NCBI GenBank assembly: GCA_004431415.1
Contig: QPMI01000038.1
Span: forward strand, 124,001-188,000
Direction of reading: 5' to 3'
Length of the DNA: 64,000 bases
Source of the DNA: Cyanophora paradoxa CCMP329
Taxonomy: Eukaryota; Plantae; Glaucophyta
Shown: one piece after another, positions 1 through 64,000 of the stretch
Layout: every line of letters begins with the position of its first letter
How positions within the stretch are numbered: position 1 is the stretch's first letter
Notes under the pieces: model-generated
The model's input: only the letters and a program-made list of their open reading frames with translations
What the model was told of the DNA's origin: nothing
Database searches by the model: none
Translations under genes and position numbers: made by a program

Positions 1-119
1 GGGACGCGGTTTTCCTGGACCGCTTTGAGTTCCACGTCTCCCGCCTGCCGGGATACTACGTCAATGACCGCTGGCGCGCGTCCCAAAACACGGGGCCCGG
101 TCTTGATGTCGTTGAGCCC

Positions 120-3100
120 GTGCCTGCCCACGCACGCTGGCTGATGTCGTGCTGGTTCAGCGGACGCACTGGTCCGGGAACCGTGCCCTTTGTTCCGTAC
201 TCGGAACAACAGCTGCCCGAAGAAGTTCGCTTCTTCTACGGGCGCGTCCGCGCGCTGCACCCGGGTTGCGAGGGTCTCGTCTGCGAGCTCGCCCCCATGT
301 ACCCCCCGGACCTGAACATCTCCGAAGTTGTTCAGCGGGCCGCCGCAAAGATGGACGCGGACTCCTGGCTGAGCCAGGAGGTTCGGCTGTACGACAACGC
401 CGTCGAAGGGGCCTCTTGGACCCTGGGCGAAATCGACTTCCCCGTCGAGGGCGCGGAAGTCGTCATCCGCTCTCTGCCGTTCGTGCGGTGGATCGACGAC
501 TGGGCCGGCGCCGTTCGCGCGAACGAGCGCGACGCCGCGGGCGACACGCCCATGGTCGAGGCCACAGCCGCCGCCTCCGCCTCGAGCGCCGCTGCCGCCG
601 GTCCTCCGAGCCCCCGGCTCCGGACCCGCAAGCCCCTCCGGGCTCGCGCACTTGGTACGACGGCACGCTCGAGCGCCTGCGGTACTGCGAAAAGTACTGC
701 GTGCTGCTCCCGGACCCGCTCGGGGCGGGCTCCGCAACCAACACGTTGCCCGAGCAGCAGCCCTGGGGCGCAATCCCCGCCTCCGTACTCTCATGTACGG
801 CGAGAACGGGCCACGGGACTGCGGCCCCGTGTTTAACCCGGGCACACACCTGCAAACGCGCTTCCACCCGGACGCGCTCGACGCCGATGCTGCTCTGCAC
901 AGCCTCGCCTCGACGGTCCTTGGAAACGTCGAAGGGCATAACCGCGGCATCCCTGCCGCGATTTTGCTCTACGGGCCGCCGGTCCCGCCGACTCCGACCA
1001 CCCTCGAGGGTGCGGACGTCCAGGGCCTGCCCTACGTGCTCGCGATGATGGGGCTCGATGAGCACATCACTAAGTGGGTCTCCTCGGAGCCCGCTCTCCC
1101 GCTCCGTGAGGACGGGCCGATCACGAAGGCGTACGCCACGCTGAACACGGTCATGCACCACACGTGTCGCATGTCCTACGCGTACCTGCACCGGCCGCAC
1201 CAGTTCAACCCCCACGCGGGGCCGAACCGTGCACCACCGCGCAGTCGCGTGGTCGCGTTCAAGGACCCGCGCTTCGGCCGCAAGTTCGGCATCCGCGTAG
1301 TCGCGCAAGCCGACTCGCGCGTGCGCATGCTCGTCCCCGGCGAGCCGGTCCTAAGCTCCGAGCGTGCCTTCGCGGCTGAGCTCGATGCGAACGCCCTCGA
1401 CGTCCTCGGCGACGCCGCCGGGAAGAACGCCATCCGCGTCACGCTGGGCCCCGCCCACGTCGCGATGCAGTACCCCTCCGAGGCGGAGGCGCGTCGCCAG
1501 CTCGACCGCTTGCCGCCCCGCGTCTTTACGCTGGGGTACGAGTCCAGCCGGCCGCCGGTGAACCCGATGCACAAGGGACGCGGATGCACCCGCTCGTCTG
1601 CCCCATCGTCACCGAGAACGGCGCCACGTGGGCACCGCTGCCGACTCGTGAGTTCGTCGCATCCCTGCTTGCGGGTATGTGAACCACTTGGCCGGCTGGA
1701 TCCTCGGCCACGAGCTGCCTGAGCCCCGGCGCCCGGCGCCGGTGGCAGGGTACAACGTGCAGATGCACGTCGTGGGGCCGACCGCGGCCTATGAGTTCTT
1801 GCGGGATATCTGCTATCGCGGTGACCGCAATACTCTGAGCGCTGACAAGCGCGGTAGCCACATGCGCACGGTCGATGGTGACGAGCTTTACGCTGTCTAC
1901 CACACCGTCAAAGACAAAGTCCCTACGGACATTGTCGACGAGTACGCGGCCCTCGTTCTGGCCTCCCAGCTTCCGCTGGCGACCCTGTTCTGGTTCTCCA
2001 TGCCAGACCTTCCCGCCCGACCGCTGTCGCCACATCGTGGCTCGACAATGCGCCGGCGTCGAAGAAGCAGCTCGCAGACGCGATGCTGCAGATCTGGGTT
2101 TGCCCGCGACGACTCAGCTTCGCGCACTGCTCGCAAAGCATGAGGACACTGTCGGCTGCTTGGATGTTCGCCTCCTTGAGCGCATCCTGCCCGCCCGTAC
2201 CACCGCGCACGGCATGCGCGAGTTCTGTCACGTCGACCGTGACACGTGGGCCGCCCGGCATCTCTCGCATGCTGGCGAGGATCACATGCTCCACGGCCAG
2301 GAAGCCACCTCGCGGGCTCTCCTGAGCTGGGTTCAGAAGATCAATGATGTCCTCTGGCCCATCATGACGAGCGCACGCCCGCCGTGCCTCTTGGTCTCCG
2401 ACCTTTGGCCGGCGCCGGCTTTCGACACGGTCGCTAAGCCGGATGCGCCCTTCCCCGCACCTGCGGATGCGCCCGACCTGGGCACCACGGTAATGGCGGT
2501 CACGCCGTTCCATTACCGGATGTCGGCTGCCCTCCTCATGCACTGGAGCGGGCGCCGCCCGAGGTCATCCCGAAGACCCTGCGGGCCCAGGTCCGGGGTG
2601 ACTCGACGCCCAAGAAGGCAAAGGACGAAGCGTCCTCTGCCTCGGGCACAACGGGCTCCGGGTCGCGCGAGCCGAGCCCCGCTCCCCGCGCCTCCCGCTC
2701 GCCGGTGCCTGAACGGCGCCGTGCGTCCCGCACGCCGCAAGGCGCGAAGCGGCAGCACCCGGAAGCCGAGCGCCGCGAGGCTCGCTCGGCCCCGCCGCGC
2801 GAGTCCTCCTCCCGGTCCCCCGCCGACCGTGCGCGCGGTGGCCGTGCCCGTGAAGGCACTCACCGGGACCGGCGCGTGATGCACGGCAACCGCGTCACGG
2901 TGACCGCTTCGACCGCGCCTGCGGCGAGCGACGCCGACGACTTCGCCGGCCTCGATGACGCAGCGTTCGCTGCCGTCGCACGTGAGCACGGCCTCGAGCT
3001 CGAGGACGCGCCCGCACCGGCGCCCACGCCGGAGGAGACGCGCGCCCGCCTCCTAGCCGAAGCCGAGCGCCGCAACAAGCGGGCTCGCGTTGCACCCAGC

Positions 3101-4080
3101 GGTGTCCCGCCGGCTGACGTCGCGGCGTACCCGCCATTCCCCATGGGCCCGCCGCCGCCGCGGCCCACCTGGGGCGGGCCGCCACCGGCCCTGATGCCTC
3201 AGATGCCCGGAGGCGGCGGCTACTATTGGCCGCCGGGCATGATGTACGGGCCGCCGATGCCGGGCGTGACCGCCCCTGCTGGCCCCGGCGCGCCGGCGCC
3301 CGGCGACAGCGCCGGTGCAGCCCACTACCAAGCCGCCAAAAACTGGCGCGCTCGCTTGCGCCTCCTGCTCGAGGCTGGCAACGAAGCAAGCCCGCCGCTT
3401 CTGTCCGAAGTCCTGGACGAGATTGCGACCGCCGCCGGTCACAATCTTCCGGGCACGACGCTGCCCAGCGGCGCCTCGTGGGCGGCCCTCAACGTCGCCG
3501 CGACGATTTGGGCTGCGGCCGTTCCCAGCTTGGAACAGTTCGATCGGATCGAATCCGAGCTGCTCCGGCTGATTGGGCAGGCCCAGGCGCGCCAGGCCGA
3601 GGGCCGCTGCCGTCCTGGCGCCCGCGCCGTCCTCCGTGTCTACGGGGACGATGACGGCGAGGACGACTTCGCGACGCGCGCTGCACTGCAGCCGCGGTCC
3701 ATCGCCGAAAGCGTCCTGGCGGCTGCGCCCAGGGAGCCGCAGCCCCTCACGGACGGGCCGGACCGGAAAACCTCTGCAGCCCCGCAGAGTCGGTCCGCGG
3801 CGTTGCACGCCAGCAACAGCCGGCAGCGCTCGTCGCTGCACTTCCCCACGCCCGCCGCCGACCCTGGTGACCTCACCGGGTACGGCCCGGACCGCCCGTC
3901 GGACCTCGCGGTCCCGGAGTCCCCCGAAGGCGCGCCGCCCGGCGGCCTCAACGCCCCTATCCCGATTGCGCATGTGATCGATGGGATCTCGGGCCGCCCG
4001 CACGATTTCCGGCGCCTGCAGCTGCAGTGCCCAGGATTCGTCTACGCCCTGAATGCTGACGGCACTCTCGGCGCTAGCAC
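120..4080 (+). CDS. Long frameshifted coding region upstream of the protease (Gag and/or extra ORF, function not recognised)
   Basis: Overlapping + strand ORFs (120, 652, 1679, 1875, 2705) read as one protein-like text across frameshifts; the 2705 ORF runs in frame into the protease motif. No CCHC knuckle seen. Confidence 0.45.
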
Positions 4081-7000
4081 GCGTGTCCAAATCCTCTTTG
4101 ACACCGGCGCTATGGGCGAAGTTGGCGAGAAGCGCCACATGCCCCGGGCACCCGGTACACGGGTGTGAAGGTCCTGAGGGCCTTCCTGCACCACGCCACG
4201 ATCACGGCCGAAATCGCGCACGTCGTGCTGCGCTTCGGTGACGTGTACGTCTCGCGGGCCGTGTACGTCGTCCCCGACGGCTCCCTGGGCCCCAATGCCG
4301 ACCTGCTCGTGGGCATCGGCACGATCATGATGGTCGAGGGGCGGATAGACACGACCAGCTCTGGCTGGTGCCTGCACGCGCGCGACGCGCAATTCCGCCC
4401 CCACGTGATCCCTTTTTGCTGCCCGGACAAACGAAGGGGCCTCTCCTTGTCCGGGTCCTTCGCCCTGTCGTCCTGAAGGACGCGCGCGAGTGGATGGTCC
4501 GCTGCGTGATTGACGGCCCTGCGCCGCCTGCGGACCAGGCTCCGACGCTCGCCGTCGGGCCGGCGCCCGACTCCTTGTCGGCGCTCGGGTACTCGCGCCC
4601 ACCAGCTGCACCGGCGCCCAGCCGCGGGCGGCAGCCTGCATGTGCGGCTATTAAATCCCGCCAATGAGCCCGTCCTGCTGCCAGCAGGGGCCGTTGTTGC
4701 GGTGGCGGAGGCTAACAACCTGCCGCCCGGCGACTTCGGGTATGACCCGCCACCAGACGATGCGCCCGTGCGCGCAGTCGCCGATACTTTCATCCGCACG
4801 CTGCGAGCCTTTTACCCTAAACGGGGCCAAGGCTTCCGCTCGATGCGTCGCCGGGCCAATCGAACGGCCGCGGCTTATATGGCAGCTGAGGGCGCGCCGA
4901 CGCCCAGCACCCTGCCCCGGGGCCTATCTTTGCGGCACCCGCCGCCGGCAGTCCGATGCGACTGCAGCCACCGGGCAGGAGCCTGCGCCGAGCGCACCTC
5001 CGCTGTTTGTCCGCATGATGCGCGACGACGACGACGAGGGCCATGAGGTCCCCATCGTCACGATGGAGGGCCTCGCGCTCCACGATGAGCCGGTGTCGTC
5101 CGACACCGACTCGGAGCTCGAGCGCGACGTCGGGTACCCGGGTTGGACCTCCCAGAGGAGCGTGAACGAACCCGGCCGGCCCGCCGCGCCGAGCGCGCCG
5201 CACGCCGCCGCGCCCGCGCGGCGCGCGTTGCGCGTCAAGGGGCTAACGTAGTCCCAACCAATCCCTCCGGGGATCAAATAAATCTCGCTGCCGACGCAGC
5301 CGAGCAGCCGGCGCCTGCGCCGAGCACAGCTGCTGCCCGCCCGCGACGGCACCAGCGCCGCTGGACGGCCCTGGCTGCTCCGTCCGTACCACGGACGCGC
5401 CGGGCGCGCCTTCTGCAGCCGAGTCCTCTGCCGCGCGCGGCAGGGACAAGGGCAAGGCGCCGCTGCGAGCCGCCCCTCCGGGCCCAGCGCCTGGACCCTC
5501 CCATGGCGGCCCCCGCGGGCGCCTCCGGAAACGACGGGGACGTCGTCTTCCGAAGAGGAGGAGTGGAACCGAGCACGTGCTAAAATCCCGGAATGCGGCT
5601 CGCATCCGGCGATGAGCACTGCTGAACGCGCCGAGCTCGAGGCTCTGCTCAAGCGCTATTCGTGCGCGTTCGCCGACTCGGTCACGGCCACCGAGGGCAC
5701 GGCCAACCTCCTCCACTACGAGCACGTGATCCGATTGACCTCACGGCTGCCCGTCTTCACGCCCCGCGGCGTGTAAGCCCGCACGCCGAGGCCTCCGCCC
5801 GTGCTGAAATAAAGCGGCTCCTTGAGCTGGGCTTGATCCAGCCCTCGCAAGCCGCCTACGGCTCGCCGGTCGTGCTCGCTCCTAAGAAGGACGGCACCTG
5901 GCGGTTCTGCGTCGATTACCGACGCTTAAATGCAATCACCGAGCGCGACGTCTTTCCGCTGCCGCGGATCGACGATCAGCTGGACCGCCTGCGGGGGTCC
6001 ATGATCTTCTCGACCGTCGACGCGACGGCGGGCTTCTGGCAGCTGCCGCTGGACCCTGCGTCCCGGCAGTACACGGCCTTCGTGGTGCCCTGGGGCCACT
6101 ACGAGTGGCGCGTGACCCCGTTTGGCGTGACCAACGGGCCGGCCGCCTTCTCGCGCGCCGTGACCGCCATCCTCGGCCCCCTGCTCACGACTTGCGTCAC
6201 CGCTTATATCGACGATATAACGGTATTCTCGCCGAGCGTGCCCCAGCACCTGCTGGACCTCGAGGCCTTGTTCCGCGCAATCATGCCGGCGAACTTGCGC
6301 CTGAAGCCCTCCAAGTGCCGCTTCGGGGTGGCTGAGGTTGCCCTGCTCGGGCACCTCGTCTCGGCCGAGGGGATCCGCCAGGACCCCGCGAAGCTGGCGT
6401 TCATTCGCCAGTACCCGCCGCCAGCGAACGCTGACCAATTGAGGTCGTTCCTGGGCTTGGCCGGGTACTACCGGCGGTTCGTGAACGGGTTTGCCCGTGT
6501 CACCCACCCTTTGCAGCGCCTGCTGCTTCGGGACGCCGTGTGGCAATGGACCGAGGTCCACCAAGCCGCCTTCGAGGCGCTGAAGGCTGCCCTGCTCGAG
6601 GATCTGGTACTCGGTACCCGGATTTCGAGCGGCCCTTCATCCTGTCGACCGACGCGTCGACGTACGCCATCGGCGCGATCCTGTCGCAGTCCGACGGCGG
6701 CTCGCCCGCCCGTGAGCGGCCCATCGCGTTCATCAGCCGAACGCTGGCGCCCGCTGAGCGGAATTACACCGCCACCGAGCTCGAGTGCTTGGCGGTTGTA
6801 TGGGCAATAAAATACTGGCGGCACTTCCTCTTGGGAGGGCCCCAGTTCCTGGTCCGGACGGACCACCAAGCGCTCCAGTGGCTGCGCTCGCGCGAGGCGA
6901 CCTCTGGGAGGCTGGGACGCTGGTCCCTCCTCCTGCAGTCCTACGACTTCGTCGTAGAGTACCGCGCGGGGCGCAATAACGGAGGGCCCGACGCCTGCTC

Positions 7001-9804
7001 GCGGCCCCCGTTGAACCACCCGGTTCTCGCCCCTGGCGGCGCCGACGGCAGCTCAGCCGCGCCTGACGCGCTGGCTGGCGCTGCGGGGCATGGCGTGCCC
7101 CAGCCCGGCGACCTCGATGAGCCGCTGCCGCTGTTTGCAGTCGCTCTGGGCGCCGAGGGCGCTGCGGACGCCCGGGTTGCCGTGGAAGCCCCGCCGGGCC
7201 CCCGCCTGACCGAGCTGGCTGATGAGCCGGACGAGGCCGCGCTGCCGGGCCCCGCCCATGCGCCTGGGCCCGCCGAGGCCGAAACGCCGGCGGCCCCGCC
7301 GAGTCGGGCGGAGATCCTCGTCGCGAGGCGACAGGCCCGTCTCCGGCGCCAGCTCGCCTTCGAGGGCGCTCCCGCCGCGAGGCGAGACGTCCAGCCCGCC
7401 CAGGGGCCGCGTCCACGCGGACGCGCGCGCCGCCTGAGGCCTTCCGAGAGGGCTCCGACGATGAGCCCGTCTCCCTCTCCGAGCGCGCGCCAGAGCCGCG
7501 CCGGCGGACGCCGAAGACGAGCCCCAGGGGGCCCGGCGCCGCCCGAACCCCGAGCCCCTGCCGCTGGGCAGGAGGCGCCCCTGCCCGCAGCCCTGCAGCT
7601 GCCGCAGGCCGGCCCGCCGACCCGGCGCGGCCGCAAGCCGACCACCTGGGCCGCGATGCGGCAGGAGGTTGACGAGTGGCACCGCCTCGCTGTCGAGCAG
7701 GGCCTGCCGCCGGCCCCGCGCTCTCCGAGCCACCGCCGGCTCCCGAGGCCGACCCCATGGAGCTGGGCTCCGATGGCGAGGTCGCCCCGCCCGTGCCGGG
7801 GCCTGAGGCCCCGCGCGAGGCGTCCGAGCTTGAGCTCGACGAGGACGGGTTCCCCGTTACCCTCCTCGATCGCGTACGCCGCCGGCTCCCGTCGGGACCG
7901 CGGCGCTACGAGGGGCCTGTCGCGCCCCTGCCGCGCGACCAGCGTCCGCCTGAGGCCCCGCGCCGGGGCAAGACGCCCCGCAAGGCCGACAACCCGCGCC
8001 ACTGGCGCTGCGGCCCGTCGCTGTACCCCGTCAGGACGATCCCGACGAGGGGCCCGAGGGCGGCGCCCCGGCGGCGTCGTCCTCCGCGGCTGCGTCGACC
8101 ACTGCGGCGACAGCGGGCTCATCTGAGCCGCCGGCTGCCCCTGAGGCGCCCTCGAGCGGCGACGCCGGCTCGAGCGGCGGCCCAGCCGCGGGCCTGGAAC
8201 GGGAGCTCCTCTCGTCCAGCGCCATCGCCCCTGGCCCTGAGCTGGGCGAGGTCCGAGACCGCCGCAAGCCGCGCTTGCTGGAGCTGGTCCAGGACACCTG
8301 GGATTGCGCGCCGCCGCCTTCCCTTGACGGGCCCCTGCCCGAGGCCCTGCGCCACATGTTCCCCGCGCGGCGAGTCCGGCTGCTCGCTGCGCAGAAGGCG
8401 GACTCGCTGTGCCGCAAGCTGTTCTCCTGGCACGAGAACGGCGTGAACGAGGCGCGCTGCACGCGCGCCTCCTGCCAGACGGGCGACTGCTACCTCTGCA
8501 GTCAGGCCAAGGCGGCCTTCGTCAAATTCGCCCAGAAATTTGACGTGGACACAGACGGCGTGCTCGTCCGCCGCCCGGCCGCGCCCCACGGGCGCTTCGT
8601 GCCCGTCCTGCCTGAGTCCTGGCAGGACCGCGTCCTGTACGCGTACCACGATGGGTGGGGCCACCGCGGCGCCTCGATCGTCGCCCGCCGGATCCTGCTG
8701 AGGTTCTGGTGGCCGGGCATGCTTGCGGCAGTCGCTCGCTACGTGCGGAGCTGCCATTGCTGCCAGTTCGCCAAGGCTGTGAAGCCGCGGCGAACCGCGA
8801 TCGCAGTCATCGAGGCCGAGGGCCGGAATGACTTGTGGCAGGTGGACGTGTTCCACCTTGACCCGACGCCGCGCGGCAACCGGTATTTGGTTGCCTGGGT
8901 GAACGCGTGGGACAAGTACACGCGGCTGTACCCGAAAGCCGACCTGGACGGCTGGTCCATGCTCGAAATGGGCCGAGACTTCGTCTCGAATGAGGGCGTG
9001 CCGCTGCGCCTCCTCATGGACAACGGGTCCAGCCTGAAGGGCGGCCCGTTCAACGAGTACTTCCGGAAGCTCGGGACTCGTTTCATTTACGCCGCTGCGT
9101 ACCACCATTCGACGAATGGGCTGGTAGAGCGGCTGGGGGGCGTCGTGAAGACGCTGCTCCACGCGGCGTGCCGCGCCGAGCGCGAGCCGATGCACGAGTG
9201 GGACCAGCACGTGCACGAGGTGCAGCTGGCGCTCCGCACGACCGTGCACGCGGCCACGGGCTACTCGCCCGCGCTCCTGCACCTGGGGCACGAGCTCACG
9301 CTGCCCGCGGACGTGCGCTTCGGGGTCGAGATGCTCGACACCCTTAGCTACGCCGACTACGTGTCAATCGTAGTGCGTTCCGCGAAGAGCCGCGAGGCTG
9401 CAGTGCGCGAGTACCGCCGCTGGTACCGCCGCCAAATGGTGCACCGGACGGGTGACCTGCCGGACCGCCGCCGCTTCGGCGTGGGCGACAAAGTCCTGTG
9501 CTGGCTGGGCGACCGTGACAAGGGGTTGTTCAACTCCTGGGTCGGCCCTTTCACCGTCATGAGCGTGCACCCGGGCGGGTACACGTACGTCGTACGTGGC
9601 CTTGCGCGGCCCTACGGCGCGGTGGGCGCCGGCCGCCAGAAGGCGCGCGACACCCGTGAGACGATCGTGCATATCGACTGCATGATCCCGTTCCGCGTGC
9701 GAGACGCGAACGCGCCTGCACGGCCGGCCCGAGGGCGGCCCAAGGCGGCGGGTGGGCCGGCTGCCGCGGCCGCAGCGCCGGCGGCTCCGGCGGGAGCGGC
9801 TTAA
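4080..9804 (+). pseudogene. pol: Gypsy Pol polyprotein (aspartic protease, RT, RNase H, integrase) with frameshifts
   Basis: ILFDTGA protease motif (~4090); RT motifs SPVVLAPKKDGTWRFCVDYRRLN, PFGVTNGP, YIDD; RNase H TDAS...ELECLAVVWA...TDHQAL; integrase H-x4-H/CxxC zinc finger, QVD, MDNG, GLVER, and GPF motif. Frameshifts near 4165, 5760, 6615 and in 7400-8270. Confidence 0.93.
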
Positions 9805-11111
9805 GGGAAAGCCGGCTCCGAGCCGCGTCCCGACCCCACGCGAGGGCAAGGACATGAGAGCGGCTGCGCTAGCCCCTTGGCAGCGCTGAGCAAGAGATCG
9901 CCCGAGGCGGGCTGGATCGACGGGCCTCAGAGCCCCGCGCACAACGCGAAAGCCCCGAGCCGAGAGAAGAGGCTGCGGGCGGCCGTCAGCCTTGAGCACA
10001 GCTCGGCGCGGTGACAGGGTGCGAGTCCCTTGTAAAGACCCGGGCAAATTGGATGAGCCGCGGGCGGCCGGTGGCCTTGAGCACAGCTCGGCACGGTGAC
10101 AGGGCTGGGGCCCTCCGAAGACCTAGCCGAGCCCTAGGACGCGCCTCGCGTCTGCAGAAGGGTCGGTAGGCGGCTGTGACGCCGAGTTCTGCCTCGGGTA
10201 CAGCGACAGGGGATGTCCATTCCCCTCCGTGTAAGACCTGGCGGTGTACCAGGGCGCGCCTTGCGCCGGTGGGGTACACGCAGGCGGTCGTTACGCCGGA
10301 TCCCACTCCGGGTACGACGACTGGGGACGCAAAAATTCCCCCATTCAGGGCTCTGCACCGGGGACGCTCGGTGGCAGTTCGCCTGGGAGGGTCACGTCCC
10401 TCTCGCAATGGACGTGCATGCACGGGTCGGGCAGGGCACCTGCCGTCACGAGTGACGGTGGTTTGAGCCCTGTGGGCGGCGCCTAGCCTCGCCCTGGAGA
10501 TCCCTAGCTCCACCGCCGTCGGGGTCCCCCGATTCGATGCCGTGCAATTGCTGTGGGAGCGCGGCTTGTGCCTAGGCAGCGTCGCACGACCGGCTGCATA
10601 TCCCTAAGCGCTGGGACGGGCATATTGCTGTGGGCTATCGAGCGCCATCGCGACGCTACGCCCCGCGTTGCTGTTGCAGCGTGCGCTCTTGCGGCTAACG
10701 TGCTGCGCGATGAGGGCAGGGCCCCCTCGGCTTCTGTCTCCGTACCGCTCGCCTCGTGCGGGTTTACCTGGGCCGCCGGCCCGAAGTTGGACCTTGCCCC
10801 TGGGCACTACACGCTGGAGTCGTACCGGCACCCGCCGGGCGACAGCCTTTTTCGATTCCCGGCAGTCGCCGGACGTAGACGGGCTCGGCGTCTTTTCGAT
10901 TCCCGGCAGTAGCCGGTGACGCCGACCGTGAGTGGCTCGGAGCCTTTTTCGATTCCCGGCAGTAGCCGGTAGCTCCGAGCGTTTGTGTATAGCGGCCGGG
11001 GTCGCGTTGTATAGAGAGCTCAGGCTCGATCAAATTCCTGGCTTCCCCGGCCCTCTCTCTGTTCGCCTTCGGGCGTAGACCCGCGCGGACGCGGGATCCG
11101 AGAGGAGGAGT

Positions 11112-11394
11112 TGTCGCATCCGACTTTACAGTGGATGCTCGATTGTGAGCCGCTAGGGCTCTAGATGATGTATGCAGCCTTCGTGCTGCTAGGCCGACGG
11201 CGCCTAGGCTAGTTAGAGCGCCGCGGTCATTTGTATGCGTGTGTCGGGGTACGCCGTAGTTGGACGGGTACACCCTCAGTCTACCATCACGGTGGCTAAC
11301 AGCAGCAGCACTCGCCAAACCCCGCCCTGCCGAGCTTGCACTCCGCACGGGCTTCTCGCGCGCACGATTAGACACACTAATCTCGCACGCGACA
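11112..11394 (+). repeat. 3' LTR of the Gypsy element (283 bp)
   Basis: Begins TGTCGC one base after the PPT and ends GCGACA (6-bp terminal inverted repeat, TG...CA). Confidence 0.85.
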
Positions 11395-11475
11395 AGTAGA
11401 AGGGTTGCCCTAAACTGCTTTGATGCAAAGAGATACATCTTACCAGATGGTATTAATTCTGTTCCTTTTAATTAA
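11395..11475 (+). pseudogene. C-terminal remnant of a Polinton-type protein-primed family B DNA polymerase, cut off by the Gypsy insertion
   Basis: SRRVALNCFDAKRYILPDGINSVPFN* resembles the K-x-A-L-x-x-x-D-x-K-R-Y-I-L-x-D-G-I-x-T-x-P-Y C-terminal signature of Polinton pPolB; the stop is 3 bp before the integrase ATG. Confidence 0.7.
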
Positions 11476-11478
11476 GAG

Positions 11479-13726
11479 ATGCCAGCAACTGGAAGAATAG
11501 TTAGGAGAACCACTGAGCAACTGCAAGGTAACCTACTGCCTATCACAGTTCCAAAGGAGGAAAAAGGGGAATCTCGAATTGTCAAAAAGTCTGAGATGAA
11601 AGAGCTTGTCCCAGTAGAGATCCCAGTTGCTATTGCAGTGAAAGAAACCAGCAAGATTGCTAAGAGATTCTATGATGTGAGAACTGGTTACAAAGGGCTT
11701 CAAGCTATGAGGGCTGAGTTACCAGATGAATCCTATAAGCAGTTGCTTTTTTTTGAAAGTCTGCTGCATTCGTACACACTTGACAACAGTCCCCCGCTCC
11801 GGCGGCTCCACGCCTACCGGATACTGAGATGCTGACTGCAAGAGGAGATAGATAACAAGAGTGCTACAGCTAGTAGTCGTGTCGAGCTAGTGCCTTAGCT
11901 GTAGTCTACCGAGTCGTCTCCAGAACATAATATGCGCCGGTCCTCTAGCAGTGAGCGCGGCAGAAAGATGTAGGCCCAGAAAACCGGAGCCCCGTTAGTT
12001 AGGGCCCGGATGAAAAACTGGTGGTCGCGCAGCAAGAGCCGCGCTCCTCAGCCGCCTCCACGGCGAGCGCTGAGTCCAGAGTCGCCGCCAGCCGCCGAGC
12101 TGCAGCGCCGCGCAGCGAGCCGCGCGTCAACATCGCGGGCAGCTGCAGCTGGGCGCGGCATTGCCAATGCCCGGCGGGAACCCAGGCTGGTCGGCGGGAG
12201 CCGAGCAGCACGCCATCTCCTCCAGAGCCCGAGCACCGCGCCCTTCTCTGCGTCGCTCCTCCTACTGCCGCGGCCAGCTTGGTCCGCCCTCGCTAGATTT
12301 GCGCCTAGACATGCTGGAACGCGCGGGCGCTGTTGCGCAGAGCGGCGCCGACGCAGAGAAGCCCGAACTAGAGGCAATGAGCACTGCTGAGACCGCTGAT
12401 CTGACCTGGGGGCCGCACGCCCAACCGCGCCCGCCGACGAACGAATCGCCTAACGGACACTGCGGCTAAGCGGCTAGAAGCGCTTCTAGACCTTACTGAG
12501 GCGACCTGTGCCCTCCGGGCGCGCGCCCGGCGGGCGCTTCTCCCGCCCCGCCGACCTACGTTGCGCGCCCTTCCCGGGGTACAGAATCCGAATCCTATAA
12601 GCAGTTGCAAGAGTTCTATAAAAAACAGGAAGTTGTTCAGATCAATGCACCTGCTATATCTAGAAAGAGAGATCCCATGGTCCCAATAAGGCAACCCCTT
12701 GATACCTATGTGATTGATTTGCTCTTTTTCCCAGCTTACAAGAAACAAAACAATGGTTATGATACTTTTATGACTGCAATGGAATCCACACTGAGAACTG
12801 GGTATATCATACCTATAAGGGATAAATCAGCTCTCACTACATTGGCTGCATTTAAACAGCTTGAGATGAGAGTAGCAAGACCCATAGTAAAGGTTCAATC
12901 AGATGCTGGGAGTGAATTCCAAAATCGAATATTCCAGGAGTATCTATCTAGTAAATACATAGAACACCAAGTGAGTGGAACTGCAGACCACAGAAGCCAA
13001 GGTCGAATTGAAGCCTTTAACAAGCAGATTAAGAGATTGATCACAAACTACTGCATAGCTAATAACACAGCTAGATTCTTTGATGTGTTAGGTGATATTG
13101 AGTATAATTACAATAACACAGTTCACTCAGCTACTAAGATGAAGCCAGGTGAAACTACAGAGGAGCATTATAGGTATATAGTGGGATTAGAAGATGAAAG
13201 ATTCAAGAAATCTATAGCTTATCTTGATACCATGCAGCCTGGCATGTTTGTTAGAGTGAAAGTAGAGAAGAACCCATTTGCTAAACAGGGTAACAATTGG
13301 TCTAGGATGGTTTACACTGTTGATAGTAGGGAAGGCTTTAAGTTTAAGCTAAGGAGTCCCACTGGTGAGATCATAGATAACAGGTTTGCTTTCCATGAGC
13401 TGTTGCCTGTGAATGCAGTTGAGTATCTGGAAACCCCTACAGTAGATGCCTTAGAGCAAGCTAAAGAGGAAGCCAGGGTTGATGCTGCTATAAGGAGAGA
13501 AGGCATAGAAGCTTCTAATGAAGTCCCAGATAAGCCTTTGATAGAGGCTAGAAAGGAGAAGGCTGGGAAAGTTAACAGGGAACTCAAAAAGCTCACTATA
13601 GCAGGAACACAGAAACTTTCAGAAGTGAATAGCCAGAGATGGTATAATGACTTTCAGACTACTAAGGAGTCATATACAGCCCCTAAACCTCAAAGAACAC
13701 TAAGAGAAAGAACCAAAACTAGCTAG
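11479..13726 (+). pseudogene. Polinton/virophage-type retroviral-like (rve) integrase, ~460 aa when rejoined, split by a retroposon
   Basis: Removing 11747-12608 fuses ...PDESYKQL to QEFYKKQEVVQ... in frame; DDE triad YVIDL / QSDAGSEF / RIEAFN; YNNTVHSATKMKP and NWSRMVYTV motifs typical of Polinton integrases. Confidence 0.88.
11747..12589 (-). mobile_element. Non-LTR retroposon insertion (SINE or 5'-truncated LINE, 843 bp)
   Basis: 19-bp TSD GAATCCTATAAGCAGTTGC at 11728-11746 and 12590-12608; T8 (minus-strand poly-A) at the left junction; GC-rich body inside an AT-rich gene. Confidence 0.9.
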
Positions 13727-13948
13727 TTTGCTAGGCGAAAACTCGTTTTTTCCAAATATATGTATGACAGATATACATATATGCATATGATATACACATA
13801 ATCTTGTAGAGCATATCAAGCGCTTCACAGCGCTATGCAGAACGTTGCGTTTTGATGATCTGGTGATGAGATATAACAGTTTGAAGATGCAAAAGTCACT
13901 TGCCATAGTAGACTTGGTGAAACACTAGCCCAGGAATCGACTTGGGAG

Positions 13949-14751
13949 TAGGGCTGTCACGGTAGACCCCCCCCCCTCTACCCGGTCGGTAGACCTCTCT
14001 GACCCGTACCGACCGGGTACGCCCGGTAGGTCACGGCTGGCACGCATAGTACGCGAAAACTGACGCAAAATCAAGCTAAAATTCGTCAAGCTCCAAGGCG
14101 CTACGCGCCTAAACTGTTTACACGCTACTTTGCGCATCTACAGCTTGTGCTTGCGGGGTGAGGAGCCCCAGTTGTGAGGAAGTGCGGGGTGGTTGTCAGC
14201 CATGACCTTGTTCTTGAAAATTCGGATGCCATTCTCGAGGCAGGAGCGCAGGAAGATGAACTTAAAGAAAACAGAGATGTTAGAATTGAATTGAATGCAG
14301 CATGCGCAAGAGGAACAGAAGGGTGTACCTGGTTCAGCCGGACAGTTGACATTATTGAGAGGCGCTTCGAATTCTTCGAATTCGTCGCGATGTTGTTGAT
14401 CATGACATCGGAGAAAACTCGCTCAACCTGCGAATATATTCAAATCCTCTGCAAGTCGATTATAAGCAGAACCAGCTTAGAAAAATAGAAGTGCACACTT
14501 GAGACCTCGGTAGCGGGTGATTTCGTTCTCCCTTGCCGGGATGCTTGCCCTGGAAGTCCAGAGCACTGGTGTCTAGCGCTACCGCGTACTACGCGTACGG
14601 TAGCGTGCCGGGTGCCCGGGGCGCGCCCGGCTACCCCCCAACGGGCGAATTTGTATGGCTACCGGGCTTGTATGACGGTAGACCGGGCAAGTCTACCGGG
14701 CCGGTCGGTAGGACCAGTCTACCGCTACCGCGCCGTACCGCGACAGCGCTT
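13949..14751. mobile_element. hAT-like non-autonomous element/MITE
   Basis: 8-bp TSD CTTGGGAG (13941-13948, 14752-14759); imperfect TIR TAGGGCTGTCACGGTA / TACCGCGACAGCGCTT; subterminal GGTA/TACC repeats. Confidence 0.85.
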
Positions 14752-15687
14752 CTTGGGAGTAAGTCGTTTTTGGCTCAGAGAATAGAGCGCTTGATTTCTG
14801 ACTCAAAGCTACGCGGTTCAAATCCGTTCGGGAACCTTTACTTCGTTCGCCGTGAAACTTGAAAAGTAAAAAAAAACGCGGTTTTTTCTAGATTAATGCT
14901 GTACCCGTCTAGAAAATCGATATTCACGTTTGCTACGATATCTCAACACCAACTTATCAAATCGATGCGCTTAAAGCGTCATAAAATCGAGCATTTCAAG
15001 GCGGTCTGAGCGCTTATCAGCCATATCGACATTTCAATAACCCTGACTCGAAATCGCGATGAAACCGATTTTGAATTTTGATTTTAAATTCGATTAAAAT
15101 GCATTAAACGTGAGTTTTTAATATAGATCACCAGGAAGTTATCAAATCGATGCACTGACGATCGAATATTATCAAGTATATCATACATAACAATAACTTG
15201 CAATCACATATACGAATCTCGATGTGTATACATCGCTATTACGATTAAAGCGAGTTTTGAAATTCAAAATAATTCGATTAAATTCGATTATAACTCAAAA
15301 ATCGCGATTTTTAACCATTTACTTATCAATTCGATCACTTTATGATATCGAATAATCAACTAAATTATATAGCTTCGATTAACGTGATCACATATATGAA
15401 AACATCAATCTAACACTGCATTTCATAAGCATCTCCCCTAGATTCCCCCTATTATATAATATTTATATTAAAGTGGACTCAAGGTTGACTCATATTAATC
15501 GTAAAAGTAGTAATAGTATATGGATTTTGTTACGAATTCAATGCAAGGGTTGACTAAGTGGGTTGAGTTGACTCAAATTTCACAGGAAATAACAATGAAT
15601 CAGAGTATAAAATGCATTTTTTGAATCAACTACACCAACTAACACTGAGATTTTCACAAAATATGAGGTCCTTACTGAATATGGTTT

Positions 15688-15789
15688 GTGTGACAGGTGT
15701 GACAGGTCTATCCCGTGGATTTTAAAAATCAATTTCTCACTAGGACTTTCCTTGGGATTGACCTGTCACACCTGTCACACCTGTCACAC
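15688..15789. repeat. Inverted array of 9-bp GTGTGACAG repeats around an AT-rich core (origin-like)
   Basis: 27-bp arms 15688-15714 and 15754-15780 with one mismatch, plus an extra CTGTCACAC copy. Confidence 0.75.
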
Positions 15790-16031
15790 CCAATTTTCTA
15801 AGGGTCCCCCCTTAGACTCAATAAAACATGATAAAAACATATAAGTTTCATGTATAATTACGATTGGATTCAATAAGAGATCGATTTGTTAATATAAACA
15901 AATGAATCTTTTATGGATCTTAATCGAGTTTAGCGATATGTTTCCGATTAAATGAATTAAATTTAATTAAATTTAATCGAGAAAGTACATGAATATAATA
16001 TCGATTAAATCAATTAACTTTTAGACCAATC

Positions 16032-16315
16032 ACACATAGTAAAATGCGGAGTTTTAACCAGAGGCAAGATCTAATTGAGATTCAGTTATATTATTCGGAA
16101 ATATATACAGATTATCGATTAACTCAGTAAGACTAATCGGAAAATAAGAGAAATTTACGATAAAATATCGAAAAGAATACAAAATAATCGAAATAAATGA
16201 ATATTCGATAAGATATACACAGATTATCGATTGATTGAAATAGAATATACGAGATATATCAACAAAATCAATTAAGATTAAGCCGAGGGTTAAAACTCCG
16301 CATTTTACTATGTGT
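16032..16315. repeat. Terminal fold-back: perfect 28-bp inverted repeat around a 228-nt purine-rich spacer
   Basis: ACACATAGTAAAATGCGGAGTTTTAACC (16032-16059) and its exact reverse complement (16288-16315). Confidence 0.9.
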
Positions 16316-16842
16316 TCGAGTGTTTGACGAAGATATTGAGCCAGATCTGTCTTAAACATTCGCTGCGAGCGCTCTCGGTTTGCTTCAATTGTCGATGCTT
16401 CGAAACGTTTAACGTGAGCCTGGACTCTGGTCTCCAGAGTTGAGACCCATGTTACGAAGCTCGGGAAATAGTCAAGCCAGCGCGGCTGCCGAGCCGAGAA
16501 TGGTGGAGCTACCGGGGGGAGCGGGAGTTTGAGGTAGCTTGGTCTCTTGTCGACGGGCAGTTTATCGATCCGGCGGTTGTGATTGGAAATGGCCTTGCGC
16601 AGGTCGGAGAGGGAGTGCCGTATTCGGCGTGGGGTGGGGTCGACGCCATGGCGCGCTGCCTCCCATGCCTTTCGCAGTTCCTGGGACCGTGTGAGGAGGT
16701 TGGATTCCGGGCGGCCTCGGCGGGAGAATTTCTGAGGAATTTTCGGGGGAGTGTAGATCCCGAATACTGGCGACTGTCCAAGCTCACGAATATGAGTGAG
16801 CGTAGATTTGAGGGCTTCATGCAGACGGGCCAGGCGGTCGGT
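16316..16842 (-). pseudogene. Coding fragment truncated at the Polinton-like terminus (possibly non-LTR retrotransposon linker region)
   Basis: Protein-like stretch RLARLHEALK...FKTDLAQYLRQTLE stops looking natural exactly at 16315/16316; family is a guess. Confidence 0.35.
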
Positions 16843-16889
16843 CCCCCCCCCCCCCCCCCCCAGAGCCAGACGAGGCTCGCCCGGAAGCC

Positions 16890-17705
16890 GGCCCCTGCCG
16901 CCGGCGCCAGCGCCCCGCCCCGCCCCCCCGGCTCCAGCGCCCCGCCCCCGCCCTCCGGCTCCAGCGCCCCGCCCCGCCCTCCGGCTCCAGCGCCCCGCCC
17001 CCGCCCTCCGGCTCCAGCGCCCCGCCCCCGCCCTCCGGCTCCAGCGCCCCGCCCCCGCCCTCCGGCTCCAGCGCCCCGCCCCCGTCCTCCGGCTCCAGCG
17101 CCCCGCCCCCGCCCTCCGGCTCCAGCGCCCCGCCCCCGCCCCCCGGCTCCAGCGCCCCGCCCCTGCCCCCGGCTCCAGCGCCCCGCCCCGCCCTCCGGCT
17201 CCAGCGCCCCGCCCCGCCCTCCGGCTCCAGCGCCCGCCCCCGCCCTCCGGCTCCAGCGCCCCGCCCCCGCCCTCCGGCTCCAGCGCCCCGCCCCGCCCTC
17301 CGGCTCCAGCGCCCCGCCCCCGTCCTCCGGCTCCAGCGCCCCGCCCCTGCCCCCGACTCCAGCGCCCCGCCCCGCCCCCGGCTCCAGCGCCCCGCCCCGC
17401 CCTCCGGCTCCAGCGCCCCGCCCCGCCCTCCGGCTCCAGCGCCCCGCCCTGCCCCCGGCTCCAGCGCCCCGCCCCTGCCCCCGGCTCCAGCGCCCCGCCC
17501 CGCCCTCCGGCTCCAGCGCCCCGCCCCCACCCTCCGGCGCCAGCGCCCCGCCCCCGCCCTCCGGCTCCAGCGCCCCGCCCCCCCCCCCCCCCGGCGCCAG
17601 CGCCCCGTCCCCACCCTCCAGCTCCAGCGCCCCGCCCCCGCCCTCCGGCTCCGGCGCCCCGCCCTGGCCGCCCTCCAGCGCCCCGCCCCGCCGCCCCCCA
17701 CCCCG
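16890..17705. repeat. GC-rich minisatellite, 26-27-bp unit CCGGCTCCAGCGCCCCGCCC(C)CGCCCT, roughly 30 copies
   Basis: Direct tandem repetition; G-run-rich minus strand. Confidence 0.95.
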
Positions 17706-19104
17706 CTGTGCACCCTGCTCTCGACTTGACACAGATGGACACCTCAGTTATATCTCTAGCCATTTGTCTCGGTGTGTGCGAATTCATTTACAGCGTGCAC
17801 CCTGCTCCCCGCCCCCTTCCCTCCCTCCGTTCCGCCCCCGCCACACCCCACGCCCGTGCGCCCCGCCTCCCTCCCCCCCCTCCCCCAGGGCCAAGACTCC
17901 GACAGATAGCTCCTAGCTAGGGCAGACAGAGCCTTCCCCCCCCCCCTCCCCCTCTCGCAGGGCCAAGGACCGACTCGACTCCACACCGCTCCCACATAAT
18001 AGCTCGCAGCTAGCTAGGGCAGGGTAGCACGACGCCTCCCCTCTATGCCGCAGAGCAGGTAGAGCAGTCGGACGGTGCCCCCCCAGTCAAACTTCTATGA
18101 CGGGGCGGTAATTGTTGTCCTTTTAATACGAAAATTGCCCGGGTGGGCTTTTTGAAAAAACTATAGAGAGAGAGCCTAGTCCCGTACCCCCGAAGTCCCC
18201 AGCTAGAGAGAGCCTATATATATATATATTTAGAGCGAGGAGGCGGCAATTTATGTGGGCCTGCCCGCATCTATAGGGGACCTTCAAGTAGTTCATCTAT
18301 ATGTCTTCAAAAAGGCTTAAGAGGCTGTAAAAAAGGCTCGTAAAAGTCTCAAGGGAGACTCTGAGAGGGCGCGCCTGCCGGAGGCGGCGAGGCCGGCGAC
18401 GAGGGCGACGACGAGGCCCCAAAGCATCCCCGGGACGTCCAGCGCCGCCTCTGCGAAAGAAGTCAAGGGGAAACTGTTAGTTAGATGCAGGTAGAGCTTA
18501 AAGCTCGAGGCTCAAGAGGAAGGTGGATGTAAGTTTAACGTTGCCTCAGAGAAGCTTAGAGAACGTCATTCAATTTTTGAAGAAGCGCATAGTATGCGAA
18601 GGGTGCGGCTCAAGGCTTAATGTCCAGCGCACCGGGGCCCTGGGCGTGGCCCAGTGGGCCGCTTGATAGCTGAAGCTTGAGCTTAAAGTCTTAGGGCTCA
18701 AGACAGCTCAAAGAAACTTAATTACAGCTTTGTAAGAGGACTTTCGTTGAAGAAACGAAGCGCACCGGGGCCCTGGGCGTGTGCCGTTTTGGGGCTTAAA
18801 GGGCTTATAATTAAACGCTTAAAGGGCTCAAGAGAGCGTAAAGAAGCTTCATTGAATAGACTTTTATCGAAGGAGCGCACCGGGGCCGTGGGCGTGCGCC
18901 GCGTCGGCGCCCTGAAGGCGGCCAGGAGGTTCCCGAAGCGGCTCTTCTTCGCCAGGGCGGCGAACGTTCGGCCCTTGAGCATCCCGGAGCCCCCCAGCTG
19001 GCCCAGCAGGGCGCCCCAGCCGCCCCCTGCGCGCCGTCCGTGCCGTCCGCGCCGTCCGACGGTCGCGAGCGCCAAGTCCATTCGGCTCTTCGCCGCGCGA
19101 CCCT

Positions 19105-19189
19105 ACACATAAAGAAATACAAATTTAAATCCCTCCGCTTCGCGCTTCGCGCTTCGCTCCTGGATTTAAATTTGTATTTCTTTATGTGT
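19105..19189. repeat. Left terminal hairpin (28-bp stem, 29-nt loop with 3x GCTTCGC)
   Basis: ACACATAAAGAAATACAAATTTAAATCC ... GGATTTAAATTTGTATTTCTTTATGTGT. Confidence 0.92.
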
Positions 19190-19543
19190 AAATTAATCGA
19201 AAATATTTAAAAAATAAATCAAAATTTTTAATAAAATCAATTAAATTTAAATAAATTCGATTAAATTAATTGGTATAATATCAATTAAATTATGATTTTA
19301 TGAAATTTATATATATTTTTGATAAATTACGTATTTCTCGATTGATTTAATGATATAAACGCGATTAATTTGTATTTAAATGAAAAATACGTATTTTGCG
19401 ATTGATATAAACGCGATTAATTTGTATTTTATGCAAAATCGATATAATCTCGATTGAGGGAACATAAATTTATGATATAATCAATCACGATTGAAGTAGT
19501 CCAGCGCCCATTCTATCGTAAAACGCAAAAATTCACACAGAGT

Positions 19544-20130
19544 TGCATTATGTCCAATTAAACAATCGATGAAATATCGGATGAAAATAATTCACTCGTT
19601 ACTGCATTATGTCCAATTAAACAATCGATGAAATATCGGATGAAAATAATTTACTCGTTAGTGCATTATGTCCAATTAAACAATCGATGAAATATCGGTT
19701 GAAAATAATTCACTCGTTACTGCATTATGTCCAATTAAACAATCGATGAAATATCGGATGAAAATAATTCACTCGTTACTGCATTATGTCCAATTAAACA
19801 ATCGATGAGATTGCGGCGTATTTTGTTGGATTAGATGGTTACTGCTTCACGTCCAATTAAACAATCGATGAGATTGCGGAAAACAAAAATGACCCCAGAG
19901 TTGCATTATGTCCAATTAAACAATCGATAAAATGGGATTCTGTTTTTTACTGTTATAAAATTGTATCTGTGGTGCATTATGTCCAATTAAATAATCGTTG
20001 AGATTGCTGTGATAAAAATAATGAAAAAGGGACACTGAGTTGCATTGCGTCCGATTAAACAATTGATAAAATGGGATTCTGTTTTTTACTGTTATAAAAT
20101 TGTATCTGTGCTGCATTATGTCCGATTGAG
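19544..20130 (+). repeat. Subterminal repeat array: 4 x 59-bp units plus degenerate TGCATTATGTCCAATTAAACAATCGAT cores
   Basis: Seen directly; the mirror copy at ~42170-42580 has only one full 59-bp unit. Confidence 0.9.
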
Positions 20131-20139
20131 ACACACCAT

Positions 20140-20781
20140 TTACCGTCTCATATTACGACGTCTACGTATTTCAACTTCTGAGAATGTCTTAAAAATCTTG
20201 CATAATTCATTTTCGTGATCTGTGACATACCACATTCGATAACGTGGCTCGTATTTAGCGCCTTGCTTCTTCATGTATTTCCGTAAAGATGATTGCAAGA
20301 AAATACGTTTTTGTTCGAATTCGGGTAATCTCAGTTTGATATCACCAACAAAGTATCGACGACGTACGATGTCGTAATAATTCGGCTCGAAAACCATAGG
20401 GTCTATCGTCGCAAACTCTTTTAAGAGACGATGGTATTTATCCTCGACATAATAATGTTTCACATCGTATGCCCATTTCGCACCGTATCGCTCGATCTTA
20501 TGCGCGTATTCCTCTGGATCTCCGATATCTAAGACATAAACACCGTAATAATCCTTCGGTTCTGTGGTTGATCCACCGTTATACACAAATGGCTCCATTT
20601 CTGGTCTTTTTATTATCATAGATGTTTTCCCTTTAAGTAGTTTGAAGGTTTTTATGGTTTTGAAGAAATCCACCACCCATTGTGTATGTTCTTTTATGAT
20701 ATGTTGAATTTCATGTAGTCTTTTTGTGGTTCTCGATTGGATACAATCTTTATTAATGGTATCTCTGTAAAAATGAAGCAT
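20140..20781 (-). CDS. Protein with two DUF5710-like repeats
   Basis: YGAKWAYDVKHYYV and QGAKYEPRYRMWYV resemble the GA(K/R)W-x5-WY motif. Confidence 0.6.
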   Translation of the reverse strand: MLHFYRDTINKDCIQSRTTKRLHEIQHIIKEHTQWVVDFFKTIKTFKLLKGKTSMIIKRPEMEPFVYNGGSTTEPKDYYGVYVLDIGDPEEYAHKIERYGAKWAYDVKHYYVEDKYHRLLKEFATIDPMVFEPNYYDIVRRRYFVGDIKLRLPEFEQKRIFLQSSLRKYMKKQGAKYEPRYRMWYVTDHENELCKIFKTFSEVEIRRRRNMRR

Positions 20782-20789
20782 TTCTCGTT

Positions 20790-21623
20790 TTAGTTTTGAT
20801 TCTTTTTAACCAAACCGCGATATACTCTAACCGAATTACCTTTGTATTTCATTACCGATGATTCAATCTTAAAGCGTTTCTTAATTATATTGCTTATCCC
20901 ACGTGATTCTACCCATATATCTTTGTCGATTAACTCTAAACAATGATTAAATATATCGCTACAACGGGTGAATTTACTGAGGTCGTTGGTTAAAGTGTAG
21001 CTCTCATTTATAAAATCACATACAATCGTCTCGATATCTTTCTCTTTTTCGTTTTTGGTCTCTGTTGTAGTTTGCGTTTCGATCTTCACGAGACCTTTGA
21101 AAACATAGAGCATCTCATCGTAAAACATCTGAGAAGTTGGATTTAAACCATTGAACACTTCACGAACTCGATAAAGAATATCAGACTCATCGAAATTTGG
21201 CGCATTGGAATTTTTTAACATTCCGAAAACATCGCCAAGTAGCACGTATTGAGGTGTGTATTTGCTTGAATCTCCGGAAAAAACATAATTGCATTCAAGG
21301 TAGTCATCTATAACCTCGTTCCAATCTATTGGCTCTTCTTCTGATTCCTCATATAGATTCTTTTTTATCATCTGACGAATTCGCGCCCTTGCTGAACGCA
21401 ACGAATCCAATTTGTAGTATTCGCCTTCACAACTCTCGAACTCTTTCTTACATAACTTCTCGATTAAGCGTGGATTGCTACAATAGATCCACTCATAAAT
21501 TGAAAAGTTGGGTAAAGCTCGTGAGTATTGAGAAATGAGATTACTTACCGAAACAGTTGAGACACCAATTTTATACTTATTGTTCGCTTGAAATTCCGGG
21601 ACTGATCCGATATAAACCGCCAT
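20790..21623 (-). CDS. T5orf172/MUG113 (GIY-YIG-like) domain fused to two D5-C-like winged-helix domains
   Basis: N-terminal VYIG...YKIG...IEK; C-terminal DFINESY...VRVYRGL resembles the helicase C-terminus. Confidence 0.65.
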   Translation of the reverse strand: MAVYIGSVPEFQANNKYKIGVSTVSVSNLISQYSRALPNFSIYEWIYCSNPRLIEKLCKKEFESCEGEYYKLDSLRSARARIRQMIKKNLYEESEEEPIDWNEVIDDYLECNYVFSGDSSKYTPQYVLLGDVFGMLKNSNAPNFDESDILYRVREVFNGLNPTSQMFYDEMLYVFKGLVKIETQTTTETKNEKEKDIETIVCDFINESYTLTNDLSKFTRCSDIFNHCLELIDKDIWVESRGISNIIKKRFKIESSVMKYKGNSVRVYRGLVKKNQN

Positions 21624-21718
21624 TATGTCGCTTTTTTATATATATATGAGTTGTCTTATCTTTAAGTGGGTTTTCTTTTGGAAATTGACCTTAAACGCAC
21701 TTAGACAGTGTCTTGTTT

Positions 21719-22024
21719 TTAGAGTATTAAGTTTCCTTCTTTGTCGTATTGATCATTTAACCACGTCTTTATAATGAGTTCTACACATGATCTTGTGGCT
21801 TCCAATGACTCAAAAAGAAAGAAATCGCCTTCATGCTCATAAAGGTCACATAAATGCTTCTTTACTAATCGTGGGTTTCTACATTTGAACCACCCGTAGA
21901 TTGAAAACGCTTTCGATGATTGCTTATTAATCACATCATTTACTGAATCGGTTGATGATAACCCGACTTTGTAAGTCTTGTAAGCAACCAACTCGGGTGT
22001 TGATCCGATATACAGAATATTCAT
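21719..22024 (-). CDS. T5orf172-like paralog (101 aa)
   Basis: LYIGSTPE...YKVGLS...IYGWFKCRNPRLVKK aligns with the N-terminus of the adjacent 277-aa ORF. Confidence 0.65.
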   Translation of the reverse strand: MNILYIGSTPELVAYKTYKVGLSSTDSVNDVINKQSSKAFSIYGWFKCRNPRLVKKHLCDLYEHEGDFFLFESLEATRSCVELIIKTWLNDQYDKEGNLIL

Positions 22025-22123
22025 GTTATGATTCTTTTATAATCAATGTCGCTTCTTCTTAAATCATCGCATGAGTTCGTAAGCCTCCTCATATCCGATC
22101 GTTTACTTACGATTGGGTTTTTT

Positions 22124-22432
22124 TGGGGCTGTTGGGCGTTATTGGGCGTTGTTGGGCACTTGTTGGGCACTTGTTGGGCACCTTTGGGCACTTTTTAATC
22201 CAAGGTCTAAAAGATTTCTTAGAATACATTTTCAAAATTCTAATTTCATTCAAAACATTTTTTTATATAGAAAAACTTTCTTAAAACGGTGCCCAAAGTG
22301 CCCAATGACATTTAAAAAGTGCCCAATGATAAAAGAAGTGCCCAATGAAACCACTTACTGTAATACAAATATTGTAGAGATATAGACCATCTTTAATGAA
22401 AAAAAGAAGCGTTCTAAATGAAGTGCCCAATG
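22124..22432. promoter_or_regulatory. Origin-like module A' (TTGGGCAC/GTGCCCAA iterons around an AT-rich core)
   Basis: Inverted near-identical copy of ~27850-28045; function inferred. Confidence 0.55.
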
Positions 22433-22537
22433 ACCATTTGTAGTAAGAAGAAGATTCAAAATCTACTTTTATATATAAATCTCTTACTCTCATAGATTTA
22501 AGGATAAAACGATAATATATATGAAAGTAAAACTACA

Positions 22538-22849
22538 ATGCCTCGTAAATCAAATCAGCAACTGATGGCGGAACAGAGAGGGGAAGTTTACATTATGCCT
22601 TGCAAAGTGACACCTGAAATGCTCTTTTTGAGACGTGAAAAGATTAGAGAATATAATCGGAAATTTTATGAAAAAGTCAAACAGAAACGAATGGAAGACG
22701 GTGAGCCAACAATCACGCCTCCGAATAGAATCGCAAATAGTAGCCGTTACCAAATGCAACGATACGCGGAAGATGAAGAGTTTCGCAATCGACAGCGTGA
22801 GAAATCACGAGAGTATTATAGAAACAAGAAAATCGCCAGATCTTCTTAA
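22538..22849 (+). CDS. Small basic coiled-coil protein
   Basis: Paralog of 24605-25030 (RKSNQ, RYAEDEEFR); TTTAAGG motif upstream. Confidence 0.75.
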   Translation: MPRKSNQQLMAEQRGEVYIMPCKVTPEMLFLRREKIREYNRKFYEKVKQKRMEDGEPTITPPNRIANSSRYQMQRYAEDEEFRNRQREKSREYYRNKKIARSS

Positions 22850-22934
22850 TGCGGAAACCATGAGACCGTGGGTTGTTCTTTCTCTGATGCCTTTATTTCA
22901 GTGAGTTAAGGCATTTTCTTACTATAAATGACTA

Positions 22935-23265
22935 TCAGGCACTTTTAGATTTATGATTGCACCACTAATATACTCGATCTTTTCACTATTTTAAGATTTC
23001 TCTTACTGTTTATGATCGTCAGGCACTTTTGAAATGTCATCAGGCATTTCAGGCACATTTTTAGGAAACTTTTTTTATAGAAAAAACAAAACACAATGAA
23101 ATTGAATTTTTAAAAACAAATTTAAGAAAGATTTTTTAGACTCTCGATTAAAAGCGCCTGAAAGTGCCTGACTGCCTGAAAAAAGTGCCTGTCAATCTGA
23201 AAATTACATATCGCTTTTTGTGATAAAGAGACTGAAAGCGTGTAGCGATCTGGGAAGTGCCTGAA
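22935..23265. promoter_or_regulatory. Origin-like module B (TCAGGCAC/GTGCCTGA iterons)
   Basis: 4-5 repeats per side around an AT-rich core related to module A. Confidence 0.55.
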
Positions 23266-23379
23266 AGTATGTAGTGGGAAGAAAAGGGACTTAAAAAATG
23301 ACACGTTATAGTAGTGATTATAGAGGTAGGATTCTACTACATTGTTTTAGAAACAACTACGGCTTGTTACTGTATATGG

Positions 23380-23650
23380 TCTGTCTGACATTCTGTTTTT
23401 TAAATCGCCACAAAATGAAAATTGTGGTCTTCTTTAATCATTCTCACTCTTACTGTAATATGGTTTGTCTGACACTTTCTTTTTCTTCTGACACTATTTA
23501 AATGTATTCTGACACTGTTGACACTGTTTTGAAAAGTTTTCTTAATAATGAATGATTTTATAAAATTTGAATTTAGAAAACACACTCCAAGAAATCTTTT
23601 TTTAAAACCTCGATTAAAAAAGTCAGACTGTCAAAACAAGCGTCAGATAG
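23380..23650. promoter_or_regulatory. Origin-like module C (TCTGACA/GTCAGA iterons)
   Basis: Same AAGAAATCTTTT...CCTCGATTAAAAA core flanked by inverted repeats. Confidence 0.5.
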
Positions 23651-23717
23651 TTGCAACAAGAAAGGGGCTTAAAAAAATGACACGTTATAGTAGTGATTAT
23701 AGAGGTAGGATTTAACA

Positions 23718-24035
23718 ATGGCGTGCGCTAATTTCTCTACTCACCTTCACGAACTGGGAGTTGATTTTACAGACTTACACTCAGAAAAACGAGATGAGAT
23801 ATTGAAGAAAACAGTTGAAGCACGAGCAAGATGTGAAGGATATAAACCAAGTCAGATACCGTCTAAATTAAAACGCATACTTGAAGAGAAAGCGATCTCC
23901 TCAATGACAAAAACATTTGAGAGTTTCGATCATGATGTAAGACACAGTGGTAATCGCTTACAGTTGAAACTAAGAAAGAAGATTGACAAACGAAACGAGG
24001 CAATAGTTCTTAGTTATCTTCTCGGTTTAATTTAG
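23718..24035 (+). CDS. Hypothetical protein (105 aa)
   Basis: ATG ORF intact in both arms; CTTAAA motif upstream. Confidence 0.65.
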   Translation: MACANFSTHLHELGVDFTDLHSEKRDEILKKTVEARARCEGYKPSQIPSKLKRILEEKAISSMTKTFESFDHDVRHSGNRLQLKLRKKIDKRNEAIVLSYLLGLI

Positions 24036-24088
24036 GATTATTTCCAAAAAAATAACAAAAAACATGAAATTACTGTATTATTTCTTTT

Positions 24089-24421
24089 TCAAACCCGTTT
24101 AGAAAGGTCATAAACTCGTTTTACTACACCATTGATCCTCCGAGTATATGCTGAAATTCCAAAAACCTTTTTTATACTCAAACCTAAAACTCGTGGTGAA
24201 ACCTTTGAATCTAAAACTTGCTGTATTTGACTGAGTAAGATATCAGCCGGGATATATTCGCCATTCTTACTTATATCGAAGCAATATAGGAGGAAATCGC
24301 AAAAAGTCATAGGTCTCTTAACTTCATCGCTTTGTATTGAATTATTATAATCGTCTTCTTCTTCATCATCATAAATCTCAATAACGTAATCTGAATCTGT
24401 TTCATCCGTTACATATTCCAT
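24089..24421 (-). CDS. Stand-alone D5-C-like winged-helix protein with acidic N-terminus
   Basis: DFLLYCFDI...SPRVLGLSIKKVFG...RRINGVVKRVY pattern matches D5/P4-alpha C-terminal wHTH. Confidence 0.6.
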   Translation of the reverse strand: MEYVTDETDSDYVIEIYDDEEEDDYNNSIQSDEVKRPMTFCDFLLYCFDISKNGEYIPADILLSQIQQVLDSKVSPRVLGLSIKKVFGISAYTRRINGVVKRVYDLSKRV

Positions 24422-24604
24422 TCTATACGTTACAGATACTGTTTTTATCCGTTACATTTTATGGATGTATTTTATTGATTTATTCGATGATTACTTCAAG
24501 GACGTAGCAAAAAATGACGCTTTCCGAACATCCAAAAAGTATTTAAGGATTTGGGAAGTAAGATAAGTGAAATAGATATTATCTTGCTCTTATATAAAGG
24601 AAAA

Positions 24605-25030
24605 ATGGTGAGAACTCGGAAATCAAACCAAGAGCTTATTGCTATGCAGAAGGGTGCAGACCTCCCACGTGTTGAAAAGAAACCTACGCTAACAGAGGAA
24701 GAATGGGAAGAAAAAGCAAAGTTGAGACGTGAGAAAGACCGTGAGAGGAAACGTATTGTTTATCAAAAGGTGAAAGAAGAGAGAATCGCAAAAGGTGAAA
24801 AGACTGCAACTCCTCCTGAGAAATTGGAAAAGATGGCTTTGTATGTTCAACGTCGATATGCAGAAGATGAAGAATTCCGAAAGAGAAGAAAAGAGATTGT
24901 CCGGAGGTATCTGGAACGGAAACGACTTGAAAAGGTTGATGAGAAAGAGGCAATTAAGAAAACCGGACGTCCTCGTAAATACAATGCTTGTAATCCCGAT
25001 ACATCATCGGAAAGTATCGTAGCGAATTGA
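24605..25030 (+). CDS. Basic coiled-coil protein with AT-hook
   Basis: TGRPRKY AT-hook; paralog of 22538-22849; ATG at 24605 preferred to the upstream TTG. Confidence 0.75.
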   Translation: MVRTRKSNQELIAMQKGADLPRVEKKPTLTEEEWEEKAKLRREKDRERKRIVYQKVKEERIAKGEKTATPPEKLEKMALYVQRRYAEDEEFRKRRKEIVRRYLERKRLEKVDEKEAIKKTGRPRKYNACNPDTSSESIVAN

Positions 25031-25204
25031 TCGATCAGAGGTGAAAAAAATGACACTTAACTTTCTCCTTTTTTATAACCTAAGGCTAATCATTATAGTG
25101 CCGTGGGCAACCAAAAAGCATTTAAGGACTTCACAATAAGAACCAGTAAAGGGAATTCATCAATTTCCTCAGATTAATTTCTCTGAGAAAGGTAAGAATC
25201 CAAG

Positions 25205-27592
25205 ATGTTTAACGCCAAGCAACCCAACGCATCTGATATAACCCTCTCCGAGAAGGCTAACCGTCATGTCCTTAAATACCTGATCGAAAACTTTGATGAG
25301 TTGAAGTATCGCCCACAAGTCGATCCAACCGCCACTCTGACGCTTCTAAACAAATACTTTAAGAGTTTGAACCGAAGTGATCGCATCACTGTTAAATATC
25401 GCCAATGCTCACACAACACCGGGCGCTATTACTCTAACGTTCGAAACATAAAGAAAAAACAGGTTTCGATGCAAGAGATGCCCCGTGAATTTCGACACAC
25501 ACTTGCCCGTGAAAACTATATTGATATCGATATGATTAACGCTCACCCAACGCTTCTTATCCAATATTGTAAAAAAAATGAAATCGCATGCAACGCTCTT
25601 GCTAATTACGTTGAAAATCGCGACTCTATCATCGCCGATATAATCGAGAAATCGAGACTCACTCGTGAAGACATTAAACGTGCATTCCTTTCTGTTATTA
25701 ACGGCGGCGACGGAACTGACAACGAAGCTCTTCTCAATCACCCCGATTTCAAAAAATTAAAAGAGGAAATGGCTGGTATTCATGCTCTTATCGCAAACAT
25801 ACCCGAAAACAAAAACTACCTACTCATCTGCAAGAAGAAGAAAGACCACAACATCCTCGGTTCGGTAGTTAATATGGTTCTCTGTAATATCGAGAATCAA
25901 TGCCTCATGGCTCTTTGTGAGTATCTCACTTCACTGGGTATTAAGGTTGGAGTTCTCGTTTTCGATGGTTGTATGATTGAGAAAGACCCAAAATTTCCGG
26001 AAGAGCGTGTTGCATCCATCTTGAAGGAAGCATCGGAATATATCGAAAACACAATCGGTTATAAGGTTGGATTGCTGATTAAACCGATGGATCAAGGATT
26101 TGAAATCCCCGCAAATTTGGATGAAGGAATTCCTCTCTGCCGGGTAATTATCGACGATTCACATGCTGCCTCATTATTCGTTAATGATATCGAGGGGCAA
26201 ATCATCAAATGTGACGGTCGTATTTTCGCCCGGAAGGACGACAGCCTATGGACTGAGGATACGAAATTGGTGAAGGGAATTCTCTTAAAATTGTGCATGC
26301 AAGCGCATTTCGTGAAAGAAGACGCAAAAGGGAACCTGAGATCATATTCCGGTGAAACACCAAATGCTAAAAGAATCATCGAAGCTGTAATCCCTCTCCT
26401 TCCCAATCGTCAGAATTTCTACGAGGAGTTATGGAGTTCTACCATTGGGAAAATATGCTATCAGAACGGAGTGTATGATTTCAAGACAAAGAAGCTTACA
26501 CCGTGGAAGGATTGTAAGAATGTTTACTCGACTACTCGAATCTCTCGTGACCTTCCCGTGGATGATAACGGCTACATTCTCAAACCATCCGATGCTGATA
26601 TTCAGACTCTCTACGATAAAGTTCTTGAACCCGTTTTCGGTGCCGAAAGTGTAACGTCCGCTCTTGAATTTACGGCTCGTGCGGTTGCGGGTTGTTATGA
26701 AGATAAGCAATGGGGACTATCGGTGGGTGAACGTAATTGTGGAAAGGGGGTTTACGTCAATCTTCAAGAGAACACATGGGGCGATTATGTCCACACCATA
26801 AGCGGTGAGTCTTTCCTCTTAAACAAAAGCGTAGACGATAATGATACATCGAAATTGAAGTGGATGAAGCCATGTGAATTCCGTCGTTTGACTTTCACAC
26901 AAGAGATGAAATTCGATGTTTCAAACACCAATATCAAATTGAACGGCGCTATGATCAAAAAGAAGGAATCAGGTGGTGATATGCAATGTATGCGTGTTCT
27001 GTATGAGAATGAGGTTAACATTCGACTTCAAAGTCGTATATGGATGATCATGAATGATGTGCCGCCCGTCTCACCTTCTGATACACTCCAAACCATGGTA
27101 TTATTCAAGCATCCCCACAAATTCGTCGATCAGAAAACAGTTGAAGAGATGAATAGCCCGTGTTTCCGTTTGGCGTCAGAAGACATTAAAAGCGATCTGC
27201 TGCGACGTCCTGAAATTATTCACGCCTTTGAATACATGGTTTTCGAAGCCTTCAAGTCACAGAAGTTTGTGGTATCGGGGAAGATCGCCGAAGACGTAAG
27301 CGAGTTTCGTGAAGATGCGGGCGACGAAATGCAAATAATTAAAAGCGCATTCGAATTCACCCGTGATCCTTCCGATGCTGTATCAAGCAAAACAGTCGTT
27401 GATAAATTGAAGGAACTTAAACTTAACATGTCCGCGAATCGTATTAAAAGCGTTATGGTGTTGATGGGCGCTACATATAGTAAAGCTGCTATTCGAAAGG
27501 GAAATACAGCTACTTATGAACGAGGATATAAGGGCGTTAAATTGATCTCTACTACCCGATTTGTAGATGATGATGACGATGTCGAAGCGTAA
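25205..27592 (+). CDS. TVpol (PolA-family primase-polymerase) fused to D5-like SF3 helicase, 795 aa
   Basis: GRYY; motif A YIDIDMINAHP; motif B REDIKRAFLSVING; motif C VLVFDG; D5_N-like YQNGVYD; Walker A GERNCGKG; Walker B-like LTFTQE; sensor MIMND; C-terminal wHTH. Confidence 0.88.
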   Translation: MFNAKQPNASDITLSEKANRHVLKYLIENFDELKYRPQVDPTATLTLLNKYFKSLNRSDRITVKYRQCSHNTGRYYSNVRNIKKKQVSMQEMPREFRHTLARENYIDIDMINAHPTLLIQYCKKNEIACNALANYVENRDSIIADIIEKSRLTREDIKRAFLSVINGGDGTDNEALLNHPDFKKLKEEMAGIHALIANIPENKNYLLICKKKKDHNILGSVVNMVLCNIENQCLMALCEYLTSLGIKVGVLVFDGCMIEKDPKFPEERVASILKEASEYIENTIGYKVGLLIKPMDQGFEIPANLDEGIPLCRVIIDDSHAASLFVNDIEGQIIKCDGRIFARKDDSLWTEDTKLVKGILLKLCMQAHFVKEDAKGNLRSYSGETPNAKRIIEAVIPLLPNRQNFYEELWSSTIGKICYQNGVYDFKTKKLTPWKDCKNVYSTTRISRDLPVDDNGYILKPSDADIQTLYDKVLEPVFGAESVTSALEFTARAVAGCYEDKQWGLSVGERNCGKGVYVNLQENTWGDYVHTISGESFLLNKSVDDNDTSKLKWMKPCEFRRLTFTQEMKFDVSNTNIKLNGAMIKKKESGGDMQCMRVLYENEVNIRLQSRIWMIMNDVPPVSPSDTLQTMVLFKHPHKFVDQKTVEEMNSPCFRLASEDIKSDLLRRPEIIHAFEYMVFEAFKSQKFVVSGKIAEDVSEFREDAGDEMQIIKSAFEFTRDPSDAVSSKTVVDKLKELKLNMSANRIKSVMVLMGATYSKAAIRKGNTATYERGYKGVKLISTTRFVDDDDDVEA

Positions 27593-27659
27593 CTCTTGAT
27601 ATTAAACAGAGCATTCGTATTTTTTATAAATCGTAAGAGGTTTTTCTTACTGTTTAAGG

Positions 27660-28060
27660 TCGTTGGGCACTTCTTTTTTTACATATGTTACTCTTTCGAA
27701 AAGATGGTTTATATCTGTTCTATACCTATATTACTGTTTATGGTTTCATTGGGCACTTCTTTTATCATTGGGCACTTCTTTTTTTACATATGTTACTCTT
27801 TCGAAAAGATGGTTTATATCTGTTCTATACCTATATTACTGTTTATGGTTTCATTGGGCACTTCTTTTATCGTTGGGCACTTTTTAAATGTCATTGGGCA
27901 CTTTGGGCACCGTTTTAAGAAAGTTTTTCTATATAAAAAAATGTTTTGAATGAAATTAGAATTTTGAAAATGTATTCTAAGAAATCTTTTAGACCTTGGA
28001 TTAAAAAGTGCCCAAAGGTGCCCAACAAGTGCCCAACAGTGCCCAAAAAAATGCCCAATG
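27660..28060. promoter_or_regulatory. Origin-like module A directly downstream of the helicase gene, including a ~105-bp tandem duplication
   Basis: 7 TTGGGCAC then 4-5 GTGCCCAA copies around a ~95-bp AT-rich core. Confidence 0.6.
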
Positions 28061-28157
28061 GTTAAAGTAAAAACGTTGCTTCAAATCACATTTGATAATG
28101 CATCACATATACGAGAATGTTTACAAAAACAATTAATAAAATCACTCACCGAGCGTT

Positions 28158-28910
28158 TCACTCTGATTTATACGATTCCAAAAAGACCCACTCGAAACTG
28201 TGGATAATCTCGATACGATTCATTATATCTAAATGGGACATATACGGTTGCATACCAAAAACTGTGTTTCGCATGAAAGATACCAAACCTCCCCAATCAC
28301 CACGTTTTGCATAATCTTGATACATTTTATTATTTTGTTTGAAGGTGAGAGCATCATAAATGGCTTTCATCGTTTCATTAAGTGTCATTTTGTAAGAAAG
28401 CGGTCTCAAAATCTTATCGTACAACTCACTTATGTTAATTTCACACGGTTTTACGATCTTTCCCGTTTCATCTACAACGAGATCGCGAGATATACAATAA
28501 AAAGCATAGATTCCTTCACATTTATCCCATGCTATAAGTCTCTTTGTTTCTATATCGTAGACGCCGTTTTGATAACATAGTTTACCAATCGTAGACGGTC
28601 TCATAACCTGTTTATAAAAGTCGTTTCGATCTTCAAGAATCGCTTTTGAGATCTTAATGACCTTTTGAGCATTCGTTAAATTATGTGTATAACGGAGAAT
28701 CTCACCTTTACTGTTCTTCTTGTAGACATTCAAACGCATACATAGTTTGAGCATCGCTTGATTAATGAACGCTACATTATTCGTCCATAGGTGGTTATTT
28801 TGTTTAGTGTAAATGACACCATCAGATAGTATAAACTTGCCGTCGAGATCTTTTACAAACAATTCCGCGGCTTCATAATCGGAAGAGGCAAACACGAGAG
28901 ATTCCGACAT
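28158..28910 (-). CDS. Truncated helicase paralog (D5_N region; no polymerase, no P-loop)
   Basis: STIGKLCYQNGVYD, ISRDLVVD and EIIHSFE match STIGKICYQNGVYD, ISRDLPVD and EIIHAFE of the 795-aa protein. Confidence 0.85.
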   Translation of the reverse strand: MSESLVFASSDYEAAELFVKDLDGKFILSDGVIYTKQNNHLWTNNVAFINQAMLKLCMRLNVYKKNSKGEILRYTHNLTNAQKVIKISKAILEDRNDFYKQVMRPSTIGKLCYQNGVYDIETKRLIAWDKCEGIYAFYCISRDLVVDETGKIVKPCEINISELYDKILRPLSYKMTLNETMKAIYDALTFKQNNKMYQDYAKRGDWGGLVSFMRNTVFGMQPYMSHLDIMNRIEIIHSFEWVFLESYKSE

Positions 28911-29001
28911 GTTTCTTATTTTATTTCAAAGGTGCTTTTTCTTTAAATAGGAAAAAAGCACTTAAAGACATGTTAACTCTTATAATAAAACGAATCATCA
29001 G

Positions 29002-29733
29002 ATGGATTGTGTCATTTGTTTGAACAAGCTGAACCCAAAGAAGGCTACCAAACTCGAATGTGGTCACAAATTCTGTAAGAAGTGTTTTGATGATTGGGAT
29101 AAAGCGAATGTATCAAAGTATGATCTCCTACCAATTTGTAAAGGTAAACCGTTTTGTGATTCAGATGACGCTTTTTTAATTAATCTTTCTCTGTCGAAAG
29201 CATGGGTAAGTTGTCCTCTCTGTAAACAAGATCACACTTATATGAATTGGGAGACTTTCCATGGTAAGAAGAAGAAACCCGTTTTAAAGAAAGTGATATG
29301 TAAGATTTGGTTCGCTAAGGAGGACTGCGGCAATGTAGACGCTTGTGATCTTATCACAGATCAGAGACATTTAATAAAGTATATACCACTGAGCGATAGG
29401 AAATTAATGAAAGAGGGGAAAGATCCAAAATACGACCATTCGTATAATGTGATTACCTATTTTGAGAAATGCATAGCTGAACACGAAACAGACATACACA
29501 TGAATAACTGTATGTGTAATGATAAGAAATGTAGCAAAATATTCCCTGTGTCTGCGAAAGAGTGCAATTGTCTTAATCATACAACCCCTTGGGATTTCGA
29601 GAATTGGCTAAAAACATTTAATCCCGACTCGAAAGATTGGATGGATAGAATGACATTCTATAACAAAACTAAATATCACATCTCTACGGGTCAATTGAGA
29701 ATGCGAACGCGTGAGAACACCGCAAATTCATAA
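29002..29733 (+). CDS. RING-finger (C3HC4) protein, putative E3 ligase
   Basis: CVIC...CGHKFCKKC...(long insert)...CPLC; extra C-terminal Cys cluster. Confidence 0.8.
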   Translation: MDCVICLNKLNPKKATKLECGHKFCKKCFDDWDKANVSKYDLLPICKGKPFCDSDDAFLINLSLSKAWVSCPLCKQDHTYMNWETFHGKKKKPVLKKVICKIWFAKEDCGNVDACDLITDQRHLIKYIPLSDRKLMKEGKDPKYDHSYNVITYFEKCIAEHETDIHMNNCMCNDKKCSKIFPVSAKECNCLNHTTPWDFENWLKTFNPDSKDWMDRMTFYNKTKYHISTGQLRMRTRENTANS

Positions 29734-29891
29734 CATGTCCCTCTTTCAAACGCACTTTAATATGGGTCTTTTTTTTACAAACCTTCACAGAAATGTGTGG
29801 TTTTGCTTCACAGAACCGTGTAGGTTTATGTTTCGATCTACGCAAACAGCTACAATGTCCTGTATAGGTAGTTTTGAAAAATAAAGCGTTT

Positions 29892-30434
29892 TCACTCTTT
29901 CCTGTTCCGATAACATTCGCATTCTGAAAGAAATGACCTTAATATTAACTTCCTTATTGCGTCGCGACCTTCCCAATTGTTGTGATCTTTACCAAAAAGT
30001 TTGACAAAGTCTAAGATATGGATAAACTCAGGACGTGATACATAATTAGGTAAATCAAACGGCTCCGTTTCTATTTCCCAATAATTCACTTTGTAGAAAT
30101 ATAACAAACCGTCAGATCCCTTAGCATAATGTATATCGGGATTCTCCGTAAAATATCCGATTTGCTCAATTTTCCAGCGTCTCGCGACTATTATGTCGCT
30201 ATTATCTAATTCATTCATAAACATAATCAATCTATCGACATTGATTTTGATTAAGGAAGAATTAACTGAAAACACGGGTTTTCCGTCGTAAATATACGGC
30301 GTCTCCATCATTGCAATCAATCTTAGCACAGCGTTAGGATGTCTCCCATGCCGCTTAAATGGCTTCATTTTTTGCCCGCTCAAAAAATGAAACCATAACC
30401 TGTAATGCAACGCTCCGTTATGCAACGCATCCAT
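29892..30434 (-). CDS. Hypothetical protein (180 aa)
   Basis: ATG ORF, mirrored at 31883 with a late frameshift. Confidence 0.65.
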   Translation of the reverse strand: MDALHNGALHYRLWFHFLSGQKMKPFKRHGRHPNAVLRLIAMMETPYIYDGKPVFSVNSSLIKINVDRLIMFMNELDNSDIIVARRWKIEQIGYFTENPDIHYAKGSDGLLYFYKVNYWEIETEPFDLPNYVSRPEFIHILDFVKLFGKDHNNWEGRDAIRKLILRSFLSECECYRNRKE

Positions 30435-30607
30435 TTATGGTCGAATCTAATGATGCTACATATGTATTCGTCGAAAAAGAGAATTTACATTATGTTGCTC
30501 ATTGAAAACCTTAATATACTCTCTTTTTCCGGCTTACTAAAATAACAAATCCACTTTATGTGTGAAAAATCATTTAAAGTTAAAATAATAGACATTTCCA
30601 ATGTAAG

Positions 30608-31750
30608 ATGCCTTTAAAATTAACAAAAGAAAGTTTTATAGAAAAAGCGAAAACTGTCCATGGGGATGCATATGGATACGATGAAGTTATTTATGAACAT
30701 AGTTTAAGTGAAGTCACAATTTACTGCAAAGTATGTAATGCGTATTTCACCCAACTTCCTGTAAATCATTTAAGAAAAAAGGGGTGCCGAATGTGTGCAA
30801 TACAAAAACGAGCCTCTGCAAATCGTAATGAATTACATGATTTAATAAGTAAAGCTCAAAGAATTCATGGAGACAAATATGATTATTCCATGATCGAAAA
30901 GTATGAAGGGATGACAAAACACGTTAGCATTCTTTGTAAAACATGTAAAACAGAGTTTAAACAGACATTATCATGTCATATAAACTACAAATTTGGATGT
31001 AGAAAATGTGGACATGCAAAAAAAAGCAAAGAGTCCCGAATACCTATAACAGAAGTTTTAGAACGTTTTAGATCTCAGCATGGAGAAAAGTATGATTACA
31101 CACATGTGCAATTTGAAAAGACAAGTGATGTTATAAACATCTTCTGCAAAACATGTAATGAGAGTTTTAAGCAAAGAGTCGATTCACATTTTAAAACAGG
31201 TTGCCGAAAATGCGGTAATAAACAAAATGGGCTTAACTGTCGCTCCACACAGGAAGAAGTTATTAAACGTTTTGAGACAATCCATAATGGGGCTTTCGAC
31301 TATTCTTTGGTAAAATATCAGACCACAAAAACCAAAGTAAAAATAATATGCAAAAAATGTAATTGTATTTTTGAACAGACGCCGTCTAACCACTTTAAAA
31401 GAGGCTGTCCTAATTGCAAAGTTTCACATGGGGAAAGAAAAGTGAAACAGGTCTTAGACTCTTATAACTTTGATTACTTGCAACAGTTTAGTTTTCAGGA
31501 TTGTAGGTATAAATTACCTTTGAGATTCGATTTTTATATAACCTCTTTGCGAATTGCAATTGAATATGACGGAGAACAACATAGGAAAATTGTCAATTTT
31601 TTTGGAGGTAAAGAAGCATTTGAGGAAACACAAAAGCGGGATGGTATCAAAAACAGATACTGTGAGATCAACAATATCAAACTTTTGAGAATACCACACA
31701 CTGAAAAAGAAATAAAGGCGACTATTGACTTATTCTTAAAAACCCTCTAA
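30608..31750 (+). CDS. Endonuclease: four DUF723-like Zn-ribbon repeats plus C-terminal Vsr/DUF559-like PD-(D/E)XK domain
   Basis: 4x HG-x-x-(Y/F)-(D/G)-Y...CKxC...F-x-Q...H...GC-x-x-C; SHGE...FDFY...IEYDGEQH...D-x-x-KN-x-YC...LLRIP, an architecture known from giant-virus and phage putative homing endonucleases. Confidence 0.85.
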   Translation: MPLKLTKESFIEKAKTVHGDAYGYDEVIYEHSLSEVTIYCKVCNAYFTQLPVNHLRKKGCRMCAIQKRASANRNELHDLISKAQRIHGDKYDYSMIEKYEGMTKHVSILCKTCKTEFKQTLSCHINYKFGCRKCGHAKKSKESRIPITEVLERFRSQHGEKYDYTHVQFEKTSDVINIFCKTCNESFKQRVDSHFKTGCRKCGNKQNGLNCRSTQEEVIKRFETIHNGAFDYSLVKYQTTKTKVKIICKKCNCIFEQTPSNHFKRGCPNCKVSHGERKVKQVLDSYNFDYLQQFSFQDCRYKLPLRFDFYITSLRIAIEYDGEQHRKIVNFFGGKEAFEETQKRDGIKNRYCEINNIKLLRIPHTEKEIKATIDLFLKTL

Positions 31751-31882
31751 AAGACACATAAAGTGGATTTGTTATTTTAGTAAGCCGGAAAAAGAGAGTA
31801 TATTAAGGTTTTCAATGAGCAACATAATGTAAATTCTCTTTTTCGACGAATACATATGTAGCATCATTAGATTCGACCATAA

Positions 31883-32425
31883 ATGGATGCGTTGCATAAC
31901 GGAGCGTTGCATTACAGGTTATGGTTTCATTTTTTGAGCGGGCAAAAAATGAAACCATTTAAGCGGCATGGGAGACATCCTAACGCTGTGCTAAGATTGA
32001 TTGCAATGATGGAGACGCCGTATATTTACGACGGAAAACCCGTGTTTTCAGTTAATTCTTCCTTAATCAAAATCAATGTCGATAGATTGATTATGTTTAT
32101 GAATGAATTAGATAATAGCGACATAATAGTCGCGAGACGCTGGAAAATTGAGCAAATCGGATATTTTACGGAGAATCCCGATATACATTATGCTAAGGGA
32201 TCTGACGGTTTGTTATATTTCTACAAAGTGAATTATTGGGAAATAGAAACGGAGCCGTTTGATTTACCTAATTATGTATCACGTCCTGAGTTTATCCATA
32301 TCTTAGACTTTGTCAAACTTTTTGGTAAAGATCACAACAATTGGAAGGTCGCGACGCAATAAGGAAGTTAATATTAAGGTCATTTCTTTCAGAATGCGAA
32401 TGTTATCGGAACAGGAAAGAGTGAA
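31883..32425 (+). CDS. Mirror copy of the 180-aa hypothetical protein (1-nt deletion near 32345)
   Basis: Identical up to KDHNNW. Confidence 0.6.
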
Positions 32426-32581
32426 AACGCTTTATTTTTCAAAACTACCTATACAGGACATTGTAGCTGTTTGCGTAGATCGAAACATAAACCTACACGG
32501 TTCTGTGAAGCAAAACCACACATTTCTGTGAAGGTTTGTAAAAAAAGACCCATATTAAAGTGCGTTTGAAAGAGGGACATG

Positions 32582-33312
32582 TTATGAATTTGCGGTGTTC
32601 TCACGCGTTCGCATTCTCAATTGACCCGTAGAGATGTGATATTTAGTTTTGTTATAGAATGTCATTCTATCCATCCAATCTTTCGAGTCGGGATTAAATG
32701 TTTTTAGCCAATTCTCGAAATCCCAAGGGTTGTATGATTAAGACAATTGCACTCTTTCGCAGACACAGGGAATATTTTGCTACATTTCTTATCATTACAC
32801 ATACAGTTATTCATGTGTATGTCTGTTTCGTGTTCAGCTATGCATTTCTCAAAATAGGTAATCACATTATACGAATGGTCGTATTTTGGATCTTTCCCCT
32901 CTTTCATTAATTTCCTATCGCTCAGTGGTATATACTTTATTAAATGTCTCTGATCTGTGATAAGATCACAAGCGTCTACATTGCCGCAGTCCTCCTTAGC
33001 GAACCAAATCTTACATATCACTTTCTTTAAAACGGGTTTCTTCTTCTTACCATGGAAAGTCTCCCAATTCATATAAGTGTGATCTTGTTTACAGAGAGGA
33101 CAACTTACCCATGCTTTCGACAGAGAAAGATTAATTAAAAAAGCGTCATCTGAATCACAAAACGGTTTACCTTTACAAATTGGTAGGAGATCATACTTTG
33201 ATACATTCGCTTTATCCCAATCATCAAAACACTTCTTACAGAATTTGTGACCACATTCGAGTTTGGTAGCCTTCTTTGGGTTCAGCTTGTTCAAACAAAT
33301 GACACAATCCAT
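32582..33312 (-). CDS. Mirror copy of the RING protein (frameshift near 32728)
   Basis: Identical up to LNHTT. Confidence 0.75.
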
Positions 33313-33405
33313 CTCTGATGATTCGTTTTATTATAAGAGTTAACATGTCTTTAAGTGCTTTTTTCCTATTTAAAGAAAAAGCACCTTTGAAATAAAATAA
33401 GAAAC

Positions 33406-34158
33406 ATGTCGGAATCTCTCGTGTTTGCCTCTTCCGATTATGAAGCCGCGGAATTGTTTGTAAAAGATCTCGACGGCAAGTTTATACTATCTGATGGTGT
33501 CATTTACACTAAACAAAATAACCACCTATGGACGAATAATGTAGCGTTCATTAATCAAGCGATGCTCAAACTATGTATGCGTTTGAATGTCTACAAGAAG
33601 AACAGTAAAGGTGAGATTCTCCGTTATACACATAATTTAACGAATGCTCAAAAGGTCATTAAGATCTCAAAAGCGATTCTTGAAGATCGAAACGACTTTT
33701 ATAAACAGGTTATGAGACCGTCTACGATTGGTAAACTATGTTATCAAAACGGCGTCTACGATATAGAAACAAAGAGACTTATAGCATGGGATAAATGTGA
33801 AGGAATCTATGCTTTTTATTGTATATCTCGCGATCTCGTTGTAGATGAAACGGGAAAGATCGTAAAACCGTGTGAAATTAACATAAGTGAGTTGTACGAT
33901 AAGATTTTGAGACCGCTTTCTTACAAAATGACACTTAATGAAACGATGAAAGCCATTTATGATGCTCTCACCTTCAAACAAAATAATAAAATGTATCAAG
34001 ATTATGCAAAACGTGGTGATTGGGGAGGTTTGGTATCTTTCATGCGAAACACAGTTTTTGGTATGCAACCGTATATGTCCCATTTAGATATAATGAATCG
34101 TATCGAGATTATCCACAGTTTCGAGTGGGTCTTTTTGGAATCGTATAAATCAGAGTGA
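33406..34158 (+). CDS. Mirror copy of the truncated helicase paralog
   Basis: Identical 250 aa. Confidence 0.85.
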   Translation: MSESLVFASSDYEAAELFVKDLDGKFILSDGVIYTKQNNHLWTNNVAFINQAMLKLCMRLNVYKKNSKGEILRYTHNLTNAQKVIKISKAILEDRNDFYKQVMRPSTIGKLCYQNGVYDIETKRLIAWDKCEGIYAFYCISRDLVVDETGKIVKPCEINISELYDKILRPLSYKMTLNETMKAIYDALTFKQNNKMYQDYAKRGDWGGLVSFMRNTVFGMQPYMSHLDIMNRIEIIHSFEWVFLESYKSE

Positions 34159-34719
34159 AACGCTCGGTGAGTGATTTTATTAATTGTTTTTGTAAACATT
34201 CTCGTATATGTGATGCATTATCAAATGTGATTTGAAGCAACGTTTTTACTTTAACCATTGGGCATTTTTTTGGGCACTGTTGGGCACTTGTTGGGCACCT
34301 TTGGGCACTTTTTAATCCAAGGTCTAAAAGATTTCTTAGAATACATTTTCAAAATTCTAATTTCATTCAAAACATTTTTTATATAGAAAAACTTTCTTAA
34401 AACGGTGCCCAAAGTGCCCAATGACATTTAAAAAGTGCCCAACGATAAAAGAAGTGCCCAATGAAACCATAAACAGTAATATAGGTATAGAACAGATATA
34501 AACCATCTTTTCGAAAGAGTAACATATGTAAAAAAGAAGTGCCCAATGATAAAAGAAGTGCCAATGAAACCATAAACAGTAATATAGGTATAGAACAGAT
34601 ATAAACCATCTTTTCGAAAGAGTAACATATGTAAAAAAAGAAGTGCCCAACGACCTTAAACAGTAAGAAAACCTCTTACGATTTATAAAAAATACGAATG
34701 CTCTGTTTAATATCAAGAG

Positions 34720-37106
34720 TTACGCTTCGACATCGTCATCATCATCTACAAATCGGGTAGTAGAGATCAATTTAACGCCCTTATATCCTCGTTCATAAGT
34801 AGCTGTATTTCCCTTTCGAATAGCAGCTTTACTATATGTAGCGCCCATCAACACCATAACGCTTTTAATACGATTCGCGGACATGTTAAGTTTAAGTTCC
34901 TTCAATTTATCAACGACTGTTTTGCTTGATACAGCATCGGAAGGATCACGGGTGAATTCGAATGCGCTTTTAATTATTTGCATTTCGTCGCCCGCATCTT
35001 CACGAAACTCGCTTACGTCTTCGGCGATCTTCCCCGATACCACAAACTTCTGTGACTTGAAGGCTTCGAAAACCATGTATTCAAAGGCGTGAATAATTTC
35101 AGGACGTCGCAGCAGATCGCTTTTAATGTCTTCTGACGCCAAACGGAAACACGGGCTATTCATCTCTTCAACTGTTTTCTGATCGACGAATTTGTGGGGA
35201 TGCTTGAATAATACCATGGTTTGGAGTGTATCAGAAGGTGAGACGGGCGGCACATCATTCATGATCATCCATATACGACTTTGAAGTCGAATGTTAACCT
35301 CATTCTCATACAGAACACGCATACATTGCATATCACCACCTGATTCCTTCTTTTTGATCATAGCGCCGTTCAATTTGATATTGGTGTTTGAAACATCGAA
35401 TTTCATCTCTTGTGTGAAAGTCAAACGACGGAATTCACATGGCTTCATCCACTTCAATTTCGATGTATCATTATCGTCTACGCTTTTGTTTAAGAGGAAA
35501 GACTCACCGCTTATGGTGTGGACATAATCGCCCCATGTGTTCTCTTGAAGATTGACGTAAACCCCCTTTCCACAATTACGTTCACCCACCGATAGTCCCC
35601 ATTGCTTATCTTCATAACAACCCGCAACCGCACGAGCCGTAAATTCAAGAGCGGACGTTACACTTTCGGCACCGAAAACGGGTTCAAGAACTTTATCGTA
35701 GAGAGTCTGAATATCGGCATCGGATGGTTTGAGAATGTAGCCGTTATCATCCACGGGAAGGTCACGAGAGATTCGAGTAGTCGAGTAAACATTCTTACAA
35801 TCCTTCCACGGTGTAAGCTTCTTTGTCTTGAAATCATACACTCCGTTCTGATAGCATATTTTCCCAATGGTAGAACTCCATAACTCCTCGTAGAAATTCT
35901 GACGATTGGAAGGAGAGGGATTACAGCTTCGATGATTCTTTTAGCATTTGGTGTTTCACCGGAATATGATCTCAGGTTCCCTTTTGCGTCTTCTTTCACG
36001 AAATGCGCTTGCATGCACAATTTTAAGAGAATTCCCTTCACCAATTTCGTATCCTCAGTCCATAGGCTGTCGTCCTTCCGGGCGAAAATACGACCGTCAC
36101 ATTTGATGATTTGCCCCTCGATATCATTAACGAATAATGAGGCAGCATGTGAATCGTCGATAATTACCCGGCAGAGAGGAATTCCTTCATCCAAATTTGC
36201 GGGGATTTCAAATCCTTGATCCATCGGTTTAATCAGCAATCCAACCTTATAACCGATTGTGTTTTCGATATATTCCGATGCTTCCTTCAAGATGGATGCA
36301 ACACGCTCTTCCGGAAATTTTGGGTCTTTCTCAATCATACAACCATCGAAAACGAGAACTCCAACCTTAATACCCAGTGAAGTGAGATACTCACAAAGAG
36401 CCATGAGGCATTGATTCTCGATATTACAGAGAACCATATTAACTACCGAACCGAGGATGTTGTGGTCTTTCTTCTTCTTGCAGATGAGTAGGTAGTTTTT
36501 GTTTTCGGGTATGTTTGCGATAAGAGCATGAATACCAGCCATTTCCTCTTTTAATTTTTTGAAATCGGGGTGATTGAGAAGAGCTTCGTTGTCAGTTCCG
36601 TCGCCGCCGTTAATAACAGAAAGGAATGCACGTTTAATGTCTTCACGAGTGAGTCTCGATTTCTCGATTATATCGGCGATGATAGAGTCGCGATTTTCAA
36701 CGTAATTAGCAAGAGCGTTGCATGCGATTTCATTTTTTTTACAATATTGGATAAGAAGCGTTGGGTGAGCGTTAATCATATCGATATCAATATAGTTTTC
36801 ACGGGCAAGTGTGTGTCGAAATTCACGGGGCATCTCTTGCATCGAAACCTGTTTTTTCTTTATGTTTCGAACGTTAGAGTAATAGCGCCCGGTGTTGTGT
36901 GAGCATTGGCGATATTTAACAGTGATGCGATCACTTCGGTTCAAACTCTTAAAGTATTTGTTTAGAAGCGTCAGAGTGGCGGTTGGATCGACTTGTGGGC
37001 GATACTTCAACTCATCAAAGTTTTCGATCAGGTATTTAAGGACATGACGGTTAGCCTTCTCGGAGAGGGTTATATCAGATGCGTTGGGTTGCTTGGCGTT
37101 AAACAT
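34720..37106 (-). CDS. Mirror copy of TVpol-SF3 helicase (single frameshift near 35908)
   Basis: The 482-aa and 373-aa ORFs together cover the 795-aa protein. Confidence 0.85.
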
Positions 37107-37279
37107 CTTGGATTCTTACCTTTCTCAGAGAAATTAATCTGAGGAAATTGATGAATTCCCTTTACTGGTTCTTATTGTGAAGTCCTTAAATGCTTTTTGG
37201 TTGCCCACGGCACTATAATGATTAGCCTTAGGTTATAAAAAGGAGAAAGTTAAGTGTCATTTTTTTCACCTCTGATCGA

Positions 37280-37705
37280 TCAATTCGCTACGATACTTTC
37301 CGATGATGTATCGGGATTACAAGCATTGTATTTACGAGGACGTCCGGTTTTCTTAATTGCCTCTTTCTCATCAACCTTTTCAAGTCGTTTCCGTTCCAGA
37401 TACCTCCGGACAATCTCTTTTCTTCTCTTTCGGAATTCTTCATCTTCTGCATATCGACGTTGAACATACAAAGCCATCTTTTCCAATTTCTCAGGAGGAG
37501 TTGCAGTCTTTTCACCTTTTGCGATTCTCTCTTCTTTCACCTTTTGATAAACAATACGTTTCCTCTCACGGTCTTTCTCACGTCTCAACTTTGCTTTTTC
37601 TTCCCATTCTTCCTCTGTTAGCGTAGGTTTCTTTTCAACACGTGGGAGGTCTGCACCCTTCTGCATAGCAATAAGCTCTTGGTTTGATTTCCGAGTTCTC
37701 ACCAT
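37280..37705 (-). CDS. Mirror copy of the AT-hook coiled-coil protein
   Basis: Identical translation. Confidence 0.75.
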   Translation of the reverse strand: MVRTRKSNQELIAMQKGADLPRVEKKPTLTEEEWEEKAKLRREKDRERKRIVYQKVKEERIAKGEKTATPPEKLEKMALYVQRRYAEDEEFRKRRKEIVRRYLERKRLEKVDEKEAIKKTGRPRKYNACNPDTSSESIVAN

Positions 37706-37888
37706 TTTTCCTTTATATAAGAGCAAGATAATATCTATTTCACTTATCTTACTTCCCAAATCCTTAAATACTTTTTGGATGTTCGGAAAGCGTCATTTTT
37801 TGCTACGTCCTTGAAGTAATCATCGAATAAATCAATAAAATACATCCATAAAATGTAACGGATAAAAACAGTATCTGTAACGTATAGA

Positions 37889-38221
37889 ATGGAATATGTA
37901 ACGGATGAAACAGATTCAGATTACGTTATTGAGATTTATGATGATGAAGAAGAAGACGATTATAATAATTCAATACAAAGCGATGAAGTTAAGAGACCTA
38001 TGACTTTTTGCGATTTCCTCCTATATTGCTTCGATATAAGTAAGAATGGCGAATATATCCCGGCTGATATCTTACTCAGTCAAATACAGCAAGTTTTAGA
38101 TTCAAAGGTTTCACCACGAGTTTTAGGTTTGAGTATAAAAAAGGTTTTTGGAATTTCAGCATATACTCGGAGGATCAATGGTGTAGTAAAACGAGTTTAT
38201 GACCTTTCTAAACGGGTTTGA
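37889..38221 (+). CDS. Mirror copy of the winged-helix protein
   Basis: Identical translation. Confidence 0.6.
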   Translation: MEYVTDETDSDYVIEIYDDEEEDDYNNSIQSDEVKRPMTFCDFLLYCFDISKNGEYIPADILLSQIQQVLDSKVSPRVLGLSIKKVFGISAYTRRINGVVKRVYDLSKRV

Positions 38222-38274
38222 AAAAGAAATAATACAGTAATTTCATGTTTTTTGTTATTTTTTTGGAAATAATC

Positions 38275-38592
38275 CTAAATTAAACCGAGAAGATAACTAA
38301 GAACTATTGCCTCGTTTCGTTTGTCAATCTTCTTTCTTAGTTTCAACTGTAAGCGATTACCACTGTGTCTTACATCATGATCGAAACTCTCAAATGTTTT
38401 TGTCATTGAGGAGATCGCTTTCTCTTCAAGTATGCGTTTTAATTTAGACGGTATCTGACTTGGTTTATATCCTTCACATCTTGCTCGTGCTTCAACTGTT
38501 TTCTTCAATATCTCATCTCGTTTTTCTGAGTGTAAGTCTGTAAAATCAACTCCCAGTTCGTGAAGGTGAGTAGAGAAATTAGCGCACGCCAT
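38275..38592 (-). CDS. Mirror copy of the 105-aa hypothetical protein
   Basis: Identical translation. Confidence 0.65.
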   Translation of the reverse strand: MACANFSTHLHELGVDFTDLHSEKRDEILKKTVEARARCEGYKPSQIPSKLKRILEEKAISSMTKTFESFDHDVRHSGNRLQLKLRKKIDKRNEAIVLSYLLGLI

Positions 38593-39455
38593 TGTTAAAT
38601 CCTACCTCTATAATCACTACTATAACGTGTCATTTTTTTAAGCCCTTTCTTGTTGCAACTATCTGACGCTTGTTTTGACAGTCTGACTTTTTTAATCGAG
38701 GTTTTAAAAAAAGATTTCTTGGAGTGTGTTTTCTAAATTCAAATTTTATAAAATCATTCATTATTAAGAAAACTTTTCAAAACAGTGTCAACAGTGTCAG
38801 AATACATTTAAATAGTGTCAGAAGAAAAGAAAGTGTCAGACAAACCATATTACAGTAAGAGTGAGAATGATTAAAGAAGACCACAATTTTCATTTTGTGG
38901 CGATTTAAAAACAGAATGTCAGACAGACCATATACAGTAACAAGCCGTAGTTGTTTCTAAAACAATGTAGTAGAATCCTACCTCTATAATCACTACTATA
39001 ACGTGTCATTTTTTAAGTCCTTTTCTTCCCACTACATACTTTCAGGCACTTCCCAGATCGCTACACGCTTTCAGTCTCTTTATCACAAAAAGCGATATGT
39101 AATTTTCAGATTGACAGGCACTTTTTTCAGGCAGTCAGGCACTTTCAGGCGCTTTTAATCGAGAGTCTAAAAAATCTTTCTTAAATTTGTTTTTAAAATT
39201 CAATTTCATTGTGTTTTGTTTTTTCTATAAAAAAAGTTTCCTAAAAATGTGCCTGAAATGCCTGATGACATTTAAAAAGTGCCTGACGATCATAAACAGT
39301 AAGAGAAATCTTAAAATAGTGAAAAGATCGAGTATATTAGTGGTGCAATCATAAATCTAAAAGTGCCTGATAGTCATTTATAGTAAGAAAATGCCTTAAC
39401 TCACTGAAATAAAGGCATCAGAGAAAGAACAACCCACGGTCTCATGGTTTCCGCA

Positions 39456-39767
39456 TTAAGAAGATCTGGCGATTTTCTTGTTTCTATAATACTCTCGTGA
39501 TTTCTCACGCTGTCGATTGCGAAACTCTTCATCTTCCGCGTATCGTTGCATTTGGTAACGGCTACTATTTGCGATTCTATTCGGAGGCGTGATTGTTGGC
39601 TCACCGTCTTCCATTCGTTTCTGTTTGACTTTTTCATAAAATTTCCGATTATATTCTCTAATCTTTTCACGTCTCAAAAAGAGCATTTCAGGTGTCACTT
39701 TGCAAGGCATAATGTAAACTTCCCCTCTCTGTTCCGCCATCAGTTGCTGATTTGATTTACGAGGCAT
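39456..39767 (-). CDS. Mirror copy of the small basic protein
   Basis: Identical translation. Confidence 0.75.
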   Translation of the reverse strand: MPRKSNQQLMAEQRGEVYIMPCKVTPEMLFLRREKIREYNRKFYEKVKQKRMEDGEPTITPPNRIANSSRYQMQRYAEDEEFRNRQREKSREYYRNKKIARSS

Positions 39768-40278
39768 TGTAGTTTTACTTTCATATATATTATCGTTTTA
39801 TCCTTAAATCTATGAGAGTAAGAGATTTATATATAAAAGTAGATTTTGAATCTTCTTCTTACTACAAATGGTCATTGGGCACTTCATTTAGAACGCTTCT
39901 TTTTTTCATTAAAGATGGTCTATATCTCTACAATATTTGTATTACAGTAAGTGGTTTCATTGGGCACTTCTTTTATCATTGGGCACTTTTTAAATGTCAT
40001 TGGGCACTTTGGGCACCGTTTTAAGAAAGTTTTTCTATATAAAAAATGTTTTGAATGAAATTAGAATTTTGAAAATGTATTCTAAGAAATCTTTTAGACC
40101 TTGGATTAAAAAGTGCCCAAAGGTGCCCAACAAGTGCCCAACAAGTGCCCAACAACGCCCAATAACGCCCAACAGCCCAAAAAAACCCAATCGTAAGTAA
40201 ACGATCGGATATGAGGAGGCTTACGAACTCATGCGATGATTTAAGAAGAAGCGACATTGATTATAAAAGAATCATAAC

Positions 40279-40584
40279 ATGAATATTCTGTATATCGGAT
40301 CAACACCCGAGTTGGTTGCTTACAAGACTTACAAAGTCGGGTTATCATCAACCGATTCAGTAAATGATGTGATTAATAAGCAATCATCGAAAGCGTTTTC
40401 AATCTACGGGTGGTTCAAATGTAGAAACCCACGATTAGTAAAGAAGCATTTATGTGACCTTTATGAGCATGAAGGCGATTTCTTTCTTTTTGAGTCATTG
40501 GAAGCCACAAGATCATGTGTAGAACTCATTATAAAGACGTGGTTAAATGATCAATACGACAAAGAAGGAAACTTAATACTCTAA
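40279..40584 (+). CDS. Mirror copy of the T5orf172-like protein
   Basis: Identical translation. Confidence 0.65.
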   Translation: MNILYIGSTPELVAYKTYKVGLSSTDSVNDVINKQSSKAFSIYGWFKCRNPRLVKKHLCDLYEHEGDFFLFESLEATRSCVELIIKTWLNDQYDKEGNLIL

Positions 40585-40678
40585 AAACAAGACACTGTCT
40601 AAGTGCGTTTAAGGTCAATTTCCAAAAGAAAACCCACTTAAAGATAAGACAACTCATATATATATAAAAAGCGACATA

Positions 40679-41511
40679 ATGGCGGTTTATATCGGATCAG
40701 TCCCGGAATTTCAAGCGAACAATAAGTATAAAATTGGTGTCTCAACTGTTTCGGTAAGTAATCTCATTTCTCAATACTCACGAGCTTTACCCAACTTTTC
40801 AATTTATGAGTGGATCTATTGTAGCAATCCACGCTTAATCGAGAAGTTATGTAAGAAAGAGTTCGAGAGTTGTGAAGGCGAATACTACAAATTGGATTCG
40901 TTGCGTTCAGCAAGGGCGCGAATTCGTCAGATGATAAAAAAGAATCTATATGAGGAATCAGAAGAAGAGCCAATAGATTGGAACGAGGTTATAGATGACT
41001 ACCTTGAATGCAATTATGTTTTTTCCGGAGATTCAAGCAAATACACACCTCAATACGTGCTACTTGGCGATGTTTTCGGAATGTTAAAAATTCCAATGCG
41101 CCAAATTTCGATGAGTCTGATATTCTTTATCGAGTTCGTGAAGTGTTCAATGGTTTAAATCCAACTTCTCAGATGTTTTACGATGAGATGCTCTATGTTT
41201 TCAAAGGTCTCGTGAAGATCGAAACGCAAACTACAACAGAGACCAAAAACGAAAAAGAGAAAGATATCGAGACGATTGTATGTGATTTTATAAATGAGAG
41301 CTACACTTTAACCAACGACCTCAGTAAATTCACCCGTTGTAGCGATATATTTAATCATTGTTTAGAGTTAATCGACAAAGATATATGGGTAGAATCACGT
41401 GGGATAAGCAATATAATTAAGAAACGCTTTAAGATTGAATCATCGGTAATGAAATACAAAGGTAATTCGGTTAGAGTATATCGCGGTTTGGTTAAAAAGA
41501 ATCAAAACTAA
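40679..41511 (+). CDS. Mirror copy of T5orf172-wHTH protein (frameshift in A-run near 41090)
   Basis: Two ORFs cover the 277-aa protein. Confidence 0.65.
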
Positions 41512-41519
41512 AACGAGAA

Positions 41520-42161
41520 ATGCTTCATTTTTACAGAGATACCATTAATAAAGATTGTATCCAATCGAGAACCACAAAAAGACTACATGAAATTCAACAT
41601 ATCATAAAAGAACATACACAATGGGTGGTGGATTTCTTCAAAACCATAAAAACCTTCAAACTACTTAAAGGGAAAACATCTATGATAATAAAAAGACCAG
41701 AAATGGAGCCATTTGTGTATAACGGTGGATCAACCACAGAACCGAAGGATTATTACGGTGTTTATGTCTTAGATATCGGAGATCCAGAGGAATACGCGCA
41801 TAAGATCGAGCGATACGGTGCGAAATGGGCATACGATGTGAAACATTATTATGTCGAGGATAAATACCATCGTCTCTTAAAAGAGTTTGCGACGATAGAC
41901 CCTATGGTTTTCGAGCCGAATTATTACGACATCGTACGTCGTCGATACTTTGTTGGTGATATCAAACTGAGATTACCCGAATTCGAACAAAAACGTATTT
42001 TCTTGCAATCATCTTTACGGAAATACATGAAGAAGCAAGGCGCTAAATACGAGCCACGTTATCGAATGTGGTATGTCACAGATCACGAAAATGAATTATG
42101 CAAGATTTTTAAGACATTCTCAGAAGTTGAAATACGTAGACGTCGTAATATGAGACGGTAA
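41520..42161 (+). CDS. Mirror copy of the DUF5710-like protein
   Basis: Identical translation. Confidence 0.6.
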   Translation: MLHFYRDTINKDCIQSRTTKRLHEIQHIIKEHTQWVVDFFKTIKTFKLLKGKTSMIIKRPEMEPFVYNGGSTTEPKDYYGVYVLDIGDPEEYAHKIERYGAKWAYDVKHYYVEDKYHRLLKEFATIDPMVFEPNYYDIVRRRYFVGDIKLRLPEFEQKRIFLQSSLRKYMKKQGAKYEPRYRMWYVTDHENELCKIFKTFSEVEIRRRRNMRR

Positions 42162-42934
42162 ATGGTGTGTCTCAATCGGACATAATGCAGCACAGATACA
42201 ATTTTATAACAGTAAAAAACAGAATCCCATTTTATCAATTGTTTAATCGGACGCAATGCAACTCAGTGTCCCTTTTTCATTATTTTTATCACAGCAATCT
42301 CAACGATTATTTAATTGGACATAATGCACCACAGATACAATTTTATAACAGTAAAAAACAGAATCCCATTTTATCGATTGTTTAATTGGACATAATGCAA
42401 CTCTGGGGTCATTTTTGTTTTCCGCAATCTCATCGATTGTTTAATTGGACGTGAAGCAGTAACCATCTAATCCAACAAAATACGCCGCAATCTCATCGAT
42501 TGTTTAATTGGACATAATGCAGTAACGAGTGAATTATTTTCATCCGATATTTCATCGATTGTTTAATTGGACATAATGCAACTCTGTGTGAATTTTTGCG
42601 TTTTACGATAAAATGGGCGCTGGACTACTTCAATCGTGATTGATTATATCATAAATTTATGTTCCCTCAATCGAGATTATATCGATTTTGCATAAAATAC
42701 AAATTAATCGCGTTTATATCAATCGCAAAATACGTATTTTTCATTTAAATACAAATTAATCGCGTTTATATCATTAAATCAATCGAGAAATACGTAATTT
42801 ATCAAAAATTTATATAAATTTCATAAAATCATAATTTAATTGATATTATACCAATTAATTTAATCGAATTTATTTAAATTTAATTGATTTTATTAAAAAT
42901 TTTGATTTATTTTTTAAATATTTTCGATTAATTT

Positions 42935-43041
42935 ACACATAAAGAAATACAAATTTAAATCCTGAGCGACAGAGCGAAATGAGCGCGAAGCGCGAATTGA
43001 GCGATAGAGCGAGGGATTTAAATTTGTATTTCTTTATGTGT
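42935..43041. repeat. Right terminal hairpin (28-bp stem, 51-nt GAGCG-rich loop)
   Basis: Same 28-bp stem at 42935-42962 and 43014-43041. Confidence 0.92.
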
Positions 43042-43549
43042 GACCCTTCTCGCCGGCGGCGGCGCCGGCGCCGGCGCCGAAGCCAGCGCCGCCGCCGTCC
43101 CCGCCCGAGATCTGCATCGCCTTGACGAGGTGCTTCAGGTTCGCGGCGTCCGCCGGCGAGAGAACCGCCGCCATCTGCCGCCCGCCACGTCAAACTAATC
43201 TTAACGAACAAATTTAAATCAAATGATCTAGATAGCCTAAGGCGGCTTGGGTGTGGCGGTAGAGTTGAGGCTAGACTAGTCCGTCCTGGGCGGCTGCAAC
43301 CTAAGGCTATCTATCTCCCCGCCACTTCAATCAATCCTAACCTAACAAACAAAGCAAACCAAATCCAAAGGACGCGGACCTCGGCCTGGCCGCCCAAAGA
43401 GTTCGTGAGGTGTTCTTATCAACTCTCTATAGCTATAACCTAAGAAACAAACAAACAGCTGCAAATAAATACCTCGTCCTGGCCGCCCGGGAAGAGGGCC
43501 TTGAGGACGGCCCGCCAGTTATGATGGAATGAACCATAACCCCCCAAAT

Positions 43550-44016
43550 GGGACTTTATAAGAATCATTATTAATAGTTAATAATTAGTTATTGGTAGAT
43601 TAATAATTACTTCCTCATAGCGCTAAGATGCTTTGCCGCGCGGTTCTGGTGCTAAACATACTTATATAAGCTGCCTGAGCATTGCGAGTGCCCTCTATAT
43701 CTGTTGGGGGTCGAATAAAAGGGTCAATGTGCCACCAAGGGGGTACTGCATGGTCTGGAACTGCCGTCTGATCAGCTTATGAGCATCATATCAAGCTGCA
43801 GAAGTGCCCAGAAGGTCTTTAGACGTGTATAGAACTGCTTTATATCGCTCTAGCATGCACAGATTCGTCATAGAGTGCAAGAAATGGTGTGTCTACGGGT
43901 ACCCCCCCAAACTAATAAACGTTATTAATAAGAATGGCTGTTCGGGGACCTTACTAATAACGTATTATTAATTGGTTATTAGTTAACAAATAAAAGTCGT
44001 TATTAATAAAGTGCCC
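43550..44016. mobile_element. Possible MITE (467 bp)
   Basis: Ends GGGACTTTATAAGAAT / TTATTAATAAAGTGCCC are imperfect inverted repeats, with AT on both sides and TTATTA-rich subterminal tracts. Confidence 0.45.
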
Positions 44017-44228
44017 ATCGATCACTGCCGGCGGCGGGGCCGGGGCCGGGGCCGCCAGACGTAGTCACGCGTACGGCAATCGCTTAAGGGGTAGCCCGGG
44101 TAGGTATACTAGGTATACGTAGTTTCTTAGTCCGCCATATACGTATACCACGGTATTACCACCCGCGGTACGGTACTTATACGTACTACGGTAGTATCAT
44201 AGTATGTACAGTTAATTTCTTGTATCTT

Positions 44229-45121
44229 TCACTACATTGGCTGCATTTAAACAGCTTGAGATGAGAGTAGCAAGACCCATAGTAAAGGTTCAATCAGATG
44301 CTGGGAGTGAATTCCAAAATCGAATATTCCAGGAGTATCTATCTAGTAAATACATAGAACACCAAGTGAGTGGAACTGCAGACCACAGAAGCCAAGGTCG
44401 AATTGAAGCCTTTAACAAGCAGATTAAGAGATTGATCACAAACTACTGCATAGCTAATAACACAGCTAGATTCTTTGATGTGTTAGGTGATATTGAGTAT
44501 AATTACAATAACACAGTTCACTCAGCTACTAAGATGAAGCCAGGTGAAACTACAGAGGAGCATTATAGGTATATAGTGGGATTAGAAGATGAAAGATTCA
44601 AGAAATCTATAGCTTATCTTGATACCATGCAGCCTGGCATGTTTGTTAGAGTGAAAGTAGAGAAGAACCCATTTGCTAAACAGGGTAACAATTGGTCTAG
44701 GATGGTTTACACTGTTGATAGTAGGGAAGGCTTTAAGTTTAAGCTAAGGAGTCCCACTGGTGAGATCATAGATAACAGGTTTGCTTTCCATGAGCTGTTG
44801 CCTGTGAATGCAGTTGAGTATCTGGAAACCCCTACAGTAGATGCCTTAGAGCAAGCTAAAGAGGAAGCCAGGGTTGATGCTGCTATAAGGAGAGAAGGCA
44901 TAGAAGCTTCTAATGAAGTCCCAGATAAGCCTTTGATAGAGGCTAGAAAGGAGAAGGCTGGGAAAGTTAACAGGGAACTCAAAAAGCTCACTATAGCAGG
45001 AACACAGAAACTTTCAGAAGTGAATAGCCAGAGATGGTATAATGACTTTCAGACTACTAAGGAGTCATATACAGCCCCTAAACCTCAAAGAACACTAAGA
45101 GAAAGAACCAAAACTAGCTAG
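44229..45121 (+). pseudogene. 5'-truncated duplicate of the Polinton-type integrase
   Basis: Matches 12834-13726; lacks the first catalytic Asp. Confidence 0.9.
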
Positions 45122-45343
45122 TTTGCTAGGCGAAAACTCGTTTTTTCCAAATATATGTATGACAGATATACATATATGCATATGATATACACATAATCTT
45201 GTAGAGCATATCAAGCGCTTCACAGCGCTATGCAGAACGTTGCGTTTTGATGATCTGGTGATGAGATATAACAGTTTGAAGATGCAAAAGTCACTTGCCA
45301 TAGTAGACTTGGTGAAACACTAGCCCAGGAATCGACTTGGGAG

Positions 45344-46143
45344 TAGGGCTGTCACGGTAGACCCCCCCCTCTACCCGGTCGGTAGACCTCTCTGACCCGT
45401 ACCGACCGGGTACGCCCGGTAGGTCACGGCTGGCACGCATAGTACGCGAAAACTGACGCAAAATCAAGCTAAAATTCGTCAAGCTCCAAGGCGCTACGCG
45501 CCTAAACTGTTTACACGCTACTTTGCGCATCTACAGCTTGTGCTTGCGGGGTGAGGAGCCCCAGTTGTGAGGAAGTGCGGGGTGGTTGTCAGCCATGACC
45601 TTGTTCTTGAAAATTCGGATGCCATTCTCGAGGCAGGAGCGCAGGAAGATGAACTTAAAGAAACAGAGATGTTAGAATTGAATTGAATGCAGCATGCGCA
45701 AGAGGAACAGAAGGGTGTACCTGGTTCAGCCGGACAGTTGACATTATTGAGAGGCGCTTCGAATTCTTCGAATTCGTCGCGATGTTGTTGATCATGACAT
45801 CGGAGAAAACTCGCTCAACCTGCGAATATATTCAAATCCTCTGCAAGTCGATTATAAGCAGAACCAGCTTAGAAAAATAGAAGTGCACACTTGAGACCTC
45901 GGTAGCGGGTGATTTCGTTCTCCCTTGCCGGGATGCTTGCCCTGGAAGTCCAGAGCACTGGTGTCTAGCGCTACCGCGTACTACGCGTACGGTAGCGTGC
46001 CGGGTGCCCGGGGCGCGCCCGGCTACCCCCCAACGGGCGAATTTGTATGGCTACCGGGCTTGTATGACGGTAGACCGGGCAAGTCTACCGGGCCGGTCGG
46101 TAGGACCAGTCTACCGCTACCGCGCCGTACCGCGACAGCCCTA
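45344..46143. mobile_element. Second copy of the hAT-like MITE
   Basis: TAGGGCTGTCACGGTA ... TACCGCGACAGCCCTA; CTTGGGAG on the left only. Confidence 0.85.
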
Positions 46144-46682
46144 GTAGCTACTAACTAGGCTACAGCGCTCGAGCTCCGCGACTCGGACCGGTACCGCGAG
46201 TCGGGATCGGACTCGGGACTCGGGAGTCGGGACTCGGGAGTCGGGACCCAGCCGGACCGCGACGTCGACCGTGGACACCGCCGACACGCCGTGCACGTGA
46301 CCGTCGGACTCCGGGACCGTCGGACGCGCGCGGATCCGGATAATATATATGCATGTGCATCGTTCAGACTCGGATAGCGCTAGCTACTGGTATGCTATGA
46401 TAGCTACAGTGCACCCTATAGGCTATAGCTAGCCTAGTAGCAGTGCCGCAGTGCCTATCGCTAGCGGGCCCTAGGCGGCTAGGCCTGGTAGCAGGCAACT
46501 CATCAGCCGCAACTGCTGCCGCCTAGATTTCTTAGATTTCTTGTAACTGCCGCAGTAGTAACTGCCAGGCTGCCTTCGCCTAGATAACGCGACGTCGACG
46601 CCTCGAGCTCGGCGAGCTGACCGTACGCGTGGGACTCCGGGACCGTCGGACAGGCCGTTGACGTCGACAGCGTGGCACAGCG

Positions 46683-49600
46683 ATGGCGCGGTCGCAGAGC
46701 TCGCACGGCGCGCCGGTCGCGCTGGCGGTCGCCGCTCTTCTGGGCCTCCTCGCGGTTGCCCTCGCCTCGGCGAGCGACGGATGCCGAGCGAGCCTCCAGA
46801 ACCCGCACACGGTGCGTGTTTACGCCCACACAATCACGCATGTATCCGTACCATCCCGCTTCCGTGCACACATGCATCATGGCATGTATACGTACAAACA
46901 GATCTCAAATTTTAGACCACAGCCCGTCACAGCCTCGACACGCATACATATGCACCCGTTAGGAGATGTGCCGCATGTTTACTGTTACTCACGAGTCTCG
47001 GCGTCCGTATTCGCGCAGATCTGCTTCGCGAACGGCCGATCGGTCGACACGCATGCCCAGCCGGCCCTCGCGCACCACGCGAAGCTCCGGGCCCGCCAGT
47101 CGTCGCCAGGGCCCCACGACCGTCACCGCGGCCAGTCGCAGCACAACGTCTACGACCAGCCGCGTGTCTACCTGGTGCGCACGGCTCAAAGCCAGCCGTC
47201 ACCCGGCAAGCACTGATGTGGGGTTATCGATGCTCCGGTCAGGTCCATGTCGGTGCCCCGCTGACGGTCCAGGCGAGGGCTGCGATCGAGTCGCACGCGG
47301 GCGTCGCTCTTGGTGGCTACATCCCGCACCACTCCTACTTCGTCACCGCCACGCCCAGCCAGGCCGAGCGCTTGCGGTGCGCAGTCAATTGAAATGAATT
47401 CGAAAACGTCTTTCTCGACTAGCGCTGCTCATGCGTATACCGTACTTATTTCGATTTCGAATCAAATTCGAATCTTGATAAGTATAACGTCGAATGATAA
47501 TTCCAGCTTTGATTTTTTACATGCGCGTGTGCACGCAGAACGGCCCCCGGCGTGCAGTGGATCGACGCGCACCACCCCGAGCACAAGGCGCGGCCTCGTC
47601 CAGCTGCAGGCCTCAGGGCCTAGGATCGCCCCACGCTGAACCCCGCCCGGCCCCAGATTGCGCGCACGGTCGCCTCGTTCGCCGCCCAGACAAACGAGCT
47701 CCACGCGCACATTCATGCCGAAGGCGACCTCACTGCGTACGCCGGTGCGCGCGCGTCCGAAGTTCCGTTTACCGTATCTAGAGATCATCCATAGACGCAT
47801 GCGTTCGGAAGTCTGCCTTCACAGTTTTGCTGAATCCGCGCGCGCGCGCGCGCGCGTGCAGCCGCTTTGGAGAAGGCGCTCCGGGGCGAGTTTTCTGGAT
47901 CCGTGATTTCCGTCCGCCCCTCGCGCGAGGCGGTTCGCGTCAACTGCGGGAGTGCCGACCCCAGTCGCGTCTCCGAGCGTCTGGCGCACGAGGTGGTCAT
48001 GGATTTCTTTTCCATGGATCGTTCGAATCTATCCACAGTTGAGCTCGAATCGCCGAGCAGCCGCTCGTGTCCTGGGTGGACGGAGTGTCCCGCTCTACGC
48101 TTCGCAACAGACACGCCGCGACTCTGCTGACATCCGGTACGGTGCCGCCTCGACTGCCAGCTGCAGAGGCAGCCGTCTGGGGCTCACCTGTGGCGCGCTC
48201 TTTCCTCCGCGTGCGCAGGAGTGGGAGACGGCCTCCCCTCGAGCAACCCCCTTTGGGCCCGCGGGATCCACGGAGAGAACCAGATCGTTGCGGTGAGCTC
48301 GAGCTCGAGCACGCATCGCTAGATATCGCAGAAGATTTTCAAGCGTGCACCAACTTAAACAAATCTTAAAGAACTGTACATATCTTGAGCGCTGATACTG
48401 ATCGTGATCGTGAGTGATTGCAAACTAAAACTAAAAAACTAAGTTATTGCATGGATCTAAAAAGAAAGAAATTGCACGATAGTTAACTATCGTGATAGAA
48501 AGAAACTAAAACTAAGCTATTGCATGGATCCGGAAGGCATTCTGAGCGCGCGCGATCGCTATCCGCTAACGTTGTTTCGATCAGGTCGCAGACTCTGCCC
48601 TCGACTTCGATCACTGCTCGTTCCTCGAGAGCGGCAGCGACACGGCCAGGTGCGTGCGCCCCCGCGGTGCGGCGGCTCACTTCCACTGAATTTCAAACCA
48701 TCGCTTGCGCGTGCGCAGTGCCTTCGCCTCTGCGTTGGCAGATATAACTCTGAAGGATACGAAAGATGCCATTCCGTCGACCAACCGCAAAAAGGTGCTC
48801 CTATGTATACGGCCCCAAAATATGATCGGATGTGACGTGCAACCGACACATTAATATTGCAAATTGTCAGCTGCTCCGGTACTGGATTTCACCGGCCGCC
48901 GACGCGGTATTCGACGAGATCAAATCAGATTCGCGGCACGGAACTCACGTCGCAGGAACGGTTCTGGTGAATTGTCAGATTTCCTTCCAATCATAAATGC
49001 GGCCCGCGGAGTGCTTTGAGCTGATGACTAGTATGCATGTGTCTAGGGCAAAGTCCCGACCGACTGGGCGAACGCGACGGAGGCCGCGGAGGTGCACGGC
49101 GGGCCCGTCCAGGGCGCCATGGCCAGCGGCAGAGGCCGAGTGTGCTGAGCGCGAGCCGCGCCCTCAGATGTCGAAGTACAACGGGATCGCGTACGAGGCG
49201 AAGCTTTTCTTCCAGGTCCGCTCCGCTTGAATTCGCGACCGATCATGGATCGCCAGCGCTTCGAAACAAATATCGATCTTGGATCGCTGTTGCCGTTCAG
49301 GGCTGCCTTGCATACGCCTGATATCGATTATGGCTGATGACACCGCCTGTTGCAGCACCTTGGCACTTTCGCTAAAGAAATGTCAACCCCCGATAGCTTG
49401 TTCGACCTGTTCCAGCCCGCATACGAGGTGAAACCGAACTCTGCAGCTGGGCTCGCAGCTGCAGGAATCCCCGGCCCGTGCTAACATTCCGCAACGTTGA
49501 CCGGCCGCGGCAGCTCGGGGCCCGCGTGCACACGAACTCGGTGAGCGCCTTGAGCTCTGGGGCCCGCTCCGGGATCCCGGGCCATGGGCCCCGGATCCGG

Positions 49601-52600
49601 AATGTTTCAACTGACATTTCGCCCCCCATCAGTGGGGCTGCTCCATCTCCGGGTACGATCTCAAGAAAACCGGGTACGCGTTGCGCCTCGCCTTTGCATT
49701 TGCTCAACGCGTGCACGTGGTCCTTGTCTAAGTGAAAGGGGTACGGCGCGAGCAGCTGCAACAAATACAGCGCAGACGCAAGGAATGTCGACGCGTTCGC
49801 CTTCAGCCAGCAGGTGCGCCGGCACGCGCCCTGCTCGAGCTCCCTGCGTGTGGCCCTGGGCCTGCCCGTTGGCGCCGCCGTGGCCGGCCGGCCCCCGACA
49901 GGCGTGCGCTCAACGTTTTTGCCTTCAGGACATGCTGGTGCTCATCGCGGCCGGGAACGACGTGCGACCCCGCTCAGGACACACACCCCTAGGCCTCTTC
50001 GCTCACTTGCGCTTGCACTGCAGGGAGACGGGGGCGCCGCCAACGGCACTCTCAATGACGTGCGCGAGCGCGAGCTTGAGATTACAATGAGTTCACTCTC
50101 GCCGCGCCGTGCGGGAATATCATAGTATGAATTCGAATGAACACGAGCACGCGTGATTTCTTTTGTGGGGTGCTGGCAGCCGTCAACGTGCAAGAACTGC
50201 ATCGCGGTCGGCGCTTCTCACAACTCCGTGGAGGCTTGGAAGACCCTCGGCAAGTTCGACGAGAAATACCGTACGGCCTCTGATCCTTGCCCGCCAATTT
50301 AATTTGTTGATTCTCAGCCTTTTAAGCTTACTACGTTTGAGCAGACGAGACATGCGTACCTTCGGACGTGTACTGTTCGGCCGCCACTTCGGGGGGATGG
50401 GAAGAGGGTGTGCAGTGCATTTGCGGTGCCCCCTTGGAAACTCACGCGCTGGCGGGCAGCCCGCTGTTGCGGCGATCGCATTGACACAAGCGCTTACAAC
50501 CAGAGCAACATGGCCTGTGCGCGAACTCACTGTCGCGGAAATGTCCTGCAGCACAATCTGCAGCTTGGCATTTGCTCAGGATAAAGATCTAGGATTAAAT
50601 TGTTCTTGTTTGTGGGTGTACATGTGGCACTGATAGTTTTTCCGTGCAGCATTCTCATCTCGCGGTCCTGCTCACGATGGGCGCATCAAGGTTCGCATTT
50701 TCATTGAACATGATCGAGCCTTCCATTCCGATCCCCGGGCCTTGTCTTCATCGTATATGCGCGCAGCCGGATCTGGTGGTCCGCATCTATTTCCTCGGCT
50801 CGATCAGGCGCGCGCGTGTGAGCGCGGTGCGCGTGCGCGTGCGCAGGCGCCGGGCTACAAGATCGTTTCGGCGAACGCGGACAGAAACTGGACGTGCGTC
50901 TAGATATCGATCTCGAGCTCGCGGGCCCCTTCCAATCGCACGTCGAGTCGCACTTCTGTCGACTTCATTCTAATCGTTGTTTCGTTTACGTTGCAGGTCG
51001 AACCAGTGCTCAGCATGTGCGCGGCGGACTTGTGTTCACGTTGCGCGCAATGCCATGATGCATCCGGATTCATTCTTGCAACGTGCTTCAGATGGCCCGG
51101 GCACGCCAGGCGTCAAGCCGGCTCTACTAGCGCTTCATGGCACGTCGATGGCAACCCCGGCGGTGAGCATTTTCGGATAGACATGGCGCGCGTACTATAG
51201 TTTGGGGTCGCTGGGCGCGATCATAATCAAACCGCCTTGGAATTTATTGCAGATGGCGGGGCTTGCCACTCTTGTTCGCCAGTATTTCGTTGAGGGGTGC
51301 GCGATGCGCATGCGTTTAAAGCATCATATTTATGCGTGATCATGATCTCGCACCGCATCGATATCAGATATTACCCAACGGGCTCCAAGGTTCGAGTTTT
51401 AGAACCATCTTCGAGCATATGTTCGGCCCAGCTTCGATGTACATACAACGTTAACCAAAGCCTGCTTGTACATGTTATGACCTCTGCAGACGGCCTCGAA
51501 CGGATTCTCGCCTTCGAGCACGCTGATCCGCGCGGTCCTGACGAACGGGGCGCGCATGCTCGGCGGCGTTGTCACCGACGGCGAGCCGAACTTCGTGAAA
51601 ATCGCGCTGCAGACCGAGAAGCCCGACATGTGCGCACGGCGCGCATCGAGCTCTGCGAGGGGGCGCGATGAAGTGCAGCGCACCAGGTACCAGGGATGGG
51701 GGCAGCCCACCGTGACGCACTCGCTGCGCTTCGCTGACTCCAACTTCTCGTGCGTTCGAACTCGCGAGTTGTTATAACAAGCTGTCGTGCGTCAATGGCA
51801 CGGTCACACTTTCCCCCCAGGATGTGGTTCCACGAAAAGAACGTGACGGCCGCGAACCTCGGGGCCGCCTTCGAGTTCTGCGTCGACCTGACGGGGCAGG
51901 ACGGCGGCGCCGCCCCCTTCCGCACCACCCTCGTGCGCCCGAGCTCGTCGCCGTCAGCGCGCGAGTGCTGATCGTGATCAATCCCCGACTCGGCGACGCT
52001 GTTGTGTACGGCTGTGCGGTGCAGGTCTACCTGGACCCCGCCGCAGAGGTCGGCGCCTCTCTGACCCTCATCAACGACATGGACCTCACCATCGTGGTTC
52101 GCCCTCCAATCATCCAGCTCCCTTGAGCTTTCGCGAACTTGCACGTAAAATATAAAATCCCTCTTCCCTCCATCGCGATCAGGAACTGGGCACCGGCAAG
52201 AAGTACTACCCCAACGGCTTGACGGTGCATTCGGATCGTGGTCGTTTTTATTTCAGCTGCATGCATATGCAGTCTCTCACAGCTTTCGCGACCGGCGTTC
52301 GTCGCGCGCAGGGGCCTGACAACCTCAACGTCGTGGAGCAAATCGCGCTCCCCGCGTCGGCGCGGGGCAAGCACACGGTCTCCGTCAACGTTACGACCTT
52401 CGCGTCCGCCGCGGACCTCGGCCCCGCCCTCTTCACGCTCTTCGCCACGGGCAACTTCCCGACGCCCACGGCCGGCCGCTGCGTCCGCGCCACCCCGTCC
52501 CCCTCGCCGCCCCCCTCGCCGTCCCCCAGCGGGACCCCCTCGCCGAGCCCCAGCCCGAGCCCCTCGCCTTCGCCTCCCGGCGGCGCCGGTACCGGTGCCG

Positions 52601-53553
52601 GCGGCGCCGCTAGCGCTCCCACCCCGGCGGCTCCGACCCCGGTGGCTCCGACCCCAAGTGAGCCCGCACACGGCCGCCCGCTGGGCGCGAGCGCCGCGCG
52701 CCACGGCTGATCCCCGCGGCGCGCGGCAGCGTCGAAGCCGAAGGCGACGCCGGCGCCGAACGTGGCGCCGGGCGTCAACGCCGTCGAGTTCGTCGTCACC
52801 CTCTTCGAGCTCCCCGGCGGCAAGAACGCCACTGCCGAGAACTTCGACGAGGAAACCGAGGCGAGTCTCCGGATCCAGACAGGGCGGCGCCAGCTGCAGG
52901 CGCCACTCGCGCTTGCGGCGGCTGCAGTGCCTCAACCGGGCTGCGCAGGAGAATTACATTAAGGGCGTGGCGGACGTGCTGAGCAACCCGCCGCCGCCGG
53001 TCGACAAGGACCGCATCTTCGTGACGGACGTGAAGGAGAAGAACTTGCGGCGGCGCGGCCTGCGGGCGACCTCCCTCGAGATCACCACCCTTGTCATCGA
53101 AGCGCTCGGCGAGAGCACCACCGGTCCCCGCCCCGCCTCCCCCTCCCATCTCCCCTTCGAATTCTCGGGCCGGGGCCTGATCGCGGGGGCCGGGCGGCGG
53201 GGGCGGGTGCAGCCTCCAAGTCGCTGGCGGCGATTGAGGCGCAGCTGCGGACGCTGGCGGCCTCGGGGGGCATTGACATCCCCGGCTTCAACGTCACCGC
53301 CTCCACCATCTCCCGCGCCCTCGCCCGTGCGCCCCCGGCCGTCGCCACCCCCGGCCCCTCCCTCCCCGTCCCCCGCGCCCCGGGGCCCGAGGCCGCAACG
53401 CGCTCTCTAACATCCCCGCCAGCGTCCACGGTGGGGTCGAGCGTGCCGTACTGGCCCGCGATGGGAGGGGCGGCGGCGCAGCAGGCGAGCCCGCTCCTCG
53501 CCGGCATCGCCGCGTTCCTCGCCGCAGCCGCAGCCTTCGCGCTCGGAATGTGA
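46683..53553 (+). CDS. Multi-exon subtilisin-family (S8, KP-43/Tag-like) serine protease with signal peptide, Pro/Ser linker and hydrophobic (GPI/TM-like) C-terminus
   Basis: Exon motifs in order: signal peptide; LGGYIPHHSYFV; VADSALD (~48585); HGTHVAGT (~48937); GIAYEAKL; AAGND (~49950); GTSMATP (~51139); QGWG; LINDMDL; DNLNVVEQI. Exon boundaries not resolved. Confidence 0.85.
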
Positions 53554-54945
53554 GGCCGCTGCACTCCGCTTTAAACGGAGCGATCGCAAGCCCGGCCCGC
53601 CCCGATCGCGATCGTCCCCCCTCCCCCCTCCCCCCCCCCCCCCCCCCCCTTCGAATACGTAACTCTTTCGATTTCGATTTCGATTCCGCCATATGCATGG
53701 ATTCAGGCCTAGGATATCTAGATCTAGATCTAGAGATAGAATGTTGACAGCTGCAGGCAGTAAATGAGGGTGATGTACTCGTTGCATGATTAAATTCGGC
53801 CTTAGCTTGCGCATTGATTGTCTTTTATTTCCTGTTTCGAACTTCAATAAACCAGCCAATCGCAATCTATATATGTGCGCGGCGGCTGTGCACGTGCTCT
53901 CAAAGCCCAGAGTCAAAGGGCGCGGCCAAATTTCGGCCGTAAGAATTGTTTGTTTTTTATGCATAATCGGCCACATGCACATGTACCACCAGCTTCCACC
54001 AACGTTAACATGTATGGTGATGTACCACGTACCACATGCACATTTTCGAGCTCCGGGCACCGGTTCCACCAGCTCGCCGCATGCACGTGACCGTCGGACG
54101 TCGAGCTCGCATTCGGTGTAAAGAACTAGGAAAAGCTTAAGGTGACGAAGAGCCGATTGCAAAAAGACACAAAAAGGAAGTAGAGATCGAGCTATCAAGA
54201 TCGATATCTAGATCTAGATCTAGACAGAGCGAGAACTTAAAGATCATCGCGATCGGACGACGTCGACGCGATATCGATAATTAATTCGACTCGGCGAGCT
54301 CGAGACGGAAATTTCTAGATCTAGATCTAGATCTGGCTGTGCGAGATCCAGTCTCGGACACGCGATCAAATTCAAACGGCCGAGCTTGACTCGGCAAGAT
54401 CTAGACGGGGCAAGGCCTAGGAGAGAGACGTCGACACGAATTGGAAAAAAAGCGTAAGGTAAAAGTAACATCCATCGACGCTCATGATCATGATCAAGTA
54501 TACCACTGCTGGCTATAGCACTGCAGCCGATTGCGATGAGCAGACTGACTCAGAAACCGGCGGAGCCTCGGAGAAAGAGAAATCACAGGAATCACAAGCA
54601 GGGGGGCAAGCCCCCCCGCACGCCCCATTTCTGGTCGCGATCGGTGACGCCGTGACGCGGTGACGCTGTGACGCCGACGATTCGTACGAACAGGCGCTTG
54701 CGAACGTGCGAACAGCTAGAGAGAGCCTAGCTTTCTTGGTTTCGCAGCTCTGGACGCCGTGACGTGACGCCGTGACGCCGACGAGTGCACGCCGACGATT
54801 CGCGCGAAAAAGCTTCGACCTTCTCGAGTGCAGGTCCACACAGCCTCCGGTTCAACCTTTAAAGCACATACCACAGCCTCCAGGTTCAAACCGCAGCCTC
54901 GTTGCAGCAGCCCTTCCTCTCGCCTTCGCGCCTTCGCGCCTCGCG

Positions 54946-56580
54946 ATGGCCGGCCGCACCGTCACCCTTCTCGGTGCCATCGCAGCCATCCTCGCAATCG
55001 TCTCGTGCGCGGTCGCCAGCCCCGGCCGCCCGCCTGCCAGCTCAACTCCCCCGCCTGCTCGCAACGGTGCGCGTCTCTCCCGACTCGTCAGGGAATGCGA
55101 GATGAGGAATGCGCGTGGTCGGATCCCGGAATGCGATCGAAATCTGACGCGTGCGCATGCGCAGCCAACTTTGGCTTCGCCGTCCTCATACCAGACCAAA
55201 ACATCCCCAGATTCTATGCGCGGTGGGACAAGGCGGCGCTCAACCAGAGCGTTGCGATCGCTCTCCCCTTCCAAGCCTTCGTGTCCGTGGATGACGCTGA
55301 GGGCGTCGACTTCACGGGCTACTCGGCGACCCTGGAGTGCCGCAACCTCGGGTCCGGCCCCGGCTTCGAATTCATCGGCGTCGGCTGCTCCGATCAAATT
55401 ACCTGCCCTGAAATCACTGCAAATCCCCCGGTTTTCAACTGGCGCCCTAAGACCTGGGTTTATCGATTTGGCGTGCGCTCTGAGTTTGGGGCCACTCTAA
55501 TCGTGCCGAATGCTGGTCCGTCTGGCAAATCAACCGCCCTGGCGCTGACTCTGTTAACGTTCCGCTGACACCGGCGCTTTAATTTGCAGATGGTGTTCTC
55601 CTTCCGCGCTCCGCGAACATCATCCCCTCGTGGAATGTGGGCGACCGTTACGCCTGCACCGCGCGCATCGTCCGCCCCGACGGCACTGTCTCTGCCCCCT
55701 CCGCCCCGCCGCTTATCGTGCGCGCCACCAAGGGATACGGTGCGTTGCTCTGAGATTCTCTTGGCGATACGTTCCGTGCCTTTTAGCTCATCGCACTAAA
55801 TTTCGCAGCCGACATCTATGAGAACCCCAACTGCGACAGATCTGGCAGTTACGTGTACGAAGAATGCATCGCCGCCGTCGCTGAGGAGCAACCGAATTCC
55901 TACATCATTCAAAAACTACCCCCCCCCCGGTGCGCGCGAGCCTCGCATTAAAATTCCGCAGTTTGCAAATATTAATCGACGCCATGCGCAGAAAACCATC
56001 GTTTCTCGAGCCTTTTCGCTCAAGACCCCATCAATGCGGGCTGGGGCGAGCTAAACGGCGTCGATCTCAAGACGAGCGCCCTCATCCGCGTCGCTCTCCG
56101 CGCCAACTTCTCCGAGGAAGACGTCGCCAACGTCGATCTCAGCAGCTACTCGGCGATTCTGCAGTGTCGCAAGGTCGGCTCGGGACCTGGCTTTAACGCC
56201 ACCGCCCGTGTTATCGACCAACGCGCCGCGGCGGCCCGTTCAACGTCCGCGCCGAGTTCGTTGCTCATCTTCTCGTTCCCATGGCTGGCCATGGTACGTA
56301 TATACGTATTGGCGTTTAAGACGCAAGCATGATGATGAATTTAACTGAATCCGTGCTGAAGCCTCGCAGATGGCATCGATATTTCTGCTCTGGGCCTCCC
56401 GAACGTCCAGGAGCTCCCCTCGTGGAACGCGGGCGATCGCTACGACTGCACCGCGCGCTTCGTTCGTCCCGAGGACCACTCGCCTCTCTGGATGTACTTT
56501 AGGCCCGGGAGCGTCTCTGCTCCCTCTCCGAAGCTCGTCCTGCGCGTCACCAAAGGACACAGTGCGTCTATACCTCTTAT
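54946..56580 (+). CDS. Secreted protein with two copies of an unknown Cys-containing domain (or two tandem paralogs), spliced
   Basis: Signal peptide MAGRTVTLLGAIAAIL; YSATLECRNLGSGPGF vs YSAILQCRKVGSGPGF; PSWNVGDRYACTARIVRP vs PSWNAGDRYDCTARFVRP. Confidence 0.6.
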
Positions 56581-57354
56581 AATTAATCCAGATTCGATAC
56601 AAGAGTCGCTCATCGATCCCGGCAGACGACATCTATGGCCATGAGCACCAGGAATGCCACTTCCCGAGCACATGCACTGTCGCCGACGCGTACGACGGAG
56701 AGCTCGAGTGATTATATATAATTACCTGAGCCTGTCGACGTCTCTCTACCACGGCGCAGCTCGGCGCAGCTGACAGTTTGCACCGCTGAGGCTGCTAGCG
56801 CTTTTACATACTAGCTTCTCCGCTTCAAAAAGGCTTGTACATACTAGCACATACATACTATATAGCTAGCTTCTCCTTCTAGTCTCGTATGAGAAGGAGA
56901 CTCTGATCATGAGATCTAGAAGTGTTAACGCTGCGAGTCTCGCCACTTGGTTAGCTCGTACCTCTTGTGCTCTCGACTCTTGCCAATCAATTATCGCTTC
57001 TCCGGATCTTCGCGATCGGGGCACCATTATACATTCGGTGACAGCGCTTCCGCATGCGCAATATAGGCTTGCGCTTTTTGTCCTTTAAGGGTCTAAATGG
57101 CGCACGTGCACGGAATACCTTGGCAGTATTAATTCAGGCTGATCAAAACACTGAAAACCCTGCATATCTAATTCTGAAATATATAGCAAGCGCAGCTAGC
57201 ATAATATAACTATAGCTACCAATAATAGCACCCAGCTTCCTACGGTACAACGGGGCCCTCAGTTCGTGAGGGGCCCCTCCAGCGGGGGCCCGGGTACGAT
57301 CCCTGCATGTGCGCAGGCGCTGTCAGCTGGAGCCTCGTAGGAGGACACCAAAGC

Positions 57355-60300
57355 TTAAGCCGCCCCGCGGCCGAGCGCGCGCGCACCGGCGCGCAGGATG
57401 GTGAAGAGTATGGCGAAGTAGATGAGAATGTACAGGACGCGGAACACCACGAGCGCCTGCGCCGGGACGGCGGGTTATAATCATCAGGCGCCCGCTTCAT
57501 GATCAGCGGCTGCTTCTACTTCTATATATAGCTTGAAATTCGAAGCGATAATCATTCATGATCAGTTAATGAAAGGGGCGGACGAGGTCGAGGTTGTCCT
57601 CGACGGTGTCCGGGTCGTAGTCCTTGATGACGACGAGGCCGAAGAGGAACTTCTGCGGCTCGAAGCCCGTCCGCGAGTCGTCGTGCGCGTGCGACGCCAC
57701 GCTCCCCCGCAGCTTCTTGAACTGCGCGCGCGCCCGGCGCGGCCCGCGTCGGTGCCCGTCGAAAGGAGCGAAGGGAAGCAGAGCGGGGAGCGGCGCGGCG
57801 GGGCGCACCCAGCTCTGCTGGCGGGGGGCGCGGGCCGGCTTGGCGTCAGCGTCGCGGGCAGCGGGGAAGGGCAGGTTCGACTCGTGGAGCGAGGGTTCCT
57901 TGCGGGCGGGATCCGGATCGGCGAAGGAGTCGCCGTGGGGCGCGGAGGAGTACGATACCGACTCGACTCGCAACGGCGGCGCGTCGGGCGTCCTGGGGTC
58001 CATCATCGGGACCCCCGTCCCGAGCGGCAGCCGCCGCGCGCTCTTGTTGCCGGGCACCGGCCCCGCGACGCCGGCGAAGGGGTCCGACTCGGTGATGCCG
58101 GCCTCGGCGCGGGGCGAGCGCGCCGGGCTCGTGATCGTCATTGCGAGCATCGGGTCGGCCGGAGCGACGCGGTTGTCCTTCTCCTTCTTGGCGGCCTTCT
58201 CGGCCCGCTTCGCCTCCTCCCGCGCGTTTTTAGTGAACGACTTGCGCATGTCCCGCACGCCTTGCGCCGCCTGCCAGAACATCTGCAGCGTCACCTGTAT
58301 AACCAGGATCGAGAACTGCGCAACGCCGAGAAGCCCCGCGTCAGAGCTTCCCTGCCAAAGGCAGCAGCAACAGCGTTAAGGCTCTCGCCTGGAAGGCGTA
58401 GACGAAGGCGATGAAGGCGGTGAGGCGGCAGAGGTACGCCACGGGCGGGAGGGCGTCCAGAACGACAAAGGAGTAGATGAGCGTCCCCACGATCGCCGAC
58501 GAGACGAGCTCCATCTGCGGGGCCGCCGCGGCCGCGGGGCCATATCGTGAGCGCCAATGCATTTGGGCGATTTTAATGTCTCAGAAGTCGTCGTCGTTAT
58601 TCACCTTGTAGTCGTTGTCGAAGGCGAGGTAGAATGAGAAGTAAGAGGAGAGCATGAGCATGGCGAGGGGGAAGATGATGTTCGTCGAGTGGTACGTCGA
58701 CCGCCGCTCCGCGTGAAAGTACACCTGTCCGGGGGGATTAGCTGGGCCGGATGGAAGCTTGAGGGCGGAAGAGGGGTCGCGCACGGTGAGGCGGGAGTAG
58801 TCCTGCGAGATGCCGCCCGACACGTTCCCGATGATCTGGTCGAGGTTCTTGAAGATGAACGTCCCGTCCTGCGGCCGCGCGCGCGTGTCGGATCCGGAGC
58901 GGCGAAGCTGAACTTGGAGCGGCGGAGCTCGAGGCGAGGCGGGACGCACGTCGATGGCGTTGAGGACGCCGCGGACGGACTCGACGTTGAAGGAGGCGTT
59001 GCGGGCGTCCTTCCAGTTCGTGAACACCATCTTCCCCGTGTTGTACACGCTGCGCGGCCGCCGCCTCAGCGGCGCGTGCGCAAGCCTCGCCGAACCGACA
59101 GCTGCAGAAGGGACGCACGAAGACTCGAGGCGGACCATCATGAGCTGCGTGTCGAACGGGAACTCCCGCACGTTGATCGCTGTGCATGCACGCGCGCGGC
59201 GGACCGTCAGAAGCCGGGTGGGCGGGCAGCGCTAGCCGCAGCCCTCGCACCGTCCCAGTTGACTCGGATCAGGTAGCGCTCGCTGCGGAATTGGGAGTTC
59301 GGAGGGGTCACCGGGGAGGAACCCATCAATTGCGCGGTAGATCGGAGCCACGGCGCGCGCACATCATTTGAACCATGCCGCGGTCGACGCGGAGGCGCTG
59401 CGAGAGGTACTGCGCGCACAGGCAGTTCAGCACAAACGAAAACGGCAGAGAATGGCCTGGGCGGACGCGGGGCGTGTCGCGGGCGTTGGCGAAGACCAGA
59501 GCGGGATGCCAGATTTGGCTCGTGAAGCTGTGCGGCTTTAAGAGAACAGCGATGGATCGCGAGAGAGGGCAGGGGCGCACTTCCAGTTGAAGAAGGTGTC
59601 GCGGTAGGGGGCGAAAGACGGGTCGTACCACTGTGTGACCTGGCTCGCGTCCAGCGTGAAGATCTGGTCCGCCTCGTTCGTCTCGTACACGTTGTTGATC
59701 TGGGAGAAGGCGCGCAAATATGAGTCGGAGCGCCGCAAACGATGGACCGAGCGACATCGCCACACACCTGGAGAACGACGGAGACGGGGACGGGGAAAGT
59801 GTCCATGATGGTGCGGGGCGTCCCCGTCGCCTGCTGCAGGAGCCGCCGCGCCCGCGCCAGCGTCCGGTTCGCCCCCTCAGCGGGCGTCGCCGCTGTTGAC
59901 GGGAGAGTCCTGCGCAGGAATTTCAATGTCTGCTGCATGCGCCACGTCAGCACGGGCGAAGCCGGAGCGGCGCACGTGGCGCCGGACTGGATGGCGAGCA
60001 GAACGGCGTCGTATCTGACGCGGGAGTCAGGACGGCGTCCAGCGCTGGATAATGGCAGATTGGGGGGCCTGTACCCGAGGGGCGGGAAGGGGATGCGGTT
60101 GGACTTGACGACAATCGCGGCCGAAGGGAGCGTGATCGCCGCCAGCTGCGCACGCAGCCGCGCCGTCAGCCCCGACGGGCGAGGGCGACGCGGGCGGCGC
60201 GGGCGGACGGGGATGGAGAGGTCGGCGTAGAGGCCGGTGAGGGCGTCGGCGATGACGACGCCGCGCAGGTCGAAGGCCGTCGAGCCCGCCACCGTCAGCG

Positions 60301-63300
60301 GCGCCCCGTTCGTCTCCTCCCCGTCCCGGATCTTGTACCGGAAATTGAGCATCTTTCCATTGCAATTTCGAGTCAACGCGGGAAGTCGGAAGCGCGAGCG
60401 GGGAGCATTGGGGTGCATCGCACCCGCGGGTCTCGGGCATCGAAGGAGACGAATTCGGCGAGGCCGCCCGAGGAGAGGTCGATGCGCGGCGGCGTCGCCG
60501 GCGTCCGCGGGTCCATTGTGATGTCTCGTGTGAACACCACCTGTGGCGTAGCGTGAGGACAGTTGCAGAATTCGGAGGAAAGAAATCATCGCTCGGGCGC
60601 GCCTGGATGCGGATGGCCGGGGAGGAGGCGTCGAGGGTGCGCCCGAGGTAGGTGGCCGTCACGTCGAGGACCTTGGGCGGGGAGGTGAAGACGAAGAAGG
60701 GGAGCGCCCGGGACGTCGGCGCCGCCTTCAGCGGCCCCGCGCGCGCCCCGAAGACGCCGTCGCGGCTCGCGAGGGCGCTCCCCGCCGGCAGCTCGACGCG
60801 CGCCTCGGCGTTGAGCGCCGGCGGCACCGCCTCGAGCGGCACGAAGGCCCGCGGCGAGGCGGGGTCCAGCCCGCACGCCGCCCCCTCCGGCACCTCTGCG
60901 CCCCGCCCCGTTCGATCCGCCGCACTTGGCGTTAGAGCCGAGAAGCGCACCGAAGGCGAAGAGGACGCCCGGGTCTCGGAACTGCGGGCCCGCGTCGTAG
61001 CCGCTCCCCTCGATCAGCGCGAACGGGCCCAGCGTCCCCACCTGCGCGCTGTGAGTGCCTGAGCCGAGGTGAAAATGCAAAGCGAGGGCACCAGAACGTT
61101 GAGGCGGAGAGACTCGCCCGGGACGCGGTCTCCCAGCAGCCCTCTCTGCGAGGGCGTCGGATGCAGGGCCGCAAAGACGGCAGCAGTCAGGCGGGGCCCG
61201 GGCGCCGCACGTCGAAGACGGCGCGGGCGGTGGCGTTGACGGTGGCGGCCCCGCAGCGCATCGGAATGTACGGCGTCCGCGACCCGCTCGCAAGCTGCGC
61301 CACCGGCAGAGGCCGAATATCAGAGCGGAACGCTAATCAAAGCCGAAACGGGGAGCGCGCCTGGACGGCGACGGGCTGGTCGTAGAACACGGCGATGTAC
61401 ACCACGTCCTTGACCGTCGCCGCCTGCCGCGCGGCGTCAGCGGCGGCGGCGGTGCAGCGGGGTGGCAGCGACGGCGGATCCGGAGCAGCGGCAACGGGGC
61501 GGGCGGGCCTGGACGTTGGAGGAGTTGAAGGTGAGGCCGGCGGCGGAGAAGAAGTTGGTCGTCGCGAGGAAGAACGTCCAGTTGCGCACGAAGGGCTCCC
61601 CCGAGTAGATCGTGTACTGCCCGTTGCTGCCCCCGCGTCAGGACGAAGCAGCCGTCAGCTCGGCGCGGGCGGGCGCGGGCGCACAAGAGCTGGTCGACAG
61701 GGATGGAGGTGCGGTCCACGGCGGTGGCGCCGTCGAGGACGGCGACGAGCGACCAGCCGCGGGTCGAGGCGTTGGTCTGCGGCTGCAGCGTCCCCGCCCC
61801 GACAGTCTGGTTGGAGAGGGGTCCGAGGGGGACCGACGGGTCCCGCGTGAATCCACACTTGGCGTCCTTCTGCACTCTGTACGCGAAGTTGACCCACGAG
61901 ACCCGGATGACCCCCTGCGCGGATGCCGTGAGTCACGGAAGTTGCGGGATCGTTAGGCCGCTGGGGGGCACCCCCGCGTAGCCCTCGAGCGTGTCGAACG
62001 CGTCGACGAAGGAGAAGACGGCGGGGGAGGAGCCCGGGCGGCCGGCGCCGCAGGTGAGGTTCAGGTAGGGCGTCCCTGGGGCCGGCGCGGTCCCGTTGGC
62101 GCCCGATGAGCCCCGCACGACGACCGGCTCCGAGTAGACGAGCGTGAGGTACACGAGCTGGTTTGTGAAGGCGACCTGGGGCCGAGCGGACGGGCGTCGG
62201 CGTCGGGCGGGGAATCGAAGCGGGGATCGCGGGGGCGCCGGGCACCGTCTGCGGCGTGTAGGAGCTGCCGGCGGCGAGCTGCGCGGCGGCGGCGTCGCGC
62301 GGGTGCGCGCCGAAGGTGAAGAAGACGCGCAGGACGCTCGGGTCGTCCGCCTGGACCTGCGGGTCGCGATCGCTCAGACGGGCGGGGCGGCGCGATTCGC
62401 GTGGGCGAGCGCGCCAGGAACTCGGGCGACTGAGGCTCGGGCAGGTCGACGACGACGGGCGCGTTGTCGAGCTCGGCCACGAGGCCCGTCGCGTTCTGCA
62501 GGGCGAAGACGCGGAGCGCCCCGCGGGATCCGAGGCCGCACGAGTCGCCGCGGACGACGGACGCCGCGAACTGCGCGTAGTGGACGCGGGCCGGGAGGTA
62601 CGTGGCCGTGTCGAGCTCCTCGCGGGACACGACCCGCGCGAACGTCGCGCGGTGCCTCACGGGGCCGCCGCCGTCGCTGCAGGTGTACTGGAAGGAGGGC
62701 GGCGGCGAGCCCGGGAGGAGCTTGACGGGCTCGCGGAAGCGAAGCTCGAAGGTGAGCGGCTGCCCCGGCAGCGCGACCGGCACGGCCGAGGCGCCGCCCG
62801 TCGTCGTGCCGTAGCCGGCCGCCGTGTTCCAAGTCGAACCCGGCGACGGCGCCGTCGCGTCGAACTGGCCCATGACGACGGCGCCGACCAGTCGGAGGCG
62901 ACGAGGGCGTCGGGGGCGCCGTTGCGCATGCGGACGCCGGCGACGGCGGGCGGCGGGGCGGAGACGGCGAAGGCGAACTGGGCGCGGGCGTTGCCGCCGA
63001 TGACGGCCTCGGCCTGGCGCCCGTCGAGGACGGCGACGACGCGATCCGCGTTGGAGACGGTGCTGTTGACGAGCGAGATGGTCCACTTGTTGCAGTCGTC
63101 CCCGCGCGTCACGTTGTATCTGCCGGTCGGTCGGATCAGCTGGGCGAATTGGAGATACCGTCGGCTCTAGACACCTGAAGAGGAGGCCGCGGAGGGGCAG
63201 GCCGGCGTCCTGGGACGAGCAGTCCGCCCAGGGGCCCGTCATCCCGTCGCACTCCACTGCAGCGAAGCAGGCGACATCGATTAGGCGAAGCAGCACGGGA

Positions 63301-64000
63301 ACGGAGAAGCTGAAGAGGCGCGCACGGAACTCGGTGTCGGGAGCGTAGGGGGCCCCGTCGGGGGAGCCGAGGCAGGGGAGCGAGGGGGCGTTGCGGCACG
63401 GGTACACGACCTCGTAGAAGCGCGCGACGCGCGATGCGCCGCACGTGAAGGCGAACGAAGGGACTTCCGCGCCGGGAAGAACCTGTGGCGGGGCGTGAGC
63501 GGCGGCGCCAGCTCAGATCTGGAGAGAAGAGCGCGCGCGCGCCTTGACGGGCTCGCTGTAGGCGATGAAGACCTGGAGGACGCCGCCGGCGCCGAGCGCG
63601 CCGAACTGCACCTGCAGGCCGATGTTGTCCAGGTAGGTCGTCGTAGGCTTGACGGGCGACGCCGGGTCGATGCGCGCACGGAACCCGACGACTGCGCCGG
63701 CCCGGCCCGGCCCGAGCTCAGCAAGAGCGGGGGCGGCGCCGAGGGGCCGACGAGCTCGAGGGGGCGCACTGGTCGGGAGGGAGCGGATGACGGTGCTGTA
63801 CTCCATCGGCCGCCACGCATCGTTCATCGAGACGACGGCGGTTGAGGCCGGCGCGCTGTCGGCGTCGGCGACGATGGTGCCGACCAGCGGGCTCCCCGAC
63901 TCAAAGTTCCCATTGTCGCACGTGTCCCCGCGGGCCACCGTGTAGTGGAAGAGCAGCCCGGACGTCTGCAGCGCCGGGGAGACGTAGGACGCCGCGACGG
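57355..64000 (-). CDS. Multi-exon pentameric ligand-gated ion channel subunit with a large N-terminal repeat extension; 5' end beyond the window, 3' end approximate
   Basis: IWHPALVFAN (loop A), REFPFDTQ (Pro-loop), ERR-STYH..NIIFP (M1), M2/M3 LPPVAYL, long cytoplasmic loop, M4 FRVLYILIYFAILF; upstream exons carry F-x-Y-x-(V/I)-x-x-(G)-(D/E) repeats. Confidence 0.78.

Follow-up and report, generated by a model that had tools for sequence, protein, structure and literature searches.

The window analysed here, a 64,000-nt stretch of Cyanophora paradoxa CCMP329 DNA, holds two Polinton-like elements, un-nested and separated by 2.8 kb, in repetitive DNA of high GC content. It opens with a frameshifted Gypsy-type LTR retrotransposon (1–11394, plus strand; Pfam RVT_1, RT_RNaseH, Integrase_H2C2 and rve), which is inserted into a putative gene for protein-primed DNA polymerase B (pPolB) and hides the rest of the first element behind it; other flanks were seen at 11394/11396 in sequencing run X22. 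A sequence-only reading had placed a pPolB next to the integrase, and this probably holds, but only for a tail of the last ~25 codons (11395–11475, plus strand), the gene being cut by the Gypsy LTR. The tail matched the extreme C-termini of Polinton pPolBs, including those of loci L092, L093 and L098 (45% over 22 aa for L092/L098) and of L081 (52% over 21 aa), and scored only E 0.34 when a small pPolB profile was run against the window. At L081 a PF03175 pPolB lies directly upstream of the best integrase homolog, the same order as here. The gene that follows encodes a Polinton-type rve integrase (11479–13726, plus strand; Pfam rve), with D, D and E motifs in its 3' part and 78% identity to an intact 463-aa protein (P0027); across 34 homologs, D128 and D190 are invariant and E226 is near-invariant. 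This DDE triad is that of a Polinton/Maverick rve integrase. The copy in the window is interrupted by an 862-bp retro-type insertion with a poly-T start and a 19-bp duplication at 11728 and 12590. Reads came from three DNA runs (X1, X3 and X16) and two presumed RNA runs (X20 and X22), and uninterrupted integrase copies appear as empty-site joints 11727→12590 (X1 and X16) and 11734→12596 (X3). In X20 and X22, the replicase described below and most of the integrase were uncovered, which says nothing on expression. The integrase family is abundant, with a summed depth over the gene of 313–555 times that of the 24-kb element's centre contig, summed depth not being equivalent to copy number. We found no close relatives of the integrase in IMG/VR or the JGI metagenomes.

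Downstream, the integrase is parted from an AT-rich end region (14752–16031; GC 30–35%) by an 803-bp insertion (13949–14751) whose hAT-like label we infer from its termini and its 8-bp duplication (CTTGGGAG at 13941–13948 and 14752–14759). The end region contains an inverted iteron-like module at 15671–15795, has high depth from about 15350 onward, and leads into a terminal fold-back that forms the right end of a high-copy family (16032–16315). As had been described, this is a perfect 28-bp inverted repeat running ACACATA…TATGTGT, with a 228-nt AT-rich spacer as its loop, followed by TCGAGT. Summed contig depth dropped from 10,576–55,178 in the last full bin to 70–143 beyond 16315, and contigs with other letters to the left of 16315 also mark this boundary. 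The sequence-only reading had allowed that the 14.8–16.3 kb segment could instead be the end of another satellite-type element. This caveat is weakened because other copies connect the sequence downstream of the integrase straight to 14752, without the 803-bp insertion, thereby linking the 16315 end to the integrase. The joint 13940→14752 was present in all three DNA runs (depth 605, 422 and 1130 in X1, X3 and X16), a second joint, 13942→14761, reached 385, 274 and 614, and an X22 contig spans 15191–16073; no single contig covers the whole span from integrase to 16315. Depth over 14.8–15.35 kb was just 13–35% of integrase depth, so only some integrase copies run on into the segment. A depth step at 15350 was considered as a two-fold signal of terminal inverted repeats (TIRs) and dropped, as the end-to-integrase depth ratios were inconsistent (2.41, 0.83 and 1.49). 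TCGAGT followed by ACAC did not occur within the window; the left end of the integrase element lies beyond the Gypsy insertion, outside the window, and the window contains no capsid module (major capsid protein, ATPase or protease) for this element.

The second element spans 19105–43041 (23,937 bp) and is bounded by a 6-bp target duplication, GACCCT (19099–19104 and 43042–43047, plus strand), a coincidence expected with a chance of about 4e-4 under the flank composition. Both of its ends are perfect 28-bp fold-backs whose first and last 7 bases, ACACATA and TATGTGT, are those of the 16315 end, in agreement with the sequence-only reading. The left hairpin (19105–19189) has a 29-nt and the right hairpin (42935–43041) a 51-nt GC-rich loop; both gave folding z-scores of about −10 to −12, and none of 200 shuffles folded as well. 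Inverted termini with a 6-bp duplication are as expected of a Polinton-like virus (PLV) or virophage. In run X20, a different GC-rich flank was joined at 19105, marking a further insertion site for a 24-kb-type end. Gypsy and hAT enzymes were rejected as the mover, because the element has AC…GT ends and a 6-bp duplication, not the TG…CA ends or 8-bp duplication that are the norms of those families. An exact search of IMG/VR for both 28-bp stems gave no matches, and a perfect fold-back starting ACACA was found in 0 of 184 fetched loci (81 had some fold-back of at least 18 bp; flanks were cut at 10 kb, which may drop ends).

What the sequence-only reading leaves out is the overall form of the 24-kb element, a near-perfect palindrome in which two 11.4-kb arms flank a single endonuclease gene. 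The left arm (19105–30563; 11,459 bp) contains a 59-bp tandem array, several inverted iteron-like modules and 11 ORFs of 101–795 aa; the unique centre (30564–31753, plus strand; 1,190 bp) holds the endonuclease gene; and the right arm (31754–43041), which begins ACACATAAAG, is an inverted copy of the left at 99.8% over 10,845 bp. The inner end of the left arm is a 10-bp copy of the element's own terminus, CTTTATGTGT (30554–30563, plus strand). This 10-mer occurs six times in the window against 0.10 expected, confined to the four hairpin arms and the two axis junctions, and the palindrome axis falls exactly on it (about 0.02 expected per arm). Differences between the arms are biased to the tips (19135–19722): the first ~620 bp carry two substitutions, a difference in loop length and a 177-bp array difference, compared with just three substitutions in the inner 10.8 kb. 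There are also 17 single-base homopolymer gaps, every one shortening the right arm. A single 1,250-nt short-read contig (30534–31783) covers the centre plus 30 nt of each arm in all three DNA runs, at depths of 28.9, 32.9 and 84.2 in X1, X3 and X16 versus 74.1, 64 and 196 for the adjacent arm contig (arm/centre ratios of 2.56, 1.95 and 2.33). This single-locus depth of the centre indicates that the palindrome was a single event. Diverged relatives of the arms reach depths of up to 390–817 per bin in the same runs. Signs of a helper-dependent element in multiple copies are mixed: X20 shows another flank joined at 19105, and the depth of the centre is that of one locus. None of the 184 fetched loci contained a giant palindrome, and just two had inverted repeats of at least 500 bp, within flanks cut at 10 kb; nor did we find a whole-element palindrome in the literature searched.

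The largest gene of the element encodes a 795-aa replicase (25205–27592, plus strand) which, by structure and sequence matches, joins a PolA-family polymerase to a D5-like SF3 helicase, the TVpol-S3H type of PLV replicase. A model of its N-terminal part (pLDDT 91) matched Klenow, Taq and apicoplast PolA, and its C-terminal part matched poxvirus D5, the SaPI5 primase-helicase and TIGR01613. Since this replicase is PolA-like and not a pPolB, the earlier argument that ACAC repeats at the ends serve slide-back initiation is inapplicable to the 24-kb element. The arm also encodes a 250-aa partial paralog of the D5 region (28158–28910, minus strand; 40% over 186 aa) and a 243-aa RING-finger protein (29002–29733, plus strand; Pfam zf-C3HC4), and the centre a 380-aa homing-type endonuclease (30608–31750, plus strand; PHROG 559, E 1e-73). 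Only the replicase and the endonuclease lie in stop-free frames of more than 281 codons. None of the 12 ORFs of the element matched an integrase (rve or tyrosine recombinase), a double jelly-roll major capsid protein (MCP) or a packaging ATPase in Pfam, PHROGs or NCBIfam. Among the 184 loci, homologs were found for the replicase, its paralog and the endonuclease and for no other ORF; a 277-aa ORF had none at E ≤ 0.001, and ORFs of 213 and 180 aa gave weak Atlas leads only (DUF5710, 0.76; RegA-like PF01818, 0.87). In public data, the loci nearest to this replicase belong to viruses with capsid genes, four of the seven scanned having an MCP match, and one locus (L071) combines a PolA-helicase-type replicase with its own rve integrase and an A32 ATPase.

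The 24-kb ends had been thought to mimic the end of the neighbouring element on otherwise different stems. In fact the stems are identical at 18 of 28 positions, and, once the shared 7-mer is left out, at 11 of the remaining 21 (p about 0.011 by permutation); the other 10 positions and the loops differ between the two families. Further evidence came from mosaic ends, which consist of loose contig ends of 20–40 letters. A third stem variant of the TATGTGT type was found after an integrase-type loop at 16278 (X16) and also before 24-kb-type subterminal repeats at 19407 (X20). In X3, X16 and X20, contigs that depart from the 24-kb-type repeats at 19930 run on into a 21-mer that matches 15750–15770 with 2 mismatches (0 of 100 shuffles), and a motif matching at 24 of 26 positions lies beside iteron modules of both elements (15671–15695 and 23449–23474). 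The shared ACACATA…TATGTGT fold-backs are confirmed and mimicry is not supported: judged from their sequences, the ends of both families look homologous and recombining.

Our best reading, to which we assign a probability of roughly 0.5, is that the rve integrase encoded by the abundant pPolB family acted in trans to insert the 24-kb element. Trans mobilisation had been proposed before; in its favour, the element encodes no integrase and yet has an rve-type 6-bp duplication, and the 16315 end is tied to an integrase. It has the marks of a satellite, lacking a needed function while sharing the ACACATA hairpin ends of its putative helper. The integrase would read only about the last 7–10 bp (…TATGTGT-3'), and the ends of both families could then serve as substrates; common descent, together with recombination between several subfamilies of ends, would account for the likeness, as opposed to convergence. 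We put at about even odds the model as a whole, in which a PolA-D5-helicase PLV gave rise to this palindromic element, itself without integrase or capsid genes and likely trans-inserted. The internal 10-bp terminus copy may have been used as a cryptic end, bringing the 11.4-kb unit and a sister copy together head-to-head in the manner of a composite transposon; alternatively, it may have acted as a fold-back point. The part with the capsid and integrase genes would have been lost during palindrome formation, and replication would rely on the polymerase-helicase that the element encodes, starting at its iteron modules or terminal hairpins. Bacterial composite transposons (Tn5/Tn10) and giant palindromes with a spacer, such as Tetrahymena rDNA, likewise have two inverted unit copies around a unique centre, with end-like inner junctions, a likeness of architecture only. 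More tentatively, there might be a whole family of replication-autonomous, capsid-less, integrase-less PolA-D5 satellites with hairpin ends that swap terminal modules with pPolB Polintons and ride their integrase, which, reading only ~10 terminal bases, would also act at cryptic internal ends and so build Tn10-like giant palindromes that capture cargo such as the homing endonuclease.

The tip-biased arm differences count against trans insertion, since they would also be expected if the insertion were older and its interior had been copied afterwards. Under such an account, to which we give about half the weight of the trans model, an autonomous PolA-helicase virus used an rve integrase of its own to insert at GACCCT, and an inverted copy of the left arm later took the place of the virus's right interior in situ, by a template switch at the 10-bp terminus-like site and re-entry through the TIR; a helper would be unneeded. 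The single-locus centre fits this sequence of events, L071 exemplifies such a replicase beside its own rve, and one study reports TIR regeneration after truncation in EMALEs (PMC8547959). However, it requires a parent that has not been seen and a template switch made precisely twice, and the axis 10-mer must still derive from a terminus. No second integrase family turned up in this genome, in analyses not aimed at finding one.

Somewhat less probable is that the element did move in trans, but with an integrase supplied by an autonomous sister within the PolA-helicase family, the pPolB neighbour being just a relative whose ends are similar, in a region rich in transposons. There are relatives of the arms and another insertion site of the 24-kb type, the families differ at 10 stem positions and in their loops, and the two elements lie un-nested in repetitive DNA. 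Cafeteria EMALEs, of which types 1–7 carry rve-INT, are virophages with two rve types, one found alongside pPolB and the other alongside long primase-helicases (PMC8547959). Against this, the mosaic ends join both families, which suggests a common end-processing system, and these runs contain the pPolB-linked integrase in abundance. Finally, an assembly artefact (a fold-back long read or mis-polishing) is very improbable and already largely refuted: the homopolymer gaps that all shorten the right arm are typical of an unpolished duplicate, but one short-read contig crosses the centre and both inner junctions in every DNA run, and the flanks are two different host sequences with a 6-bp duplication.

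Terminal palindromes and integrated PLVs without an integrase are already published, and we compared the locus with such systems. An rve integrase typically leaves a 6-bp duplication and a tyrosine recombinase none (PMC12220804). In Halocafeteria seosinensis, endogenous virophages and PLVs have palindromes within their TIRs beside the target duplication; these occur preferentially with certain rve integrases and with replicases other than pPolB, PolA-S3H among them, and hairpin priming is proposed, while fragments without core genes keep TIRs and duplications and are proposed to depend on complete copies (bioRxiv 10.64898/2026.07.28.741278). The 24-kb element similarly has palindromic ends by its target duplication and a non-pPolB replicase, whereas the complete H. 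seosinensis elements have capsid modules and integrases. Here the pPolB family also has a fold-back end, with a 228-nt loop, and we found in the accessible parts of that account no whole-element palindrome, axis terminus-like motif or sharing of ends between pPolB and PolA elements. TVpol(PolA)-S3H PLVs and virophages (PMC3671162, PMC12220804; L005, L006, L008, L054 and L071) share the replicase architecture, accessory genes of the RING and homing-endonuclease kinds, a GC content that is low for their GC-rich host, and inverted iteron-like arrays near the replicase; in contrast to them, the 24-kb element lacks an integrase, a packaging ATPase and both major and minor capsid proteins, and its 11.4-kb arms compare with TIRs of 0.1–8 kb. 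Ca_PLV1, an integrated PLV without an encoded integrase (PMC11296320), and PolA/AEP replication modules without an integrase (bioRxiv 10.64898/2026.10.13.758929) likewise integrate without one of their own, for which supply in trans or independent mobility of the module has been suggested, and have endonuclease genes beside their replicases. Ca_PLV1 differs in having capsid genes, and the text consulted names no helper for it, while here a candidate helper whose ends look homologous lies in the same genome. Transpovirons are also capsid-less and linear, have inverted termini and arose from PLVs that lost their morphogenesis module (PMC5499653, PMC3671162). They are about 7 kb, carry an SF1 helicase fused to an inactivated pPolB and travel with mimiviruses, unlike this 23.9-kb element with its D5/SF3 helicase fused to PolA in a nuclear genome.

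This locus bears on what Polinton-type rve integrases recognise. The three natural end variants, with the same 7-bp tip and 28-bp stem length and different stems, form a substrate set for an integrase assay, to which the internal 10-bp terminus copy at a rearrangement junction can be added. A 24-kb palindrome with centre junctions in several runs is unusual in itself, and surveys seeded with capsid genes, such as the MCP-based screen of PMC10120064, would miss elements of this kind. If the trans model is true, an element without an integrase would have a named helper, and satellites could persist as replication modules that use another polymerase family.

The 24-kb element (19105-43041) consists of two arms, 19105-30563 and 31754-43041, which are 99.8% identical across 10,845 bp and enclose a unique centre of 1,190 bp. 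In all three public DNA runs (X1, X3 and X16), one 1,250-nt read contig covered the centre together with 30 nt of each arm, at depths of 28.9, 32.9 and 84.2 compared with 74.1, 64 and 196 for an adjacent arm contig. It follows that the palindrome is real and occupies about one locus. The right arm is shortened by one-base gaps, which probably arose in the assembly, given that over 24022-27692 the left arm aligns gap-free to read contigs. The palindrome may represent a single event. On the minus strand, insertion of the element breaks up a reading frame rich in Gly, Arg and Ala (18725-19104 and 43042-43174), which gave no match in protein family searches; the GC-rich DNA around it has variant copies elsewhere (joint 18781->18870). 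Further right, an intron-rich host gene (~47500-53600) has exons that, on direct reading, appear to encode a subtilisin-type protease.

Each arm carries a 795-aa replicase, a partial paralog of this replicase, a RING protein and eight small ORFs that could not be assigned with confidence, while the gene in the centre encodes a homing-type endonuclease. The N-terminal domain of the replicase has a predicted fold like that of family A polymerases, and its C-terminal part is a D5-type helicase. Integrase or capsid family matches were found in none of the 12 ORFs (Pfam, PHROGs, NCBIfam), and no unassigned frame in the element exceeds 281 codons. Most of the close public relatives that match the replicase over its full length belong to capsid-bearing viruses. 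In a gene scan of these relatives (60 of 81 ORFs, from seven of eight chosen loci), L005, L006, L008 and L054 had capsid matches, L071 had rve and A32 ATPase matches, L025 had kinases and a YqaJ domain, and L039 had no capsid or integrase match among the ORFs scanned. Another replicase-bearing public locus, L072, holds a perfect 1,733-bp inverted repeat (1-1733 and 12466-14198), the longest among 184 loci.

Iteron-like inverted modules with differing repeat units occur in each arm (22130-22350, 22935-23260, 23450-23520 and 27660-28060), and comparable arrays are also present in public loci that carry the replicase, for example L008, L014 and L045; the modules may be several origins that differ in the DNA-binding domain recognising them. 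Paralogous pairs of small ORFs at 20790-22024 and 22538-25030 (277/101 aa, 40%; 103/141 aa, 44%) show that the arm has itself expanded through internal duplication. Depth over 29725-30606 rises to ~7-13x that of the centre, with many substitutions, and the axis-adjacent 180-aa gene is thus common to more relatives than the replicase; its product weakly resembles translation repressors of the T4 RegA type (0.87).

As the sequence-only reading had described, the fold-backs at 16032-16315, 19105-19189 and 42935-43041 have perfect 28-bp arms running from ACACATA to TATGTGT. Both hairpins of the 24-kb element fold with z of ~ -10 to -12, and none of 200 shuffles was equally stable. GACCCT lies on either side of 19105-43041 (chance ~4e-4), in host DNA that on direct reading is GC-rich and eukaryotic, with apparent introns. 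The same reading had held the stems to be otherwise different; we found instead that the two stem types are identical at 18 of 28 positions, and at 11 of 21 outside the common 7-mer (p ~0.011), and they are therefore probably homologous.

The fold-back end at 16315 lies to the right of a Polinton-type integrase gene. Next to the Gypsy retrotransposon, on its right, ~25 codons match Polinton pPolBs at their very C-terminus (three of five candidate polymerases compared in public loci), and in L081, the best public relative of the integrase, a PF03175 pPolB with the same tail directly precedes the integrase. The integrase is 78% identical to an intact 463-aa homolog (P0027), and its acidic triad is conserved in a 34-row alignment. 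In the window an insertion flanked by a 19-bp duplication splits its gene, and downstream an 803-bp hAT-like insertion (13949-14751, 8-bp duplication) lies between the gene and the AT-rich end. Read contigs contain the empty sites of both the first (11727->12590 in X1 and X16; 11734->12596 in X3) and the second (13940->14752 in X1, X3 and X16). An X22 contig spans 15191-16073, another contig stops at 16315, and summed contig depth, at 10,576-55,178 in the last full bin before 16315, drops to 70-143 past it. Position 16315 is therefore the end of a high-copy family, and at least some copies link it to the integrase. Evidence against the linkage is that depth across 14.8-15.35 kb is only 13-35% of integrase depth, that the end-to-integrase depth ratio is inconsistent (2.41, 0.83, 1.49), and that no single read contig from the public runs covers the whole integrase-to-16315 stretch.

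The insertion within the integrase (11747-12589) is of retro type, with a poly-T start. In run X22, guessed to be RNA, it is covered to a very high depth, suggesting a short retroelement that is strongly transcribed. A 1.9-kb duplicate (44226-46142, 99.7%) of 12831-14750 contains the 3' part of the integrase gene and the 803-bp hAT-like insertion and stops at the right terminus of the latter; it is apparently flanking DNA that the hAT-like element took with it. A long reading frame without a Pfam match (16316-17787, minus strand) is broken by the 16315 end; it holds a 27-bp GC-rich tandem array of 30 copies, and its last 170 codons presumably resemble what precedes the RT domain in non-LTR retrotransposons. 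In X1 and X16 contigs, 116 letters other than those of the window stand left of 16315.

Some read contigs carry mosaic ends. In X16, the integrase-type loop continues at 16278 into a third stem variant, which in X20 precedes the subterminal repeats of the 24-kb type at 19407. In X3, X16 and X20, contigs run out of the tandem array of the 24-kb type at 19930 and into a 21-mer that matches the integrase-type end at 15750-15770 with two mismatches (0 of 100 shuffles). Both families have inverted iteron-like modules and a common 24/26 flanking motif, and at least one further insertion site exists for the 24-kb-type end (X20). Rather than one end mimicking the other, as had been proposed, these mosaic contig ends, short and loose as they are, point to common descent with recombination.

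The duplication is of 6 bp, the signature of rve integrases (PMC12220804). The element lacks rve, and the abundant pPolB-integrase family, with related ends, is a plausible candidate helper. We give roughly even odds (about 0.5) to insertion of the 24-kb element in trans by that family. Their proximity is in itself no evidence for a helper link, since the two elements are not nested. A distinctly less probable course is that the element inserted while autonomous and was mirrored in place afterwards, which fits the concentration of arm differences at the tips. That the helper is an unseen autonomous sister seems somewhat less likely still. The earlier argument from slide-back initiation at terminal repeats applies at most to the pPolB family and fails for the 24-kb element, whose replicase is PolA-like; hairpin priming or an iteron-directed start is more likely there.

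The window has six copies of the terminal 10-mer CTTTATGTGT (0.10 expected), one in each of the four hairpin arms and one precisely at each arm-centre junction; ~0.02 such sites are expected per arm. No duplication flanks the 1,190-bp centre. On the simplest reading, a terminus or terminus-like site took part in palindrome formation. The integrase could have used the axis 10-mer as a cryptic end, linking a unit of 11.4 kb with a sister copy immediately past the endonuclease gene, after which the outer ends would move the composite; alternatively, the 10-mer may have been a fold-back point for copying.

The original Polinton descriptions reportedly include non-autonomous Polintons with shared TIRs. 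In the consulted portions of a 2026 Halocafeteria preprint (bioRxiv 10.64898/2026.07.28.741278), palindromes in the termini, beside target duplications, go together with replicases other than pPolB, and fragments that bear TIRs may rely on complete copies. Excerpts from other sources record an integrated PLV without an integrase (PMC11296320) and PolA/AEP modules without integration genes (bioRxiv 10.64898/2026.10.13.758929). Searches of mostly open-access literature listed neither a palindrome that spans a whole element nor ends shared by pPolB and PolA families, and the phrase 'giant palindrome' is absent from the best 15 of 40 matches; fragment tables (Halocafeteria and cryptophyte supplements) could hold similar cases. 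Transpovirons are likewise capsid-less PLV derivatives but have a different replicase. The palindromic structure of the 24-kb element is well supported, and the element would join the already known helper-dependent PLV derivatives, in a differing form.

Follow-up and report, generated by a model that had tools for sequence, protein, structure and literature searches.

The integrated element and its genes

The 64,000-nucleotide window, i.e., the whole stretch of DNA analysed, contains a virus-like element inserted in GC-rich, eukaryote-like DNA, with ~35% GC in the element and ~70% GC in its flanks (Table 1). Two 11.4-kb inverted arms, which are 99.8% alike and make up 95% of the element, flank a 1.19-kb centre. 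The 6-bp target-site duplication GACCCT lies at 19099-19104 and 43042-43047, and the element has the terminal inverted repeats and target duplication expected of a polinton-like virus. The terminal 10-mer ACACATAAAG also bounds the 380-aa gene of the centre on either side, at 30563 and 31754.

Table 1. Features of the element (window coordinates)
Feature	Position	Strand	Description
Whole integrated element	19105..43041		23.9 kb; from target-site duplication, arm comparison and GC profile
Left terminal palindrome	19105..19189		28-bp arms starting with ACACATAAAG; partner at 42935-43041
277-aa ORF	20790..21623	-	Likely T5orf172/GIY-YIG-type N-terminus; C-terminal domain resembling helicase winged-helix tail
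Module M1	22132..22430	-	Iteron GTGCCCAA, core 22192-22288; inverted copy of M4
103-aa basic ORF	22538..22849	+	Paralog of ORF preceding helicase, 44% identity over 104 aa
Module M2	22935..23264	+	Iteron GTGCCTGA, core 23057-23153
51-bp sequence behind M2	23283..23333	+	Repeated behind M3 at 23661-23712, 94-96% alike
Module M3	23384..23647	+	Iteron GTGTCAGA, core 23525-23619
105-aa ORF	23718..24035	+	Common to element and sister copy
110-aa ORF	24089..24421	-	Winged-helix-like by eye only
141-aa basic ORF	24605..25030	+	Precedes helicase gene
795-aa replicase (helicase)	25205..27592	+	Presumed PolA-like (TVpol-type) primase domain, D5_N, SF3 ATPase, C-terminal winged-helix layout
Module M4	27663..28058	+	Iteron GTGCCCAA, core 27911-28007; 105-bp internal duplication
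250-aa ORF	28158..28910	-	Paralog of helicase D5_N region without ATPase motifs, 40% identity over 186 aa
380-aa zinc-ribbon/endonuclease gene	30608..31750	+	Sole single-copy part of element; PHROG endonuclease families, E 1e-73
Mirror modules, right arm	34257..40180		M4' ~34257-34653, M3' 38662-38923, M2' 39042-39370, M1' ~39872-40180

Such a near-palindrome could be an assembly artefact produced by a fold-back read or collapsed repeats, and the arms do differ at only 23 columns, 18 of which are one-base losses on the right arm typical of long-read error. However, the palindrome ends exactly at the 6-bp target-site duplication, and sequence matching M2, M3 and the left arm's helicase region occurs in short-read contigs from other runs. 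In 4/4 runs the centre contig (30534-31783) stops 30 bases inside each arm, which resembles a graph branch at an inverted repeat. We therefore give an artefact practically no credence, and for the modules it is already refuted.

The only ORFs of more than 277 aa are the helicase and nuclease genes. The replicase matches PHROG primase families (E 5e-11), and a Foldseek search with its model returned poxvirus D5/E5 and the SaPI5 PriRep structure 7OLA (E 4e-10 to 5e-9); a PDB sequence search gave nothing useful. Its conserved motifs are DxDxxN, FDG and GxRxxGKG, its Walker A-type sequence reads GERNCGKG, and the tail (residues 705-776) has a helix-helix-hairpin topology in the model. The primase domain is presumed from its motifs to be PolA-like (TVpol). 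No double jelly-roll capsid or A32 packaging ATPase was matched when 12 element ORFs were compared with Pfam and 11 with PHROGs, and no integrase (rve or tyrosine recombinase) lies within 19105-43041, the rve ORFs being outside the element at 12677-13726 and 44237-45121. A tRNA search found none, Rfam gave zero matches in 14000-32000, promoter-like sites occur at chance frequency, and the terminal 28-mer has no counterpart among viral contigs.

The original prediction had assumed winged-helix domains beyond that of the helicase, and one of two candidate ORFs scored as such. The tail of the 277-aa ORF matches a profile of relatives' helicase tails at E 3.8e-4 (575 window ORFs scanned), while the 110-aa ORF gave E 1.7 with that profile and yielded no homologue. 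The complete 277-aa ORF falls with T5orf172/MUG113 clusters (Atlas 0.93; below 0.9 for its tail taken alone); it has no Pfam match, no homologues were found, and its fold model (pLDDT 40) is too poor for use. When 11 accessory proteins were compared with 160 loci related to the helicase, the D5_N fragment alone matched, and a single-sequence scan of viral contigs with that fragment returned nothing. The 105-aa ORF is, as judged from its sequence, under purifying selection, with 13 of the 14 substitutions listed against the sister copy being synonymous.

Four modules on one scaffold

Four modules with converging repeat arrays had been predicted in each arm, and all four are present at the expected places, with mirror copies on the right arm. 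Each consists of opposed arrays, with at least two iterons on each side, around a 95-97-bp core of 80-82% AT. A converging-array detector marked 6 bins in the left arm, of which M4 accounts for two, the other modules for one each and a terminal array for the last, compared with a mean of 0.03 and a maximum of 1 in 100 Markov resamples. The proposed common core of ~95 bp was borne out by alignment at 64.9-100% identity: M1 in reverse complement and M4 agree at 97/97 positions, M2 and M3 are each 73.2% identical to M4 (z 7.2 and 7.6), M2 and M3 are 64.9% identical to each other (z 4.7), and 0/300 dinucleotide shuffles matched any of these scores. When the 97-bp windows of 20131-31160 are ranked by nearest-neighbour stability, each of the four cores falls within the lowest 0.3-0.6%.

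The likeness extends beyond the cores. M1 and M4 are 95% alike over 234 bp, and M2 and M3 share 87/132 and 96/141 non-iteron columns with M4, so the spacers, which differ from those of M4 by ~30%, are homologous too. A second motif, TTACTG-N-ATGG, precedes outer iterons; it occurs 7 times in the window and never in 100 shuffles. The modules are homologous over the whole iteron-core-iteron scaffold.

The iteron words, on the other hand, were rewritten as sets. M1 has 9 exact copies of GTGCCCAA and 2 of ACGCCCAA, and M4 has 11 exact copies of GTGCCCAA and 1 of ATGCCCAA. M2 has 9 GCCTG(A/T) copies, 5 of them exact GTGCCTGA. For M3, inspection of the scan by eye gave 8 copies with a GTCA core, of which 3 are exact GTGTCAGA. 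The change covers both opposed arrays (9/9 copies in M2, 8/8 in M3), and the word of one module does not occur in a module of another type even when one mismatch is allowed; the recoding is thus concerted, with every copy in a module changed at once. The idea that iterons differ from module to module survives with three types, not four, as M1 is an inverted copy of M4. For M3, the GTCAGA of the original prediction is corrected to the octamer GTGTCAGA, which lines up in register with the words of the other two types.

The helicase, its relatives and a predicted cognate origin

M4 starts 70 bp past the helicase stop codon, while M1-M3 are not directly behind the helicase gene. Because M4 lies directly behind a gene with a PriRep/D5-like model, we read it as a SaPI/PICI rep-ori layout and predict that it is likely the cognate replication origin of the element. 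In the SaPI ori, opposed iterons flank an AT-rich region immediately after rep, and the winged-helix tail of Rep binds them (PMC9371898; 10.64898/2026.10.17.759575). SaPI/PICI systems (PriRep5 of SaPI5 with its ori, and the pri-rep-ori of EcCICFT073) share with our element an SF3 helicase that is fused to a primase and ends in a winged helix, and 6-12 short, opposed iterons with element-specific words around an AT-rich centre right behind the gene. The element differs in its eukaryote-like host, in a presumed PolA-like rather than AEP primase domain, and in the number of its modules: there are eight, written in three words, and six do not adjoin a helicase gene. If the analogy with SaPI Rep holds, the C-terminal winged helix would anchor helicase hexamers to the GTGCCCAA arrays flanking the core; the hexamers would melt the core and load, and the N-terminal domain would prime. 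The terminal palindromes are a possible alternative priming route.

Phage P4 has an alpha protein with ori and crr, which carry direct and inverted octamer iterons. It resembles the element in combining primase, helicase and initiator in one chain and in its direct and inverted octamers, and a further iteron site, which P4 has in addition to its origin, provides a precedent for M1. Unlike M2 and M3, which have other words on a full origin scaffold, this second site has the same word. Alpha, ori and crr are mentioned in PMC6092414. The P4/SaPI-type origin reading of the original prediction is supported by M4, whose layout recurs in relatives.

These relatives are 160 loci found with an alignment query, a single-sequence helicase scan of viral contigs having found none. 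Many are on 15-28-kb viral contigs, and the helicase-then-array layout is also present on polinton-like contigs. Among 54 evaluable helicase clusters (window included), an array lies within 450 bp downstream in 15, within 600 bp upstream in 8 and elsewhere in 10, and none was detected in 21; the total was 57 arrays (9 in the window) as opposed to 6.4 expected from shuffles. In a second test, whose detector missed M4 itself, arrays were found behind 14/58 helicases compared with 26/279 other long ORFs (p 0.003). Several detected arrays look like chance. Since no array was detected for 21/54 helicases and 18 have one that is not downstream, position by itself is not enough to decide.

Replicases homologous to ours at 24-36% identity occur in polinton-like viruses and virophages of the TVpol-SF3 type, and Halocafeteria elements with non-pPolB replicases share the 6-bp target duplication and terminal palindromes. 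Unlike polinton-like viruses, the element has no recognised capsid, packaging ATPase or integrase gene; in related loci an A32 ATPase was found in 4/10 scanned and a Sputnik-type minor capsid gene in 1/10. Replicase turnover is described for polinton-like viruses in 10.64898/2026.10.13.758929. Iteron origins are not named for these viruses in the passages covered, and the literature searched contained no paper that treats such origins in this group or more than one specificity per element. Short repeat arrays in figures of 10.64898/2026.10.13.758929 and PMC11296320 may include modules of this kind.

The suggestion that the modules have different specificities gains from the concerted iteron change and from three close kin (L003, L005 and L019), whose ATPase regions are 96-98% identical and whose scaffold is one and the same: wing tips KRFG, KIRG and KRDG go with the words GCCCCA, GCCCCC and GCCCTGA, so that tip and iteron appear to co-vary. 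This was seen in one such trio, and words vary widely across a 36-row tree. It also bears on whether M1-M3 are duplicates of M4 made in this lineage, rewritten by drift and iteron conversion without any second protein and lost by the sister copy. Same-word duplicates occur in relatives (L071, 95% alike; L084, in tandem; L021; L149), and M4 itself has an internal duplication. However, the change in M2 and M3 is complete in both arrays while their spacers stay distinct, no mixed words are left, and in the trio such recoding is accompanied by a changed wing; we regard in-lineage rewriting as very improbable.

Where primase-helicase replication of polinton-like viruses and virophages starts, and why their replicases turn over frequently, are open questions in the literature covered. 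The locus provides a protein tail to be tested against three matched variants of a predicted origin, all built on the same scaffold, and the natural trio with its joint wing-tip and iteron change makes origin identity and a specificity code testable with short DNA and one small domain. The element is a test case for how such viruses distinguish their own DNA from that of a relative.

Source and possible use of M2 and M3

A sister copy of the element, ~90-95% identical and with mostly synonymous changes in one shared gene, lacks the extra modules. In 4/4 runs its sequence joins 22054 to 22488, so that the M1 stretch (~22070-22487) is absent, and 22829 to 23701, so that M2 and M3 are both missing (126 letters at this second joint fall outside the comparison). 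The flanking genes are still present in this copy although it has no M1-M3, so the additional modules can be dispensed with. The difference is explained equally well by two losses in the sister and by two or three insertions here. Under a gain model, M2 and M3 did not diverge in place, since their divergence from M4 far exceeds that between sister and element.

Our preferred explanation, to which we assign a probability of roughly 0.55, is that all modules derive from one scaffold, with M4 likely the element's own origin, M1 its inverted copy, and M2 and M3 likely origins of sister elements that came without their genes. A wing-tip change would force the joint rewriting of all iterons in a lineage, giving M2- and M3-type origins; the element would then have acquired these by recombination from sisters whose helicases read other words. 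The foreign source and the direction of gain are what we infer here. Within this element, silence or weak binding would be expected of M2 and M3 as long as no sister helicase came in trans. SaPI Rep1 discriminated poorly between origins in vitro (PMC9371898), and as the M2 word differs from the M4 word at 2/8 positions, the element's own helicase might bind M2. Use of the orphan origins in trans, if it occurs, would make the element a eukaryotic counterpart to the origin piracy of satellites.

Among the points in tension with passive remnants is that M2 and M3 are about as intact as cognate arrays of relatives, which remnants need not be. The additional origins might instead be under selection, with the element copied in trans by the helicases of co-resident sisters or titrating them, which we consider doubtful. 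M2 and M3 retain iterons, spacing and an equally unstable core; contigs from two runs match them with 0 differences, and 20 runs from 18 studies (one possibly the source) retain the 6-kb stretch at 93-97% of words, but this identity across isolates may merely reflect one recent insertion. Contig depth at the element ends is 30-50 times the interior value, which hints weakly that the genome contains many relatives. On the other side, no matching helicase was found at 80% likeness in two runs of the host organism, and the sister manages without M1-M3.

On this view the putative T5orf172-winged-helix protein could be an origin-directed nuclease like Odn of phage ICP1, while foreign hexamers could be poisoned by the helicase fragment that lacks the ATPase. 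In Odn, a T5orf172 nuclease is joined to a domain that binds origins (10.1101/2021.02.21.432181), a two-part build comparable to that of the candidate 277-aa ORF. The PLE origin and origin-binding domain vary jointly as a module under Odn, as may be the case here, but PLE swaps its origin whereas this element carries several simultaneously. The likeness to Odn is a lead only, as T5orf172 proteins of ~277 aa are a common giant-virus family in the Atlas comparison, and it is weakened by T5orf172 proteins beside D5-like helicases elsewhere (PMC11296320). A more elaborate proposal, which we think unlikely, is that of a capsid-less, near-palindromic polinton-like derivative that collects sister origins, is copied by or sequesters whichever helicase is active, and is armed with the origin nuclease and the ATPase-less fragment; if true, it would amount to origin piracy among eukaryotic DNA elements.

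It is also conceivable, though improbable, that M2 and M3 are origin-derived operators or partition-like sites through which accessory winged-helix proteins regulate the adjacent small genes. There are three words and up to three winged-helix-like domains per arm, and the same 51-bp sequence follows M2 and M3 ahead of the ORF under purifying selection. Nevertheless, these genes persist in the sister, which lacks the modules. M2 and M3 also preserve an entire AT-rich core with two arrays, which would be superfluous in an operator, and the helicase-tail profile does not pick up the 110-aa ORF.

The sister-origin reading predicts helicases followed by M2- or M3-type modules, which the original prediction had proposed to look for in related elements; none was found in the 160 related loci, in IMG/VR scans or in two runs of the same organism. 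Blastn of M1-M4 against the 160 loci gave no match of at least 35 bases, runs of the same organism had no further copies of M2 or M3, and M2/M3 scaffold patterns gave 0 IMG/VR hits in one scan, 10 unrelated hits in another and 5 within coding DNA. Three specificities within one element had no example in the relatives or literature searched. A TCTGACA pattern picked out 22 loci. Several of them (L173, L179, L183 and others) are themselves converging arrays behind long genes with helicase-like tails, but the helicase profile gave no score with any, and no relationship of their cores was seen.

Three iteron words on one origin-like scaffold

The AT-rich, virus-like element had been predicted to carry four origin-like modules per arm in which different iterons surround one related core, and both parts of this prediction are borne out. 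Repeat scans recover the modules as described (M1-M4 in the left arm; see table), their cores are homologous on alignment (0/300 shuffles attain any of the core alignment scores), and GTGCCCAA (M1 and M4), GTGCCTGA (M2) and GTGTCAGA (M3) fill identical slots of the scaffold. M1 is M4 inverted, with an identical 97-bp core, while the cores of M2 and M3 are each 73% identical to that of M4 and 65% identical to each other. The spacers are homologous too (87/132 columns of M2 and 96/141 of M3 identical to M4), as is a second motif that precedes the outer iterons. The module's own word change is present in 9/9 copies in M2 and 8/8 copies in M3, and none of M1-M4, when checked, contains another module's word, exact or with one mismatch. 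The cores fall within the least stable 0.3-0.6% of the arm's 97-bp windows. The four-module, three-word arrangement is real. Other wing tips are the simplest, and we think probable, explanation for M2 and M3 each having been recoded in concert. M2 and M3 are both succeeded by one and the same 51-bp sequence, likely the point of recombination.

M4 begins 70 bp after the end of the helicase ORF, which matches PHROG primase families. A helix-helix-hairpin tail closes the helicase model (pLDDT 76), which resembles poxvirus D5/E5 and SaPI5 PriRep; at the N-terminus, the motifs fit a PolA-like TVpol domain. TVpol-SF3 fusions are described for virophages (PMC3671162). SaPI Reps are reported to bind, through a winged-helix tail, iterons in opposite orientation that flank an AT-rich centre immediately after the gene (PMC9371898; 10.64898/2026.10.17.759575), and in a PICI test replication is driven by rep and ori (PMC6092414). 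M4 shares this layout of opposed iterons around an AT-rich core directly behind a helicase, and it is likely the cognate origin of this one. The origin type is already known from bacterial satellites. Our literature searches turned up no paper that treats iteron origins of polinton-like viruses or the presence of several iteron words within one element, and the accessible part of the PgVV preprint mentions neither iterons nor an origin of replication.

Source of M2 and M3

Because the element encodes no helicase of the M2 or M3 type, these modules likely came from sister replicons. This source agrees with the replicase turnover of the polinton-like virus group, as described in 10.64898/2026.10.13.758929 and PMC11296320. 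Our best guess for the whole, with a probability of roughly 0.55, is that M2 and M3 are passengers from such replicons.

Retention of M2 and M3 for borrowing or absorbing foreign helicases is a possible but less probable alternative; both modules are intact, and the arm also codes for an ATPase-less helicase fragment and for a probable T5orf172 protein whose tail resembles that of the helicase and whose build is Odn-like. Two results speak against it: a diverged sister copy of the element lacks the modules, and a search for a cognate helicase of M2 or M3 in 160 related loci, IMG/VR pattern scans and two host runs came up empty. Among the 160 loci and in the IMG/VR scans, no related element had an M2- or M3-type module directly behind its helicase gene.

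The fragment (28158-28910, minus strand) is intact, 250 aa long and paralogous to the D5_N region of the helicase; it has no primase, ATPase motifs or tail and might be a dominant-negative subunit. The probable T5orf172-type protein (20790-21623, minus strand) has one or two winged-helix-like repeats, and its build recalls ICP1 Odn as presented in 10.1101/2021.02.21.432181; the sister copy skips or diverges at 21197-21347, inside the first repeat.

In all four runs (4/4) the sister copy joins 22054 to 22488, across M1, and 22829 to 23701, across M2 and M3. Its changes, counted among 40 of 58 rows, are synonymous in 13/14 cases in ORF 23718 and 7/15 in ORF 22538. There is thus a lineage that shares the element's working genes and carries none of M1-M3; gain in this element and loss in the sister fit these data equally. 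Contigs from host runs X7 and X19 show zero differences to 22717-23322 and 23304-23701. Loose contig ends in these two runs (80% likeness) were located at the M4 copy and at 24051, with none on M2 or M3 in 20 records per run, from contigs that drop rare variants.

Arrays in related helicase loci

The alignment query gave 160 loci, the best 80 of 196 viral and the best 80 of 552 metagenomic matches, and 151 complete helicases (the window's included) formed 66 clusters at 80%. Scanning 42 ORFs from 10 loci, out of 81 listed from 11, we found A32 ATPases in 4/10 loci; 1/10 had a minor capsid gene of Sputnik type. Many of the relatives thus belong to the polinton-like viruses or virophages. With a strict detector, arrays lay near the helicase stop in 15/122 evaluable loci, against 42 elsewhere in 1.31 Mb. 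Clustered and restricted to non-coding DNA, the array was downstream in 15/54, upstream in 8/54, elsewhere in 10/54 and absent in 21/54 (57 arrays observed vs 6.4 expected). A fixed-window test gave 14/58 behind helicases vs 26/279 behind other long ORFs (p 0.003) with a detector that misses M4 itself.

Iteron words vary between clades. The helicases of three kin, L003, L005 and L019, share 96-98% identity across the ATPase region and ~90% in the tail; their wing tips differ, and three different words sit on one scaffold directly behind the helicase stop. In three kin, this joint change of wing tip and word is a lead, and the trio would serve as a natural test set for the specificity code. Duplicate modules with the same word occur in L071, L084, L021 and L149, and no locus among the longest from the 65 other clusters (up to 8 kb each side) had two homologous modules with different words. 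In a large clade (L021, L149, L001, L034, L040 and kin) the array is distant from the helicase gene, ~5 kb upstream of its stop, and occurs twice with GAGGAC in L021 and L149; the word is GTAGAC in L034 and L040. Small basic helical ORFs adjoin the array in L046, L049, L026, L071 and L074, similar in character to the element's two paralogous basic ORFs and without a tblastn match.

The element and its surroundings

The ~35% GC element (19105-43041) lies inside ~70% GC DNA whose flank includes an LTR-retrotransposon pol region, which makes a eukaryotic host likely. The element is edged by a 6-bp duplication, GACCCT, and 28-bp terminal palindromes; 10.64898/2026.07.28.741278 describes terminal palindromes beside target duplications in Halocafeteria elements. 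Two 11.4-kb inverted arms, 99.8% alike and 95% of the element, enclose one endonuclease gene, and among the genes recognised in the element none encodes a capsid protein, packaging ATPase or integrase. The centre contig stops 30 bases into each arm in the four host runs compared, as expected of a genuine inverted repeat. Sequence words of 22100-28100 are present at 93-97% in 20 runs from 18 studies of one organism, one run being a possible source.

The right-arm helicase (34720-37106) is broken up by one-base losses in homopolymers; since short-read contigs fit the left-arm helicase gap-free, these splits are likely read error. The terminal 10-mer ACACATAAAG recurs at the inner arm ends (30563, 31754), bracketing the endonuclease gene as though a cargo gene were flanked by two complete units. 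About 11 subterminal repeats of 59-71 bp with TGCATTATGTCCAATTAAACAATCGAT lie at 19527-20127 and 42174-42580; their contig depth is 30-50x that of the interior, hinting at a host genome with many elements having such ends.

Positions of modules, helicase and flanking features in the window
Feature	Position	Setting
LTR-retrotransposon pol region (RT, RNase H, integrase)	5662-9804	GC-rich flank
Direct repeat, 1.9 kb, 99.7%	12831-14750 and 44226-46142	both sides of region
TCAAC array	~15484-15640	within high-depth repeat 14850-16315
CCTGTCAC array	15688-15789	within high-depth repeat 14850-16315
ACACATA...TATGTGT unit	16032-16315	within high-depth repeat 14850-16315
M1	22132-22430	left arm
M2	22935-23264	left arm
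M3	23384-23647	left arm
Helicase ORF	25205-27592	left arm
M4	27663-28058	left arm

An rve integrase ORF of AT-rich composition lies in the direct repeat, together with an 800-bp unit that has short inverted ends. The separate high-depth repeat has converging arrays of its own, and a loose contig end there bears TGTGACG, which suggests that recoded variants of it exist. This repeat is a candidate non-autonomous relative built from origin-like modules.

What the first reader, a model, noticed from the sequence alone, without database searches (positions are those of the whole stretch)
30554..31763. Inner arm boundaries repeat the outer terminus: composite-transposon-like capture of a single-gene cassette
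Seen: arm identity stops exactly at CTTTATGTGT (30554-30563) and resumes at ACACATAAAG (31754-31763), the same 10-mer as the outer ends. The 1190-bp spacer holds one gene with 44 bp of leader and 3 bp after the stop. No TSD at the inner junctions. Inference: each arm is a unit with its own ends and the pair moved together around cargo, as in Tn5/Tn10; or the inner sites are initiation/template-switch points that generate the palindrome, making the centre an exchangeable or invertible slot.
Basis: partly seen in the sequence, partly recalled or inferred. Interest (0 to 1): 0.85.

Follow-up and report, generated by a model that had tools for sequence, protein, structure and literature searches.

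The report
Integrated snap-back virophage-like satellite
This is a 24-kb virus-like element inserted in a eukaryotic genome, made of two identical 11-kb arms facing each other around one nuclease-like gene; it likely arose when a small DNA virus folded back on itself at an internal look-alike of its own end sequence, and is likely not two transposons carrying cargo.

Summary
Observation confirmed: arm identity ends exactly at a 10-mer (30554-30563, 31754-31763) that also forms the element's outer ends. The composite-transposon reading is not supported. The whole 23,937-bp unit (19105-43041) has one 6-bp target duplication. Its outer ends are 28-bp-stem hairpin caps, which the inner ends lack (only the last 10 bases match). 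The arms encode a PolA-fold/SF3-helicase replicase of virophage/Polinton-like-virus type; no integrase, transposase or capsid gene was found. In contigs of 7 public runs arm:centre depth is 1.9-2.6, and in 4 of 4 runs examined closely nothing but the centre follows the inner 10-mer. Relatives in the same runs leave the shared sequence inside the 10-mer. Best reading: a capsid-less snap-back derivative, formed as a free molecule and integrated whole by a helper integrase. The fold-back point is the best copy of the terminal motif in the arm, so the end-processing enzyme likely cut there and joined that end just behind the nuclease gene. One such event gives arm-centre-arm with no inner duplication. 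That step is inferred, not shown; no parent genome was found.

The parts
19099..19104 (+). Left copy of the 6-bp target-site duplication (GACCCT)
   Evidence: only k=6 of k=3-11 matches between the two outer flanks
19105..19189 (.). Left hairpin cap: perfect 28-bp stem, 29-nt GC-rich loop; holds the 10-mer at both ends
   Evidence: z about -12 against 200 shuffles
19105..30563 (+). Left arm, 11,459 bp
19544..19879 (.). Subterminal tandem repeats of 59 bp; three more units than in the right arm (177-bp gap)
20140..20781 (-). 213-aa ORF, weak DUF5710 match (below the Pfam cut-off)
20790..21623 (-). 277-aa ORF, paralogue of the 101-aa ORF at 21719-22024; GIY-YIG/T5orf172-like by recalled motif only, no library hit
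22538..25030 (.). Four small ORFs (103, 105, 110, 141 aa); the 103- and 141-aa ones are paralogues; no library hit
25205..27592 (+). 795-aa replicase: N-terminal family-A polymerase fold plus D5-like SF3 helicase (TVpol/PolA-S3H type)
   Evidence: helicase part; N-terminal model pLDDT 93.8; all listed hits are family-A polymerases, best E 2e-6; D107, D109, D254 invariant in 100 rows
28158..28910 (-). 250-aa partial paralogue of the replicase's middle region (40% identity over 186 aa)
29002..29733 (+). 243-aa RING-finger protein
29892..30434 (-). 180-aa ORF of unknown function; a relative in 4 of 4 runs skips 29845-30428
30456..30557 (.). Intergenic module shared with related elements in the same runs, which leave it at 30489 or 30557; in run X18 part of it is a direct repeat around 1403 other bases
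30554..30563 (+). Inner 10-mer equal to the 3' terminal 10 bases of the element; proposed cryptic end
30564..31753 (.). Unique 1190-bp centre (loop of the palindrome)
30608..31750 (+). 380-aa zinc-ribbon-repeat protein, homing-endonuclease-like (DUF4379; PHROG 559 E 1e-73, PHROG 9084 E 2e-31; 5933 of 7039 candidates are homologues)
31754..31763 (-). Second inner 10-mer; proposed new joint, 3 bp behind the stop codon
31754..43041 (-). Right arm, 11,288 bp; inverted copy of the left arm with 5 mismatches, 18 one-base gaps (all in homopolymer runs of 3 or more, likely assembly errors), one 2-base gap, the repeat-number difference and the cap-loop differences
42935..43041 (.). Right hairpin cap: same 28-bp stem, 51-nt loop
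43042..43047 (+). Right copy of the 6-bp target-site duplication

Best explanation
The 24-kb element is likely a capsid-less snap-back derivative of a hairpin-ended virophage or Polinton-like virus, inserted as one unit with a 6-bp target duplication, and its fold-back point was likely set by a cut at an internal copy of its own terminal 10-mer. SHOWN: arms, caps, TSD, replicase fold, no detected capsid or integrase gene, 2:1 depth, no other sequence after the inner 10-mer. INFERRED, step by step: (1) the free genome has 3' fold-back ends, and the strand joined to host DNA ends in ...CTTTATGTGT-3' (both outer joints lie directly after this motif). (2) In a parent of the form cap-A-C-B-cap, the end-processing enzyme (a helper rve integrase or a terminal nickase) cut after the same 10-mer at the A/C border. 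(3) That 3' end was joined to the opposite strand just behind the stop codon of C. One strand then reads A, reverse C, reverse A; B (which would hold capsid and integrase genes) is lost. This needs only one chance site, no homology at the target and leaves no inner TSD. (4) Copying by the retained replicase gave a molecule with two normal ends and a virophage-like length, which a helper then integrated. The left inner junction would be parental and the right one new.
For: TSD only at the outer ends. All six copies of the motif lie at a structural border, and four of the six 3' ends are joints to host DNA or to the centre. The inner site is the best terminal match in arm plus centre; chance at a named boundary about 2e-6. 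Arms have 5 mismatches in 11.3 kb, as expected from one recent copying event or continual homogenisation. Arm:centre depth 1.89-2.62 in 8 measurements on 7 runs; no loose end at 30563 in 4 of 4 runs. Replicase is PolA-fold plus SF3 helicase; full-length relatives lie next to a Sputnik-type capsid gene (L008) and next to rve integrase and A32 ATPase genes (L061). Terminal palindromes next to TSDs in virophages/PLVs with non-pPolB replicases are described in 10.64898/2026.07.28.741278. A second cap in the window (16032-16315) keeps a 28-bp stem and the last 7 terminal bases, so that motif is the conserved end. The centre gene has the YTTAARG upstream motif found before 7 of 12 ORFs, against 0.05 expected per 90-bp stretch (motif chosen by eye). 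A relative that leaves at 30557 has TATGTG followed by GAAAT about 20 bases further on, resembling the left junction (chance about 0.009, post hoc).
Against: No parent cap-A-C-B-cap molecule was found; none of the 160 replicase-bearing loci has a match to the other arm genes except the replicase paralogue, so the virophage/PLV origin rests on the replicase, ends, TSD, GC and accessory gene types. No enzyme for steps 2-3 is encoded; the rve gene in the flank is only a candidate. Relatives in the same runs lack the full 10-mer at this place (only its first four bases are kept), so it is not a conserved family site, and its first bases come from an ordinary intergenic module. A distant capsid-less relative (IMGVR_UViG_3300025892_003161, 24% identity) has 3,634-bp gene-bearing inverted ends whose border motif is not found at the contig ends, so long arms can form without an end-like border. 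The end-like match is one event; a 10-base match has about a 5% chance of existing somewhere. The sequence cannot tell strand transfer from nick-and-rejoin or from template switching.
Confidence: 0.55

Rival explanations
1. Same kind of element, but the palindrome arose by ordinary template switching, end joining or recombination at a short inverted repeat or at the repeated intergenic module; the match to the terminus is incidental.
For: The module ending at 30557 is repeated in relatives, once as a direct repeat around 1403 bases in run X18. The distant long-arm relative has a border unrelated to its assembled ends. AAV snap-back genomes with loops are ascribed to template switching or NHEJ (PMC8235507, passages).
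Against: Leaves a 2e-6 coincidence at the border unexplained. The border lies 6 bases beyond the end of the shared module, exactly at the terminal 3' base.
Confidence: 0.22
2. Composite transposon: two 11.4-kb units, each bounded by the 10-mer as a short inverted repeat, inserted on both sides of a cargo gene and then moved together.
For: Each arm does begin and end with the inverted 10-mer; the pair has one outer TSD.
Against: No transposase or integrase detected in the arm. Inner ends lack the cap and subterminal region. No solo arm or other neighbour at the inner end in 4 of 4 runs; depth about 2:1 in 7 runs. No direct or split TSD at the inner junctions. The centre gene looks native (motif; GC 32% against 36% for the element).
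Confidence: 0.07
3. The centre is a self-mobile nuclease cassette with short TG...CA-type ends that inserted at the tip of an earlier perfect palindrome.
For: The gene is homing-endonuclease-like. Read inwards, the borders are TA-TGTGT...ACACA-TA.
Against: Centre depth is half the arm depth, so no further copies elsewhere. 0 of 4 viral contigs with a homologue have this motif in the same arrangement within 400 bp; their longest inverted matches are 6-12 AT-rich bases (one flank only 17 bp). It still needs a palindrome to exist first.
Confidence: 0.07
4. Long gene-bearing arms around a swappable centre are the normal design of a capsid-less PolA-S3H replicon family, with the 10-mer as a programmed exchange site.
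For: An 18-kb contig with 3.6-kb arms, a related replicase and no Pfam capsid hit exists. Relatives differ in gene content beside the junction.
Against: No second centre between the same 10-mers in 4 of 4 runs; relatives break inside or before the 10-mer. Only 1 of 167 loci shows an inverted repeat of 300 bp or more (many loci are too short to show one).
Confidence: 0.07
5. The giant palindrome is an assembly artefact.
For: The right arm has 18 one-base gaps in homopolymer runs, typical of noisy long-read consensus.
Against: Both inner junctions in one contig in 4 of 4 runs, depth 2:1; matching TSD on both outer flanks; the arms differ in repeat number and cap loop.
Confidence: 0.02

Closest known systems
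Endogenous virophages and PLV subtype 4 of Halocafeteria seosinensis with terminal palindromes (bioRxiv 10.64898/2026.07.28.741278; passages and section 7 read)
   Same: Low-GC insert of about 24 kb; palindromes at the tips next to a TSD; non-pPolB replicase (PolA-S3H is among those listed); RING and nuclease genes; fragments that keep TIRs and TSDs after loss of core genes are mentioned.
   Different: There TIRs average 485-808 bp and capsid, ATPase and integrase genes are present in complete copies. Here 95% of the element is inverted repeat, none of these genes was detected, and the tips are a 28-bp stem with a 29-51-nt loop.
TVpol/PolA-S3H virophages and PLVs (Sputnik, PgVV/Gezel-14T; PMC4642659, PMC12220804, 10.1101/2022.07.28.501842; passages read)
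   Same: Replicase architecture; 6-bp TSD as made by rve integrases (PMC12220804); nuclease accessory genes.
   Different: No morphogenesis or integration module detected. TIRs are 0.2-2.3 kb in EMALEs (PMC8547959), and the cryptophyte survey kept only TIRs of 100 bp-8 kb, so an 11.3-kb arm would have been filtered out there.
Asymmetric snap-back genomes of adeno-associated virus (PMC8235507; passages read)
   Same: Self-complementary sub-genome that keeps one end region and the replication gene side, with a single-stranded loop, dependent on a helper.
   Different: Five times larger, double-stranded and integrated with a TSD; the turn lies at a copy of the terminal sequence, which the passages read do not report for AAV.
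Transpovirons (PMC11161782; passages read)
   Same: Capsid-less replicons derived from PLVs by loss of the structural module.
   Different: All described transpovirons encode pPolB-S1H; this element encodes PolA-S3H and has hairpin caps.
Composite transposons Tn5/Tn10 (recalled, not looked up)
   Same: Two inverted copies around a central gene, one outer TSD.
   Different: There the arms are complete IS elements with a transposase and functional inner ends, and also occur alone; none of this is met here.

Membership tests
Composite transposon (Tn5/Tn10 type) | Arms encode a transposase | tested here: not met
   No hit in Pfam or PHROGs for the 11 arm ORFs tested; only 7 stop-to-stop frames of 150 aa or more in the arm. 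A very divergent small protein cannot be excluded.
Composite transposon (Tn5/Tn10 type) | Inner ends are full copies of the outer ends | tested here: not met
   10 terminal bases only; 12 of 28 stem positions; no hairpin
Composite transposon (Tn5/Tn10 type) | Arms also occur alone or around other cargo | tested here: not met
   Depth 1.89-2.62 in 7 runs; no loose end at 30563 in 4 of 4 runs. Contigs drop rare variants, and no whole genome was held.
Composite transposon (Tn5/Tn10 type) | One TSD around the whole unit | tested here: met
   GACCCT on both sides
Virophage / Polinton-like virus (complete) | Major capsid protein, minor capsid protein and packaging ATPase genes | tested here: not met
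   No hit; besides the replicase and the nuclease no frame exceeds 281 aa
Virophage / Polinton-like virus (complete) | Replicase of a known type (PolA-S3H) | tested here: met
   relatives in capsid-bearing contigs
Virophage / Polinton-like virus (complete) | Low-GC insert of 14-40 kb with TIRs and 5-6-bp TSD | tested here: met
   23.9 kb, 36% GC against 58-73% in the distant flanks, 6-bp TSD
Virophage / Polinton-like virus (complete) | Own integrase (rve or tyrosine recombinase) | tested here: not met
   None in the element; an rve gene lies outside it at 12605-13726
Hairpin-ended virophages/PLVs (Halocafeteria type) | Palindrome at each tip, adjacent to the TSD | tested here: met
   28-bp stems at both tips, directly next to the TSD; the loop is longer than the 10-nt gap limit used in that preprint
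Hairpin-ended virophages/PLVs (Halocafeteria type) | Free genome with fold-back ends that prime replication | not testable with these tools
   Also untested in the preprint
Transpoviron | pPolB-S1H replication protein | tested here: not met
   PolA fold plus SF3 helicase instead (definition from PMC11161782)
Snap-back defective genome | Self-complementary genome with both ends from one side of the parent and a central loop | tested here: met
   95% palindromic, 1190-bp loop
Snap-back defective genome | A full-length parent with the same arm exists | tested here: inconclusive
   Relatives share 28950-30557 in part, but none was recovered whole; searches of viral and metagenome contigs found only distant replicases

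The most novel reading that the evidence does not exclude
Hairpin-ended virophages make their own satellites: the end-processing enzyme cuts at an internal look-alike of the terminus, and one strand transfer replaces the capsid half by a mirror copy of the replicase half. The product has two working ends, a doubled replicase dose and full genome length, so a helper can package and integrate it. The inner border would then be a natural footprint of the enzyme's minimal cut site (10 bases, cut after ...TATGTGT), which is otherwise unknown for these viruses.
Probability: 0.35. Interest if true: 0.72.

Novelty: new variant of a known kind. Interest (0 to 1): 0.52.

Why it matters
How hairpin-tipped virophages and Polinton-like viruses open, copy and integrate their ends is untested. 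An internal joint at exactly the base where the outer ends join host DNA would point to the cut site and its minimal sequence, and gives a ready substrate pair (cap against inner site) for an assay. A replicase-bearing, capsid-less, genome-length palindrome is also a candidate defective-interfering satellite of these anti-giant-virus elements, and would be missed by surveys that need a capsid gene or cap TIR length at 8 kb. If the border match is chance, the element remains an unusual but explicable fold-back remnant.

Tried and rejected
No whole genome is held for this window, so solo arms and empty sites could be sought only in run contigs. No RNA holder was listed; this says nothing on expression. 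The single replicase found no relative in viral contigs; the alignment did. The 28-bp cap stem had 0 matches in viral contigs. The 25-base inner module had 0 matches in metagenome contigs. A 19-base version gave 3 viral contigs with only 19-21-base matches there and no protein match, treated as chance. The flanking rve protein found no relative in viral contigs. ESM Atlas gave no hit of 0.9 or more for the 180-aa and 213-aa ORFs. A profile search of the replicase N-terminus against PDB sequences found nothing under E 0.05; only the fold search identified it. Intramolecular replicative transposition in place was rejected because it predicts a split TSD, and the outer TSD is intact with no copy at the centre. 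Cassette orientation in reads could not be tested: all 20 holders are short contigs and the arms are 11 kb. Look-ups of earlier findings by place, sequence and one word set gave nothing. The MIGE literature was only seen as a search listing and is not used.

Full report
OBSERVATION. The arms 19105-30563 and 31754-43041 are inverted copies whose identity stops at the last base of a 10-mer on each side of a unique 1190-bp centre. The centre holds one 380-aa ORF with 44 bp of leader and 3 bp behind the stop. There is no direct repeat of 2-9 bp at the inner junctions. The 10-mer occurs six times in the window, but only one internal occurrence is independent. Its chance at a named border is about 2e-6 and about 0.05 anywhere in arm plus centre; it is the best 3'-anchored match to the terminus there.

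THE WHOLE ELEMENT. The unit is 23,937 bp, 36% GC, in a host region of 58-73% GC rich in nested mobile elements. It is flanked by a 6-bp duplication, GACCCT. Each outer end is a cap: a perfect 28-bp stem with a GC-rich loop of 29 or 51 nt, so the 10-mer stands twice at each end. The inner sites share only the last 10 bases of that stem (12 of 28 positions overall) and do not fold (z 0.9 and 0.5). The arms differ by 5 mismatches, three 59-bp repeat units, the cap loops, one 2-base gap and 18 one-base gaps. All 18 lie in homopolymer runs, and the three that fall in the stretch laid are not listed as deletions in the run contigs, so they are likely assembly errors.

GENES. The arm's largest gene is a 795-aa replicase. 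Its C-terminal part matches D5-type SF3 helicases. Its N-terminal 305 aa fold with pLDDT 93.8 and match family-A polymerases. This is the TVpol/PolA-S3H fusion of Sputnik-type virophages and some Polinton-like viruses (PMC4642659 and PMC12220804, passages). Of six loci with a related replicase whose ORFs were scanned (48 ORFs), one has a Sputnik-type capsid gene (L008), one has rve integrase and A32 ATPase genes (L061), one is a giant-virus-like fragment (L020), and three gave no such hit. The other arm genes are a RING protein, a partial replicase paralogue and small ORFs without library hits. No capsid, ATPase, integrase or transposase was detected. The centre gene is a zinc-ribbon-repeat, homing-endonuclease-like protein of a very large family. 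It has the upstream motif YTTAARG seen before 7 of 12 element ORFs (motif picked by eye), which argues that it is a native gene.

PUBLIC RUNS. Twenty runs of one organism hold 91-94% of the words of 21800-31760 (18 studies, one may be the source). Seven were laid. One 1250-bp contig spans both inner junctions in 4 of 4 runs. Arm-specific depth over centre depth is 1.89-2.62 in eight measurements; these depths are flat contig means and only a rough guide. In the narrow test no loose end lies at 30563 in 4 of 4 runs: no solo arm and no other cargo is seen at this border. Related elements are present at higher depth over 28950-30557. They leave the shared sequence at 30489 (4 of 4 runs) or at 30557, four bases into the 10-mer (loose end in 3 of 4 runs; in X18 a 1477-bp contig carries this module as a direct repeat around 1403 other bases). 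The sequence that follows 30557 in the relative contains TATGTG then GAAAT about 20 bases on, which resembles the left junction here (chance about 0.009, post hoc). This is a weak hint that the left junction is parental.

MECHANISM. Both outer joints to host DNA lie directly after the 3' end of the 10-mer, and so do both inner joints to the centre. The ends resemble the terminal palindromes next to TSDs that a 2026 preprint describes for virophages and PLVs with non-pPolB replicases and proposes as fold-back primers (10.64898/2026.07.28.741278; passages and section 7 read). The simplest account is inferred. In a parent cap-A-C-B-cap, the enzyme that processes the ends cut after the look-alike at the A/C border and the freed 3' end was joined to the opposite strand just behind C. 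That strand reads A, reverse C, reverse A. Copying yields the observed palindrome with two normal ends and no B. One chance site suffices, no homology is needed at the target, and no inner TSD is made. The intact outer TSD shows that the palindrome existed before it was inserted. A 6-bp TSD is the mark of rve integrases (PMC12220804), which must have acted in trans. The length equals that of complete virophages (about 24 kb in the preprint), which would suit a helper capsid; this is inference. I put 0.9 on virophage/PLV origin and whole-unit insertion, 0.8 on fold-back over two separate units, and 0.55 on the full account including the end-directed cut.

AGAINST. No parent was found. None of the 160 replicase-bearing loci matches another arm gene except the replicase paralogue. 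No enzyme for the cut is encoded. A distant capsid-less relative, IMGVR_UViG_3300025892_003161, has 3,634-bp perfect inverted ends that begin a few bases behind its replicase stop; its border motif is not at the contig ends, which may be incomplete. It was the only one of 167 loci with an inverted repeat of 300 bp or more (many loci are short). Ordinary template switching or end joining, as proposed for AAV snap-back genomes (PMC8235507, passages), therefore remains a serious rival at about 0.22.

COMPARISON AND NOVELTY. It works like a snap-back defective genome of a hairpin-ended virophage or PLV. It is not a complete member of those groups (no capsid, no integrase), not a transpoviron (wrong replicase; PMC11161782, passages) and not a composite transposon. 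Published TIRs are far shorter: 0.2-2.3 kb in EMALEs (PMC8547959, passages), and one survey kept only 100 bp-8 kb. Seven full-text searches listed no paper whose title or abstract start describes a replicase-bearing giant palindrome of this kind or a border at a terminal motif; most listed papers were seen only as listings, subscription journals are not covered, and I read no supplementary tables, where long-TIR copies may be recorded. Unchecked notes of this scan report gene-less palindromic Maverick derivatives and hairpin-tipped viruses in other genomes, so whole-element palindromes seem recurrent; I did not test those. The labels GIY-YIG-like and the Tn5/Tn10 features are recalled, not from a call.

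VERDICT. Real feature, accurately seen, partly misread. New variant of a known kind; interest 0.52.

Noticed in passing
window 16032-16315: A second cap of the same build: perfect 28-bp stem starting ACACATA, 228-bp loop, preceded by 1.3 kb of AT-rich DNA from about 14748. Likely the right end of a diverged family member; shows that the last 7 terminal bases are conserved.
   Followed up: partly
window 11479-13726 and 44226-46139: An rve integrase gene, 27% identical to the integrase of virophage-like contig L061, apparently split by an insertion at about 11740-12590 with a short duplication. 12831-14747 is repeated directly at 44226-46139, on the other side of the element.
   Followed up: partly
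L062 / L168 / L169 (IMGVR_UViG_3300025892_003161): 18-kb, 21% GC contig with 3,634-bp perfect inverted ends that carry genes (one looks like a tyrosine recombinase by recalled motifs, no Pfam hit), a 1238-aa replicase relative and no Pfam capsid hit. Possibly a second capsid-less long-arm replicon.
   Followed up: partly
L001 1-70; L050 17108-17171; L035 3645-3712: Perfect palindromes of 64-70 bp in viral contigs with a related replicase; those of L001 and L050 are at contig ends and may be hairpin tips or assembly turn-backs.
   Followed up: no
window 42963-43013 and 19133-19161: The cap loops are strand-biased: purine-rich with repeated GAGCGA / GCGAAGC units on the strand that ends at each 3' terminus. 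GCGAAGC is recalled as a very stable DNA mini-hairpin.
   Followed up: no
window 28950-30560: Related elements in the same runs share this zone in mosaic fashion, at up to ten times the depth of the centre; one skips the 180-aa gene, another has a direct repeat of the module around 1403 bases.
   Followed up: partly
window 6540-9804 and 16888-17699: Retrotransposon RNase H and integrase frames upstream, and an 800-bp GC-rich tandem array of about 26-bp units.
   Followed up: no

Follow-up and report, generated by a model that had tools for sequence, protein, structure and literature searches.

The right end of a low-GC, virus-like element is formed by a terminal palindrome in which the 3'-terminal strand can be zipped up by tandem G·A pairs. 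The element occupies 23,937 bases (19105-43041) of the window, that is, of the whole stretch of 64,000 nucleotides that was analysed. Its right terminal palindrome (42935..43041, + strand) consists of a 28-bp arm (42935-42962), a loop of 51 nt (42963-43013) and a second 28-bp arm (43014-43041). The zipper in this loop is real and exactly as it was described in the initial annotation, and it looks selected. We lean towards the view that the end is self-priming, with the 3' strand folding back and the zipper and its cap stabilising and marking that strand.

The right terminal palindrome and its loop

At the right end, the + strand is both the 3'-terminal and the purine-rich strand. As the initial annotation had claimed, this is the true 3' terminus of the element, since a 6-bp target duplication lies directly outside. 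The stem pairs over 28 bp with no mismatch (42935-42962 with 43014-43041). With loop base i paired to base 52-i, the loop (42963..43013, + strand) has 12 Watson-Crick pairs, five tandem GA/GA steps, one T·G and one C·A pair. The five 5'-GA/5'-GA steps are found at 42964-65/43011-12, 42968-69/43007-08, 42972-73/43003-04, 42976-77/42999-43000 and 42981-82/42994-95; the mismatches of another kind are the T·G at 42963/43013 and the C·A at 42970/43006. The apex is a GAA within a GCGC-GAA-GCGC cap (42983..42993, + strand), which contains the GCGAAGC mini-hairpin. The cap sequence matches twice in the window, once per element end, where 0.18 matches are expected. The register, the five steps, the two other mismatches, the cap and the stem were thus all confirmed, each at its position. 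The statement that the steps are flanked by Watson-Crick pairs needs a small correction, as the outermost step adjoins the T·G and the second one the C·A pair.

A pyrimidine-GA-purine context is cited for tandem sheared pairs in an NMR paper on CGAG blocks (PMC10085684). Three of the five steps have this context on both strands, and two are mixed.

We quantified these observations in two ways. When the 24 mismatched bases were permuted and the 12 Watson-Crick pairs kept fixed, five GA steps were reached in none of 1,000,000 permutations and four steps in 53. The gapped fold-back score of the loop is 42.5, and none of 2000 dinucleotide shuffles scored as high (mean 12.1, sd 4.8). Note that five GA steps do arise in 47 of 2000 dinucleotide shuffles once gaps are allowed. 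Zippers of at least three tandem steps were searched for in the window and in 160 replicase-linked loci, and the right loop was the only one. ViennaRNA, which leaves the G·A steps unpaired, gave no sign of a zipper for the 51-nt loop alone (z = +0.66). Finally, the loop's two 3-base spacers are each other's exact reverse complement, whereas the GA steps are direct repeats; neither templated fold-back alone nor slippage alone would yield this combination.

Strand specificity

According to the initial annotation, only the 3'-terminal strand folds back fully. This has to be corrected, as the 28-bp stem and the 12 Watson-Crick pairs of the loop form on both strands. The energy of the stem alone is -23.6 kcal/mol for the 3' strand and -23.5 kcal/mol for its complement, and that of the whole right palindrome is -32.1 vs -29.4 kcal/mol. 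At three termini the whole-palindrome energies favour the 3' strand, by 2.7, 1.4 and 6.3 kcal/mol. Since standard parameters fail to explain the stability of mini-hairpins (PMC13037366), the true gap between the strands is probably larger than the computed one. Because the stem is available to both strands, the priming geometry does not need the zipper, and the zipper is the strand-specific part. As far as geometry goes, a fold-back of the 3' strand would pair the terminal 3'-OH at 42935, with the template continuing inward, as in a primer-template.

The left end and a sister terminus

The left terminal palindrome (19105..19189; here the - strand is the 3'-terminal purine strand) has 28-bp arms identical to those of the right end. 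Its loop is only 29 nt long (19133-19161) and consists of three tandem GCGAAGC heptamers. In register, it shows the same cap, a GAA/GAA motif, two G-C pairs, a GGA/GGA motif and an A·G pair; judging by its sequence, it could form three mini-hairpins instead. The central 15 bases are common to both loops and the right loop is 11 bases longer on each side, so that the register is preserved. This symmetric 11+11 indel also preserves the cap and the adjoining sheared motif. Taken alone, the left loop is not significant in the gapped test (267 of 2000 shuffles are as good), in which the score has no term for GAA/GAA.

A third terminus in the window, overlooked in the initial annotation, belongs to the remnant of a sister element (16032..16315, + strand). 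It has perfect 28-bp arms around an A-rich, imperfectly folding loop of 228 nt. Its arms are identical to the main arm at 18 of 28 bases; 10 of the 28 stem pairs are changed, and all of them are still paired. The arm length of 28 bp, the terminal 7-mer, the closing CC/GG, an N·G pair and the first GA/GA step are kept. The loop starts with an A·G pair, one tandem GA/GA step and three G-C pairs. While its fold-back beats all of 100 shuffles, there is no overall excess of GA steps, as 60 of 100 shuffles reach five. In a crude alignment of one half of the loop against the other, purines face each other in 28 of 40 mismatches, most often as A·A. The AT-rich remnant itself spans 14748-16315, and its subterminal similarity to the main element is weak (75% over 64 bases); its left end was not found in the window.

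The initial annotation had asked whether other copies keep the GA/GA register. The outcome did not refute its proposal: the left end keeps the register through the symmetric indel, and the purine strand is at the 3' end in all three termini of the window. The sister end retains a single basal step. From the sister terminus and the 160 related loci it is clear that the five-step zipper is not universal for this replicase.

Other copies in short-read contigs

Further copies were seen only through short-read contigs of the runs X1, X2, X3, X6 and X17, which are five of the 21 runs listed. Contigs of X1 and X2 cover 42959-43018 with no difference, and X6 has a gap-free contig over 42915-43041. An assembly artefact is thereby ruled out for the right loop alone. 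The contigs of X3 and X17 do not cover the 51-nt loop, which we do not count as absence, and depth ratios are not taken as copy number.

The loop is invariant in the short-read contigs while the arms show 2 or 3 differences. The counts match between the two arms (2 and 2, 3 and 3), with positions read for the inner arm only (42948 and 42957), and suggest compensated stem variants. The same element end is also followed by other flanking sequences, at least four in number, so the family occupies several insertion sites. Of the 21 runs listed, 20 contain part of the left arm, and all are labelled as one organism. The purine orientation of the three window termini is also that of record 2 of X1 and record 28 of X6, and none of the 15 loose ends listed has the opposite one. 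In record 15 of X2 there are two unread letters beyond 43041 (depth 186), which fits either a head-to-head junction or two insertions that share two flank letters. A 31-base contig of X3 (record 19) lies on 43011-43041 with 4 differences and a depth of 2800, the flank having about 32; it hints at a larger sister family of ends.

The element and its inverted arms

With 36% GC, the element lies amid DNA of mostly 55-75% GC. The host is probably a GC-rich eukaryote. It is flanked by the target-site duplication GACCCT (left copy 19099..19104, right copy 43042..43047, + strand). Several traits of polinton-like viruses (PLVs) are present, namely terminal inverted repeats (TIRs), low GC and a target duplication within the range of 5-6 bp. 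The palindrome is inside the TIR, adjoins the target duplication and occurs together with a replicase other than pPolB, as in the palindrome-ended virophages and PLVs of Halocafeteria.

In this assembly, nearly the whole element is a giant inverted repeat. The left arm (19105..30563, + strand) is 99.8% identical over 10.8 kb to the right arm (31754..43041, - strand), and the two arms, about 11.4 kb each, enclose a unique centre of 1.19 kb (30564-31753). Compared with the left arm, the right arm has about 20 single-base deletions in homopolymer runs, several of which shift reading frames; they are probably long-read consensus errors.

The terminal 10-mer recurs at 30554..30563 (+ strand), which is the exact inner edge of the left arm, and in mirror image at 31754-31763. 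In the window it occurs only in the four terminal arms and at these two inner edges; the chance of finding it at a fixed place is 2e-6. The inner 10-mers have no palindromic partner arm alongside, so each arm has a hairpin at one end only. No target duplication was found at the inner joints. A separate insertion of each 11.4-kb arm was rejected for this locus, since no duplicate of the outer flanks is present at the inner ones. To judge from these edges, an end-specific enzyme that cuts after the 10-mer probably built a tail-to-tail composite, either from a true 11.4-kb unit or by way of a cryptic internal end.

A subterminal repeat array with a spacing of 59-71 bases is present at 42229..42598 (+ strand), with a mirror array at 19544-20075; its repeats are possible candidates for binding by the replicase. 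There are also intergenic stems of 15-21 bp with loops of 51-113 nt made of short tandem repeats (22184-22326, 27873-28015 and 15688-15789), with mirrors at 34301-34442 and 39979-40120. Comparable long-loop stems are found near the replicase gene in many related loci, and these stem-loops are candidate internal origins or promoters.

Genes of the element and its surroundings

The replicase is a TVpol-type protein of 795 aa (25205..27592, + strand) with a PolA-fold N-terminal domain and a D5/SF3 helicase C-terminal part. This left-arm copy is intact; the copy in the right arm (34720-37106, - strand) is frameshifted in the assembly. The polymerase domain has the invariant D107 and D254. Its N-terminal model (pLDDT 92) matches the fold of Klenow-type polymerases with an E value of 4.4e-07, and the C-terminal part matches D5 helicases. 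A sequence search of the PDB with the polymerase alignment gave nothing significant, and the PolA match came from the fold search. As modelled, the protein is a TVpol-SF3 helicase, which is a PLV type of replicase. A truncated helicase paralogue (28158-28910), 40% identical to the replicase over 186 aa, has no polymerase domain and lacks most of the ATPase domain.

The centre of the element is filled by an endonuclease gene of 380 aa (30608..31750, + strand; phrog_559, E 1e-73). A MUG113-domain protein is encoded at 20790..21623 (- strand; 31.3 bits, cut-off 22.3), and a short paralogue, 40% identical, at 21719-22024. MUG113 belongs to the GIY-YIG superfamily. Both proteins are candidate end-cutting nucleases. 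The left arm also encodes a RING protein. Besides replicase and nuclease, all left-arm ORFs have at most 277 aa.

Among 12 ORFs of the element that were compared with Pfam and PHROGs, there was no match to a major or minor capsid protein or a packaging ATPase; these collections may miss PLV capsids, and the scan of 12 ORFs excluded shorter ones in alternative frames. In the same 12 ORFs (19105-43041) no gene for an rve integrase or a tyrosine recombinase was found, nor a match to an HUH Rep/NS1 nickase or a resolvase. Atlas searches with the ORFs of 213 aa and 180 aa gave only leads under 0.9.

Outside the element, the window contains an rve integrase gene (about 11476-13726), interrupted by a GC-rich insertion with a flanking 19-base direct repeat. 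The 3' part of this gene, together with an element of about 800 bases that has short terminal inverted repeats, is duplicated at 44226-46139 (99.8% over 1917 bases), 1.2 kb to the right of the main element. Going by sequence, the interrupted locus is a possible source of integrase in trans. The window also holds a retrotransposon-type reverse transcriptase, RNase H and integrase (5662-9804) and a GC-rich minisatellite with a period of about 27 bases (16834-17700).

Searches for relatives of the terminus

A degenerate pattern of the full terminus had no match in viral contigs. Patterns of the loop core matched 8, 70 and 52 stretches, and no long stem was found around them. At least three sheared motifs occur in 3 of these 130 stretches, two of which are heptamer arrays and the third L223. 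Three GA steps were not reached by any of the 52 loose pattern matches. Of 8 neighbouring proteins, 5 match phage families and 3 match nothing. None of the 160 replicase-linked loci has a zipper of at least three tandem steps. Three of them (L001, L058 and L128) have AT-rich palindromes at their ends that lack GA steps, and these may be genuine termini or products of the assembly. In summary, no homologous terminus was found outside the source organism, neither in viral contigs nor in the 160 loci. When viral contigs were scanned with one protein at a time (replicase, rve protein or MUG113 protein), no loci came up, and a phage collection gave no match. An RNA family was rejected, as Rfam gave two weak matches far under threshold.

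Some similar structures were seen in passing. The phage contig L173 has, at 995-1024, a near-identical stretch after a terminase gene, a GCGAAGC hairpin with sheared motifs; about 21 bases are common to it and the left loop, presumably through convergence. Another GCGAAGC hairpin with sheared motifs is found in the phage contig L223, near 1575-1607 (- strand). Two large viral contigs, L161 and L165, contain arrays of at least 15 tandem GCGAAGC heptamers.

A proposed self-priming end and its alternatives

We envisage the following course of events. After excision or unwinding, the 3' arm would pair with the inner arm and leave a recessed 3'-OH. The cap would nucleate the folding, and the zipper would remove the single-stranded loop on the 3' strand, so that this strand, once zipped, would be favoured over re-annealing, single-strand binding proteins and nucleases. 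The terminal base would then prime copying by the element's own polymerase-helicase, and its extension would either close the end as a hairpin or produce a head-to-head junction, perfectly palindromic apart from the loop. As such a junction is symmetric except for the loop, only the loop could show an end-cutting enzyme on which arm to act, so that one orientation is kept; and if ends regenerate from junctions with the purine strand always at the 3' side, the loop must be read. At the left ends of parvoviruses, a GA/GAA mismatch overcomes this difficulty (PMC1185569). Integration might be carried out in trans by an integrase of the retroviral type.

This interpretation is based on a register far beyond chance, the symmetric indel, the complementary spacers of the right loop, the geometry of the sister end with its pairing kept, the unchanged loop in short-read contigs whose arms vary, and the PolA/D5 replicase. 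Published work on the motifs is consistent with it: GCGAAGC hairpins withstand heat and nucleases, and SSB binds only poorly to a related mini-hairpin (PMC13037366); NMR has shown stable hairpins in which tandem G·A blocks follow one another between G-C pairs (PMC10085684). The link of terminal palindromes with replicases other than pPolB in Halocafeteria virophages and PLVs (10.64898/2026.07.28.741278) also fits. Several points speak against it. The stem can form on either strand, and the computed difference between the strands is small (1.4-6.3 kcal/mol), if possibly underestimated. TVpol, for which a role as primase-polymerase was predicted (PMC2579912), may work without a hairpin primer. 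There is no match to an HUH nickase or resolvase among the element's ORFs, the left loop is a simple triple heptamer and not significant alone, the sister loop has no GA excess, and no homologous terminus came up outside the source organism in the searches above.

Alternatively, the folded loop could be a recognition signal: the replicase, acting as a primase, or a nuclease of the element would bind the strand-specific hairpin and start synthesis or cut nearby, and the hairpin would not itself be a primer. The predicted priming ability of TVpol (PMC2579912) fits here, and so do the mini-hairpins at the priming sites of phage G4 and ssiA and at N4 promoters (PMC13037366). The element encodes suitable candidates with its MUG113-domain protein, the paralogue and the central endonuclease, and GIY-YIG nucleases that cut single-stranded DNA site-specifically do exist (PMC11893778). 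A signal of this kind, however, accounts neither for the exact coincidence of the outer arm's end with the terminal base nor for the arm length of 28 bp in three of three termini, and with loops that differ in sequence and in length (29, 51 and 228 nt) there is little for sequence-specific binding beyond the loop base. We regard it as unlikely.

In a further alternative, which seems to us quite unlikely, the zipper would protect the end, allow a helper virus to package the DNA or load an integrase, and replication would begin at another site, such as the internal palindromes close to the replicase gene. Mini-hairpins do resist exonucleases (PMC13037366), and the mismatches of the vaccinia hairpin are needed for virion maturation and not for DNA synthesis or telomere resolution (PMC8956199). 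Internal stem-loops are at hand (22184-22326 and 27873-28015), and the near-identical motif in L173 comes right after a terminase gene. On the other hand, no capsid or packaging gene was found among the ORFs of the element, and for protection the cap would suffice, with no need for a stem placed as for priming.

Very improbable, finally, is a neutral by-product, with a palindrome from fold-back repair and a loop from slippage of GAGC or GCGAAGC that pairs automatically through G·A: the triple heptamer of the left loop, the heptamer arrays of at least 15 units in the unrelated contigs L161 and L165, the unaided folding of CGAG repeats (PMC10085684) and the accidental annealing named as an alternative in the Halocafeteria preprint (10.64898/2026.07.28.741278) would all suit it, but it conflicts with the symmetric indel, the complementary spacers of equal length, the same base geometry at a diverged sister end, the same strand polarity at three of three ends, and the failure of all 52 loose matches in viral contigs to reach three steps.

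Starting from the self-priming end, a bolder proposal can be made, although we find it rather doubtful: the element may be a capsid-less eukaryotic rolling-hairpin replicon that has its own PolA-helicase and no HUH Rep, with the zipper as a strand code and the 11.4-kb arm as the unit. The zipper would let only the 3' strand fold completely and would tell an end-specific nuclease or integrase on which side of an otherwise symmetric junction to cut. The 11.4-kb arms, bounded by the terminal 10-mer, would have come together tail to tail, with a captured endonuclease gene between them.

Comparison with known systems

The closest ends that we know from the literature are those of the endogenous virophages of Halocafeteria seosinensis (subtypes 1, 2, 5 and 6) and of a PLV (subtype 4), which have terminal palindromes (10.64898/2026.07.28.741278). 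As in our element, the palindrome is at the extremity of the TIR beside the target duplication and the replicase is not pPolB; hairpin priming by the terminal palindromes of virophages and PLVs has already been proposed there. In the Halocafeteria screen, gaps were limited to 10 nt, and the main text does not mention a loop, spacer, mismatch or sheared pair, while the supplements may show such loops. Our element differs in its strand-specific loops of 29-228 nt, in having no detectable capsid or integrase genes, and in being almost wholly an inverted repeat.

At the left end of parvoviruses (MVM, LuIII) a 3' hairpin primes synthesis (PMC1185569); the likeness here is one of geometry only. In that end a GA/GAA mismatch makes the dimer junction asymmetric, and the end is reported in one orientation only, a reading that the same paper questions. 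However, parvoviruses rely on a host polymerase, an NS1 nickase and a single-stranded genome, whereas our element has its own PolA-helicase, no HUH gene found among its 12 scanned ORFs, and is integrated with a 6-bp duplication.

The GCGAAGC mini-hairpins and CGAG-block DNA share with our loop the cap and the tandem G·A steps alternating with G-C pairs (PMC13037366, PMC10085684). These motifs are described at phage and plasmid priming sites, at N4 promoters and in a human promoter repeat; the passages of both papers do not place them at the ends of eukaryotic integrating virus-like elements. The flip-and-flop telomeres of vaccinia are similar in having an incompletely paired terminal hairpin whose structure weighs more than its sequence (PMC8956199), but they are covalently closed, occur in both orientations and are needed for packaging, whereas here only the purine orientation is clearly seen, in integrated copies and contigs.

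With the PLVs and virophages that have a TVpol-SF3 helicase, our element shares the replicase architecture, the low GC and the TIRs (PMC2579912, PMC12220804, 10.64898/2026.10.13.758929). According to the same sources, 6-bp duplications are typical of rve integrases, and PolA modules near endonucleases have been proposed to be self-mobile. However, PolA replicases are mostly found with tyrosine recombinases and not with DDE integrases (10.64898/2026.10.13.758929), and TIRs were screened between 0.1 and 8 kb in PMC12220804, compared with about 11.4 kb here. The element works like a palindrome-ended PLV, and we file it as a capsid-less relative, since neither capsid nor integrase genes were found among its 12 scanned ORFs.

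A description of a GA zipper at ends of this kind did not come up in the literature searched, most subscription papers being outside it. None is given in passages of PMC11296320, PMC12220804 and 10.64898/2026.10.13.758929, of 10.1101/2022.05.02.489867 and PMC12480563, or in passages from 12 of 18 places in 10.1101/2022.07.28.501842, whose one match to "palindrom" lies outside those 12.

The end bears on how PLVs and virophages that lack a protein-primed polymerase begin and complete the copying of a linear genome; the passages cited on TVpol show no activity of it. The right end provides a substrate of 107 bases, and two natural variants of it are available together with the gene of the matching replicase. 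Oligonucleotides and a single recombinant protein would thus suffice to tell self-priming from primase action. If the zipper does read out strand identity, it would be a case of natural non-Watson-Crick DNA pairing that serves as an orientation signal for a genome end in a eukaryotic mobile element.
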